From Azolla caroliniana (taxonomy: Eukaryota > Plantae > Polypodiophyta), in contig JBHGNT010000013.1 in assembly GCA_043228905.1 (NCBI GenBank), forward strand, positions 17,918,001 to 17,982,000: DNA of 64,000 nucleotides, written 5' to 3'. The notes under the pieces were generated by a model that did not search any database, was not told the DNA's origin, and was given only the letters and a program-made list of their open reading frames with translations. Both the position numbers and the translations under genes were made by a program. Shown one piece after another: positions 1 to 64,000 of the stretch; the stretch's first letter is position 1; the number at the start of each line of letters is the position of its first letter.

Positions 1-119
1 TGCCTACATTTCAGTGTCATTTAGTAAAGTTGTGCGGTTAATGTGATTTGAACCCAGGTGCATGGGTAAATACAAATATGGGTTACCAAATAGGGCACAA
101 CTCCAAGCCTCAGTACAAC

Positions 120-3100
120 TCATGCATATATATTTCCCATAGAAACATAGGTAGCAGCACACTTTTTATCCAACTCTACTGATTGCTCAAAAGCCCATCT
201 CCCAAGCTTCACATTACTCCATTTTCTACAAGAGCCCAATATACTTCGTAATAGAGGAAGATTTTCAGAATAGGGAGCCGTGTCAAGGAAAACATTCAGC
301 TTGTCAAAGCATCCTGCACGGCCAAACAGATCAATCATACATGTATAGTGTTCTTGAGTCGGAATCAAACAGTATTGCGCGCACATTTCATCAAATAAAA
401 TTTCGCCCTCCTTCACTAGACCTGCATGACCACATGCATTCAGCAAAACAACGAATGTAACAATATCTGGCATAACATCTTCGGTTTTCATTCTGTTATA
501 AAGATCTAAAACCATATAAACTTGACCAAACTGGCCATACCCAGCGATCACAGCATTCCAAGACACAACATCATGGATTGGAATGCCCTCAAACACGGCT
601 CGTGCTTTCCTCAATTCTCCACATTTTGAATACATCTCCACCAACGCGTTGCCAAATACGAAATATTTCTCCAATAACCCGTTGTTCCTAACCTCAGCAT
701 TTATATCCATCCCAATCTCTAGAGACCCCACAATGCTACAAGCTTTCAAAATGCAGACATATGTTACCTCATCCGGACAGACATTTATATCTTTCATTTG
801 TTTGAAGCATTTCAATGCCTCATCGCCAAGCCCATTTTGGGTATATCCAGTGATCAGTGCATTCCAAGTAACAATATCCCAAACTGGAAGCTTTTCAAAC
901 ACTTCTTGTGCTTTCTCTAATGCCCCACACTTGCAATACATGTCCAGTACCGCATTGCCAAGAACAACGTCTTTCTCCAATAAATCATGCTTTCTGACCT
1001 CAGCATATATATCTTCCCCAATCTCCAGAGACCCAACAATACCACAAGCTCTCAAAACGGACACATAAGTTACAGAATTGGGAGAGACTCCCCTATCCTT
1101 CATTTGTCTGAAACATATCAAGGCTTCATCACCAAGTCCATTTTGGGCATATCCAGCAATCAGGGCACTCCAAGCCACAACATCCTGTTCCTCAAGCTGA
1201 TTAAATACTTCTCGTGCTTTTGTTAGCATGCCACATTTTGAATACATGTCCACCAATGCATTTCCAATTAAGACATCTTTCTCTAATAATCCTTTCTCTC
1301 TGATCTCAGAAACAATATCTTCCCCAATTTCAAGACACCCCACCATGCCACAAGCTTTCAAAATACTGACATAAGTTACTGCACTTGGAAAAAAACCCGC
1401 ACCTTTCATTTGTTTGAAACATTTTAAGGATTCATCTCCAAAACCATTTTGGGCATATCCAGAAATCAGGGCATTCCATGAGACCACATCACGCATTGGA
1501 AGCCGCTCAAACAATTCCTGAGCTTTTTCAAGTGCACCACACTTGCAATACATATCCACTAATGCGTTGCCAACCATGACATCTTTCTCCAATAACCCTT
1601 GCTTTGTAACCTCAAGGCATATATCTTTTCCAGCCTCCAGAGACCTCAAGATGCCACAAGCTTTCAAAACACTGACATAAGTTATGGCATTTGGACAGAC
1701 TCCTGCATCTTTCATTTGCAAGAAACATTTCAATGCTTTGTCAGCAAGTCCAACTTGGGTATATCCTGCAATCAGGACACTCCATGACACAACAGTTTTT
1801 TCTGGAAGCTCTTCAAAAACTTCTTCTGCTTTCACTAGTGCACCACACCTGGAATACATATCCACCAATGCAGTTCCTAGCATGACATCTTTCTCCAATA
1901 ATCCTTGACGTTTAACCTCAACATGTATATCTTCCCCTATCTCTAGACACCTCATGAAGCCACATGCTTTCAAAACAGAGATGTAAGTTATCGAATTTGG
2001 ATAGAATCCTGCATCTTTCATTCCTCTGAAGCATTTCAGGCATTCATCACTGAGTTGGTTTTGGGCATATCCAGCAATCAAAGTACTCCAAGAGACAATG
2101 TTCTGCTCTGGCAGTTCCTCAAATACTTTCTGTGCTTTTTGCAGTTCACCACACTTGCAATACATGTCCACCAATGCATTGCCGAGCACCACATCTTTCT
2201 CCAATAACCCTTTATTTCTGACTTCAGCATATATATCTTCCCCAATATCTAGAGATCCTTCAATGCCACAGGCTTTCAATATACAGATGTAAGTTACGGA
2301 ATTCGGACATAGCCCTGTAACTTTCATTTGTCTAAAGCATTCCAATGCTTCATGACCAAGTCCATTATGGGAATATCCACCAATCAGCGCATTCCAAGTC
2401 ACAACATTCCGCTCACGAAGCTCCTCAAACACTTTTCGTGCTTTGTCCAAAGCACCACATTTGGCATACATGTCTGCCAATGCAGTACCAAGCACAACAT
2501 CTTTCTCCAATAACCCTTGCTTTCTTACCTCAGCATATATATACTCCCCAATCTCGAGAGACTTCACAATGCCACAAGCTTTCAAAACAGAGGCATAAGT
2601 TACTGGATCAGGAGAAAATCCCTCATTTCGCATTCTTCCAAAGCATTGTAATGCTTCATGGCCGAGCCTATTTTGGGCATATCCACAAATCAAGGCATTC
2701 CAAGACACAACATCCCGCACTGAGAGATGCTCAAATATCTCTCTTGCTTCCTCCAATGCACCACATTTGGCATAAGCTGTGATCAGAGAATTGGCAATAT
2801 AAGCATCTTCTGCAATCAAGTTGTGCTTAACGATTTCCCCATGTATCCTTTGCACCTTTGATATGTCCTTCTCTTTTCGACATAATTTTATCTGATTCAA
2901 AAGCCTAATTCGATGTCCAAACTGAACTTTTCGCAACAGTACATCATCATCACAAACCACCTTCCCAGTGGAATGAGGCAAGCTCGTGTCCTTTAACTTA
3001 TCAATTGCAAATGGTGGATTGGAGACCCAACATGCATCCAACATGGATTCCCTGCTTTGTTTGTGCCTAAGGAAGGGGGGATGTGAAGAAAGCCATAGAG

Positions 3101-3235
3101 GTGCAAGGTTTCCCAGAGGGAGAAACTTTTGACACTTGGAAGTGGGCTTACCTTGTGGTGGTTATCCGAGAAGCTTGATGGGTCTCTGAAGAAGAAGTAG
3201 TAGTTCCATGAGAGCTTGGTGTCTGTGGAAAACAT
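120..3235 (-). CDS. PLS-class PPR protein with E domain, no DYW (PPR-1); main ORF 3044-120, conserved upstream exon 3235-3152
   Basis: 974-aa ORF with 8 near-identical ~102-aa P-L-S units (VVSWNALI / VTYxxxLKAC / ALVDMYxKCG) and an E-type end (EHYTCMIDLFGRAG...KLGRWAFEQS...MGNIYA). The upstream exon MFST...FRDPS...HHK|GTAAG is shared with two paralogs, but the paralogous CAG acceptor is missing here. The C-terminus ends ~25 aa earlier than in PPR-3. Confidence 0.9.
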
Positions 3236-4211
3236 GAAGGGATAGTATGCATTTATGTATGTATGTATGCATGAGAAATGAGAAATTAGTACTGCATAAT
3301 ATGTACAGAGGGAGCCTGCACAAACAGAAAAGAACTTATTTTAAGAGAGATGGATCTGGGCCAGGAGATTGGATGAGGTGAAACTAATTTGAGAGGAATA
3401 GTTTGGTTAAAACAAAAAAGATATGGAAGATTAGGATAAAGTACACAATATAGCCTTAAGCTAGATATAGTCATTTGGAAGTGAGACCTTTGTGCACAAA
3501 TTAGATAAGATAACCACAACAAGAAGTTGTCATCAAATTTACAAGGCATGTCACATTTGATATGTACAATAATGTCCGACTAATTTTAGATAATATGCAT
3601 TCACGCACTTGTTTGCATTCGGAACCTACCCTTGATGTAGTGACAGTTCACCATAGGTTTCATGTATACATCCAAGGGGCTGGTCCTTTCATTCTTGCTC
3701 ATGGAAATGGATGGTGGTCTAAATTTCAAGCATACACATATATAAAAACAAGCATTAGACATAGAAATGCTAACCACACCTCACTTAATCGAAAAATCCA
3801 CACATACAAAATGAGTTATTAGGATTTGGCTAAGTAGGGCTTAACCCTAATCACTCAACTTACTATAGTAAATGATAAAAAACGGAGGGATCGAGCTCTA
3901 GCTTAGGTTACAAGAGGATAGCAAAACTAAACGAAGAAGAAGACGCAACCAAAAAATTGCGTTTATAGCGGTTTTTCACAAAAGGCTTGTCCCATTTTAC
4001 ATTGAGGGGACCATTTTATCTAAATCTCTAGAAGCGAATTTGTTCTATCCCCCCTTTTCCTAGGTGTAAATACTAAGTTTAGTACCCACACAATGTTTAT
4101 GTCTTCATGGGTTGTGCTATATATGACGAATATGTAATACCAATCAACCTTTATCTTCGAGGTTTTCTAAGAAACAATGGTAGTTATTGAATTAGACTTG
4201 AAGTCCTTGTT

Positions 4212-5320
4212 CTATAATTTTTTTGATGGGCATGATATTTTTGTTTGTGGTACCAGGTAAAGACATGCAAGATGTTCTAACGCACTCTTGATGTCCATTA
4301 CCATTGTCAAAAAATACACATTTGCTATATTAAATCGAGTTATTTGTGTCATCACCCATCTCCATATAGTGAACCCAACTAGGTGTAACTCGCAAAACCA
4401 TTCATCAATCATGATGATATGGTTGGATATCCCCGAGTAATGAACCACATGTAGTTGGCCCCACTTGTTCTTGTTGACCTGGAGTTGGCTTTCTAGATCA
4501 CAAGAAATAATTTGCCATGTGCACAAGTCTCAAAGTTGTAGGCATAAATTGTGAGTTGCATCCATCCATGGGTGGCAACCCTCTTCATTTTTCAAAAATG
4601 ACCTCCATGTTGATGCACATATGTGTCTAAAAGTGTGATGGAACCACGGGGATTTGAGAACTAGAAGAATACCTTGGTGTTTGGTCGTTCATCTTTGTTC
4701 GTAGCCTTACCAAGTCTAGGCCTTGTCTTGCTCTTAGTTTCCATCTTGCTGCGAACTTACCTCTGACTCCTACCGAGTCTTTTCTAAATCCTAGCGATTG
4801 TCTCTCATTCCTACCTCTCTTCTTCCTGTTATCTCTCATCTTGATATTGGATCTCTTCTCGCTCCTAGCTCTTGCTTGGCCAATAGGTCTCTTTGCTCCT
4901 AATTCTCCTCTCATTGAGTGAGGTCTCTCCCTTCCTACTCCCTCATTCTAGAGTAGTAATATCCCTTCTTAGGAAGGAATCACATACAAGATGGTATATT
5001 TATTGGATCCCAAAGGTGAAATTCGGCATCCTAATTGTGAACAATGACAAATTTGATATATTCTTTTCCATTATTTTCTTTGTCCCTTCCAATCTAGGCA
5101 ACCCCACAAATGAGCCAATCTTTCTCTTTTATAGCTCAAGGGTGACTATGTTTGGATTAGCATGTATCAAACAAAACATATTACAAAAGCTGATTTATAC
5201 TCAGTTGGGGCTTGATCCTACTCCCTCCACGTTAGTAGGAAAGTGTTTTAATCTACTAAGGTTTTTGATATTTATTTTCAACCACTTCCTTACAAAGAAA
5301 CTTATCCTTCATTAGGATGT
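4212..5320 (-). mobile_element. Highly degenerate LINE remnant (endonuclease-like segment)
   Basis: ORF 4212-4526 has CTW...RWV...FNIANVY, resembling LINE AP-endonuclease motifs; many stops nearby; boundaries uncertain. Confidence 0.35.
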
Positions 5321-5495
5321 CGAAATCCAAGGGTTCTAGTCACTTTCTCCTTGTGACAGGATCATGTCACGATAATGTAGTATGGTTTTGTATAGTACAA
5401 GCACTTTATTATTTTTTCAATGGTTTTTGTTGCTACCTTAGAATCTTCCCTTGTTTCATGGTTTCCCCTTTAGCCATGTGCCCCATGTGTGTTTA

Positions 5496-5931
5496 TGTGC
5501 TTGGTCGTCAATGATCACACAAGGTTTTGTGCCATTTTGCATGCTTCATTTGTGCATTGATTAATCCTTTATTGTCTTCTTCTTTTTTGCCATCGATATG
5601 GGTTTCGGGTAGTGTATTTTAAGACAAACTCTCAAAGTTAGGCTAGAGGTTTCAAGTTTCCCCTACTTATGTCTTATTTGCAAATTGCAAGTGAAATGGA
5701 ATAATGTGCTTGGTCATCAGTGATCACACAAGGTTTTGTGCCATTTTTCATGGTTACGTTGTTCATTGATTAATGTTATATTATCTCCCTCTTTTTCCCG
5801 TTGATAAGGGTTTTGGCTAATGTATTTTAAGGTAAACTTTGTTGGCATAAACCTTATTGTCTCGAACTCTCAAAGTTAGGTTAGAGGTTTCAAGTTTCCC
5901 CTATCTATGTCTTATTGCAAACTGCAAGTGA
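5496..5931. repeat. Diverged direct tandem duplication, ~210 bp unit
   Basis: TGTGCTTGGTC..TGATCACACAAGGTTTTGTGCCATTTT...CTCAAAGTTAGG.TAGAGGTTTCAAGTTTCCCCTA occurs at ~5496 and ~5705. Confidence 0.85.
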
Positions 5932-6603
5932 GGTTAGCTTGCTCTCCATGGTTTAGAGATTCCATACTAATCTAGATTTTATGTATGTATTGTTGAGTTT
6001 TAGGATTTTCCTTCATTATTCTCTTTCCCTCCCAACTAAAGCTCTTTTTGTGCATGTATCATGAACTTTGACCCATTTTTCTTCTAACATTACCGTGACC
6101 ATGAAGGAGGACTTAATGGGTAACGAAATGAACCTTATCTCGACCTAAATTATTGTTATGGTCAAGCACATAATGATAATATTAAGGATTTGATAAGGAA
6201 AAGACATGCTCATTAATTGCCATGATCTTTTCCCATGTCCCATAGTTCACAATAAAAGTCAGAGGTATGTTTGTAAATTGGGAGCTAACAATGCACTTTG
6301 CAAAGAGTGTGTGTGAGAGAGAGAGATGTGACACCCTTTGTACTCGAGAGGGGTGTTGAAGTTTACAAGCTCAATCGCATCCATCAAAATATTATATTAC
6401 ATAAAGCTTGAGTGATTTCAAAATTATATCCAACGGTTATAGAATAGGTTTAGTCGCATTTATAATGGTATTAGAATAGTTTTTTTGTTGTTGTTTCGAT
6501 TTGGAGGCCCGTGGCTATTCCCCAAACGTGTCAAGTCTTAATATTTCATGAAATGGCCTTGGGCTTAACTTAAGAAGCCTCCCCCCCACTAGCTTCACGT
6601 GCT

Positions 6604-6897
6604 ATTCAAGCTATGATGTGGCCCATTCCTCTCCTATTACGCATCCTTAAACTATGTGTTATGTGAGCAATGTAAGTAAGAAGTGTTGGGAAGGATCATC
6701 CAAGGGATAATATATCATGAAGAATCTCAAGGGCTACTCGATTTCAATATTCAAGCTATGATGTGGCCCATTCCTCTCCTGTTTCTGATCCTTAAACTAT
6801 GTGTTATGTGAGCAATGTAAGTAAGAAGTGTTGGGAAGGATCATCCAAGGGATAATAAATATATCATGAAGAAACCTCATGGGCTACTTGATTTCAA
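6604..6897. repeat. Direct tandem duplication, ~145 bp unit
   Basis: ATTCAAGCTATGATGTGGCCCATTCCTCTCCT...GGATCATCCAAGGGATAAT occurs at 6604 and 6749. Confidence 0.9.
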
Positions 6898-9038
6898 AAT
6901 ATGGCAGGCTATATTTGTAGTTTCGGAGAATTTGGGGCCCATGTTTGTCTACTATACAAAGGAGAAGAAAGTCTACAAAAATACATACATACATACATAC
7001 ATATACATATAAATTATAATGATATATGTATGTATTTCCAAGACACTACTGTTTTTCGTATTTAGTCGTGCAACACAGGAAAATAACAGGATCGCGAAGA
7101 AGCCTGCAGATTGTGATTCCAGGTTAGTGTCTGATCTAAGAATGTACTCCTTATTCTTCTGTTTATTTCCTTCTTGAAATTATCGGCTGTTTGATCTTCC
7201 GTAAATTCTAAGTTGCTTGTCTTCAATACATCTTTCTTAGAACGTCCTGCTTTTGGCCAAATCATTGACTTTAATGACGACATTGTGTGAGATATATTTA
7301 GTGTTGGTTGAACTTAGGATCAATTCATACAAATCTAGATATCATCAATCAGGAGACATGAATCAGATCAGAGTTCACCAGAAACCTTTTTTTTTTTCGT
7401 TTTTTCTTTTTCACCAACAAAAGTACTTTCTTTTCAGCTCTTTGTTAGTATGTATATTGTGAAAAAAATAGTTCTATGTAGAGAATCATCGAAATCATAA
7501 CTGCTGTAGATAAAGGCAAAGATTTTTGCAATCGTAAATTTTCATATAAATTTTGTTCCTTTGCCAAAACGTCTGTTCCAAGAAACAATACACAAGCTCA
7601 CAAGAGAAATATGGAGAGTATATGAATCAATCACTCAATAAAGATTTAATTGTAAAATCAGAATCCAAAATCATGGCTCACAATGTTCGATTACAAGATT
7701 TAAGCCATAGTCATGTTTAACATCAATGAATCATGGAGATATTGCTTCATAGTTTTGAAGTTCTACAATGAGATGAGGACTTCCACTGGCTGTTGCTTGG
7801 CAATCGTCAGTACTTCCACTGCTGATGATCCTGTTAATGGTGATGGTGATGGTAATGATGTTGGGGATGCTGGTGAGGTTGATGATGATGATGATTAAGA
7901 GGCCAATGATTGTGGTGGTGGTGGTGATGATGATGAGAGAGACAGTTGCTGAATGGTACTCCTATAATTATTTGCACCGCTTCCTTCCATCCTCATGCTA
8001 ATACTTTTGAGACAAACCTGATTGATTCCCCATTCACTGCTTCTGAGCCCCCCCTTATTTCGCACGTTCCTACGTTTTATCATTAGCTTCTTAAGACGTT
8101 GTTTTCTTTGTTCTATTTCTTTGCTTTGGTCTTGTTCCCACAGCACACACACATTTGTATTGCAATGCATTATATTATCGATAGGAAACAAATCTTGATA
8201 TGAGAAGAAAACTCACTAAAAATGATTACAATGAAGTGATTTACAGGTTATTGTATCATCTACAAACTACAAATATTTAAAAAAGAGGGCATATATACAC
8301 ATCTCACTATCTTTTGAGACATATCCAGAATGTTAAGATTGACGGAAGTGAAAATCTTCCTAGTCTAGAGTGAAAACTTTGATTTATGAGTGGAAAGATT
8401 ATCTGGGATATGTCGATGATCCAAAGATGCTATCATACATCAAATGATGGTTTTCTATTTCCACGTTGACCCTAAGCATCTTTTCGATCATCAAATCAAA
8501 TCCATTGCATTTGATACTGAAAGTGGAGCCGAGATTTTTATTGGGAACTTCTTGTAGGTGTCCATATTTTTGCTCCTTCTACAGTGTACAGTGGCCATGC
8601 GATAGCAGTGGTACTGTGGGCCTTTGTTTACCCATTTCTTTTATTTTTCGCCTACATGAGACTAACATATCATATGCAATGTCTTGTTGAGTATCCACCA
8701 TAGACAATGTTGGGCTCTTGGAGATGTTAACACATCTTTCTCTCGTTATAGCTTTCTACAGCATTGATACTTGAACATTATTGTCTTAGTCAACTAAATT
8801 CTGAACGATATTTAAATCAACATTTGACATATTTCACAAGCATTTTGACCTTCCCAAGCAGTGATTTGAGCGTTAAAAGATGAATGAGAACATTATTAAA
8901 AAACAAGTTTTGGGTCTTCCTGAGCAGCTTCAAAACTGTTCCATAACCAGTGGTATACAAACTGTGACTCTTATGTTCAACTTCCTATTAATTGTTCGGT
9001 AGTCGTTGCAATCATATGTTACTTAGCTGTTTTCAGGC

Positions 9039-10719
9039 ATGGATGGAGAGAAGAATCAAGCCAATTCTAATCAACATGATTCCCAGGTAAAAAAGTTTGT
9101 AAGGTAAGTTTTGTCTACAGCAACAAGACATTTTATGAATTTGCTCATGAAGCAATTCGAAACCTTATATTGTCTTGTAGGTAAATCCTAGCAACAATTG
9201 TTTTAAATTATAAAGTCATTTTATCTACAGATCGATGCTGCGCCTAAATTCCCTGTTCCTGGAAAGCAATTTTCAGAGATAATTCAGGTTCTATATACTT
9301 TCTTGACATTTCTTCTACATTATTAGCTTCTCTGAAGCAATCTTCCAAATTACAATTATGTTTGCAGGGTACAATGACTGAATTTACACTGTGCAGCTAT
9401 GATGATTTCATTTTTGTAAGTTCTCTGATGTAGAAAACCTTATGTTGCCTCCTTTGTGAAATTAATAACAATACAGCAAATTGGGTCTCCAGGTACTGGC
9501 GACACAAGTCTCAAAGCTTGGAACAATGCTAGAAGCAAGGTTAGCCAGTTCCCCTTCTACTTCATGTATGCAGGATCTATACCAATTTACCCATACCCCC
9601 TCTTGAGCATAAAACTTGAAATCCTAAACTAGTCAATTCTAAACCATAGATCCTATAATATTGTGTTCTCCATGGAGCTTGTGTGAGCCAGAAAGTTTGT
9701 TCCAAAAATGGCTTGTTAAAACCCCTGATCTTATTAGTTTGATTCCAAATCCAGTTTTCTTTAATCGATTCTTATTCAATATGAAGGTTTTTGGGGTGTT
9801 CTATTTATTTTATGCTTCCTATGAGACACTTATCGTATGCCAAGTTAGTGATTACTCACTACTGCAAATAATGTTAAAAGCATTGGAGAGTGCATGAATG
9901 GAGAAGAAATTAGTATCCTCGATACAAAGAAATGTCATTTTTTATATTCTGTAAGTGTGAATAACAAGTGTTGATTTTGTGAAGCCTCAATGATGTACAT
10001 GTCAAGGTTAGTTATAATTGTGATTACTAAAAATGTCAACTGTGCGAAGTCCTTGCAAGGTTCACGTAGTCATATGGTTTACTGCAGAAAGGAACAGGCA
10101 TATGGTGCTCAGGCTACATTCAGCGTAAATGTACTTTTGGGCAAACGCGATGAGGTAAGCTTTTGTGCTTTTGTATGTTTCTTTAAGAATATTAATCTAT
10201 TACATATTTGTTATTCCTTTCTTATTTTGGTAGCGTTATCAATACATGTTTTTTCTGTTACTGGGGGATTGATTGGAATTTTGACCAATGTTATGATATT
10301 GTTTCCTTGAACAATAATGTCTATGATGTTTATTTTACAGCCAATGTTGCAAGCCTGTGCAAGACAACTCATTGAACACATCAGGTATGCATTGTCTTGG
10401 AAATAAGAGCTTTTAGTGATATTTCGTTTGTCAAATGAAGATAAAGATCCTCTATGATGGGTGATTGGAGTATGTTATTTCATATGTGTAATTTTCGTTT
10501 TGCAGCAATGCAGGCCAATCAAGACCTTTGTTTCTTTCTCTCGGACTGAAAGATCATTCGTTGGTGAGTCTTACCAAGCAAGCATTTGTTTGACATATTC
10601 TTTTTACTTTTAGCCAAATTCTCTTTATGCCATGGTTTTTCACTGTTGGACCTTGTTATTGGCAACAGGAAACTATGAAGGCAATAATAGAAACAGTTAT
10701 TGCCAACAAGATATGGTGA
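9039..10719 (+). CDS. PAC3: Proteasome assembly chaperone 3 (PAC3/PSMG3 family), 8 coding exons, 139 aa
   Basis: Exons 9039-9086, 9231-9287, 9368-9415, 9493-9539, 10088-10154, 10341-10384, 10506-10563 and 10669-10719 are all GT-AG and phase-consistent. The translation includes FPVP, CSYDD, VLATQ, GTMLEARKE, TFSVNVLLGKRDEPML, ARQLIEHIS, RPLFLSLGLKDHS and VIANKIW*, matching plant PAC3 as I recall it. An acceptor 2 nt before the ATG implies a 5' UTR exon (candidate donor at 7123). Confidence 0.93.
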
Positions 10720-11241
10720 AAGATTCTCCTTTGGGCACTTCATTGGTTGATTGATTTAAGGTTTGGTATCGACGTTATACGCTACACTAGTGTGGTCTAG
10801 ATAACTTGTAATGGTTTATTGTTTTCAATACTTAAATCAAATAGACCAAAAAATTTCAAGGGGTCTACTATCCTTGGTTCACATATCTTATGCGTTTTTT
10901 TTAGTTTGTAAAAAATGTTTTCTTGTGAGGGAAAAGTGATTTCACTTTCTTACACATGTCTTCTCAATTCAATACACATGTCTTCTCAATTCAATGTGTA
11001 TGTTTAACTGAAATCATCCTTGGATAATACCAAAAAGTTGATTTGTATCTTTTTGGTTCCATATTTGCTAATTGGTAGAAGTATGTTTTAGGGAGGTGAA
11101 ACATGATTTTGCATTCATTGCCAAATGGTTCACTAATAGAAATGTTTGAATGTTAGCTTTTTGGCAAGAATTCTGTCAAATTAGGATGTGATTTCAAGCA
11201 TATTTTCTCAAAATCCTCAACAGTGATTCTTATTTAAAGCG

Positions 11242-11794
11242 TCAAAGTGATTTCCCATAATTCTTTACATGCAAATGGTTCATTGATTGATAGAGCACGC
11301 ACAAGAATAAAGGGTCCATGAATATATCATTTAGCCTAATAAGTTGATCTTCTATTAAAAATATATATAAAGGGCTAGTTATGAGTTTTTCATAGCACCT
11401 TTGATGTTGTGCTGCATACACTTTATTACAAGAAGCCTTAAAGCAAACAAAACTACAATGAGACTCAAGAGAGTTCACCTCCATAGTTGTGGTCTCCCAA
11501 CCTAAATTAGAGGATAATGGTACCCCATTATTTGTGGTTAGTGGAATCCCATAAAGGGGCAAGGTTTTAAGAGTATGTGATAAGAGTTGAAGAGAAATAA
11601 ATGGAGGGTTTCCTTGTTAAAGGAAACATAGGAATGGGTTTCTCTACACATGTTATAATGTAAGCAAGGATCACCATAAAGACCATAAGATGCCATAAGA
11701 TTTCTAATATCGGAAAGTCTCGGTGATTCGAAAAGAAGAAGAGATACAAGTAAATGTCAAATTTGATATATTTGATTAGCCCATCAAAGCACAA
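11242..11794 (-). mobile_element. Degenerate LINE reverse transcriptase remnant
   Basis: Weak resemblance to LINE RT (IKFDI...ILEILWHLMVF...IITCV; PLYGIPL resembling YLGIPL). Confidence 0.3.
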
Positions 11795-11937
11795 AAAAAT
11801 GTGGGTGTTGATATATTCATGTACGCATGTATGTACATACGAACGAAATGAGCAACATTTAAAGATAGCCGATAGGCAAAGTTATAATAATTGGGATTTG
11901 AACCCTTGATAGTGGATTCTAGAGCTGATGAATTATA

Positions 11938-12063
11938 GGTTATGAAGGGAAAACTATAATGTGTGATTTAAATGGTCATTGACAACCACAACCCCATGGT
12001 TATGAAGGGAAAACTATAATGTGTGATTTAAATGGTCATTGATAACCACAACCCCATGGTTAT
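11938..12063. repeat. 60-bp tandem duplication
   Basis: GGTTATGAAGGGAAAACTATAATGTGTGATTTAAATGGTCATTGA(C/T)AACCACAACCCCAT x2, one mismatch. Confidence 0.95.
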
Positions 12064-12857
12064 ACTCCATTCATTGAGTTGCAATCAACGGTAACATTAG
12101 GTAGCTCTTTATTGGTTTAACAATGCTCCACATCAACATTGATCATTGTACAATGATGGTGATATGTAGTTTGGTACCCATTGAGCACGCCACATGGAGT
12201 GAGAAATCTAGTGAGGATATGCATTTCAATCATGAGTTCCTTCAATGCATTTTTGGTGAAGCCTTACAAATCACACTAATAAGAACCACGGGTTTAGATT
12301 AGAACATCAAAGCATATTTTATTCTAACACTAAATCTCATAAATCAAAGTCTTCTAAAGAAAAATAGAACATATTACACTTCAAAAAGAAAAACATCATT
12401 TGGCATTTAGATATGAAGTTCAATACACTTCGAAAAGATGTAAGACGAGTTTGTTGATAAATATAACCTCATTTGTTATCAACAGTTACACAATGCTCTG
12501 AAAGGTTGTTCTAGGCATCATCGTTCATAACAATCACATTGTACAAGAATTCTCTCCCTCTATAGTAGTAGCCTTGGAGAATCATTCCATCCTTAAGGTC
12601 GATGCCATCCATTACATCTATCTCTAAAAGAAATTGATGGGAGTCTATAAGGTATAGTTTAGAAGGGAACTGGTAAGTGCTTGATATGCTAACAGTCGAG
12701 CACCATTGTTAGCCTTCCTCGCAAATCAAAGAAGTTTTAAGCGTGTTTCCGAACTTGTGAAAATCCTACAATGCAGCATCGCAAAGGGAATAAAGAGTTA
12801 AGTCTCCTCTAGTGGAAGGAAGTGGGTGAAGCACTAGCATTATAAGCCTCAAAGTAA

Positions 12858-12975
12858 CAATACATACATACATACATACATACATATGTATACATTTCTC
12901 AAGTCCTTTCGTGTTGAATTGCATTGAACTCTCTCTTTTGTTATGTTCTCCATCATACATACATACATACATACA

Positions 12976-13007
<32 letters not shown>

Positions 13008-13092
13008 CATTTCTCAGGTCCTTTGGTGTTGAATTTTGCATTGAACTCTCTCTTCTGTTATGTTCTCCATCATACATACATACAATGATACA

Positions 13093-13125
<33 letters not shown>

Positions 13126-13192
13126 GTATACATTTCTCAAGTCCTTCGGTGTTGAATTGCATTGAACTCTCTGTTCTGTTATGTTCTCCATC
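12858..13192 (+). repeat. Triplicated (ATAC)n + 5' leader unit, each copy ending in ATGTTCTCCATC
   Basis: Three copies of (ATAC)n-TATACATTTCTCA.GTCCTT..GTGTTGAATT..GCATTGAACTCTCT...GTTATGTTCTCCATC; the third ATG starts PPR-2 exon 1. Confidence 0.9.
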
Positions 13193-15750
13193 CAAGAAAC
13201 TAAGTGCTTCTTCAGGGACCCAGCAAACTTCTGGCACGACAACCATCACCACCACAAGGTAAGCCCACCTCAACCATCAAAGCGTTTCTCCTCAGGGGAA
13301 CCTCACAACCCTGAAAGCTCTCTCTGTGGTTCTATTCACAGAGAAACCTCAATTCCCCCGATTTCAAGCACAAATATATACGGAAACCATGTTGGCTTCA
13401 TGTCAGGTCCACCGTCGAACCCAACATTTGTGAGCGACAAGTTAAAGGAACCGACCTTGTTTGCATTGCGGGTATGGAGATTTATGATGATGATCAGCTT
13501 ACTCCGAAATTGTGGTTTCATGACCGGATCACACTTCTGAACCTGATAAAGTTGTGCCAGAAAGAGAAGAACATATCAACTGTGCGGAGGATACATGCTG
13601 ACATTCTCAAGTCAAACTTGATTGCAAAGGATGTTTATATTGGGAATGCCTTGATTACGACATATGCTAAATGTGGTGCACTCAAGAAAGCACGTGAAGT
13701 ATTTGAGCAACTCCCAGTGCAAAATGTTGTGTCTTGGAATGCTTTGATTGGTGGATATGCCCAAAATAGGCTAGGTAGTGATGCATTGAGATATTTCAGA
13801 CAAATGGAAAATGTAGGAGTATGTCCAAATACGATCACCTACATTTTTGTTTTAAAAGCATGTGGGGTTGTGCGATCTCTAGAGATTGGGGAATTTGTAG
13901 ATGTTGAGATCAGAAAACAAGGGCTTTTGGAGAAAGATATTGTCCTGGGCACTGCATTGGTGGACATGTATTGTAAATGTGGTGCATTGGAGAGAGCACA
14001 GAATGTGTTTGAACAGCTTACAGAAAAAACAATTGTGACGTGGAATGCTTTAATTGCTGGATTTTCTCAAAATGGACTAGGGCATGAAGCATTGAAATGC
14101 TTGAAACAATTGAAAGTTTCTAGCGCCTGTCCAAATTCAGTAACTTATCTCTGCATTTTCAAAGCTTGTGGCATTTCCAGGTCTCTTGAGGTTGGGGAAG
14201 ATATAGATGCTGAGGTCAGAAAGCAAGGTTTATTGCAAAAGGATATTATGCTTGGTACTGCATATTTGGACATGTATTGCAAATGTGCTCAGTAGAGAAA
14301 GCAAGAGAAGTGTTCGAGTTGCTTCCGCAACAGGATGTTGTATCCTGGAATACTCTGGTTGCAGGATATGCCGAAAATGGTTTTGGGGATGAAGCACTGA
14401 AATGTTTCAAACAAATGAATGAAGTGGGAATTCGTTCAAATACGGTAACTTATATATGCATTTTGAAAGCTTGTGGTGTGTTGTGGGATCTCTGGAGATA
14501 GGGGACGACCTATACACCAAAGTAAGAAATCAAAGGTTATTGGAGAAAGATATCATGCTTGGCACTGCATTGGTGGACATGTATTCCAAATATGGTGCTC
14601 TACATAAAGCGTGGGAAGTATTTGAACAGCTTCCAGAGCGGAATGTTGTGACTTGGAGTACCTGATCGCTGGATATGCTCAAAATGGACTTGGCGATGAA
14701 GCGTTGACATGCTTCAAACAAATGAAAGGTTCATGTGTTTGTCCAAATTCGGTAACTTATGTTTGCATTCTGAAAGCTTGTGGCATTGTGAGGTCTCTAG
14801 TGATTGGGGAAGAAATATGTGCTGAAGTGAGAAAGCAAGGGCTACTGGAAAAAGACTTAATGTTGGGCAATGCATTGGTTGATATGTTTTCAAAATGTGG
14901 TGTTCTAGAGAAAGCACAAGTTGTATTTGAGCAGCTTCAAGTGCGGGATGCTGTATCTTGGAATGCCATGATTGTTGGATATGCTCAAAATGGACTCAAT
15001 GGTGAACATTGAAATACTTCAGGAAAACGAAAGATGAAAGAGTTTGTCCCAATACAATAACCTATATCTGTATTTTGAAAGCTTGTGACATTGTTGGATC
15101 CTTAAAAATTGGGGAAGAAATAGATGCTGAGGTTAGAAATCAAGGGTTGTTACAGAAAGATGTTATCCTAGGCTCTGCATTCATAGACATGTATTCGAAA
15201 TGTGGGGCATTGAAAAAAGCACGAGAAATATTTGAGCACCTTCCAGTACAGAATGCTGTGACTTGGAATCCGCTGATTGCTGGATATGGCCAGTTAGGTC
15301 AAATTAACGTGGTTTTGGACCTGTATAGTAGAATGAATGTTGAAGGTGTACCAGATGCTGTTACCTTGTTTTGCTGAATGCATGTAGTCATGTGGGTTTA
15401 GTGAAGGAAGGTGAAAAGTTGTTTGATGAGCTGTCAGTTGTATATTGTATAACTCCAATACTAGAACACTGCACCTGTATGGTTGATCTATTCGGCCGTG
15501 CAGGCTGTTTTGACAAGATGAAAGCCTTCTGACAAGGTTTCCCATTCAGGCCACCCTCCACTATTTCAGAGTATATTGAGTTCTTGTATAAAATGGAGGA
15601 ATGAGAAGTTTGGGAGATGGGCATTTGAGCAATCAATACAACTGGATAAAAATTGTGCGGGTGCATGTCTGCATGGGCAATATGTTTGCAACATCTGAAA
15701 TGCAAACAGCGGCAGGTAGTATAGTTGAGGCTTTTGTTAGAAAGGAATAA
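13181..15750 (+). pseudogene. PLS-E PPR pseudogene (PPR-2), exon 1 13181-13258, exon 2 from 13342
   Basis: Paralog of PPR-1 and PPR-3 with 6 PLS units. Frameshifts near 14285, 14480, 14660, 15010 and 15370, and a stop in the E region. Confidence 0.9.
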
Positions 15751-16229
15751 TGACCTGAGTGAAAGCTAGAAGCTTGTAATGAGGAAAATAGATTTTTATG
15801 TACACAGCATGGGCGTGCACAGCACAACTATTTAAGTGCCAACAGAGGGCTAGGCTAATCATGTATATGTTTAGGAGGCTTCCCTTGCAAAAACAGAAAG
15901 AGGTGGGTGATGACCAGGTAAGTGGTGACTTGCCAAAATAGGAAAATAATCTCCATAAGTGCAAGCTGATTCCTCATGAAAAAACCCTGAAACTGATAGG
16001 AAAAAAGAATGAAGGTGAATCCAAAACTGAAACCTATTATCTGAGATCTTGATTGGAGCTTTGTGAAATCGAAGCTGAGACCTCAACATCTTCTTCTTCA
16101 GGTACAATTTGAAGGAGATACAGTACCCCACATCTTTTAGTGGTTTGCCATTTAAAGATTTGGTAACATATTTGCGAGGTTTCCTTGGAATGACTATACT
16201 CTAACCAATTTGTTCAAGCTTTTCCTTTG

Positions 16230-17130
16230 ATTTACCGTATTTTAACCAAATTGTTCTAGCATGAACGTGCCCTAATGGAGTTATAGGAAACATTAACATT
16301 CTTTGTTCTTCTGTGGTCAAGATTTTTTGTGAAAGCAATGACACTTTTCACTCTCAGAATAAATAGTTATTGGCATTTGTTGTATGGCATATCACTCATT
16401 AGCTGCATCAAACATAGTACTTCAACATATGTGTAGAAATTTGCTTCTGTACTGATATTCAGTAGAGAAAGTTGACCAAAGTTTGCCTTGTAGTTAACCA
16501 TGAAATGGGTGGGTTCACCACTAGATATAAAGCAGTATCCTGGAATGGATCTTTTATCATCTGAATACTAAGCCCAATTAACCTCCGAATAACCATACAT
16601 TTCATCACCACTGGAGGACATTATATCATATTCAGTTATGCTGGACAAATACATACACACCAATTTGAGACATGAGGACTGCCCGAATATTGACTTATGC
16701 GAGTAAAAGGTGACATGTGCTTGGTGTGATCCTCAAATTCAGGTGAACCACCATTCTTGCTTAGGAAAGGTATGGTACAAGAGGCACAATGTGCACCAAA
16801 AATTCTCTATTTTGTGATCCTCAAAGACCTAATTCAGGTACTTGTACTCGGACAAAGAAGTAATCTATGAATTGCCATACTCCAATGAGATGTAATAATG
16901 GAAAAAGTATACTAAGGAACTCCCGTTGCTCAAGATCTTTCATCTTGAAATGAGAAGACAATGGATACTTAATTGCATTTTCAAGCGGTTGCCATCTATC
17001 ATTCATTTGAATAAAAGATATTTCAACATCCATAGCTTTCGTCTAATGGGACATTCTCGATGCTTCCTCTACGTAAAGAAGGCTCGTTTCTCTACCAATG
17101 ATTGTTGGTCAAAGCAATATTAACTTCAAC
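16230..17130 (-). mobile_element. Degenerate Ty1/copia RT-RNase H remnant
   Basis: Minus strand gives MDVEISF, LSSHFKMKDL, YGYSEVNWA.YSDDKRSIPGYCF and STEYQY, decayed forms of copia QMDV, FxMKDLG, YSDADWAG..RKSTSGY and STEAEY. Confidence 0.75.
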
Positions 17131-19367
17131 CAAGCATGGTGAGTTCAATTTAATCATTGAAGATTTACAACACAATAGAAATTTTGGAAAATCAGAATCA
17201 CCACCTCCATGAGGGCAATGATAAAACTCTACAATTGAAAGGGACATAAACCTTACTATACATGTTAACCCAAAACAAAGGCCAATTTTATGCTATCTTG
17301 ACTAGAGCTACTTCAAAATTAAGATGAGATTCCAACAATTTTTTGTGAAGATGAATGAACGAAAGTCAGCAATAAATGTTTCTTGGGCCTTGCATCGGTA
17401 GGAAGGGTCATTATTGTTGTCACCTATTAGAATCATCCTTAAAGTATGAATGTATGCAAGAACAGAAGAGAATCATGAAATTAGCATGGCATGCATAGGT
17501 TTATAGTATACTCGCTCCTTACATTTGTGTTGTGTACCCAAAGCCATTGTTTAGGATACTAAAAGGAGATTACATTGTGTGACCAAAGTATTAATATATA
17601 GAAGACTACATGAAAAGATCATCCAAAATCTTGCATGGCATGGAGAGATGGATAATAACTGCTTTCCATGTTGCGTATAGTGACAGTGTCTATATCCCTA
17701 GACATTGTTTAGAACACTAAAAGGAGATTGCATTGTGTGGCCACGTTGAGAAGCCTTTAAAGACACATCAAGACGTGCTTATTGATGTGACTAAAAATGT
17801 GATGGTTTGTCTTGACTACCACTTTGCAACATCTTATTTACTACTGATAAAGAAATGTGGGATTGAAGTAAAGAATGTAAATTGTATTCGCATTTTTTAG
17901 GATGGGCGATGCATTATTACTACTCTTCGATGTGAACATGTAAATTTATTGGCAACTAGAGGGTAGGGTTAAATTTTGGTTGTTTTGGCATTGGTTACTA
18001 GTGGATGAATAGTTGTTTGATTGGAATGCACAAATGTTTAAAATATGGATACCTCATTTGGGTGAACTCTTGAAGTTGCTAATATTTTTCTTGAACAATT
18101 TCAAGCTTCACTACGAAGCCCTTGCTATAGTTAATTGGCATTGTGATCGTCATTATAATCTTATATGTAGAACTCAAGATCCATTCCCTTGTTTTGTATT
18201 TTGCTATTTATATTTGGATTTTGTACATTTATGAAGATATTCTAAAGAGTTGAAAACCCAAATACAAACACAACATTTCACCCACCCAATGAAATCCAAG
18301 TAAAAAAAGATGACCTTTGCCCTTTACCAGCAATATGGTCTATTGGCCCAAAGTAGGTATCCCTCTGTTACATAACTCATATCGTATTTTTTATCTAAAT
18401 TTTGTGTGGTGGGCAAAAATGACAAATGCACATGGATACTCATGTACCTTATACATCTTTATGGTCTATGCAATTATTAATTATTGTAGTGGACATTGTC
18501 AACATGGTTGTTTGAAGGGTGGTGCAATCATTTCACTCACTATCTCACATTATTTAGAGGCAAACAACTATTGTACTATATGTTGGCACTCATTGTCTGA
18601 TACTTTTTAGAAGGAAACAACTATTATAGTATATGTTAGTGTTCATTGTCTTGTATTGCTTGCAGCAAAATAACTTTTGTATTATATATTTTGGTAGATC
18701 AAGAACATTGTTCAAGACCTGAAACCATGAGTTTGACAATGGAAAGAATGATAGTCTCTTTCATAAAGGGATCAATTAACGTTGTGCTATAAGTAATCAA
18801 CTTGCTTTTGCATACAATTGAATTGCAAGACTACTAAATGAGGGAATGTCTTCCATGATATGGAAAAGGAGGATAGAATCAATACTAGTTTGAATAAATT
18901 GAAAAATTAAATACCTTTGAACACTAGGGAATTTAGTATATGAGTTTTTGTTCATTCATTTTAATTGCTATGTGCTATTTTGTTTGTGGCATGGTGGTTA
19001 TGGTATCCCCACATAAAAGACTAGATAAAGAGAACATAACCATCGAAATGTCACATTAGACACAAGAAATACAAACACCCCAAGAAATGATGCAACAAGA
19101 AATATGAACGTAACAAATGCACTTCATACAATGTACATACACAACATCTATAACTTTTCATTCCTTAATGATCCCAATATGCATTTATGTCTGAAACTTG
19201 AGTTGTGTTGGTTGAAACATTTGGATTAGAGTGAAATGAAAATTTAACATATTGAATACATAGAGCCGCCTAAAAAGCTGGGCAAATCCTTTCATTCATG
19301 TTACTTTTTGCAGTGTGAATTAATCAGCAAATTCAAAACCTGATTTACTGTTTTTAATTAATGAGCC

Positions 19368-21676
19368 TTAGGACTTGATTTTCTCAATCAAAAATGATGG
19401 ACAAGGTTGCGGAAGAACGGCGTTTGCGTAGCCTGTAATGTATGAGCAATTCCAAGTTTGTGAATTTGTGGAGTTGATGTTCAACAAGATGTTGCTGAGA
19501 TAGATTTTCTTATATGGTTTCTGAGGTAGACCCTGGAAATTACCGGCTAATGTGATGTTATACCCTACCACATTCTTTATGAAGATCTTCTCCACATGTG
19601 GTAGGGCATTGGGGTTATACTTGTCATCGGGATGATCTCCGTACAAACCCGTCAATCCGATGCCGGTCTTCACATTCCACAGAATGACATTGGAAACATA
19701 GATATGTTTGACGTACCCACCTCTTCCAGCGGCCGACTTAACACGTATCCCAGTGGACCCATGGTTAAGCACAAGATCATCCACATAAACATTTGAGATC
19801 CCACCCGACATCTCACTCCCCAATGCAATCCCCGCACTCGAACGGGTCGCACCTTTGATGCGGCGGATCACAATGTGTGAACTCGGCTGCCCATATGCAA
19901 TGCCATATTCATCCCACCCACTCTTTATTGCAATCAGGTCGTCCCCGACATTAATGTAGCAATCTTCGATGCACACATATTTACTTGAATCTGTATTTAC
20001 ATATGATCAACTAATTGTAATCACAGCCTTGTGATAATGAGAATGAGAGTTATGCATGGTGCACAAATAATCATATTACCTGGATCGATTCCATCAGTAT
20101 TCCTTGATTCAGTTGGAGCTAGAATGGTGAGATTCTGGATCAGCACATGCCTAGAATAAACAAGCAGCCAAATTAACAAAAGGAGGCTGTTTAATAATCC
20201 ATATTGCTATGTGTTTTTGTTCTATGACAAAACCAATGAATGCTAAATACCATCTATGTGCCATCAAATGCTATATAACAATCAACAAGAGTTCTCGGCA
20301 CCTACATTATGTATTAACATGTTTTAATGCTTCTACCTAGAGTACACTGGATGAATGTTCCAAAATGGAGAGTTGCGAAATGTGAGGTTTGAAATGATGA
20401 TGTCCCGTGAGTGTGAGAGCTCAAGCAAATGTCCCCGTGTATAATCAAGGCTACCATTGGTGAAGAGGTTCCACCATACCGCTCCTTGGCCATCAATAGT
20501 CCCATTATCACCTACAAATTCATCACCAATCATTTGGCTTTGCTATCAATCAAATTGACAACCAGAATCTAGTGATCATTTTCAAGTGAGTTGGGCAAAT
20601 TCTATACCTGTGATTACAATATCCTTCAGATTCTCACCATGAAGTAAGCTCATGTGCCTACCCCCAGGTAACTCTCTCCCTCTTCCATAGGAAGGCAATG
20701 GATCAATAATCGGCCAATCTTTTGGATCCTGACAACTTATCACATCAACAACTCCCATGTGGCTACAAATATATTGAAAGACTTCTTATCCAATCAAAAC
20801 AAGAGTTCTTGATGTAAATATGTTATGCGAATGTGAATTTATGCATACATAGGAATGTCATTGTTAAGTTACCAAGTATGATGAAAGTAGTTGTTTTGAA
20901 AACATATGGCTGTGCACATTACAATCCTTAGTTATGTTATATTTGATCATTAAAAAATTCCAAACCCGATCATTGGCAGCCATAAAAGGCTACCTGAAAA
21001 GCTTTGTGATATTTGTTACACCTTTCTCAGCTTGTAAAAGGATAAGGGACACAAATGCATATTTACATGTAAACATGTGTTAAGTAGATTGTTCAGAAAA
21101 TCAAGTACCTGTGATCCCAGTATAACTGCATCTTTATGCAAGAAAAGAGTGAAGTGACTGGTCAAATTGAAGCTTCCTGTGAGCCATTTCCCGGGGGGCA
21201 CATTCAATTGACTTCCACCCTTCTTAGAGAATGAGCTCAGATATGAAACTGCTTGTTGGAATGCAAGTGTATTGAGCGTAAGTCCATCACCGATGCCACC
21301 AAAGTCCACGATTGATGCAGTATGACCCCTCATCCTCTTCACTGACATGTCGACTGATTCATTTGAAGTTGATCTCAAACTTTTGCACCAGTCCTTCCCA
21401 GGAACCTTCCATTTTACTGGCACTGATGCTGCATTAGGAGCACCAGCAACACAACTAACTCCAATAACAAACAACAACAACAGAGTAGATGATATAGCCA
21501 CAAAGGCCCGGATTTGCAGGTGGTACACCTGCAAGGAATATTAGGGGCAAAAAACTATGTTTCATTCAGCAAAAAAGCCCCTAAAACCCCCAAGGGTTTT
21601 CTTCTCCAAGGCATATAAATGTAATGAAACGAAGGGAGGATCAAACCTGCATAGCCACCAAATTCTTCTCCTTCAT
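19368..21676 (-). CDS. Glycoside hydrolase family 28 polygalacturonase (His-less clade E-like), 6 exons, ~479 aa
   Basis: Exons 21676-21647, 21528-21109, 20728-20608, 20511-20337, 20150-20080 and 19990-19368 total 1440 nt, all GT-AG. N-terminal hydrophobic segment, DFGGIGDG, PPGKWLTGSFNLTSHFTL, NTDGIDP, GDD, IKSGWDEYG, GIALGSE, RVKS. Confidence 0.95.
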
Positions 21677-22394
21677 TTGTGTGAGTCGATAGGCACATAA
21701 AATTTCAATCGTTTCTTTCTTTCTTTCTCTCTCTCAAAAGAAGAAAAGGAATAACTAAAACAGAGAGAGGGAAGAGAGCTAAGTTCCCAACCTTCTTCTT
21801 TACTGAGCTTTCCTTTACCTTTTAAAAAATCTAGAAAGGAATTATATAGTAAATCTCCATAAAAGTGAGTACATTGATAGGGCCAAACTCTTGGGCTCAC
21901 ACTTCACTGCTATATATCCAAAACTATGCTTGCTTTTGCCGCAACATTCTTTTCCATAACTACGTAGCTCGCAAACATACCGTATTGTTGCGTCCTTCAC
22001 TCATAAACCTCCCTGATTGCTACACTTCTAATCCATCGGCACTACGTGGAGATTTCGCCTGACTATATTCGATAGAAAGGTAACGATCCCGCTCCCATGT
22101 GAATGCGGAACCAGGGGAGATGCCATTGTCGATCAAGGGATTGCTGGTGACAATAGTTGCGATGGCACCTCTTCCGCCTTCTTCAAGCCGAGCTTCTCGT
22201 TCCAATTCACATGAATACCCTTTTGTGAGCATGGATAATGTGTGTATGGGCAAAGTGTTTGTGTTCGGTGATTGTTGAACCCTTTGTCTTCAGTTTTGCA
22301 CAAAGAAGGTATGTCTAACTTTGTGTTTAGTTAGATATGCATTTGCTTTTGTTGTTATGGAGCTCACACGATCACAATAGTGTGAATGTTTGCA

Positions 22395-22690
22395 TGTGGA
22401 TTTGTACTTAACTATTTTTATGTGTATAGATGCGTGTGTGAGGTACAACTATGTGCATATGAATATGTGTGTTCAGTTGGATAAATGTGATTTTGTCGTG
22501 TGAGCATTCTCATTTGGATGTGTAATTAACTATTTTTATGTGCATAGATGTGTGTGTGAGGTGCAACCATGCGCATATGAATATGTGTATGTGTTTGCGC
22601 ATATGCGCAAAAGTGTGTGTATATGGTTTTGATGTATAATTGTGTTTATTTGTACATGTACGTGTATTTGTATTATTGTGTGTGTGTGTG
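22395..22690. repeat. TG-rich region with ~118 bp duplication
   Basis: TTAACTATTTTTATGTG.ATAGATG.GTGTGTGAGGT.CAAC.ATG.GCATATGAATATGTGT occurs twice (~22408, ~22526); (TG)n follows. Confidence 0.8.
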
Positions 22691-23736
22691 GTAAAAAATT
22701 GTGTGCATGTGCTTATTTGTGTTTATGTGACAACATGTTTAATTTTTGGGTTATACTTTAGGTTTGTATATATGTCTTTATAATTTTTATTAGACATTGG
22801 GGGACATCTGGGAAACATAAGCATCCCCTCCCCCCTTCTTTTCTGTTGGCGTAGTGGACTTTGAGGTCCTATCCTAGTTTATACATGTGCAACCCTTTCA
22901 ACTTTGCATTATTAGTAAACATTGAGATGACCTCAGTTCTTTTCCTCCCATTTGAGTCAACATGATTGTCAAAAGTGACTACTACTTTTGACTTTGGTTT
23001 CATCACTACCCCCACCAAAGACGTTGTCCTCTTGTTGGCTCTCTATAAGAGGGAATAGAAATTAGCTCACTGAATATCACATGGTGGGATCTTATATTAC
23101 TAACTTATACATAGTATTGTTGAGCTATCAATTCATTGAATAGGCTAGAAAACACAAAAATGAAGTTGATGAACAAAAATGTTTTTGTCATGGAAATGAA
23201 TATTAAAAATTACGTATAAGATTACAAGAAATACTTAAAAATAGTCGAGCAATTATTTGAAACATGATATGCACCATGCCACTAGTGTTGCAATGAAACG
23301 ATTGACGGTTGACAAGAGAGATAAACGACCAACGTTGAATTTGAATGGTTTGAAAAGAATGAGGTGTCTCTTTCTAAACCAATGGTTAGGATCCAACCAC
23401 TCAAATGCCAAGTGTGGCACATGCATGTACGTTCTAAGAATTAATATAAACATGCCTATGCCTTGTATCTTTTGAAATTACCTTTTCAATCATTTTTATG
23501 TTCATCTTAGTAGAGACGTCATATTGTCCTTGCACCATCTTCCTTCAATGACACCAACATGATGTTGAGCACAGAGCTAGAGTAAAGCTAGGCTTCTCTA
23601 AAGACTGGTGACACATCGACGATACTGAGTCATCTTAGATAGCTAAGTTCAGACTCTCTTCGGATGGTGTGAGCCTACAATTTGTACAACATGTTCCAAA
23701 TAGGTCATTTATACAACATTCAATGTTTTAAGTAAC

Positions 23737-24065
23737 CATTCTTGTAGAATACTTAGCATACAATACGTGTAGAATACATATGCAAAGTATTCTAACCTTT
23801 TTAAAAAATACTTAAGAGTACGTATATTATAGATAAAATATGTTAAATACTTAGAAATACGTTAAATACTTCTTAAAATTTAAAGTTTTTTTTCAATTTT
23901 TTTAAACTTTTTTGAAATGACAAATACTTGTTAAATACATAGAATACACCAATTTTAGAATACATAGAATGTGTGAAAATTTGAAAATATGATAGTCCTA
24001 AAACGTAGAATGTGTGGAATACTTATGAGTATTCTAAAACGTATACACGTTTTTTAACAACTATG
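23737..24065. mobile_element. Possible AT-rich MITE with repeated AGAATAC/GTATTCT motifs
   Basis: Many AGAATAC/AAATAC copies in both orientations; ends TTTTAACAACTATG; the left terminal repeat is degraded. Confidence 0.4.
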
Positions 24066-24650
24066 TTAGCAACAACTTTGTGTTGAGGTTTCATTCTAAA
24101 GTTTCATCCTAAGAAACTCCCAAACCCTAAACCTCCCAAAGGAAGGGTTGCCTCAATTCGTCATTTGCTTCCATGAGCTCCTCTATATGCTACCTTGTTA
24201 GCCCCATAAAGATGATCAAAAGCACATTCTTATCGATGCCCTAGGTTCCTTTGCACATAATTAATCGAGGTCTCTAAATTACTCATATTTTCCACATGAA
24301 CTAAATCTAGCAAAACATCTCCATGGCTGAGGAGATCCACTTTCACCAATTTGTTCATGTAAGATAAGACTCAATGCCAGTCATTCCACCATCGATTGCA
24401 TTCTATGCATCCAATGCACCCTATGCCATGCCAAGCATGGTTATGGTCGATATCTTCCGATACTATGGTCAACATCTGCCACCACTTGAAACTGACCACT
24501 TCTAGCATGACAACCCATGAAAGATTCCCAACTAGAGAGATAGAATAACCATGAATATCATGTCGATGAGCATAGTCCATACCCCCATTATGATTGTAAC
24601 AAACATTGTTTGTATGCGACTATGAAGGGGACTATGGTCGTGAAGAACGT

Positions 24651-25399
24651 TGTCGTGGTATTCTGCGAGCACGTGTAGGATCCGAGGCGGGACCATGGGG
24701 GTCTTGGACTAAGGAGTAGAGGAGAAGGAATAAGACACAAAATGGAAGCTTAGCTCAAGAGGAGAAGAGGAAGAATAGCACATAAACATAGAATATAATA
24801 GATGGAGGCAAGCTACACAACAAGTTATATTAAGATTCCACGAACGATTACAACAAAGACCGCATAGGCCACACCAAAACGATTACAAGAAAACTCTAAC
24901 CGAATAAGTAAACAAAGAAGCATAGAAACCCTAAAAGAAACCCAAGAAGAAAACCCTAGAAGAAATCCTAAAACCCCCAAAAGAACCCTCGACCTAAGTG
25001 GTATACCTCTCTCACTCAAAATAAGCAACCCCTTCACAAGTGACCCCTCACTCCCTTTTATAGTAGTAAGGGGTGAGCACATTACAAGAGGGAGTCAAAT
25101 CCCCTTTCCTTTAATGGGGAATATCTCCCTTGATCTTAAATCGGTGGGCCTTAACTCTCTCTCTCCTATCACATTCACTCTCAATGCCCACTACTCATTC
25201 TACTCTACAAAGTGCACATCACATTTATGCCTCTACGAACTTTGTGATACACCTTTAGCACCTTAGATTATTACCCTTCCCATTACATTTGTTTACTTAT
25301 TCTCATTACACAAATTTACAAGTGCATGTGCAATGTTGCACATCCCCATTTTATTTGTCCCTTCCGGTTTTCTCATCGTAGCCGGAAATCTTCACGACA
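24651..25399 (-). mobile_element. Solo LTR of the Trp-primed Ty3/gypsy family
   Basis: TGTCG...CGACA termini and a perfect 4-bp TSD ACGT (24647-24650, 25400-25403). Shares the U5 motif and the TGTCGTGAAGA start with elements B and D. Confidence 0.9.
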
Positions 25400-25949
25400 A
25401 CGTCTCCCTTAATGTGAGTCAAACTAGGATTATGACTAGGGTTGTTGGTACACAAGAGAGGCCTAAAACCGCTACATGACCGATGCATTCCAACCCATGG
25501 CTGGAACCTACATTTGAATGATGACCATCTCCTCCGGCTCATCACCTAATGGTCATAAAAGATGGCTCCCATGTGAACCGATCCAATAACAAGGACACAA
25601 CACAAAAGCATTGTGGAATATGGAAACCATCCAAAGCACAACCTCAAAAATGTCTCAAGGGGAAACGTGGAATTTGGCTTTCCAAAGATGTCTCGAGTGT
25701 GTAGCACCAGTAAAAAGAAAGAAAAACCCATGCTAACGACTACCAAAACAACACCTAGAGTATATTGGGCATATTGTGTTATGGGTTTAGTCCCAAACAA
25801 AATATTATTTGATCATCTTGTTGATAATAGAGGAGAGTCAGAGCTACGGGACGACCATTGAACTTCAGTTTTGTGTATTGTAATAAGACTTTGACCCTCA
25901 TGATTCAAAGGGCAATGTTGTGAGAAAGAATAGGAAAAACCTTTTGCGT

Positions 25950-26520
25950 ACCAGTACACATGAAAGCATAAATAGTTGTTATATCTTGAAGCAAGATGCA
26001 TCTTAAAGACAACCAAATTTTTTTCCGCAAGTGTCATGAACACAATGGGAGTGAAAGAAGGATGGTCTCTCTTGCTTATTGTATTTTGTCTATGTGTTGA
26101 CCAACAAGAAGAAAACATCGAAGAAGTCTCAAGAGAACATGATAAAAAAACGCCATTGTGCATTTTAGTCCATTGCTTTTAGTTTATCATGTACCTTTGG
26201 GTATATTCTTAACCAAGCTACAAAGCTTGTGGATACAAAACATACATTCCATGAACATGGCTTTCCACGTGGCTAAGAACAAATTCATTGGGATAGTGAT
26301 GTTTATACTTCAGGCATATCCTCAATTGAGACTAAAAATACTTTAGAAAAGAGGCATGCTATTTGTGAGTATAGTGATTTCACATTCAATGTTGCTAAGG
26401 CCGAATGCATGGTCATAAGTAGCCATTACTGTATTAAGTAAATTGAAGCAGTTCACAATTTCAAATACCTTGGAGTTTCAACAAGCTTCGAAAAAGTATC
26501 TAAATAGGAGAATAGAAGGT
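25950..26520 (+). mobile_element. Degenerate RTE-like LINE RT remnant
   Basis: MGVKEGWSLL..FCLCVDQ (resembling GVKQGCPLSP.LFGL.ID), FNVAKAECMV and IEAVHNFKYLG. Confidence 0.65.
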
Positions 26521-27032
26521 TCAACAAGCTTCAAACAAGTTTCAACATCAACATGGGCACAACAATCATTACAAAACACTCTCTACAGCCATGCCGGTGA
26601 AGGATTTATGTTGAGTTTTCATCAAATGAGAAGGTTCTTTGAATGAGGCGATTATTTTACATGCTACCAAGTGTCTCTTCATAAAGAAAATTTAGCCTTC
26701 TCGACCTTCTCCACTCATAACTTCACCTACCAGCCATGGTTCCTCCGATCTACAGACCATTTTCCCCTAGATAATTCGCACAAACCATACTATGTCATCT
26801 TGACCAATTTCAACAGTTCCGAGAAGCAAGTGAAATATAAAATACAATAAAAAATAAAATAATTACAAATAATCTCATAAAAGAGAACAAAATTAACACC
26901 TCCTGAACATCCGTTATGTGCTAGTTTCTGATAGATGTCTTCCAGCTTAGCAAAATTGCATGTACATGTGTACTTTGAGGATGGACTGATTGACCAATAG
27001 CAAATGAATATGCACTCCTATATAGACATGAA

Positions 27033-29058
27033 TTAATCCAGGGATATCTTACATACTCTATTCTTAATTCTTAAGGCTTCAATTCTATCAGCCTCTATTT
27101 GCATTCCAGCTGCTGCATATATGTTCCCCATGCAAGCATATGCAGCACCACATTTGTCATCCACTCTTATTGATTGCTCAAATGCCCATCTCCCAAGTTT
27201 CACATTCCTCCATTTTATACAAGAACCCAATATACTCTGAAAAAGCGGAAGATGGCTGAAATCAGGAAACTTACTGAGCAAGGCCTTTAACTTGTCGAAA
27301 TGTCCTGCGCGCCCAAATAGATCAACCATACACGTGTAGTGTTCTAGCGTTGGAGTTAAACTATACACAACACACATTTCATCAAACAACTTCTCGCCCT
27401 GATCCACTAGGCCTGCATGGCTACATGCATTCAGCAAAACAATGAAAGTGATCGAGTTCGGCACAATAAGTTGAGCCCTCATTTTACTATACATGTTCAA
27501 AACTACATGAGCTTGACCCAACTGGCTATATCCAGTGATGAGGGCATTCCAAGATACGACATCCTGCTCTGGAAGGAGCTCAAACACTTCTCGTGCTTTT
27601 TCCACTGCACCACATTTTGAATGCATGTCCACCAATGCATTGCCAACCACCACATTCATCTCCAATAAGCCTTGCTCTCTGACCTCAGCATCTATATCTT
27701 GTCCAATCTCTACAGATTGCATGATAACACAAGCTTTCAAAATGGCAATGTAAGTTACCGCATTCGGACAGACTCCTGCATCTTTCATTTCTCTGAAACA
27801 TATCAATGCTTCATCACCAAGTCCATTTTGGGCATATCCAGCAATCAGAGCACTCCATGACACAACATTCCGAATTGGAAGCTGGTTAAACACTTCACGT
27901 GCTTTCTTCAATGCACCACATTTGCAATACATATCCATGATGGCAGTGCCCAGCACGATGTCTTTCTCCAATAATCCATGCTTTCTCACTTTGGCATCTA
28001 TAATTTCCCCAATCTCAAGAGATCCCACAATCCGACAAGCTTTCAAGACGCTCACATAAGTTACCTCATCAGGACATACTCCAGCATCATTCATCTGTCG
28101 GAAGCATTCCAGTGCTTCATTGCCAAGACCTTTTTGTACATATGCAGTAATCAGAACACTCCAGGATACAACATCCCTTTTTGGAAGCAGCTCAAACACT
28201 TCTTGTGCTCTCTCTGGCAAACCACATTTGGCATACATGTCCACCAATGCAGTACCAAGCACCACATCCTTCTCCAAAAACCCTTTTTCTCTCATCTCGG
28301 CATCAATATCTTCCCCAAGCTCTAGAGATCCAACCATACCACAAGCTTTAAAAATGCATGTATAAGTTACCTCATCAGGACTGACACCTGCATCTTTCAT
28401 TTGTCTGAAGCATCGCAAGGCTTCATCACCGAGACCATTTTGGACATATCCAGAAATCAGAGCATTCCAAGAGACGACATTGTGGATCGGAAGTTCATCG
28501 AAGAATGCTCTTGCATCTTCCAATGCATCACACTTGGCATACGTTGTGATTAAGGCATTTGCAATACAGATATTCTTCGATTTTACAAGCAATCTTTTCT
28601 TGACAACATCAGCATGTATCAATCGCGTCTTCACTAAGTTCCTCTCTTTTTGGCACAACTTTATCGAATTCAAAAGAGAATTCCGATCTCGAAACCGCAA
28701 TTTCGGCGGAAGCCCATCATCGGTGTCAGCATCATTACGAATCACCTTACCGGCGGAGTGAAGCAAGCTGAGATCTTTCAACCTGTCCGTGACAAATGGT
28801 GGGTTGGACGACCCAACACGGACCGGACATGGTTTCTCGGTTGGTTTGTGGCCAGAGACCGGGGAATGAGGGGTTCTCTGTGAAGAGAGCCACAGAGAAA
28901 GCTTTCAAAAAGATGCAGGGATTCCCCAAAGGAGAAACAACATTGGAGGATGGAGGGGTGGGCCTTACCTTGTGATGGTGACGTTTGTTGTGCAGGAGAT
29001 TTGATGGATCCCTGAGGAAGGGCTGCTCCCACAAGGACTTGGTGTATGTGGAAAACAT
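27033..29058 (-). CDS. PLS-class PPR protein with E domain, no DYW (PPR-3), 2 exons (29058-28969, 28877-27033), ~644 aa
   Basis: Exon 1 MFSTYTK...HHHK|GTAAG, a 91-nt intron ending CTCTCTTCACAG|, and a phase-0 join into the 582-aa ORF with no stops. 4 PLS units plus an E region. Probable organellar RNA-editing specificity factor. Confidence 0.92.
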
Positions 29059-29129
29059 TCTCTTTACCTTGGACCTTCACATAAAACAGCATTTTTGTAT
29101 CAAAAAGCTCTGGATGACTTACCATATGC

Positions 29130-30549
29130 ACCCAGGGTGCACAATTGATTAATTGGGATGGCTTCGGGAGATCCACCATTTAATGTACCTACCGAAGGAT
29201 TCATGTGGATCCCTAAAGGGCACTCCATTAGGTATTTAGGATATAGCGTGGGGTTAGGATTAAATGTAGAAGATATGATTGCGCCCTTGTTGTTAAGATT
29301 AAGGAATAAGCTAATATATTGGAATAAGGAAAAGTTATCCCTAGCAGGATGTGTAGTTGTTGCTAATTCCGTGCTTTTGTCCTCCATTTGGCATATAGCG
29401 TCTACATGGTTGTTTTCTAGGTCAATAATGCTTAAAGTTCAACGACTAGTGCGGAATTTTATTTGGGGGAATACTATTGTAGACAATACTATAACAAAGG
29501 TAGCTTGGTCGGTTCTTATATAACCCAAAATGGCAGCCTCTATTTTTATGAAGTTTTGGATAATGGTAAGTTGTTATTAGTGGAGGAGGAGTCTTCAATT
29601 ATGTCTTCTACCAAGTAAGTGCTAGTGCGAGTAATTGCTAGATTAGATAAAAAAATATTTATGATCTTCTAATTATGGTTGGAATTTGTCTAGGTCTAAC
29701 ACTTCGCAAATGAAAGTTCTTCCATTCTTCACATATTTTGTGGTGTTGGGTAGAAACTTTTTGTTGAAACAAATAGAGTCAATACCTAGAGGGAAAAAAT
29801 ATTGGGAGGAAGGTAATGTGTCATCTTCTTATATGTTGAAGTTCTGGAAACAGTTTTGGTCACTTAAATGTATGAACAAGGCATTGCATTTTGGATGGTT
29901 AATGATTCATTATGCATTGCTAGTAGGAGATTTACTTAGGGGAACAATACCTGGTCGATCATGTGTTATGTGTGGGTTTGCAACTGAGACATTGCATCAT
30001 GTTTTTTGGGAATGTGTTGCGGCCAAATGTTTCTGGCTTTGTATTCTTAGGCTTTTAGGTCGTAAGTATAGGTCGACTATCTTCACGTGGGGTACGGTCT
30101 TTTGGGGAATGTTGGCTCAACAAACGGTTCTTTATCATCATCATAATTCATCGTTAACTTTACATGTGAAAAGTTTTCAAGTGTACGCTACATCGAGCTC
30201 CTTGCAGGGAGTCAAGTTCTTCTCCCGGTGTTATGTTTGGAACATTATCTCCTCTTTGGCCTTATGGATTATTTGGAAAGCGATGTGTTCTAAAATATAT
30301 AATGATGAACAAACTAATGTTGTGGATCAGGTTACGTCTTTCTGGGAATTATTGGTAAATACGGTTAAAGGTGAATATGATAGTTATAAGGGTTTTGGAA
30401 ATGTAGCTAACCGAAAAAGAAGGAGAATTCGAAGAGTTTGGTCAGCTATTCCTTTTATGTTGGATGCAGGTGATGATGTTAAGTGGAACTATGTTCCACC
30501 TCGTTGGTTGTTTTTGCCACCGACACCATTCATATTGCATACAACATGA
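29130..30549 (+). mobile_element. 5'-truncated, internally deleted L1-type LINE (RT C-terminus + zf-RVT)
   Basis: IRYLG, WNKEKLSLAG.VVVANSVLLS, LVRNFIWG, KVAWS; zinc-finger region FWKQFW...CVMCG...ETLHHVFWEC. Confidence 0.85.
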
Positions 30550-30589
30550 CTTAATAGGAAATCCACAATAATTATTCAATATTGGTGGT

Positions 30590-31400
30590 TCGGCGAGATG
30601 GTTGAGGATTCCGATGGATTTTGTTGGTAAACATCGAGACAAAAGTTGATGTGGAAACCAAGAAATTTTAGTCTCATTTTGTTTTTTGTAGGTACAGGAC
30701 TTTGGTGGTATACAATGAGATGCAATGGTCATTGAAGCATTTCAATTTGGATTTTTGTAGTAAACGAACATGCGGTTGATGTGGAAAACGCAACACATTT
30801 TTATTTCTTTAAAGGATGAGTGATGATGGTGTAGGGGGATGAAGAATAATTCATGAGGGGATTACAAAAGTAGTCTCATTATGTTTTTGTAGGTGCAAGT
30901 TCTTGGTGGTATACAACGAGATGGTTGATGTGGTCATTGAAGCAAATTTTCTATTTTCTAAGGATGAGTGACTCATGGTGGGGTTGGGGGCTAAAGCAGT
31001 TTTTTATGAGGGGATGAGGACGACACATTCACTATATTTTTGTTTGTACAAGAATTTGGTGGTAAATGAACAAACGGTTGATGTGGAAAACAAAGAACAT
31101 TGTCTATTTTAGTAAAGGACGAGTGACAATGGTGTTGGGGGAAGAAGTGGAATTTCATGAAGGGATTAAGAGAGTAGTGTCATTGTGTTTTTAGGTACGT
31201 ACAAGACTTTGCTATTCTACGGCGAGATGGTTGATGTGGACATTGGTGGTAATCGGCGACATGTTGGTTGGGGAAAAGGAAGCATATTGTCTTTGTTTGA
31301 TAAGGATGTGTGGTGATGTTGTTGGGGGCTGAAGCATACTTTCATGAGGGGACGCGGACAATAGAATCATTTTCTTTTGTAGGTGATTGTTGTATTCGGC
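30590..31400. repeat. Degenerate ~150-bp tandem repeat with alternating A/B units
   Basis: GGTTGATGTGG at 30774, 30923, 31076 and 31229, each followed by AAGGA(T/C)G.GTG...GGGGG...ATGA.GGGA. Confidence 0.8.
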
Positions 31401-31479
31401 GAAATATATTCCAAATTCTGCAATTCAGAACTTCAACGCAATGCAAGTACACACATGTTGAAGAAAATAGCTGAATGGG

Positions 31480-32470
31480 CAACATGGAAAGTTTGGTGTC
31501 TACAAATTCAGCAGTTGAAGTAGGTGTTGAATCGAAAACGAGCCAAAATGTTGGCAATGCAGTAGTTGACATGTATGCCAAATGTGGCTCACTTGAAAAA
31601 GGGAAAGAGGTGAGGAGGCGTTGAATCAATTCAAGAATATGCAAATTCAAGGAATTTTTGGAGATGAGGTCACATATGCATGCATTTTGAAAGCTTGGGG
31701 GTGCATTAGATTCACGAACAAGGGCGCGAAGATACGTTTCGATGCTGAGAGGAAAGGCCTTTCAAGAAAAAGCCAACTTGTTGGAAATGCACTAGTAGAT
31801 ATGTATTCGAAATGTGGCATGCTAACAAAAGCAAAGGCATTGTTTGACAAACTTCCCATATGTGATACAGTGACATACAATACATTGATCACAGGTAATG
31901 TGCATTGTGAGCATGACTAGGAGGCATTTAATGCTTTTGATCATATGCAAAAGCAGAGAATCTCTCCTAATTCTGTCACATTTGCATGTACTCTAAAAGC
32001 TTGTTCTAGCAATGGAGCAATAGAAAAGGGCAGAGAAATTCATGCAAAGATTGAGGAGATGGGCATGTTGAAGAGAAACCAGGTTGTTGGCAATGCATTG
32101 GTTGATCTATATGTTAAGTGTGGAGTCTTAGAGAAATCACGTGAAGTGCTTGATATGCTTCCAACTCGAAATATAGTCTCATGGAATGTTCTGATTACAA
32201 GATATGGTCAAGTTGGAGAAATTGAAAATGTTTTCTCTATATCTGACCAGATGAGAAGAAAAGGAGTTTTACCAAATCCGGTCATCTTTCTTGTTGTGCT
32301 CAATACTTGTAGTCATACAAGCATGGTAGATAAAGGTCAAACATATTGTGAAGCCATGACTAGAAATTATGGAATTCATCCATTGGTTGGGCATCAAATT
32401 TGCATGGTTGATCTGTTTAGCTGTGTAGGCCAATTGGATGAAGCACTAGAACTAGTGAAGAAAACACCAT
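31480..32470 (+). pseudogene. PLS PPR gene fragment (PPR-4), cut at the 3' end by element A
   Basis: GNAVVDMYAKCG, GNALVDMYSKCG, VTFACTLKAC, QICMVDLFS; a deletion, a stop at 31920, and no 5' or E end. Confidence 0.85.
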
Positions 32471-33667
32471 CCCAGATTCGGCACCCTTACATTCTTCTAA
32501 AATACACACAGGGTCCCCTATAATCTTTACTAATTGTTCTTGTGCAAGCGAGTCGGCCTCTTTATTGTCCACACGACTTACATGTTTTACTTGTACTTTA
32601 TTAAAAGACTTTATTAAGCTAAGTGCCTCCTTATAGAAGCCACGTAATCCATCACTTTGACATTTCCACATGCCGTGAATTTGTTTGACAATTAATAGTG
32701 AATCACCTTAGATGATTAATCTTTTGATTTCCCTAGCTTTACAAAGTCGCAAGGCAAAGCACAAGGTTGCATATTCCACTTCATTGTTGGTGTTGGCATT
32801 GGGAAGCGGAATCCCTTCAGCGTGTACCACTTGTCCATTAGGGATTCTTAATATAAAGCCTCCAACCGTCAAATTTGTTGCCTTTCGGTCATCCATAAAG
32901 GTTTTTTCCACATCACTTATGACTCTACTTATATAGTAAATAGGATGCATTAGCCTATTATGAGGATCTTGTTGCATGAGAATAGAGCCAATAGCATGAG
33001 AGCTAACACTACGATGTCGTGAAGAAAACCGTCCCTTGGCGCAATTGGTGAATAGCGCACATGAACCAGCCCTTCACGTGTGCGCGCTCTTAATGTATAT
33101 AATAGAGAATTAGGTACATAGAGATATCCTGGGTAGTTAGATTTGGTAGGTAGGAAGTAAATGAGGGAGACGGCTCCATTCTTGACACTATAAAGGAGAG
33201 GGAGACGCAGGGAGAAGGGATCGCGCATTAAGGAGGACGAAGTGCTGTCGGACCGGAACCGAACACTTCTCCTCTGTTCGTTCTCCATCGCTCTTCTCTG
33301 CAGGTTTTCGGGAGGCTCGCGCTGCTTCGAGGAACGCCCGTGTGCTTCCGGCAACACCTCCACCCTTTTCTCCTTTCGTGCGCAGACGAACAGGCATCGG
33401 CATCTGTTCGCCGGCCTGTTCGGTTGTAACCGCTCGTGTGCTTTGTTGTGTATTCTGTTACTCGTTAATATACAAACACTTGTGTCTCCCTATCTCTGTG
33501 TCCCTTCGCGTCTTTTGTGTTGACGGGCCGTGCCCCTGTGTTTCTTACTCATACGTGACAGGGCATCTCTCTCTTTCTCATTCCCCTTTTATCACCTACT
33601 CTTCGGTCCAAGACCCCGGTGGTCCCGCCTCGTTTCTCCACGCACGCGCGTAGTAACGCGACATATT

Positions 33668-33684
33668 TGGTGAACCCGACGTGA
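33668..33684 (+). promoter_or_regulatory. Primer binding site complementary to tRNA-Trp 3' end
   Basis: TGGTGAACCCGACGTGA is the reverse complement of TCACGTCGGGTTCACCA (plant tRNA-Trp 3' end, from memory). One-mismatch copies at 44771-44787 (+) and 57173-57189 (-). Confidence 0.85.
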
Positions 33685-33723
33685 GACAGGCGGCAGAGGA
33701 GCAGAAGATGAGGGGTTTGGATC

Positions 33724-36700
33724 TTGCAGAGGCCATGGCTTTCGGCCGTGGACCGGATAGTGAGCACGCGCGAGGGCATTGGCGCCCTTGACAGGGCTAT
33801 TGAGGCGATCAGCCGGTTCAGTGGAAAGGATGCCACGAGTTATTTGGCGTCCTACTGGGCGGAGATGTTGATGAGGGATATTCCGGAAGAGAGGCGTCTT
33901 GCCGGATTCCCTCGAGTGGCGATGCCGGGCATCCATGCGGAGGTGCTCGAGGTCCGGACCTGGGAGGAGTTTGAAGGACAGCTTCTGGAGAAATACGAGC
34001 TGGATGACGCGCTTCGACTTTCGAAGCGGAGCTTCATGGAGTGGGTGGAGTCCCCCAACAAAGGAAGAAATGCGTCGGTACTCCTCCGGGAGTTTGAGGA
34101 ACGCTTTGCATGCCTTTCGGCGCTCGATCGGACCGTTCTGGACACAAGTCGTGTCCTACTGTTTGTCAAATTGGTTGACGCATGGGATCGGTGGCAAGTT
34201 GGCTCCTTACTGGAAACCGAAGATGGGCTGACGGCCGACTGGGCCGCGGTAAAAAGAGTCTGCGGCCGTTTTGACAAACGGTGGGAGTGGGCTGATACAG
34301 AGGCGGCCGGGGCGGAACCTGTCGCAGCAAGGAAGCTCGAACCGATACCACAGGCGCGAAGGGAAGAGACCCGGGAGTGGCTCGAAACCGGTTCGGCTTC
34401 GACCGGCATGGTCAGAGGCTCGTCCGGGGGAACAGCTTTGGAGGAGTTGACACGAGCGGTAAAGGATCTCCAGATCGCCCAGGCTAGGAGAGAAGGCGGC
34501 GATCAGGCTTGTGACCGACGGCCTCCGGCAGGAAGTAGGTGCATGTGGTGCGACGAGGTCGGCCACATCCGGAAAGACTACGGGGAATTTATGGAGGCTT
34601 TGAGAAGCCGGGTAGTGTACCTATGGGAAGGTCGGGTGCACGCCAGCGATACCCGGAGGGCCCTGAACCGAAACGATGGGCGAGGAGGAATGAAAAGGCT
34701 GATGGAAGAGGCGGCAGCCCGGCACGTGGAGACCGTCCACTACTCAGCGTCAGCCGGTATTCGGGTCGGAGGCAGCGAGGCCCGGAACGAGAGCAAAGCC
34801 GAGTTCTGGCCGACGGTGCTGGAAGGCCTCGCCGGTGCCCGACTAAAGAGAGACGAGGCGGACCGCGCGGAGAAGCGAGTCCAGAAGGTAACTGGGTGGA
34901 GTGACCCGGTCGAAGAAAAGACGGGTTTCGTCGAAGCGGCTTGCCAGAACTACGAGGCTCTGGTTGAAGACAAACGGGTAGGTAAACCTAGAGGGGCCGG
35001 ATCTTCACAGAGATACGAAACCCAATTCGGGCCGAAACGGAACGAGGCCGGTGAGTCCAGTGCCCGAGATAACCACAAAAAGGGTGGCTACCGTTTTGGC
35101 ACGGAGATCGAAAGGACCACGGACCTACGAAAGGTCCTGGAAGAACGAATCCTCAACAACAAGGTGGAACTGTCGTTGCGGGAGGTGCTAGGGATCGCCA
35201 AGAAGGAGTTCCACGACTCCATTGTGGACTTGGTGAAGAGGAAGAGGCTGTCAACGGAGGCAGAACCGGGAAGGCCAGTGGAGGTGCGGACGGCGCACAT
35301 AGAGGACATGGCGTTGGAAGACGAGTGGGCGGAGAGCCACTACTCGAGGCCACACTGGGCCCGAGCAACCACGGAAACCTCGGTGAAGATCGGAGATGTT
35401 CAGGAACTGGTGGTGGTGCTGGTGGACCACGGTTCGGAAATAAACCTGATGTCCATGGACTTCTACAAGAAAGGGAAATGGCCGATCAACACTAAGCACG
35501 AGTGGAAGATACGGGCGCGGGGCCTGCCCAAACGTGCGAGTCAAGATTGACGACATCGAAATAGACCAGCACTTCTTTGTGCAGGAGACGTCCTCGCACC
35601 CGGTCATACTAGGAGAACCGTACATTACGACAGCGCGAATGGAGACCAAGGTGCTGGACAACGGGTCGGCTTACGCAAGGGTCAAGAGTCAGGACGGGCG
35701 TCATTCGGTCCAGTTCCTGACGGTGCGACCAAACCACGAGCGAAACCACGAGTCCCTCGGTGGCGAGAACCGATAGGATTTTTAGAGAGGGCTGCCAAGG
35801 CGTGGGGCCGCGACAGTCCGGACACTCCGGGAAAACCCCACATATGTACGATAGATGCGAAACCGAAGAAACCTTGTACCATAAGTAGGAAGTTTTGTTT
35901 CTCCGAAAATGGAGGGTGTACGATAGTCGGCGTTGTTGGCCGAGAAAAGACAAGGGCGGAAGAGCGACTTCGGGCGTGCAGAGTTCTTGGGCCCAGCGAG
36001 GAAATCTATGGAGCCGTGGAGGCGGTCTCCTTCGACGATACCTTGGGAATACTACGAGAAGTGGTCGGAGAGGGCCTTAAAGAGGACCGGATGATACCGG
36101 TTTGTTCAGAAGAAATGTACGAAGTCATCGCGGACTTCAGTTGAGGGCTCGAGTCGGATCGGACGGCCCGGGTTAACACGAAGTACAAGACTGTAGACCG
36201 GAAGGTAAGGCCAGTCGCGGCACCCTTACCGGAGGGCAGCGAGTTGCGAATCGAGGGGGTCGCGTCGGACCCCAGTTTACGAGATCCGGCCTGCATAGGG
36301 CACGCCTTCACCGACAGAACGCTACGGGAGCTCAAAATAGGTGGGGGCGGGTTCCTACTGCCGGCGGAAGAAGATCGGTTTCGGAGAATGCTCGGAAGGC
36401 ACGGGAAAGCCTTCGCATTCTCACCGGAAGAGATCGGGTGCGTAGACCCGACAGTCGTGAAGCCGATGGTGATATTCACGGTACCGCATGTACCATGGAA
36501 TCTAAAGCCAATTTCGGTACCGAGAGCTCACATCCCGGAGCTGATGGAGCTATTGAGGCAGAAAGTCGATATGGGCATCCTCGAACCGTCGAGTGCCCCG
36601 TACTCGAACCGGTGGTTTACCGCACCGAAGAAGAATGGGACGTTGCGCTTCATTCAAGACCTGCAATCGGTCAACAGAGTGACCATTCGGAACACAGGAA

Positions 36701-39260
36701 TTGGACCAACGATACACGAGTTCGCGGAGGCCTTCGCCGGAAGGTCGATCTACTCGGTCGGTGATCTGTACTCGGGGTACGATCAGTTCCAACTAGCCGT
36801 AGAGAGCAGAGACATTACGACGATGCGGACTCCTCTCGGCCTAGTGCGGATGTGCACCCCGCCACAAGGAGGGACGAACTCGGTGGCCCACATGGTGAAT
36901 GCAATGAACAAGGTGCTGAGGGATTGTATACCGGACATCGCCATGCCATTCTTGGACGACATCCCGATCAAGGGATGTCCGGTGGAGGAAAGGGACGAAA
37001 CGGTTGAACCGGACGGATGCCGGAAATTCGTGGCGACACACATTGACGACTGCGAGAGGGTGCTGCAGAGGCTAGAGGACGCGAGGCTCACCTTCTCCGG
37101 GGAGAAATCGGCCTTCGGGCAATCAGAGATCATGGTCGTCGGACATCTATGAGGGCCGTATGGCCGGAAACCGTCTCCGGCTAAGGTGGAAGCCATCTCC
37201 TCAATGAAGCCCGACTGTAACTCGGTCACGGAGGTACGGAGGTTTTTGGGAGCATGCGCGTTCTACCACATATGGATCCCGCATTACGCCCACATTGCCG
37301 AGCCGCTATACGGGTTGCTGAAAAAGGGGCGAAAATTCGAGTGGCGAGATGAGCATGCGGAGTCGGTCCGAAAGATGAAGGAGGCTCTTTCTGCAGCACC
37401 GGCACTCCGGAAGGCTGTCTACGAGAAAGGCACTCCCATCTACATAACAGTAGATACGAGTCCGACCGGGATTGGATGGGTTGTCAACCAAGAAGATGAG
37501 GACGACATTCGGTTCCCAATCCGGTTCAGCGCGAAGGTCCTCAGCGAGCGACAGTGAGGATACGCCCAGGTTAAACGCGAACTCTGGGGTATCGTTTCAA
37601 CGGTGAAGGCCAATAAAGACTATCTGATCGGGATAGAAGTGATTATCGAGACGGACTGCCTGCCGATTCTCGGCATGGTTTCCAGATGCGCAACCCCGGA
37701 CCTGGCGATGCTCAGGTGGATAGCGTACATCAAGTCCCTGGATCCGGAAATACGGCACATTTCCGGGAAAGACAATGCCATGGCCGACATGCTTTCGAGG
37801 GTGTGATTCAACGACGAGGGCGGCATGGTTTCGGAGGATGAGGAAGTCGGTGTGGACTTCTTCGAGGTGGCTTACGCAACAACCGAGGGAGGGAGCACTC
37901 CGGCGCTTAACGATTTCAACGTAAGCAAGTACGACGGGGAGTGGCTGCAGATTGGGGGATTCTTGAGGACGATGGGGCCGGACGCGTCATGGACAAAGGA
38001 CGAGGCCAACCGGATCCGGAAGAAAGCATACCGATTCTTTCTCCGGGACGGATACTTGTGGAAGCACCCGAAGAAGAGAAACGGCATCCCGCTCCGAGTA
38101 GTGGCGATGAAGGAGGAACAGGAGGAGTTGCTGAAGGCCTACCACGACAGCCCCTGGGCTGGACACCGTGGGACGTGGGCCATGTTTGAGAAACTAAAGG
38201 GGAAGTACTGGTGGCCGGGACTGTACCGGGACGTGCATCGGTTCGTGACAACTTGTAAGAGCTGTCAGATGCACTCCATAGTTCAAGATCGGGACGAGCT
38301 TCACCCCACTTACCCTCCGACCATCCACTTCAAATGGATGGTAGATTTGGTGACGATGTCGATGGGCGTAGGGCAGATGCGATATCTGGTGCTGGCCCGG
38401 GAGGACTTGACAAACCAGGTGGAAGGCCGAGCCCTATAGAACAAAACGACCGCGGCTGTGTGTCGGTTCCTGATCGAGGACGTGATATGCCGGTACGAGT
38501 GCGTCGGAAAGATCGTGGCTGACCGCAGGGAGTTGGACGCCGAAGAGGCCGAGGAGCTGTTCGACCGGTTAGGGGTCAAGCTCTCGCTCACCACAGCGTA
38601 CAATCCGGAGGCAAACGGGAAGGTAGAGCGCGGGCACGGGCCAATCGTCAAAGTGCTAGTCCGGGCATGCGGAGGCCAGGTCGGGAACTGGCCACAGCTG
38701 TTACCTTATGCCTTGTGGGCGGACCAGACAACGCACAGTTCGGTAACCGGGTTCATGCCGTCGGAGCTCATGTTCGGACAGAAGCCGATCATGCCGATGG
38801 AACGGACGATCTCCTCTTGGGCGACAGTAGATTGGAGGGACGAGGTGAGTTGGGAAGAACTACTAGCGGCACGTATACGGCAGCTCGAGCGGAGGCCAGA
38901 GGACGTGGAACGAGCGGCGGAGAGACTTCGAACGGCGAGGATGAAGAACAAAGCCCGGTTCGACCGAACGCACCAGCTACGACCGAAGAAAATCGAGGAA
39001 GGCGACTGAGTGCTAGTCTACGACAGTAGCCTCGACAACCAGCACCGAGCAACACGGAAGTTTGCGAAGCGGTGGTTCGGGCCTTATGTGGTAACGAGCG
39101 CCAACGACAACGGGACGTATCACCTGGCGGAACTCGACGATACGAGGATGGCGATGCCGGTAGTAGGGAAGCGGATCAAAGCGTTCAAGAAGCGCCACGA
39201 CGACGAACCGGATCTAAGAGGCCTCGACAACGAAGAAGAACAGTTCAAAACGGAGGGCGA
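33724..39260 (+). pseudogene. gag-pro and pol of element B
   Basis: Gag with CMWC..GH knuckle, PR LVDHGSEIN, RT DLYSGYDQ/FLDD, RNase H VDTS, INT H..PWAGHRG..C..C and YNPEANG. Stops are consistent with transitions from CGA/CAG/TGG; deletion near 35518. Confidence 0.92.
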
Positions 39261-42200
39261 ACCGATGGACGAAGAAATGGAACCCGGACCGGTTTTCTCC
39301 AACCAGAACCCAATTTTGGCGCATACCGGTGGATGCGCGGTTAGGTGGGGGTGGATGTCGTGAAGAAAACCGTCCCTTGGCGCAATTGGTGAATAGCGCA
39401 CATGAACCAGCCCTTCACGTGTGCGCGCTCTTAATGTATATAATAGAGAATTAGGTACATAGAGATATCCTGGGTAGTTAGATTTGGTAGGTAGGAAGTA
39501 AATGAGGGAGACGGCTCCCTTCTTGACGCTATAAAGGAGAGGGAGACGCAGGGAGAAGGGATCGCGCATTAAGGAGGACGAAGTGCTGTCGGACCGGAAC
39601 CGAACACTTCTCCTCTGTTCGTTCTCCATCGCTCTTCTCTGCAGGTTTTCGGGAGGCTCGCGCTGCTTCGAGGAACGCCCGTGTGCTTCCGGCAGCACCT
39701 CCACCCTTTTCTCCTTTCGTGCGCAGACGAACAGGCATCGGCATCTGTTCGCCGGCCTGTTCGGTTGTAACCGCTCGTGTGCTTTGTTGTGTATTCTGTT
39801 ACTCGTTAATATACAAACACTTGTGTCTCCCTATCTCTGTGTCCCTTCACGTCTTCTGTGTTGATGGGCCGTGCCCCTGTGTTTCTTACTCATACGTGAC
39901 AGGGCGTCTCTCTCTTTCTCATTCCCCTTTTATCACCTGCTCTTTGGTCCAAGACCTCGGTGGTCCCGCCTCGTTTCTCCATGCACGCGCGTAGTAACGC
40001 GACAACGAGAAAGAAAGAATGTAGAATTTCTATTTGGTGGCTTAAGAATAGGGGTTCTAGTTAATAGCTCTCTTACTCTATCAAATTTTTCTTGCACAAA
40101 AGGATTCCACACAAAGATATTAGTGTGAAGGATGACTCTAAAAGGATAAAGAGCTTGGGCTAACATATGAATAAATCTCTCAAAGTATCGCACCTTTTGA
40201 ACAAAAACTTCCAACGACTTGATATCTTTCGGATATGGTAAACTTTCAATCACTTTGATCTTTGAGGGATCCGCTTTAATTCCTTGAAGAGACACCACAT
40301 GTCCAAGCATCACCACCTCTTTTTCTCCAACATGGCACTTTTCGGGGTTGAGTTGTCCTTTACATTCATCAAGACGTTTGAAAGTTGCACGCACCTTCTC
40401 TAGATGACCAATCCTTGTACTATAGATGGCAAAATCATCTATAAACACCCTTAAAAACTTTCCAAAAAAAGGTTGAAAAATATGTATGGCCAAACAATTG
40501 AAAGTAAACACTGCATTGGTTAAACCAAAAGGCATACACTTATAAGCAAAACAACCCCAAGGTGTTATGAAGGTTGTCTTTCTTTGATCCTCTTCTGCAA
40601 TTCTTATTTGCAAAATAGCTGGAATACCCATCACATACGGTGTACATCTCATGCCCCGCAATTTCATCCAAAATCTCATCTTGAAAAGGGAGTGGAAAGT
40701 GATCCCGCTTTGTAGCTGCATTGAAAGGTTTGAAGTTGACACAAACTCGCCATTTGCCATTCTTTTTAGGAACCACCACAACGGGGGACACCCACTCTGA
40801 ATCCTCCATTGGGTATATGAAACCAACCCCCAACAAAGCTTTAACCTCCTTTAATAGAGCCTCCTTTTGGACTGTCCCCAAGCGACGAAGTTTTTGAGCA
40901 ACCGGTTCACTTCCCTCCTTCAAATTGATTTGGTGTTTGATGACATCCACTCCTCTAATCTGTGAATAGTCATTTATAAATAACCTTGGAAACTCAGAAA
41001 GTAGGGAAACAAACCTTTGTCGTTCTTCTGCTTGAATATCTTTGGAAATCATCTTCTCCCATTGTTCAAGGGTAATGGTTTCTTCTTCTTTATTGCCTTC
41101 TTTCTCCTCCTTGGACATCACATATGATGTTGTCTTCTCCCAATCCGATGAAGCGCTATCACTTGCACTACTCCCTTCTTTATACTTACTATAAGATAAG
41201 TTGTTCTCCCTTGCACCGTTGATCACTTTTTGAAGACGAATGTCATAGAGAATGTTGACACCTTCGGAAGGTGCCAAAGTCATCAAACCCTTACTCCAAT
41301 CTTGAATTACATTTAGTTCTTGCATCCAAGGTCTTCCCAACACCAAGGAATAAGAGGGTCCTTTAAGGGGAATAACATGGAAAACCATAGAAATACATAT
41401 ACCAAAACACTCAAGGATAACATCTTCTATAATCCCCATGCAAGGTACTAAGGCTCTATCAACTACAACTACTTTTGCAAAGGAACTTTTATGAATGGGA
41501 ATACAAAGCTTACTTATGAGGACTTCTGAGATAAAACTTATTCTAGCACCACTGTCCACTAAAGCATCTTTAACTATATAACCTTTTATAGATACAGGCA
41601 TTGTAGGTCGGATATCCTTTCGTTCCTTCACTCGTACAACCCACGCATAGTGTGTTGTTTTGGTACTTTGACGTATACTCGCTAGTCGTCCCCATTCCTT
41701 CCGTATTTTTGGAGAGAGTTGAAGAAGTTGTGGCCAAGTGATCTGGGGCCCATTAGTAATCAACTCTTGCTTCAAGTGGAAAGGCTCCACTCCTTTCCCC
41801 ATAGGCATGTCCTCCATATTGATCTTTCTCCTTCCTTGAACGACGTCTTTTTGAAGGATTCTTCATCTTAGGCTCCATAGACTCCTTAGCTTTTTTCTTT
41901 ATTTAAGGGTTACTTGACTCACCTTCCACCTCTTTGCCCTTATGGGTTGCCCAAGTTCTCTTGATTGGAACAACATCACAATCATTGTTAGTATCATACA
42001 TAAAATCAAGAAGATTTACACTGGGAGGTATTGTTGGAACTTGAGCCATTGGCAATGGTCCTCCATCCATAGAAGCTTGATTATTGTTGTTTGCATGGTT
42101 GTTAGGGGAATTTGAACCCCCTTGAACTTGATAGATACCTCGTCCTAAACCTCCTTGTCATCTTGAAGGACACCGTGTAGCAATATGGACTTCAACACCA

Positions 42201-43488
42201 CAAGAATAACAAACCGAGACTCATTTTTCTTGTGGCACCTCTCGAAATTGGTTGGTATTGAAACTTGCTTGCATTTGGCAGAATTGATTCATTAGCTCAT
42301 CAAGGCATCAATTTAGTTGCTCAGGGAAAGTTGCATCAGATCTTAGATTATCTACATCTCGCATTATTGGTATACTAGCTTGGTTAGTTATATTTGAATT
42401 AAAGATGTTTGGAAAAACCTGGCCTCCATGTAAAATAGAGGATAGATGTGGAGCGTTTAGAGTCGGCACCACATTCGCACCAGCTATCGCTACTGTTGTA
42501 TCACCTCCCATCCGCATCACTTTTAGTTGTCTATCATAGACTTGACACACTTGTAGAAGAGTTTGAAAATTGGTTGGGTCCTTCAAATTCGCCTCCATTG
42601 CAAAGTAAGGATTCAAGCCTGCCTTGAAGCGATCCATCTTCAACCACTCGTCCTGTACGCCTCCTCATAGACGGATCCATGTTAACCAAAGCTCTTTGAA
42701 CACCCTTTCGTACTCCGAATACCCCATCGATGTTGACATACGCAACGCGAAGAGTTCCTCTCGCACCTCCATAACATTACAACATCGGATGTACTTGCTT
42801 CGAAATTGTTGAACAAGCAATTGGTAGTTGGATTGTTGGTTGGGAGATAGGGATTCATACCATTCCCGAGCCCTTGAGTAGAAAGTTGCCACCAACAAGG
42901 GAAGTTTCTCTATTTCATTCACCTTCCCAATTGAAACCGCATGATGCTCAAAGGATGCCAAAAAAGCTACAACATCCTAAACACCATCACCTGCAAAGGC
43001 AAATTGAAAAGCCATATCCACGTAATAGTACGACACAATCAATCTTCCCAAGATGCGGAAAAGATCAACCCTCCCTAGAGCGCCAAAATGAAAGAGTGGT
43101 GATAGAAAGAAAAGATAAAGAAGATATATAAATTTAAAACTACAAAAGATTTATTGATCATGAATGATCATGATAGAAGGAAAAGAGAAAGAAGATACAA
43201 CTACAAATATCTATTGATAAGAACTCAAACAACACTACATGAATTGGAAAGAAATCACCACAAGAAAGAGACCCTTCACCACCACCTTACTCTTCTTGCT
43301 TTATATGAAGTTCTCCTCTACTAGATAAGTTAGTTTCCCTTGCTTTCTTTTCCATGCTTTTTTTAGAGCTTTTCCATCTCCTATTCTTAGCTATGACACA
43401 ACAATCTTCTAATCATCATAGCATCGGTCACGAAATTGACCCCCGCCATGCCTACAAACCTGGGCAATTGGAAGGTCGTGCACCATCT

Positions 43489-43832
43489 TCATCTGTTCAT
43501 CAAGTGCTGCGCCTTGCAATGGCCCATCAAACACGTTGGCCGGAACTGGGTCCAAATCAAGCCGTCTTCTGGTCCTCCATTTGTTGTCGGGCTTGCCGAT
43601 GACGTTCCCTCGTTGTTTGTCGAAACTGTATCTTGAGCACCTCCGCGCGGATGCTCAATGTGACCACTCGGGGAAATCCAGACAACCGCCAACATCAGCA
43701 TTTCAGCCTTGCAGGCCTCCAGGTAGGTTGTGACATTCTTTCCATTAAATCGTCCTATCGTGCCAACTATCGTCTTAATGGCTCTGTTGAGCCCCCCTGA
43801 GCTCTCTCGAGCATTAACAAGGCGGTCCACGA
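43489..43832 (-). mobile_element. gag remnant of the Trp-primed family, interrupted by element C
   Basis: IVDRLVNARESSGGLNRAI...GRFNGKNVTTYLEACKAEMLM aligns to element B Gag (AVDRIVSTREGIGALDRAI...RFSGKDATSYL..AEMLM). Confidence 0.8.
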
Positions 43833-46800
43833 TGTCGTGAAGAATGTGATTCACGATATAAAAATGAGCTTAAATATTGTATTTAATAATATTTGAGAGA
43901 CTTGAACCCACATCCTTATATACGAACTACAATGTACATACCACTAGGCTAGGCTATTTATTTGTAAAAGTTTGTAAAATAAATGTCCTTCGTGATATAA
44001 GAATGAAGCTATATATTGTATTGAGTAAAATAGTGAGATTTGAACTCTCAACCTTGTATACCAAACACAAAGCATACACCACTAAGCTAGGTTAGTTATT
44101 TTAGAATGCATTTTCATCATTATACTTATCACATATCTATTTTCATACATAGCCATCATGCATCACATGCAATGCATGTGTGCCAAATGGTGATCATGCA
44201 TTACATGTAACTCATGCATTGCATGCATGCCATGCTCCCATACATTACCATATGCATGGCAACACTTATATAAAGAGGGGCAAGGAAACAAGAGGGAATA
44301 AAGAAGAGAGAATAAGAAAATAATACAATGAAGTAAAGAAGACTAGCTCATTGGGTGGAGAACCTCTCGTTTCGAAGTTGAGGTCGTGGGTTCAAATCAA
44401 GGGTCTGTAGAGAATGTGTTCAGTTTGCGATCAAGGATTGTAAAGTTGGTAAAATATTATATTTTTAATATACATCATGTTTATATCATATACTCTTGTT
44501 CCTTGAATCATATTTTGTCTCAATCTTCTTTCTAGAATCATACTTTGTCTCAATCTTCTTTCTTGAATCATACATTGTCTCTATCTTTTATCTATGCTCG
44601 TCTCTCTCTCTCACACAGACACACACACACATTACTCGTAACTCTTCTTCTTACTATCCTTAACCATTCTATCATCACCATACAAGCCTTATTAAAAGTT
44701 AAGTTTCTTCAACTCCCCTTCCTTAGTCCCCGCGACTTCGCCGCACGAACCACAACTACCCCGACACATTTGGTGAACCCAACGTGAAGGCGGCGACAAG
44801 GAGAAATGGAGGAGCAAATGAGGCTTATGTGTACAATGATGGAACGAGTGATGCGGGAACAAGGGATGATGGCAAGCATCGACAAAGCCGTCGACAATAT
44901 TCTCGCACGAGTAGGAATCTTCGAAGGTATGAATTTAACAAGATTTTTGAAGATTTACAAAGAGGAAATGCTTAAACGAGGTGTCGACGAAGCGGCAAAA
45001 ATTAATAGCTTTAGTCGAGTCGCTGCGATTGGGTTACAAGAAAGGATCCAGGAGCTACATAGGGAACATCAGACATGGGCGACTTTTGAAAGAGCATTGC
45101 TAAATGAATACAACCTCAACGATATGTCAAGGATGACAAGGAGAGCTTTCATGGATTGGGTAGAGTCTAATAAACATTTAAGTGTTTTGGAAGTATTAAA
45201 AGAGTTTTCTGAAAGATTTGAGCAATTAAATGTTAGAGATAGAAATATAATAGTGCCAGATAAAGTAATATTGTTTCTACAAGCTACTAATATTAAAGAC
45301 AGGAAGGACTTAGGAATGCTCTTAGAAGATCAGAATAGTCCAAGTGGACTTATTGAAGACTGGGAGGAGGTGAAAAGGGCGTGCGCCCATTTCTGCAAAA
45401 GAAAGTTATGGTTTATGGAGTTGTCCGATAGAAATGATGAAGAAACGGGGAACGAGTCGAGAGAAAAGAAAGTAGAAGAATCACTCTTACACGAATTGGT
45501 GAAAGGCATGAGAGACTTGTCGATCAAAGTGACGAAGCTAGAATCGGGATAAAGCTCGACTTCATCAAGGCATGGAGGTGGAATGGTCCGAAGGTGTATG
45601 TGGTGTGATAGTATCGACCACCAGAAGAAAGATTGTCAAGAGCATAGGGATGCTCTTAATCATAATAAAATCTACTATCAAGATGGCAAGATTCACTCGA
45701 TAGAGACTCGACAACCACTTCAACTCAACTTCGGGCGAGGAGGAATGAAAAAGCTAATGGAAGATGCCGAGAGAGAAACGACTCAAGCGATACAATCCGC
45801 GTAGAAGACTCATATGGTGGATCTAGCTTTTGGCAAGATGTGATGGATTATGCAAGAAAAGGGAAGGTTCGAGTGGATGAATTAAAAAGAGCGGGAGATA
45901 AAATATGAAACTTCACTGGATGAAATGATCCAATAGACGGCTATCAGCATTCGCCCAAGTGAATGCACAAGATGTGCTAGTGGAAGAGAAGCGGAAGAGA
46001 GTTGAGGAAGCTGATTTGACAAAGAGACATGAGACACGAGAACAGAAAAGAAGGGAGATGGAAAAGGGTGCTACTGAGCCGAAGGAAGCTGATAAAGTAA
46101 AAGGAAAGATAGGCCCATCTTTCAAGCTTGCCTCAGACATAGAAACAACGACGGATATAAAAAAGGTACTAGAAAGAAGAATATTAAATAGTAAGGTAGA
46201 ATTTACTTTAAGAGAAGTGTTGGGTATAGCAAAGAAAGAATTTCATGAAGTTATCATAGATATTATTAGAAGGAAGAGACAGGTGACAGAGGAAATTACG
46301 GGAGGGTGTGCAGCAACACTCCAAGATTTGTATGGTGGCACCATCAATGCTGCAAGTGTAAAAAACCAGAATGATGTTGGCGTCCATGAAGGGGATAGGA
46401 GTCACTATACAAGGGACCATTGGGCTCAAGCAACAACGGAGGCACCTGCAAAATATGGGGAGCAGCAAATTCCATGTATTGCTTTGATCGATCATGGATC
46501 TGAGATTAACATGATGTCATCAGAATTTTACGCTCGAGGATGGTGGCCGATCAACAAGAATCATGGGTGGAAAATAAGAGCTGCCATAGAGACTACGGAG
46601 GATCTATTTGGAGCATGTCCTAGTGTGAAGGTAACAATTGGTGATGTGTCGGTGAATCAAAATTTCTTTGTGCAAGATCGATCAACCTACCCCATCATCC
46701 TTGATTAGCCCTACATCACCGCAGTGAGGATGGAAACAAAGGTTATTGATGATGGTTCGGCTTTCGCGAGAATCAAGAGTTAAGATGGAAGAAAGACTGT

Positions 46801-49800
46801 CCAATTCTTAACTGTGAGGCCCAACCATGAAAGAAACAAAGAATGCTTGAGGGAACATCCAATTCAAGAGATGGATGAAGAGTTTTCCCAGGATTTTTAG
46901 ATAGGCCTTTTACAGGTAGGGGTTGTGATAGCCCAAACATAAAAGAAAACCCCATGAATAATAATGTAAATAAAGATATTCCTTGTACAATCTCATCTAA
47001 TGGTGCTACTTTTATACTAAAAGTAAATAACAATAAAATACAAAATGCTTTCGAGTACTTTAAGTGTTCTGGATTAATAGATGATGATGAAGAAATTCAG
47101 GATATGTTTGAAGAATTAAGTTTTGAAGATACAATAACTCATTTGGAAGCAATGGAAGAAGACAACGAAATCCAAGTTCCTGTCCATTCAATCAAGATGT
47201 ACGAGGTCATTGAAGAAGTTGCTCAAAAGGATCATAAAGCACATGTACTAACAAAGTACAAGACAGTGGAGAAGAAGGTTCGTCCTATTGCTATTCCACT
47301 TCCAGGGGATAGTGAAAAGGCAATCAAAGAAGCAACCATAGAGCCAATGGTTAGAGATCCACGAAAGGTGGGACAGGTGTTTACTCCGGAAACAATACAA
47401 GGGATGAAAATAGGAGGGGGTGTCTTCCTATTACCTTCTGAAGAAAAGTAATTCAGGGAGATGTTAAAAAGGCATGGAAAGGCGTTCACATTCCAACCTG
47501 AGGAAATAGGGCGTGTGGATCCAGAAATTGTAGAGCCCATGGTTATTTTCATTATTCCTCATATTCCATGGAACTTTAAGCCAATACCCATGCCTAGGGC
47601 TAGAATCCCTCAACTATTAGAACTTCTGAAAGAAAAGATAAGGATGGGTATCTTGGAACCATCGAACGCTCCTTACTCGAGTCGATGGTTCATTGTGTTA
47701 AAGAAAGATGGGCGACTCCGATTTATCCAAGATATGCAACCCGTGAATAAAGTAACAATCCGAAACTCGGGAGTAGGGCCAATTGTGGATGAGTTTGCTG
47801 AGATGTTTGCAAGAAGAGCTATATATTCAATGGGAGACCTTTATTCCGGGTATGATCAATTTCAAGTTGCTATCAAAAGTTGAGATATAACTTCTATCAA
47901 GACACCTATAGGGTTAGTACGGATGTGTACCTTGCCGCAAGGAGCGACCAACTCAGTGGCACATATGATGAATGGAATGAACAAGGTACTTCGTGATTTT
48001 ATTCCTCATATTACAATGCCTTTTTTAGATGATGTTCCGATTAAGGGATGCAAGGAGGAAGAGAAGAATGAGGAATTGGACGAAAGTGGTTGCCATCAAT
48101 TCATCACTGACCATATCAAGGATTGTGAGAAGGTACTATCAAGGATGGAAGAAGTGCACTTGACCTTATCAGGGGCGAAGTCAATATTTGGGGCAAACGA
48201 GATCTTAATAGTTGGTCATATGTGTGGCCCGTACGAGAGAAAGCCATCCCCAGCCAAGGTCAATGCAATTCAAAATATGCAAGAGGAATGTACATCCGTC
48301 TCAGAAGTACGAAGGTTTCTGGGGGTATGTGTTTTTTATTGTAAATGGATTCCGCATTATGCCCATTTATTCGAACCTTTATATAGACTCCTAAGAAAGG
48401 GAGAGACATTTGAATGGAGTGAAGAGCATTCAGAGGCAATGAAGAGATTGAAGTACTACTTAGCACAAGCTCCACCATTAAAGCAACCTAACTACACCCG
48501 ACCCATATATCTCACAGTAGACTCTAGTCCCATTGGAATTGGATGGGTGATAAGCCAACAAGATGGGGAAGAAAGGTATCCAATTCGATTCGGAGCAAAG
48601 GTTCTTAGTGGTCGACAAAGAAGATATGCACAGGTGAAAAGAGAGCTATGGGGGATAGTAACATCAGTAAAGATAAACAGAGATTACTTAATCAGTGTTG
48701 AAGTAATAATAGAAATAGATTGTTTGCCTATTCTTGGTATCATAGCTAATTGTGATATTCCAGATCAAGCCATGTTAAGATGGTGTATCTATATTAGATC
48801 AGTCAACCCTGAAGTTAGACATATCTCTGGGAATAAAAATGCAGTAGCAGATATGTTATCAAGAACAAGGTATAAGGAAGAGGAGATTCCAGACTCGGAC
48901 GATGAGGACAAAGAACAAACTGTCCTTGCCACAAGCATTACCCGAGGAGGGATGCAGTTTCTAGAAGAGGAGTATGAAGAAGAATTCAAGGAAATAGGGA
49001 AATACCTACAAACCCCTGAAAAGTACAAAGGTCGATCTGGAAAAGATTTCGCGCAGTTTCGCAAGAAAGCCCATAAGTTCTTCCTGCATGAAGGATATCT
49101 ATGGCGACATCCAAAGACCAAGACTGGAAACCCGCAAAGAGTAATAGGTTCTGAAGTGCAAAGAAAGGAGGTAATGAGAGAGTTGCATGACAAAGAATGG
49201 GCTGGTCATCGAGGAGTGTGGGCCACTTTCAGTAAGATTAAAGAACGGTTTTGGTGGCCTCGATACTATGAGGAAATAAAGAAGTATGTAGAAACTTGTC
49301 CCACTTGTCAATATTATTCAAATATAAATTTTTTTGATGAGTTAAACCCAACATACTCACCGGGGGTGCATTACAAGTGGATGATAGATTTGGTAACAAT
49401 GCCACTTGGAGTAGGACAAAAGAGATACTTGGTTCTTGCTAGAGAAGATCTAACAAATCAAGTGGAAGGTTGTTCATTGAGAACAAAAGGGACATTAGGA
49501 GTATGTCAATTCATCTTGGAGGACATTGTTTGTAGATATGGATGTATCGGGAAGATAGTGGCAGATAGGGGAGAACTCAATTCTGCGGAAGCTCAAGATT
49601 TTTTCGACGAAATAGGAATTCAATTTTCTTTGACAACGGTGTACAATCTAGAAGCTAATGGAAAGATAGAAAGGGGACATGGGCCAATAGTCAAAGCTTA
49701 GGCAAATGCACGTAGAGGACGGGTTAGTGATTGGCCAAAAATCTTACCCTATGCACTATGGGCTGATAGGACAACTCACAACACTGTTACTGGATATATG

Positions 49801-50340
49801 CCTGCAGAATTAATCACAGGACAGAAGCCAATAATGTCAATTGAAGAAAAGATACCTACATGGGCTGTGTTGCCTTGGGAATCAGAAATGAGTAGGGAAG
49901 ATTTACTTGCGGTTTGAATACGACAACTTCAATCAAGGATAGAAGACATAGAAAAAGCAGCTACTAGATTGAAAGAGGCAAGAATCAAGAATAAGGACAG
50001 ATTTGACAAGATGAAAAGAATATGACCTAGAAAGGTGCAAGAGGGAGATTGGATATTAGTATATGATAGTAGCCTAGATAATCAATACAGTACTATTCGA
50101 AAGTTTGCAAAAAGATGGTTTGGACCTTATAAAGTTAGGAAAATAACAGATAAAGCCACATATTTCCTCAATGAATTAGATGGGACAGAAATTCGTATCC
50201 CAGTTGCAGGAAAAAGGATTAAAATATTTAAAAGGAGGGAGTCATTAGAGCCCGAATTAGAATGGGAGGTTAACCCTTACGTGCTTCCGAGCACAAAAGG
50301 GGATGAACAATGTGTGAAGATTAACAAGATAAAGAGCTAG
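43833..50340 (+). mobile_element. Element C: AT-rich member of the Trp-primed Ty3/gypsy family, 3' LTR missing
   Basis: 5' LTR 43833-44766 (TGTCGTGAAGAA...CGACA), Trp PBS, and gag/PR(DHG)/RT(FLDD)/RH/INT collinear with element B. Several stops. Confidence 0.93.
44344..44398 (+). other. tRNA-like A-box/B-box cassette inside LTR of element C
   Basis: TAGCTCATTGG...AGGTCGTGGGTTCAAATC at tRNA spacing; stems imperfect, so not a functional tRNA gene. Two antisense copies at 43899-43951 and 44037-44089. Confidence 0.6.
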
Positions 50341-50441
50341 ATTTAGACAAGGTTCATCAAGCTAATTCCATTATAGGGCACGAAAGCCACAATGTGATTA
50401 CAACCGCGGCCATTTAGGCTGAACTAAAACACAACTCGAAG

Positions 50442-50600
50442 TAGGGGTCGGCAACGGTTCGGCTCAAGCCTAAACCGTTTAGCTAAAATGGCTTAGCGGC
50501 TCGGCTCAGCTTAGGCTTGAGCTTGACTAAATGGTTTGAGCTCGGTTCGGCTTGTTTTGAGCCTTGCCAAACCGGCTCAAACTGGTTAAGCCGTTTATGT
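50442..50600. mobile_element. Probable end of a non-autonomous hAT-like DNA transposon
   Basis: TAGGGGTCGGCAACGG terminus followed by dense short subterminal motifs (GGCTC/GAGC, CGGTT/AACCG); the other end was not found. Confidence 0.45.
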
Positions 50601-52112
50601 GGTTTACTAGTTAGGCTAGAGAAAAACTTGAAAGTTAGAAATTTGAGAGAGAGAGAGAGAGAGACTACACAGAAGCGAGAGAGAGAGAGGGAGGGAGGGA
50701 GCGAGGGAGACTACACGGAAGAGAGAGAGAGTGTCATGATGACACTCACATTTTGTCTGGAAAGGAATTGAACCCACAACCTTGTTATACACATGTCAAA
50801 TCCTTAACCATTGTAATAACAAGTTGATGTGTATTGTTTTTAGAATATATAATCTAATATCATAAGGATAAACTGAATTACTTTATATTCTAGAATGTCC
50901 TAGAGTATTCTAGAGTGTTCTATATGCTAGAACCTTCTAGAATACGCTATAAACCTTCTAGATTACTAGATTACCCCATAATATCCTAGAGTGTTCTAGA
51001 TTACTCTATAGAGAGTTATAAATAAGGAGTTATCAACCATCCAAAAACCAAATTGGTTCAATGCCATCCTATAGCTCCCTATTGCCTACTCTATGAACTC
51101 CATCTTATATCACAATACAATACTTTCTTTTCAATTCTCTCTTTCTGCCTCATCAATATATCTCTTTCCCTTTTTTCTCTCTCTTTCTTCTCTTTCTCTA
51201 TTTGTCTTGACAGTTTGAACCAATTTCTTTTTCATTTTCTCCCTCTTCCATAAGTTCTCTTATTTCTTCTCCTCTCCCCTCGTTCTTCATCGAGTCTGTG
51301 AGCAAACAAGAATATATCCATGTTCTCTCCGAGCTTGACATGCTCACGAATAAATTTGTGGCATTAGAGCATGAAAATCAAAGGCTATTGGGCGACCTAC
51401 AACAAGTGAGTACCGAAAGAGCTCAACAAGTTGAAGAATCACAACGGGTTCACCAACTCGAGGCTACTATATTTTCATTACGGGAACAAGCGTCGGGGGC
51501 TCAAAACTCCCCTCGAGAACCAAAGATTAGTCTCCCTGCCAAATTTGATGGTACGAGGTCTTTATTTCGAGGTTTTTTGAATCAAGTCCGTTTGGTTATT
51601 CAGTTACATCCCAATCGGTACCCAACTGACACGGCTCGTGTGGGATTAGTGGGAACCTTGTTATGTGGTACAACATTAGCATGGTTTGCACCACTTCTTA
51701 AGAAGAAATCACCATTGATAGACGATTTTGAGGCATTTGTTAAGGAGTTTCAGGCTAGTTTTGGAGACACCGATAGCACTAGGACGGCGATAAACAAGAT
51801 TCGAAGACTCCGGCAAGCAGATCGTCCCACGTCAGCGTATGCAGCTGATTTTTGTCTTTTGCCATGTGATATCCCTTGGGATGAGGCGGCTTTAATGGAT
51901 CAATTCCGTCAAGGTTTACGTAATGACGTCAAAGATCTTCTACTTACTTTCCATGAAGATCCGAAGTCTCTAACAGAGGCTATTAGTCCAGCTGTGCGAT
52001 GTGATAATCGTCTTTTTGAGCGACGTTTTGAGCACCAACAAATGCTACATCGCCAACCAGAACAAACGTATGCTTCCGTAGTCGCAACGCCCCCACAAGT
52101 TTCCAGACCTGT

Positions 52113-55100
52113 TGTCGCGTTGTTACGCACGTGCGTGGAGAAAGGCAAGACCACGGGGGTCTTGGACTAGGGAGTGACGGAGCGTAGGAAGTCTTACTTC
52201 ACCATTTCCGGGGCATCCCAGAAGCACACCGGAAGCAATCAAAGAGAGAGAGAGAGAGAGAGAGAGCGCTTGACACTAACTCATGCACACACATGCGCAC
52301 ACACACACACAGGCCAAACCGACTCACGCCCTTATGTACAGGAAACGCAGGAAGGGGGAAGCACTCGACACCAGCAAAGACGCGAATATACACAGACAGA
52401 CGCAAACGTATATATATATATAAGGGAGAATACATTCCCGGCGTCGAGCCGGACCAAGGTAGGTTATAGCAGTCGTCGGTTGCCAAGCCGCCAGTCGGGG
52501 AGCTCACGGGCTTGTCGCGCCGAGCGGGGTCTTGCGCAAGAGACGAGCTGAAGCAAACCCTAAGCGAACACGAAGGGGGTAGAAGAAGAAGAAGAAGAAG
52601 AAGAAATGTAGCTAACCCTAAATCTAACGGTATACCCTCTAACGCAAAATGGGCAACCATTTCACAAAGGCCGCTCCCTTCCTTTTATAGAACAAGGAGA
52701 GGGATGCGTTACAATGTGGGATAAATCCCGACTTACATGGGATCGTCTGTCCCGACTTGACTACTCTTCGGCGCCATAAAGGCGCCCTCGTTATTCACAC
52801 TAAATGTACAAGTGTGAGCACACACGTTACACCCCGTCGATGTAGCCAATGTTTCCCAGTTTCCGCCTCTGGCCGAAATTCTTCACGACATCCGCCCCCA
52901 CCTAACTACACGTCCACCGGTACGTGCCAAATCTGGTTGAAGGGTGAGAGATTTCGGCCGGTGAGAAACCGGTCTTCCGTGATCCGCATCCCGGCTCACT
53001 GCCGGCTTGATCCGTCGGCTTCGATTCTTCCTTCGCGCTTACCTCCCCGTAGGCTCGTTCGACCCGTCGATGGGTCCTCTGCCGCGATCTCCGTAGTACG
53101 CGTACTTCCGTTGGCCCTTGTTCGGCCGTATGAACGCCCGCTCCCCGCCGTATGCCCGATGTCCTTCGCTCGAGGAAAGCCCGTAGCGGCCCGCTTGGCC
53201 TCCATTGATCATTCATGTTGTCCTGATTGCCGTCCCATGCTACTTTGCGTTGCCTTCATCCTCTCGCCGCCACCTTCCTTCCCCATGCTCTTTACATCGC
53301 CGCGTCGGCTCAAACCTCCATGGTGTCCGGACGGTGTGGAGGATGCTTTCTGACCTTCTACGCGCTACCTCTGAACCGCACAACCTATCTCCGCGCTCGC
53401 CTTTCCGCTCCGGCACCTCCGCGTGCCACATACCCTCGTCCGTTGTTTGGCTCTGCCTGTGCCGTACTCCGGTTCATTGCACGCCTTGTCGACCCCTTTC
53501 CCGGCCAGATCGTGCATTGCCGCTCACCCGCATACCGGTGTCCTCCGCATCCGAGGAACACCCCGTAGTAGCCTGCTTGGCCCTTCCCGTCTTCGTGTTG
53601 TTGCAACAGGTCCCGAGTCTTCCGCTTGTCGTCGTTCCCTCGCCCCACCAGCTTGTCACCCCGGCTTGCCGTGTCAGTCTTCGCTACTTCGATGGAGCTA
53701 CCGAGATCTATGAAGCAAGTGTGGAGGATCCTCCTCCGGCCTCTTTTGCCATCCCCTGACTCCGACCCTGTGCAGTCCACCAGGCACTCGTCACCTCCTT
53801 CCCGGCACCTCCCTTGTGCCGTCTTCCGCTTCCTTTGTTCGGCACCGCCCGTGCCGAACCACTGTCCCGTAGTCACGCTTCGATCCGGCCCGCGATGGCC
53901 ACTTGCGAGACTCTTGTTCCGTCCCAGGTGTGCCTTTCCGGCCCGACACACCTCCTCGTGTTTGCCCCTACCGGCTCCTTCCGAAACCTCGTGTCGTCGG
54001 ATCCCGTTCCCTGCCGACACCAACCTTCTCTCTCGGTCTCACGTTGCCACGTTGGCCGAACTGCCAAAGTCTCCGGATCGGTGTGAGGGTCCCATAGGAC
54101 CGGACTCCGTTTCCATGCTTGCCGAAATTCGAGTGTCTTTTGTTTGAGTCCCTCCCGGACTCTCCTCGTGTCTTCCGCGTAGTCGGGTCCCGTTTCCCGC
54201 CGCCACCAACCTTCTCTCTCGGTCTCACGTTGCCACGTTGGCCGAACTGCCAGAGTCTCCGGATTGGTGTGAGGGTGCCATAGGACCGGACTCCGTTTCC
54301 ATGCTTGCCGAAATTCGGGTGTCTTTTGTTTGAGTCCCTCCCGGACTCTCCTCGTGTCTTCCGCGTAGTCGGGTCTCGTTTCCCGCCGCCACCAACCTTC
54401 TCTCTCGGTCTCATGTTGCCACGTTGGCCGAACTGCCGGAGTCTCTGGTTAAGTGTGGGGATCCCGTAGGACCGGACTTCCTTACGCTCACTGACCTTGC
54501 CGGAAGGTCCGATTTGGTTCGTGGCCGCCTCGCCAGCCTGATACCTCCTTGCCGTTCGTCACCTCTGTCATCCGATCACGTTCTCCTGCCACCACCGATC
54601 TTCCCTATGGGACTCACGCCGGCTCTCGGGTCGACCGCCGGATCGGTGTGAGGATCTTCGTGGGACCTCGGTTTGCCCGCCTTGCCGCCACCACCGTTCT
54701 TCACTCTAGGTCTCACGTCGACTCTCGGGCCGATCGCCAGAGTCTCCAGAACCATTGTGTGTAAGGTCGCTGCAGCACCGCTCGCCGCCTGGTCACGTTC
54801 ACCTGCCGCCACCGTCCCTTCCTATAGGACTCACGCCGGCTCTCGGGCCGACCGCCGGATCGGTGTGAGGATCTTCATAGACCGCCCATCCGTAGCCCTT
54901 GCCTTCGTCCCCTCGCTACCACCGTCAGTATCTTGGTCTTACGTCGACCGTGTTGCCGACTGCCGAAGTCTCTAGATCCGATGTGAAGGATCCTCCTTGG
55001 GCCTCTGATTTGTCTTCCTGACCCTATCCCGGGCCGTCCTTTTCCGCATGTCGAGAGGGCGGTTTTCTCCGCACCCTCTCCCATGGTACCGACGTACCGT

Positions 55101-57320
55101 GTCCTCGGCCTCTTCGTAGGCCTGCTCTCTTCCTCCCTCCCGGAATGGTCATCCAGGAGTCCGCTCCGCCCGGTTCTCGTCCGGGTCCGTTCGTCATTCT
55201 CCGGATTGCCGGGTCCCGTTTTCCTGTCGCCACCAACCTCTCCTATAGGACTCACGCCGGCACTCGGGCCGACCGCCAGATTGGTGCGAAGATCTCATGG
55301 GACCGGTCTTGGTTCCCTTCATCCCTTGTACTTCTCCCGAACTCGTCATTTCTCTCCTCTCCGCGTTCTCGCCTCCATCCTCCATCTCTTTCGGTCTCAC
55401 GTTGCCTCTTTGGCCGAACTGCCGAAGTCTCCGGATAGGACGCGGGGTAACCGATTTTGCAACGTCCTTCGGCGACTCGTCCGGACCACCGCCCCTTTTA
55501 GTGGTGTCGGTGGATAGCATCTGCTCTATGATCAATCAAGCCCCGCCTGAGCTTGATTCTCCAATGTCCGGAGTTTCGGCTCCGATGCCGACCTTGCCAG
55601 ACTTGTTCCGAACCTTTGATCACCTTCCTTTCCAAATCCCGACCTTCGCCTGGTTGGTCTTTCTCCCCATGTAAAAGAGGGCGGCTCGTCCCGCACCCCC
55701 TTCCGTATCGGCACTTTCATGCCGAATCCGGCCCCGATCGAACGATCCACGACCGGATTCTGCTCCATCCGCATCGGAAAGCCCATCTCCTCGTGCCACG
55801 TCCGTCCTCGGCCTCCTCACCGGCCGTTTCCCATCCATGTTCGCTGGCATCATGCCAGGACTCCTCGGTACTACCATCCATCTCCTCGGTCTTACATGGG
55901 CATACGGGCCCGAATGCCGAGTTCTCCGGAATCGGGTCCGTGGGCTTTCATCCGCTCCTTCCCCATATCGTCTCACCGGTGATTCTTGGTCTTTCGCCGC
56001 CACCTTCCTCCGCTTGGGACTCACGTGGGCACTTGGGCCCGACTGCCATCGTCTCGGGAGCAAGTGTGGGAAGACACAAAGAATCGCCCGTCCCTTTTAC
56101 GCCCTTGTCTGTAGCCACCGACTCTTCGTGGTCGGCGGTTGTCTTCTTACCGATCGCGCAAGCCCCGCCTGGGCTTGTTTCTCCGATTCCCGGGGTTTCG
56201 GGCTGACACGCCTGAAACCGCTGGTCCCAATTATCCGGTTCCGCGATCTGTATCTCGGCCTCGTCCTTGGCCGTTCTATCTCCACAAGCCGAGAGGGCGT
56301 TTTGTTCCGCACCCTCTCCCGTGGTACCGTGGTACCGATCTTCCGTCGTCGCGTGGGGCAAGTCCGTCTCCTCAGTCTCGGCTTGTGGCCTCGATCTTTC
56401 CTCTTCCTCGAGCATCGCCTCGAGAGCTACGTACGCCTCCGCAATCCGGGCCTCAACGCCGATCCTTGCCAACTCCCTTTGTCATCCGGCCTCTTCCTGC
56501 TGTGATGGCACGCCGTCGCACCCCTTCCTCTTAGCCTTCTCGGCTCGCTCATCATCTAGTCGTTGGCAGACCCTTCCGACCTTCGACCAATCCTCCGTAA
56601 GCCCATTCGCTCCGTCATCGTCTTCGAGCTCAATCTCGATGGCCTCCCGTTCCGCTCAGTCGATCGACCTGATGAACAATAGGACCTTGTCCGCCCCCAC
56701 CAAACCTTGTTCCCGCTCTGGGAGCCGAGCAAGCCGTCGCTCAAACTCTCTGAACGCCTTGGTCGCGCCCCGGTGGGTCTTTGCCGATGCTACCCACTGG
56801 TCGAAGTCATGTCGACCCCGGCTCTTCCGCCGTCCTCCGTATGCCTTCAGGAGCGCCTCTTCGAAGGCCTCCCACGAACTATGAGCCTCATGGAGCTCCT
56901 TTACTTCCGCATGCATCCGGACATCTACGACCCGACAGAAGAACCCCAGCCTCAACGCCTCGTCTACGCCACGCTCCTCCATTTCCGCGTTGTAGGCTTC
57001 CAAGTAAGATGGGACTTTGTCCCCGTTGAAACGGCCGACTCTTTCGACCACTCGCTCAATTGCTTGTTGCGCTACTTCTCACCTCATCACCACTCGTGCC
57101 GACTCCAACACCACTTCGGCCACCATCGCCGCGAGGTCATCGTCTTCCGACTCCATCCTCCCTTGCCGCCTTTCACGTTGGGTTCACCAAAGATGTCGCG
57201 TTGTTATGCGCGTGCGTGGAGAAAGGTGGGACCACGGGGGTCTTGGACTAGGGAGTGACGGAGCGTAGGAAGTCGTACTTCACCGTTTCCGGGGCATCCC
57301 AGAAGCACACCGGAAGCAAT

Positions 57321-57364
<44 letters not shown>

Positions 57365-57971
57365 TTGACACTAACTCACACACACACACACACACACAGG
57401 CCAACCCGACTCACGCCCTTATGTACAGGAAACGCAGGAAGGGGGAAGCACACGACACCAGCAAAGACACGAATATACACAGACAGACGCAAACGTATAT
57501 ATATATAAAAGGGAGAATACATTCCCGGCGTTGAGCCGGACCAAGGTAGGTTACAGCAGTTGTCGGTTGCCAAGCCGCCGGTCGGGGAGCTTACGGGCTT
57601 GTCGCGCCAAGCGGGGTCTTGCGCAGGAGACGAGCTGAAGCAAACCCTAAGCGAACACGAAGGGGGTAGAAGAAGAAGAAGAAGAAATGTAGCTAACCCT
57701 AAATCTAACGGTATACCCTCTAACGCAAAATGGGCAACCATTTCACAAAGGCCGCTCCCTTCCTTTTATAGAACAAGGAGAGGGATGCGTTACAATGTGG
57801 GATAAATCCCGACTTACATGGGATCGTCTGTCCCGACTTGACTACTCTTCGGCGCCATAAAGGCGCCCTCGTTATTCACACTAAATGTACAAGGGTGAGC
57901 ACACACACTACACCCCATCGATGTAGCCAATGTTTCCCGGTTTTCGCCTCTGGCCGAAATTCTTCACGACA
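52113..57971 (-). mobile_element. Element D: non-autonomous Gag-only LTR element of the Trp-primed family
   Basis: LTRs at 57971-57194 and 52890-52113 (778 bp, roughly 3% diverged by eye), Trp PBS, and PPT GTTAGGTGGGGGCGGA like element B. Gag is homologous to B and C; no PR/RT/INT motifs recognised. Removing the element plus 4 bp restores the host gag frame (SRPV/TRDGPTPMEIE). Confidence 0.9.
54021..54480. repeat. 186-bp tandem repeat (about 2.5 copies) inside element D
   Basis: CAACCTTCTCTCTCGGTCTCA at 54021, 54207 and 54393; degenerate relatives extend to ~56050. Confidence 0.92.
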
Positions 57972-60900
57972 TCGTTACAAGGGATGGCCCAACTCCGATG
58001 GAAATAGAGACAACACAACGTCGAGGGCCTTTATCTGATGCTAAGAAACAACGACGTCGAGTGCATCGTCTATGTCTATATTGCGGTGGTCCAGGACATA
58101 TCGTCGTGAATTTCCCACATAAACCTAGACGTCAAGTATACCAAGTAAGTGCACAAGATATTCCTACTTCGAGCTCCATTGTTACTTCTAATAACGTCAA
58201 CAAGCCTAATAGTCCATGCCATGAGAATAGATTCAATGTATTGAGTCAATTAGAGGATGTGTTAAACGATTAAGTCCGGCCAAAATAGGAGCCATTTGGT
58301 TGACCATCCTAGATATGTAGAGTTAGTCCCTAGTCGTGGTTCCATTTTATCAAGTCAAGTGAGTAGAGTTTTTTCTGCGCAAGTTGAGCTTACCACATCT
58401 ACATGTCATCGAGTCCTAGCCCTCCTAGATTCTGGAGCCAACTCTTGTTTCATGGATCGTGACTTTGCATTGTCACAAAACATCCTCTTGAATAAGCTCC
58501 CGCACCTAGTAGCCGTAGGAGTCATTGATGGCATCAGGTGATATAGTCGAGGAGTCCGAGCCAATTCGTATAGTTCTTGGCAATTTGGCAAGCATAATCT
58601 CTTTCAACATCATTCGTAGTCCAGAACACCCAATAATTCTAGGTCTCCCTTGGTTTGAACTCCATAACCCGAAGATTGATTGGATGAAAAGAATAATTGA
58701 GGAGACCCAAGAAGAAAGAACAAAGGTCACATCCCTCAAATCTCCAACATTTGATCCTAGACCCCATAAGTTATCTACCATCTCTCTATGCCAATTACGT
58801 GAGGAAGGGGGGACTGAGGATATGTTTTTCTTTGCAATAGTGGCAACTCCGTCATCCACCTTACATGAAGGGGACATTCAACTACCAGATAAATACAAAG
58901 AGTTTTCAGATGTCTTTGATAAGGTGAAGGCCAATACATTGCCGAAGCATCGGCCATACAACTACCCTATTGACTTGCAACCGGGGAAAGAACCTCCATG
59001 GGGCCCAATTTATAATCTTTCCCCTGTATATCGAGGAGAATATATCGAGGAGAATCTCACAAATGGATTCATTCGACATTCTAGATCCCCTACTAGTGCA
59101 CCTATCTTCTTCGTTAAGAAAAAGAATGGGTCTCTTAGGTTGGTCGTGGATTATCGAGGGCTAAACAAAGTGACCATCCGGAATCGATATGCTTTACCGT
59201 TAATCCCGAATCTTTTGGAACATCTTAGTGGAGCAAAATATTTCACAAAGTTGGACCTTCGTGGTGCATATAATCTAGTTCAGATTCGTCCGAGGGATGA
59301 ATGGAAGACTGCTTTTCGCACTCGCTATCGACATTTTGAGTATACTGTGATGCCATTCGGTCTCACGAATGCACCTACAATTTTCCAGCATATGGCGAAT
59401 GATATTTTTCGAGATTTTCTCGATATCTTCACTATAGTTTACCGAGATGACATTTTGATCTATTCGAAGACCCAAGAGGAACATGATGAACATGTTCGTC
59501 AGGTACTACGTCGGCTACGAGAATATGGTCTTTATGCAAAATTAGAAAAGTGTAGTTTCGGCCAAAATCAAGTGGAATTTTTGGGGTACGTTGTATCCTC
59601 AAATGGTATTTCTATGGACCCCATGAAGGTTCAAGCAATTCTAGAGTGGCAGACTCCCCTTTCAGTTATAGGAAATTTATTAAAAATTATTCTAAGGTCG
59701 TGCTTCCGCTCACTCAACTCACACACAAAAATCAACCATTCATTTGGAGTTTGGATGCAGCCGAGGCATTTGAAAGTTTAAAGCAGGCATTTACAACGGC
59801 CCCGATCTTAGCGCATGTCAACCCAACAAAACGCTTCATCCTTGAAGCTGATGCATCCGATTTTGCACTAGGAAGTGTCTTGTCGCAAACTGGAGATGAC
59901 GGAGAGCTACATCCTGTCGCCTTTCATTCCCGAAAGTTTGAAACTGCAGAGATCAACTACGAGATCCATGACAAAGAACTTCTTGCAATCATGGACTCTT
60001 TTCTACAATGGCGACATTTTCTAGAAGGCTCTTCTTAGCGGATCATTGTCTACAATGATCATAATAACTTGACATATTTCCAAAATGCTCGAGTCCTGAG
60101 TCGGCGACAAGCCCAGTGGGCACAATTTTTGACTCACTTTGACTTTGTAATCATATATCGCCCTGGGATGCAGCAAGGTAAAGCAAATGCGCTTTCTCGA
60201 CGCTCTTATATGGAACTTCGTCCAGGGGAACCTGCATTTGAGCATCAAAAACAAATCCTTTTGGGTCCTAATCGCCTACGATTAATGGTAGTTAATGCCA
60301 TAACAACACTTGAAGATTCCACTCTTCTTGATTCCATTCGAGATCATATGGCCACTAATGAATTTTCCGAGGAGGTTTTGGATCATATTGTCCCAAATCG
60401 TGCTTCTAGTTCGCAGTCGAAAAACCCTCAGCAGGACTATCGTTTGTTCTATTGGCATGGTGGTTTTCTATTTCGACAAATCCTATTGTATGTTCCTGAT
60501 GGTCCCCCAAGACTACAAGTTCTACAACATTGCCATGACTCACCAATGGCTGGACATTTTGGATTTCGCAAAACTCTAGAATTAGTTTCTCGACAATATT
60601 GGTGGCCTCGTCTTCGTCGTTTTGTTGAGTATGTTCGCAACTGTGATTCCTGTTGTCGATCAAAGAGTCCTCGCCACCGATCCTATGGCTTACTACAACC
60701 ACTTCCCATTCCGGAAAATCCTTGGAATTCTATATCCTTGGATTTCATTACCGATCTCCCAGTTTCAAAAGTTTATGATGCAATTCTCACAGTGGTTGAT
60801 CGACTTACCAAAATGGCACATTTCGTGCCATGTACGAAGTCTATTACTAGTCAAGAGGTGGTCGATCTAGTTATGTGGGAGGTATTTAAGCACCATGGTC

Positions 60901-61398
60901 TTCCGGATGATATTATTAGTGATCGGGGTCCACAATTTATTTCAAAGTTTTGGAAGCATATACTCAAACTTCTCCGAATTTCAGCTAAGCTTTCTTCGGG
61001 CTTTCATCCTAAGACTAACGACCAAACTGAACGTACCAACCAGACATTGGAGCAATATCTTCGTTGTTTCATCAACTACCAACAAGATGATTGGGTTGAT
61101 TTTTTGCACTTGGCTGAATTCGCTTACAACAACTCGGTCCATTCTTCTACGAGTTATTCCCCATTTTTCGCAAATACAGGCCACCATCCTCGGTGGACAA
61201 TGAATATGCATCCACAAGTGCGTACCAACCCTGTTGTTGCGGATCATCTTAGTCCCCTCCAAGAAATTCACGTTGCTATTCTTCACAATTTACATGATGC
61301 ACAAGTTACACACAAGAGGCTTGCAGATCGTCATCGCCTAGATTCCTCCAAAAAAATTTGTGTTGGGGATCGTGTATGGCTTCTCCAACACAACATCA

Positions 61399-61925
61399 AA
61401 AGAGGGGAACCTAGAACCAAAAGCCTAAAACTAAATGAGGATAAGAATAACTAAAACCCTAACGGTCTACCTCAAAACATCAAAATGGGGACGGTCCCCT
61501 TTTATGGTGACTCCTCACCCCCTTTTATAGTAGAAAGGGGTAAGGTTTATTACAAAAAGGAGAGATCAAATATTCCACTCTTTTCAAAGAGGAATATTTG
61601 CCTTGATTTTAGAAGAAGAAATTGATAGGGCCTGAACTCACTCCCCTCTCATTTTTACACACACACCACCATGCCCTCTACTTATTACAATCGTATTTCC
61701 ATGCACTCCCCATAGTCTACATGTGCATGTGCACCTAAGTGCACATCACATTTATACTGTATGAACTTCTTAGTGTACTTTTAGCACCTTACATTTCACC
61801 TTCCCTCATACATTTGTTTTTCTTATTCCTATTTACAAATTTATAAAGTCCATGTGCAATGTGGCACATACCCATTGTATTCGTCCCGCTCGGTTTTCGC
61901 GCCATAACCAAAAATCCTCACGACA
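61399..61925 (-). mobile_element. Truncated LTR related to the solo LTR at 24651-25399
   Basis: Shares GTGCACATCACATTTAT...TTTAGCACCTTA...ATGTGCAATGT.GCACAT...TCACGACA with 25210-25399; cuts off the element E integrase. Confidence 0.8.
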
Positions 61926-62293
61926 ACGCCCCCTGACATGTCATCTTTCCCGGCCGCTTACAATACATCCTCCATTGTCAAGGAGCCAAAATTTCCTACC
62001 TAATGTCCAGACTATCGTGGCCCCACGCCTTGATAGTGCTCTTCAAAAATCCTCACGGTCGTCGCCTCTCATGGTTTTGTCTAACCATGAAAATTTGGAC
62101 AGAGTGCCTCCCATCCTGGCTCTTCACCCTCGCATAGGCCGAATAGTTATCGATCACCTTTGTCTCCATCCAGGCCGTCGTAATGTAGGGCTCTCCCAAG
62201 ATCACCAGATGGGAAGATGACTCCTACACGAAGAAATGTTGGTCAATTTCGACGTCACTGACCTTCATCCAGACATTCAAGCATGATCCATGT

Positions 62294-62385
62294 TGTCAGG
62301 AATAGTACTGAGACCAAGAGGAAATTAGTACTAAGAGATGAACATTAGTACTAAGAGGAAAAGAGTATGTAGAACACTCTAGAGA

Positions 62386-62431
<46 letters not shown>

Positions 62432-64000
62432 TGATGACAACGATATATTATGTGAAAAGAATATACAAGGATGGCTAGGAGGCTTAAGACTGGCGTTGAA
62501 CCGATTTGGTTCGAAATAATGCATTGTAACTCCTTTTATAGTGTTCTTAGGAGTACTACTGAAGTTTCTAGAATGTTCGAGAGAAATCTGGAATATACAT
62601 CAATTTTCTATAGTAAAACTTCAATGAATATAATATTCTTTATATTACAACCTATAGTTAATGGTCAAGAGCGTGACCCATGTAACATAAGGTCATGGGT
62701 TCGAGTCTTGTCATATTATGACACTATCCCCCCTTTAAAACGATGAGTGTCACGAGTCGTTTTGGATTGGGGACCCGGTTTTTTTGGATATTGAAGATGG
62801 AAGTCTTCAAGAAGAGCAAAAGCATTGGTCATATTCTCCAAGTATGCTCGTTGGGACTATATCCTAGCCAATCGACTAAATAGTAGAGCTTGTTGCAAAC
62901 AATCTTGGAATCGAGGATGGCAGCAACCTCGTACTCAAGTCCATCTTCAAGTTTGATCGGGGGTGGAGGTTCTTTAATACGACTTGAGATGGTGCTGTCT
63001 TCATAAGGTTCGAGGAGAGAACTATGAAACTTCGGATGTATCCGAAGTTGTGGAGGTAGATCGAGACGAAAAGTGACATCATTAATTTTTCCGATAATAC
63101 AGAAAGGACATAATCGCCGATAATCCAATTTCTCGCATGGGCGAGTAGTCTTGATGTGTCGGCGTAGTAGCCATACCCGATCTCCAATGTTAAAATTGGA
63201 TGGAAGTCGATGACGATCTGCGTAAACCTTGTGTGTTTGTTGAGCTTGTTGTAGATGAGTAGATAAATCCGCTTGTATCTTGCTTAACCGCTCCAAATGA
63301 TCCTCTACGCAAGGATTTGTGGGTAACTCTAGGGTTTCAAATACACACCACCGAGGGTGACAACCCGTATAAGCATAAAATGGTGTAAACTTTGTCGATG
63401 AGTGAATAGAGTTATTATACGCAAATTTGGCGAAGTGGAGAATATTCGCCCAGTCATCTTGATGATAGCTTAGAAAGCACCGAAGATACTGCTCCAACGT
63501 TTGATTTGTTTGTTCTGCTTGGCTGTCTGTTTGCGGGTGGTAGCTGGAGGAGAGGTTACAAGTGACCTTGGGCATTTTAAAGAGGTGCTTCCAGAATTTT
63601 GAGATGAATTGGGGTCCACGATCGTTGATGATACTATCGGGAAGGCCATGATGCCTACATACTTCACGCATGACAATTTCAGCGGTTTCTTCACTAGAGA
63701 TTTCCTTAGTACATGGCAGGAAATGGGTCATCTTCGTATATCGATTAACTATTGTTAAGATCGCATCGAATCCCTGAGAGACCGAAAGATCTGTGATGAA
63801 ATCTAGAGCAATGGATTGCCACGGCTTGCTTGGAATTGGTAATGGTTCTAATAAACCATATGGATGATGCCTTGGCATTTTTGCTCTGCAACATGTATCA
63901 CAAGTTCGAACAAATTCTTCGACAAATTGTCACATATGGGGCCACCAGAATGATCGTTGTACTAAATCTAATTTTTTAGTACTACCAAAATGCTCTGTTG
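62294..64000 (-). mobile_element. Element F: 3' end of a chromovirus (integrase + chromodomain + 3' LTR), continues beyond the window
   Basis: INT (WQSIALDFIT, NDRGPQF, YHPQTDSQ), chromodomain EYEVAAILDS...YYLVDWLGY...TW, PPT AAAGGGGGGATAG, LTR 62723-62294 (TGTCA...TGACA). Confidence 0.92.

What the first reader, a model, noticed from the sequence alone, without database searches (positions are those of the whole stretch)
24647..57975. A tRNA-Trp-primed Ty3/gypsy family that appears to integrate specifically into CpG-centred 4-bp sites
Seen: four independent insertions with TGTCG...CGACA termini. The solo LTR has TSD ACGT/ACGT (24647, 25400) and element B has ACGA/ACGA (33011, 40005). Element C has left flank ACGA (43829; right end lost). 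Element D has CTGT/TCGT (52109, 57972), most simply CCGT with one C>T in each copy. The 4-bp length is confirmed because excising B or D plus 4 bp restores the host reading frame. Known: most plant LTR elements make 5-bp TSDs with weak sequence preference. Inference: the integrase prefers a palindromic ACGT-like site. CpG is visibly scarce in the non-TE DNA here, so 4 of 4 is unlikely by chance. Three of the four landed in coding regions of other retroelements and the fourth apparently in an older LTR. Targeting CpG, possibly methylated CpG, could steer the family into TE or heterochromatic DNA without a chromodomain.
Basis: partly seen in the sequence, partly recalled or inferred. Interest (0 to 1): 0.85.

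Follow-up and report, generated by a model that had tools for sequence, protein, structure and literature searches.

The report
Phygy-like fern retrotransposons inserting at CpG
These jumping genes, in what is likely a fern genome, sit at four-base sites with CG in the middle; the pattern is real, but it is the already published signature of the moss Phygy lineage, to which they likely belong, so the news is only a wider host range.

Summary
All four sites are NCGN, and a fifth, truncated LTR also has an NCGN flank. The 4-bp length is confirmed by host reading frames and by uninterrupted host copies. In metagenome relatives found by a pattern that excludes the target site, 19 of 21 scoreable 5' flanks are NCGN against about 4% background.

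But it is known. Neumann et al. 2019 list Phygy of Physcomitrella as 4-bp TSD (100%, NCGN), tRNA-Trp primed (81%), with no extra domain. The elements meet these features; placement on a tree against Phygy itself could not be run.

Corrections: the motif is NCGN, not a palindromic ACGT. The copies are several families of one lineage, not one family. No LTR was shown at the solo LTR's site. Methyl-CpG targeting is untested, and CpG density alone would bias insertions toward young transposons. The host looks like a fern; I found no paper on fern Phygy. My three look-ups in the scan's notes showed no earlier report of this.

The parts
24647..24650 (.). TSD of solo LTR A, left copy ACGT
24651..25399 (-). 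Solo LTR A, 749 bp
   Evidence: 72% to LTR of L045 over part of its length
25400..25403 (.). TSD of A, right copy ACGT
33011..33014 (.). TSD of B, left copy ACGA, in the RNase H region of a Tat-like gypsy element on the minus strand (second, archaeal-type RNase H follows)
33015..33663 (+). Element B 5' LTR, 649 bp
   Evidence: 98.3% to 3' LTR, K2P 0.017
33668..33684 (+). B primer binding site, tRNA-Trp type
   Evidence: complement equals a CCA-ending plant small RNA and matches a mouse tRNA-Trp 3' fragment at 16 of 17
33712..39355 (+). B gag (DUF4100), protease, RT, RNase H, integrase; interrupted by stops and a frameshift; no chromodomain; pol reads up to the 3' LTR; PPT at about 39339-39355
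39356..40004 (+). Element B 3' LTR
40005..40008 (.). TSD of B, right copy ACGA
43829..43832 (.). Left flank of C, ACGA, inside the gag of an older element of the same lineage on the minus strand
43833..44766 (+). Element C 5' LTR, 934 bp; PBS at 44771-44787
44788..50316 (+). C gag-pol, broken, 3' LTR lost; 90% protein identity to P0001
52109..52112 (.). TSD of D, left copy CTGT (inferred CCGT), in the gag of a chromovirus-like gypsy element
52113..57971 (-). Element D, non-autonomous: LTRs 57194-57971 and 52113-52890 (K2P 0.032), PBS 57173-57189, gag remnant about 56545-57078, no pol found
57972..57975 (.). TSD of D, right copy TCGT (inferred CCGT)
61403..61925 (-). LTR fragment E, related to A (71-78% over two blocks), 3' part lost; left limit approximate
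61926..61929 (.). Flank of E, ACGC on plus (GCGT on element strand), inside the pol of an older element of the same lineage

Best explanation
These are chromodomain-less Ty3/gypsy LTR retrotransposons with a tRNA-Trp-type primer site and 4-bp NCGN target duplications, likely fern members of the Phygy lineage, whose integrase likely selects the central CG by reading the DNA sequence itself. Shown: structure, primer site, 4-bp stagger, CG at positions 2-3 in 5 of 5 window sites (one by reconstruction) and 19 of 21 metagenome flanks. Inferred: the integrase dimer cuts with a 4-bp stagger and bends the target at a flexible pyrimidine-purine step, as 4-bp retroviral integrases do; extra base contacts would narrow that step to CG, since TA, CA and TG are equally pyrimidine-purine but are not used. 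Nesting in other transposons would follow largely from where CpGs are dense and from survival of harmless insertions, with no need to read methylation.
For: Phygy is defined with 4-bp NCGN TSD in 100% of 186 elements, tRNA-Trp PBS in 81%, no extra domain (PMC6317226 passages and supplement 5). Window elements: same PBS, no chromodomain or second RNase H in B, C or three relatives, coding region filling the interior. 19 of 21 NCGN in relatives, background 4.2%, binomial p 1.4e-24; control TGTCG sites 56 of 595. Relatives at 50-66% protein identity in the liverwort Riccia and the fern Adiantum, grouped with B on an RT tree at 89/85 support. Phygy-into-Tcn1 nesting is published (PMC6911290 passages) and matches D and 3 of 20 metagenome flanks. 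Central YR preference for 4-bp integrases: PMC4422553 abstract and section 6. CGCG targeting by the ZAM subgroup in Drosophila (PMC5408687 passages), a fly with almost no CpG methylation (recalled). CpG per 100 bp: 1.4-1.9 outside the nest, 3.5-4.5 in the chromovirus-like host, 8.6-8.8 in B and D.
Against: No Physcomitrella Phygy sequence was available, so membership rests on features, not on a tree; the clade holding B is not fully supported (89/85) and the outgroups are long branches. B is 6,990 bp, below the Phygy range of 7,656-9,968. TatI also has 4-bp TSD and tRNA-Trp, though with an archaeal RNase H that B and C lack. B landed in a CpG-poor host (1.4-1.6 per 100 bp), and at least 4 of 5 window sites are in transposons, which also fits a chromatin or methylation cue. 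Only 21 of 122 metagenome hits were scoreable, and most come from one accession series, so they are probably not independent hosts.
Confidence: 0.75

Rival explanations
1. The integrase prefers methylated CpG, so the target motif itself steers the lineage into silenced transposon DNA in place of a chromodomain.
For: At least 4 of 5 window sites and 6 of 20 metagenome flanks lie in recognisable transposon coding DNA. CpG sites in the LTR pairs mutate 5-6 times faster than other sites (6/102 vs 5/544 in B, 12/116 vs 12/633 in D), so this DNA is methylated. Phygy is enriched in liverwort centromeres (PMC12885004 passage). An effect of CpG methylation on retroviral integration in vitro is cited by title only (Kitamura 1992, in the reference list; the paper was not held).
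Against: No methylation data for any target before insertion. Flanks include CpG-rich, undecayed DNA (o/e at or above 0.9 in 8 of 20). CpG density alone biases toward young transposons, and the window was chosen in a transposon nest. CG-centred targeting exists in Drosophila.
Confidence: 0.13
2. The elements form a sister lineage of Phygy, not Phygy proper, that shares or independently gained NCGN targeting and the tRNA-Trp primer.
Against: All four testable defining features match together; Phygy is already reported outside mosses, in a liverwort, and liverwort proteins are among the closest named hits.
Confidence: 0.1
3. The CG pattern is an ascertainment or boundary artefact (5-bp TSD or longer LTR termini misread).
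For: D's two copies differ at 2 of 4 bases; C and E have one flank only.
Against: Frames and empty-site relatives fix the length at four. Where a PPT precedes the LTR (9 loci) the bases are GGA, not NCGN, so the CG is not part of the LTR. All 21 flanks differ further out.
Confidence: 0.02

Closest known systems
Phygy, non-chromovirus Ty3/gypsy of Physcomitrella patens (Neumann et al. 2019, PMC6317226; passages and supplementary file 5 read)
   Same: 4-bp TSD with NCGN, tRNA-Trp PBS, no chromodomain, no archaeal RNase H, short with coding region filling the interior; nests in Tcn1 (PMC6911290 passages)
   Different: Host is fern-like rather than moss; B is 7.0 kb against 7.7-10.0 kb; the lineage was described as species-specific; sequence placement not tested
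TatI (same paper)
   Same: 4-bp TSD (100% of 4) and tRNA-Trp PBS (75%)
   Different: TatI carries an archaeal RNase H, which B, C and three relatives lack; no NCGN preference reported
Selgy of Selaginella (same paper)
   Same: Short non-chromovirus, 4-bp TSD (96%)
   Different: tRNA-Ala PBS (90%), about 5 kb, no NCGN preference reported
Drosophila ZAM/tirant subgroup (PMC5408687, passages)
   Same: Gypsy integrase with a sequence-specific 4-bp target containing CG (CGCG)
   Different: Insect errantiviruses; CGCG has GC, not CG, as its central step; relationship not tested here
Retroviral integrases with 4-bp TSD: PFV, MoMLV (PMC4422553, abstract and section 6)
   Same: 4-bp stagger and pyrimidine-purine step at the centre; T disfavoured at the first and A at the last position, as (1 of 21 each)
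   Different: Their preference is weak (63% above random) and covers all YR steps; here it is near-absolute for CG

Membership tests
Phygy | 4-bp TSD | tested here: met
   A and B perfect, D by empty-site relative
Phygy | NCGN target motif | tested here: met
   5 of 5 window sites (D reconstructed); 19 of 21 metagenome flanks
Phygy | tRNA-Trp primer binding site | tested here: met
   B, C, D; identity; no tRNA gene of the host was available to pair it with
Phygy | No chromodomain and no archaeal RNase H | tested here: met
   Pfam scans of four B and four C ORFs and of P0001, P0020, P0039; the same scans did find Chromo and RVT_3 in neighbouring elements; integrase tails
Phygy | Short element, polyprotein filling the interior, 7.7-10.0 kb | tested here: inconclusive
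   Interior is filled, but B is 6,990 bp
Phygy | RT/RH/INT phylogeny inside the Phygy clade | not testable with these tools
   REXdb fasta too large to read; no named Physcomitrium hit; tree shows only grouping with Riccia and Adiantum elements
TatI | Archaeal RNase H in the polyprotein | tested here: not met
Selgy | tRNA-Ala PBS | tested here: not met
Chromovirus (Tcn1 etc.) | Chromodomain after integrase; 5-bp TSD | tested here: not met

The most novel reading that the evidence does not exclude
Phygy is not a moss oddity but an old lineage across mosses, liverworts and ferns whose integrase reads methylated CpG directly, using the DNA mark as a chromodomain-free route into silenced transposon DNA.
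Probability: 0.12. Interest if true: 0.7.

Novelty: new member of a known kind. Interest (0 to 1): 0.22.

Why it matters
As it stands it extends a published, little-studied trait from one moss to a likely fern and to several distinct families, and shows that the preference is close to absolute. That makes this integrase a good model for how a gypsy integrase reads a target sequence. It also matters for annotation: 4-bp TSDs that decay at the CpG are easy to miss. If the integrase proved sensitive to 5mC it would be a new targeting route, but nothing here shows that.

Tried and rejected
No whole genome is held, so the genome-wide logo could not be made. The LTR-end plus PBS pattern found 0 matches in viral contigs. 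Laying public contigs on B's LTR start gave only two readable foreign flanks (ATGT, CCGT) and several contigs aligning across the four bases; this is biased because flanks that resemble ACGA align more easily, so I did not count it. No RNA holder listed; not used as evidence. A search for 3' LTR ends in the loci gave 4 candidates: 1 NCGN (L079, exact end match), 1 other with a close end match (L011, followed by TCTTTGG, possibly a damaged PBS), 2 weak matches. Of 122 PBS hits, 60 were too near a contig start, 32 had no TGTCGTG start, 9 were PPT-preceded and 21 were scored; L013 was dropped as a duplicate of L012. Relaxing the start rule on the 32 added three apparent NCGN flanks (L027, L052, L074) and one PPT case, and no clear counter-example, but most stayed unplaced. 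The one 'other' flank, L002, is an opposite-strand LTR end followed by a PBS-like sequence, so probably a miscall; I left it in the count. Naming the primer tRNA through viral tRNA genes failed; Rfam found nothing in the window. The Atlas look-up with P0001 gave clusters without taxa for the top hits. Cluster members gave no organism names. GingerRoot (PMC6839031, passages) is unrelated: 6-bp TSD. PMC7466625 (passages) has no TSD data. Reading E's flank as a PPT was rejected because pol-like coding similarity runs to about 20 bases from the junction.

Full report
Observation. A is a 749-bp solo LTR on the minus strand. B is a 6,990-bp element with 649-bp LTRs (K2P 0.017). C has a 934-bp 5' LTR and gag-pol but no 3' LTR. 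D is a non-autonomous element on the minus strand (K2P 0.032) with a gag remnant and no pol. A fifth LTR fragment, E, ends at 61925 with flank ACGC. Its flank is pol of an older element of the same lineage, and C likewise sits in the gag of such an element.

The 4-bp length is firm. Host frames continue across B and D when one copy of four bases is skipped. Other copies of B's host show four bases, AAGA, at the site. An uninterrupted relative of D's host, L050, shows four bases, CCAT, which together with CTGT and TCGT points to CCGT at insertion. CpG sites in the LTR pairs mutate 5-6 times faster than other sites, which makes such decay plausible. By local CG frequency, four of four has probability 8.6e-7, or 1.7e-5 without D.

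Independent test. With a fixed rule for the LTR start, 21 of 122 hits were scoreable: 19 NCGN, 1 ATGG (decayed CpG), 1 other that is probably a miscall. Background CG was 4.2%; unrelated TGTCG sites had CG at that place in 56 of 595. Many of these LTRs resemble B, C or A at 65-79%. The outer positions are loose and only 3 of 21 are ACGT. Most loci share one accession series, so they may come from few hosts, and these are single flanks, not TSD pairs.

What it is. B and C encode gag (DUF4100), protease, RT, RNase H and integrase, without chromodomain or archaeal RNase H. B, C and D share a PBS whose complement matches the tRNA-Trp 3' end. The LTRs share little beyond their ends and B and C pol are 65% identical in DNA, so this is a lineage of several families. 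The closest named relatives are in Riccia (up to 57% over the whole query) and Adiantum (up to 66-69% over part of it). On an RT tree of 32 rows they group with B and with C's relative P0001 (89/85), apart from a more distant group and the two in-window outgroups, whose branches are long. A host polygalacturonase exon is closest to Ceratopteris and Adiantum among named single-domain hits (62-65%, against 60% or less elsewhere), so the host is likely a fern.

Known comparison. Neumann et al. [quoted passage not shown] Their supplementary table gives 186 elements, 4-bp TSD 100% (NCGN), tRNA-Trp 81%, no extra domain, 7.7-10.0 kb. Jedlicka et al. 2019 report 4-bp TSDs for Phygy and Phygy nested in Tcn1 (PMC6911290, passages). 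Phygy is also reported in a liverwort (PMC12885004, passages). So the finding is that trait. Four defining features are met, size is slightly below range, and tree placement could not be tested because the REXdb file and the per-element table were too large to read. A whole-word search for 'Phygy' gave 18 papers; none has a fern in its title and I read passages of three. Two further searches combining fern terms gave nothing relevant in their listings. The library lacks most subscription papers and I did not search fern genome supplements, so fern Phygy may be in print.

Mechanism. Shown: 4-bp stagger and near-absolute central CG. From the literature: integrases with 4-bp TSDs favour a flexible pyrimidine-purine step at the centre, largely independent of chromatin (PMC4422553, abstract and section 6). 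Inferred: this integrase bends the target in the same way and adds base contacts that exclude TA, CA and TG. Nesting needs no extra cue, because CpG density is two to six times higher in the younger transposons than outside the nest and insertions there are harmless. Against that, B hit a CpG-poor host, and at least four of five window sites are in transposons. Methyl-CpG reading remains open: flanks span CpG o/e 0.10-1.43 and 6 of 20 match transposon coding DNA from the window, which does not decide it.

Verdict. Real, well supported, and a new member of a known kind. Interest 0.22. The one open question of value is whether the CG must be methylated (probability about 0.12).

Noticed in passing
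window 33011-33014 and 52109-52112: At both sites where an uninterrupted host copy could be read, the relative lacks the CpG (AAGA at B in three runs; CCAT at D in L050), so B hit a CpG that seems private to this host copy or its subfamily.
   Followed up: partly
window 33664-33684: The complement of the PBS is identical to the widespread plant small RNA filed as miR894, which one paper maps to gypsy repeats; it looks like a tRNA-Trp 3' fragment that could act on this lineage.
   Followed up: no
window 33015-40004, 52113-57971 versus 43833-50350: B and D are 52-62% GC with CpG o/e about 1.1, while C is about 40% GC with o/e 0.6, although C's close relative P0001 has an intact pol; base composition differs strongly between families of one lineage.
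   Followed up: no
window 120-3161, 13315-15350, 27033-28904, 31600-32523: A cluster of intronless PLS-type PPR genes and fragments with a 306-bp repeat unit.
   Followed up: no
window 19368-21540 (minus): Polygalacturonase (GH28) gene, used here only to place the host.
   Followed up: partly
window 53990-55440: D's interior holds 186-bp tandem repeats and other short repeats; related non-autonomous interiors occur in L020, L043, L061, L070 (72-78%).
   Followed up: partly
L002 397-1180: A 756-bp stretch with an LTR end and PBS-like sequence on both sides facing outward, the left PBS a variant; two head-to-head elements or an assembly chimera.
   Followed up: no
L004, L012, L026, L034, L040, L066, L070, L080: LTRs preceded by a PPT and followed by a PBS: tandem elements sharing an LTR, or collapsed assemblies.
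   Followed up: no
window 29665-30549 and 62829-63929: A LINE-type zf-RVT fragment, and a chromodomain-bearing gypsy integrase on the minus strand.
   Followed up: no

Follow-up and report, generated by a model that had tools for sequence, protein, structure and literature searches.

The window, that is, the whole 64,000-nucleotide stretch of Azolla caroliniana DNA that was analysed, contains PPR genes with a 306-nt repeat together with nested LTR retrotransposons, a content which marks it as plant nuclear DNA. The repeat units of the PPR genes (306 nt, 102 aa) are found at 120-3161, 13315-15350 and 27033-28904. The retrotransposon considered here, element C, is inserted in the gag-like start of a minus-strand retroelement (43832-40005, - strand) that element B interrupts in turn. 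It is preceded by the target-site flank ACGA of NCGN type (43829..43832, + strand), the right-hand copy of which is not in the window, and begins with a 5' LTR of 934 bp displaying TGTCG...CGACA ends (43833..44766, +). The LTR end and the letters CATT are followed by a primer-binding site (44771..44788, +), which we take to be of the tRNA-Trp type, and by a decayed gag-pol (44788..50340, +) in which DUF4100, reverse transcriptase (RT), RNase H and integrase are interrupted by stops and frameshifts. No chromodomain was found in this gag-pol, and the named proteins nearest to its pol originate from a liverwort, Riccia (up to 57%), and a fern, Adiantum, which points to a seed-free land plant as the likely host. 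The polypurine tract and the 3' LTR of element C are absent from the window; the LTR status of 43833-44766 was therefore taken from other copies. Beyond the end of the element, the segment 50340-50640 holds a GC-rich repeat from about 50441, presumably resembling a hAT miniature element.

The left boundary was set from contig depth and from family copies. All four runs display a roughly hundredfold increase in depth within the bin 43823-43863, and contig pieces begin at 43831-43833; such depth is not copy number, and the window itself may derive from one of the four runs. The LTR starts at the same letters in three other complete copies (L028, L032 and L046), so that the start near 43850 given in the preliminary description has to be moved to 43833 (TGTCG). 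The first 10 letters are also identical in the sibling elements B and D of the window, and element B is bordered by ACGA on both sides. The left flanks of the family copies, TCGC (L028), GCGT (L032) and GCGC (L046), are all 4-bp NCGN. A 4-bp NCGN target duplication and a tRNA-Trp primer-binding site are described for the Phygy lineage of non-chromovirus Ty3/gypsy elements in the available part of PMC6317226. Element C fits a Phygy-lineage Gypsy element, an assignment made by target duplication and primer-binding site, the tree having been built without a Phygy reference. The likeness comprises the NCGN duplication, the primer-binding site (isotype assumed), a compact polyprotein and the lack of a chromodomain; the difference is that Pol III boxes are not mentioned for Phygy LTRs in that part of PMC6317226, and most of the related LTRs analysed here are also devoid of them. 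Searches of viral contigs with the pol protein of element C gave 79 pattern matches and 0 confirmed ones, and the primer-binding site pattern of the family gave no match there.

Three tRNA-like cassettes lie within LTR C at the coordinates and on the strands announced in the preliminary description. A cassette was defined as a B box with an A box (at most 1 mismatch) 41-47 nt upstream. The antisense cassette U1 (43899..43951, -) has its A box at 43951-43941 and its B box at 43908-43899, and the first T-run is found 35 nt past the B box, within the LTR. The antisense cassette U2 (44037..44089, -) has its A box at 44089-44079 and its B box at 44046-44037, with a T4 run 7 nt past the latter; most of the contig depth in 3/4 runs displays C at 44039 and 44046, which brings this B box nearer to the consensus. 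The sense cassette S (44344..44398, +) has its A box at 44344-44354, its B box at 44389-44398 and its first T4 64 nt farther. The T8-to-G53 distances are 44 (U1), 44 (U2) and 46 nt (S), the same as the tRNA spacing that had been proposed (T8-to-G52: 43, 43 and 45 nt). Under the same rule, 5000 Markov shuffles of LTR C gave a mean of 0.002 cassettes and none (0/5000) had two or more, and the whole window holds 7 cassettes vs 0.33 expected.

The antisense cassettes are carried by a tandem duplication (43843..44101, +) of a unit of about 139 bp, as had been noticed near the LTR start; its copies, 43843-43963 and 43982-44101, are offset by 138-139 and 75% identical, and L046 has a single unit. Contig joints located at 43909-44091 go back 53-88 nt (e.g. 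from 44091 to 44004), which suggests family copies with a third antisense unit. The three cassettes bracket a CATG-rich palindromic block (44151..44262, +), which is likely to be a Pol II enhancer region and displays 84% pairwise identity in the family, and the TATATAA motif reported at 44267, which is indeed present (44267..44273, +), has a TATA-like counterpart at the corresponding place in family copies and is the TATA box of a likely Pol II promoter. The two antisense units face outward. The proposal that tRNA-type cassettes flank the Pol II promoter is thus borne out by the layout, which is repeated in a distant family described below.

Copies of the family were collected with a pattern built from the LTR end and the primer-binding site, and therefore blind to the boxes. 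At least 122 metagenome loci were obtained, 80 of them with flanks, mostly from neighbouring assembly identifiers and hence probably from few hosts. Among the matches listed, five loci end like LTR C: L028, L032 and L046 are complete, L093 and L108 partial. Both antisense cassettes and the sense one are present in L028 and L032, a single antisense unit and the sense cassette in L046, so that 3/3 other complete LTRs of the family among the matches listed carry cassettes; the sense B box is kept in the two partial copies (2/2 among the matches listed). Contigs spanning the cassettes come from 4 runs, 3 studies and 3 organism labels. Since L028, L032 and L046 stand in unrelated flanks and share the cassettes, one-off SINE insertion is excluded and the claim that the cassettes are built into the LTR is upheld. 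We read the cassettes as a family-wide part of LTR C.

The same layout was encountered in a distant family, L069. In its LTR of 1031 bp (903-1933) the B boxes of the two antisense cassettes, offset by 142 nt, occupy LTR positions 182 and 324; a CATG block is present as well, the TATA box is located at position 534 and the B box of the sense cassette at 705. The corresponding positions in LTR C are 67 and 205 for the antisense B boxes, 435 for the TATA box and 557 for the sense B box. The sense cassette is also present in the other L069 LTR (7666-8272). Shuffles gave a mean of 0.003 cassettes, with 0/3000 having two or more. The L069 pol is 61% identical to that of element C and no nearer to it than the pol of cassette-less families. 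No BLAST hit was obtained between the two LTRs at E 1e-4; the CATG block of LTR C has a weak match in the L069 LTR (E 0.001), and global LTR alignment gave z 4-6 for L069 vs C and z 3.2 for C vs D. The tree does not support C and L069 as sisters, the order in which C, L069 and the L051/L060 branch separate at its base being unresolved. Because the antisense units group by family, with similarities of 0.68-0.90 among the C units, 0.69 between those of L069 and 0.50-0.58 from one family to the other, the duplications in the two families are likely to be separate, or homogenised.

The boxes had been described as conserved while the sequence between them diverged. This stands between families, applies only mildly to the antisense cassettes within family C and in part to the sense cassette. 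Counted over pairs of family C copies, which are not independent, the identities in U1 are 30/30 for the B box (1.00), 29/33 for the A box (0.88), 82/96 for the spacer (0.85) and 104/114 downstream (0.91). The same non-independent pairs give 51/60 (0.85), 53/66 (0.80) and 151/192 (0.79) for the B box, A box and spacer of U2, and 46/66 for the A box, 126/198 for the spacer, 49/60 for the B box and 98/177 for the next 30 nt of cassette S. The sense B box is therefore at 0.82 within a stretch at 0.55-0.65; a comparison of boxes and surroundings in three pairs of cassette S yielded p values of 0.008, 0.10 and 0.34, one of the three being significant. Comparison of U1 with U2 inside a single LTR gave, for boxes vs spacer, 18/21 vs 22/32 in the window, 18/21 vs 26/32 in L028 and 19/21 vs 25/32 in L032. 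Between C and L069 the cassettes agree at 16/21 box letters and at 19/83 letters around them, a contrast inflated because it was the boxes that revealed the cassettes of other families. The sequences thus point to selection on the boxes with modest evidence within family C and stronger evidence between families. A CpG-free form of the B box (TTCAA) was seen as a possible selected variant on a basis of only 3-4 independent sites.

Among the complete LTRs anchored by a primer-binding site in the matches listed, 5/31 hold a cassette (L028, L032, L046, L055 and L060) and 26/31 hold none; the L069 3' LTR is outside these 31 rows, and the LTR starts of L029, L030, L032, L046, L049 and L079 were set too far out, which only adds flank. 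The LTRs of the window siblings B and D have no cassette. L055 has one antisense cassette (759-812), while its sisters L065 and L073 have a damaged B box and the second L065 LTR is without cassette. The U3 of L060 holds a single sense cassette (about 1820-1900) and with it a T6 run. Two chromovirus LTRs of the window complete the series: LTR E (50732-51225, +) has a single antisense cassette (50765..50818, -) near its start at 50732, and the 3' LTR of the minus-strand element F (62723-62380, -; start 62723) has a single cassette antisense to F (62655..62707, +), directly behind the polypurine tract. Both cassettes lie 17-43 nt from the LTR start. The single cassettes of L055, L060, E and F suggest repeated recruitment. 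The module recurs in two deep Gypsy lineages yet is dispensable for the clade.

A few neighbouring observations are recorded for completeness. The chromovirus LTRs E and F look self-priming in the manner of Tcn1/Tf1, and the 10-11 letters just behind LTR E could pair with a stretch that lies about 30 nt downstream of the TATA box of this LTR. In L008 (12008-12070) an antisense B box lies 9 nt behind a TGTCA start, forming a candidate LTR, and at 15-100 of the window a TGTCA has an antisense B box (at 54) and a weak A box behind it, which may be an LTR fragment or chance. In L092 (306-337) the match to the primer-binding site appears to extend over about 29 nt vs the usual 18, with a T-loop-like motif recognised by eye. 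The measured carriers have a GC content of 0.35-0.43 and the cassette-less B and D of 0.52; the CpG observed/expected ratio is 0.46-0.72 in the AT-rich C, L032 and L069 and 0.96-1.11 in B and D, L055 and L060 displaying intermediate GC with a ratio near 1.

These distributions bear on a neutral explanation, according to which the heads of tRNA-type SINEs landed repeatedly in AT-rich LTRs and were copied along with them, the U3 duplications being slippage. The weak box-over-spacer conservation within family C, where antisense boxes are barely above their spacers, argues for such passengers and against selected sites, as do the 26/31 related LTRs without cassette among the matches listed and the decay and loss in the L055 family. 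SINE insertion has also been proposed by Kojima as the origin of the Helenus elements (PMC10886601), and independent captures of different heads would equally give like boxes with unrelated spacers. Passengers do not readily account for the equal number, order and orientation of cassettes in the two deep families C and L069, nor for the sense B box standing out from its stretch. Free-standing SINE copies of the cassettes were not seen in the 64-kb window and in 241 kb of loci chosen around LTRs, where the cassettes lying in LTRs amount to 5/7 and to 12/12 strict matches, respectively; contig depth over the cassettes, which again is not copy number, is not above that of the rest of the LTR. We regard neutral passengers as unlikely.

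The tRNA identity of the cassettes is limited to part of the molecule. ARAGORN reported no tRNA gene in the window; outside it, the program indicated a tRNA-Leu(CAA)-like gene in L065 (4795-4878), which is preceded by TATA motifs and separated from a Phygy LTR by about 230 nt. The Infernal RF00005 check suggested in the preliminary description did return tRNA-like matches on the LTRs, with 17.2 bits (U2, E 0.89) and 19.1 bits, both of which remain under the cut-off of 29. No 5S match was obtained at E up to 10. The core of a type 2 Pol III promoter, namely an A and a B box at tRNA spacing, is found in the LTR C cassettes, and each of the 19 listed cassettes retains the two boxes 42-45 nt apart. 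In 10 representative cassettes 163/170 box letters match, a total which is inflated by the use of the boxes to recognise non-C cassettes and lowered by an L060 A box scored one base off (5/8); acceptor and anticodon positions form 58/120 pairs, with 42% expected by chance, and the acceptor stems have 2-5 of 7 pairs. The cassettes are thus interpreted as something other than fresh tRNA captures, because the boxes match while these stems pair near chance, with the caveat that a SINE stage could have shaped the boxes before capture. The antisense units of family C have a 5/5 anticodon stem in 6/7 copies, which fits young captures or an RNA structure as well.

Another possibility is that the cassettes act as Pol III genes and are kept for their short RNAs, which would serve as decoys, guides or silencing suppressors. 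The maintenance of both boxes at their spacing in 19/19 cassettes would be in line with this, together with the anticodon and T stems that persist in the C-family antisense units and the T-runs located 7-35 nt behind the B box in 7/7 antisense cassettes of family C and 16 nt behind it in L060. The Pol III microRNAs in the U3 of foamy virus provide a precedent (available text of PMC3993851). The would-be transcript is nevertheless unlike between families, the spacer agreeing at 6-9/23 positions, and the family C cassettes do not fold better than shuffles (z -1.6 to +1.3); the idea of an RNA fold shared by the families was rejected. The terminator varies from +5 to beyond +100 across cassettes. 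In plant tRNA genes a TATA is found near -35 and a CAA between -7 and -3 (PMC3082873, in its available part); across the 19 cassettes these upstream signals are scattered with no common position. Because they are not consistent, factor binding is favoured over strong transcription, and working Pol III genes are in our opinion distinctly improbable.

Descriptions of Pol III promoters in LTRs concern miniature non-coding elements, in which they make the element RNA. The preliminary description compared the cassettes with Cassandra, a non-autonomous TRIM whose plant LTR has one sense, transcribed unit of 5S type (PMC10886601, in part). The analogy is a loose one: both have internal Pol III promoter parts inside a plant LTR, whereas those of LTR C are putative, tRNA-type, multiple and mostly antisense, and a role in making the element RNA is barred by T-runs and outward cassettes. 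The idea of a tRNA-type analogue of Cassandra is sound insofar as the cassettes are tRNA-like; such an analogue has already been published as Helenus (TRIMp3), non-coding TRIMs of 311-1263 bp whose LTRs hold tRNA-derived sequence with conserved boxes (PMC10886601). The Helenus promoter is proposed to make template RNA, and autonomous counterparts are expected to use Pol II promoters (Kojima 2024, PMC10886601). Element C likewise has the A and B boxes of a tRNA-like sequence inside its LTR, but encodes a gag-pol of more than 5.5 kb with RT, RNase H and integrase, has its own TATA box and contains three cassettes, two of them outward, with T-runs that bar a Pol III RNA running from LTR to LTR. 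Element C therefore shares the Helenus promoter parts and is not a member, since it departs from that group in size, coding capacity and template RNA.

A template RNA made from the sense cassette in the manner of Helenus and Cassandra, or boxes serving as landing pads for Pol III-targeting retrotransposons, was nevertheless considered, since cassette S is in the orientation of the element within the LTR and the TRIMp3 model is published (PMC10886601). Between cassette S and the end of the integrase, 22 sense-strand T-runs of at least 4 (7 of at least 5) were counted, by which a Pol III transcript is ruled out as the genomic RNA of element C; because of this, the element is set apart from Cassandra and Helenus. 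In family copies the first T-run is met 5-64 nt past the sense B box. Element C exceeds 6 kb vs 311-1263 bp for Helenus (PMC10886601), and in the alignment none of the 11 complete C-family cassettes has a nested insertion ahead of it, at odds with landing pads. The 3' ends of the cassettes are not complementary to the primer-binding site, by which their use as self-primers was rejected as well. Both versions of this explanation are judged very improbable.

The reading that we tentatively prefer, at a little short of an even chance, is that the cassettes are selected, predicted TFIIIC sites which keep the Pol II promoter open. It is favoured over the three others because what persists is the pair of boxes, the distance between them and their divergent arrangement about the enhancer and TATA box. 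The proposed course of events can be briefly summarized as follows. The cassettes would have been captured from a tRNA gene or a tRNA-type SINE, their boxes selected while inside the LTR, and the tandem duplications would have arisen separately in two families. TFIIIC would occupy the boxes, and a nucleosome-poor or barrier effect would guard the enclosed enhancer and TATA box from silencing, thereby raising the Pol II output of genomic RNA. A Pol III transcript, if made, would measure no more than about 70-140 nt, stop at the T-runs inside the LTR and be a by-product. TFIIIC-only sites, nucleosome-poor tRNA genes and tDNA insulation are reviewed in the available part of PMC11346459. Counting against TFIIIC, methylation impairs its binding and the barrier evidence is mostly non-plant (same part of PMC11346459), and clustered Arabidopsis tRNA genes are silenced (PMC7544208, in part).

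Other known systems resemble the predicted sites in some respects. The Pol III microRNA cluster of foamy virus also belongs to a coding retroelement, has several A/B-box units with terminators in U3 and is separate from the Pol II genome transcript, like the LTR C cassettes; it differs in consisting of microRNA hairpins with demonstrated products, whereas LTR C has decayed tRNA bodies without a conserved hairpin, and the LTR C cassettes lie on both sides of the TATA box (PMC3993851, available text). BLV also has Pol III miRNAs, which can be grouped with the foamy virus cluster in both likeness and difference (PMC12498455, in part). The tDNA insulators and extra-TFIIIC sites likewise contain B boxes, and a role in chromatin organisation has been proposed for them whether or not Pol III transcribes them; these are described as host chromosomal, whereas the putative sites of LTR C ride a retrotransposon around its own promoter (PMC11346459, available part). 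In a search of openly accessible papers, tRNA boxes in the LTR of a full-length plant Gypsy element were not found described. According to Kojima, tRNA-like pieces occur in 'not a few' Repbase LTRs, only those shorter than 1000 bp having been analysed (PMC10886601); undescribed long precedents in Repbase are therefore likely.

The three-cassette LTR is, on the sequence evidence, a real, family-fixed and recurrent feature for which function is predicted only. Cassettes in long coding elements cannot make the element RNA and therefore need another purpose. The wider generalization that full-length Gypsy elements of seed-free plants repeatedly captured tRNA boxes, using TFIIIC as an anti-silencing insulator around the Pol II promoter, in at least 4 Phygy and 2 chromovirus families, two of which would have amplified them in tandem independently, is offered as doubtful. 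If the cassettes are neutral, LTRs would be recurrent sinks and spreaders of tRNA-like sequence, confusing tRNA and SINE annotation. If they are TFIIIC sites, they would represent a transposon counter-silencing device which requires no protein of its own, and would provide a direct test of B-box barriers in plants as well as a short candidate insulator for transgenes.
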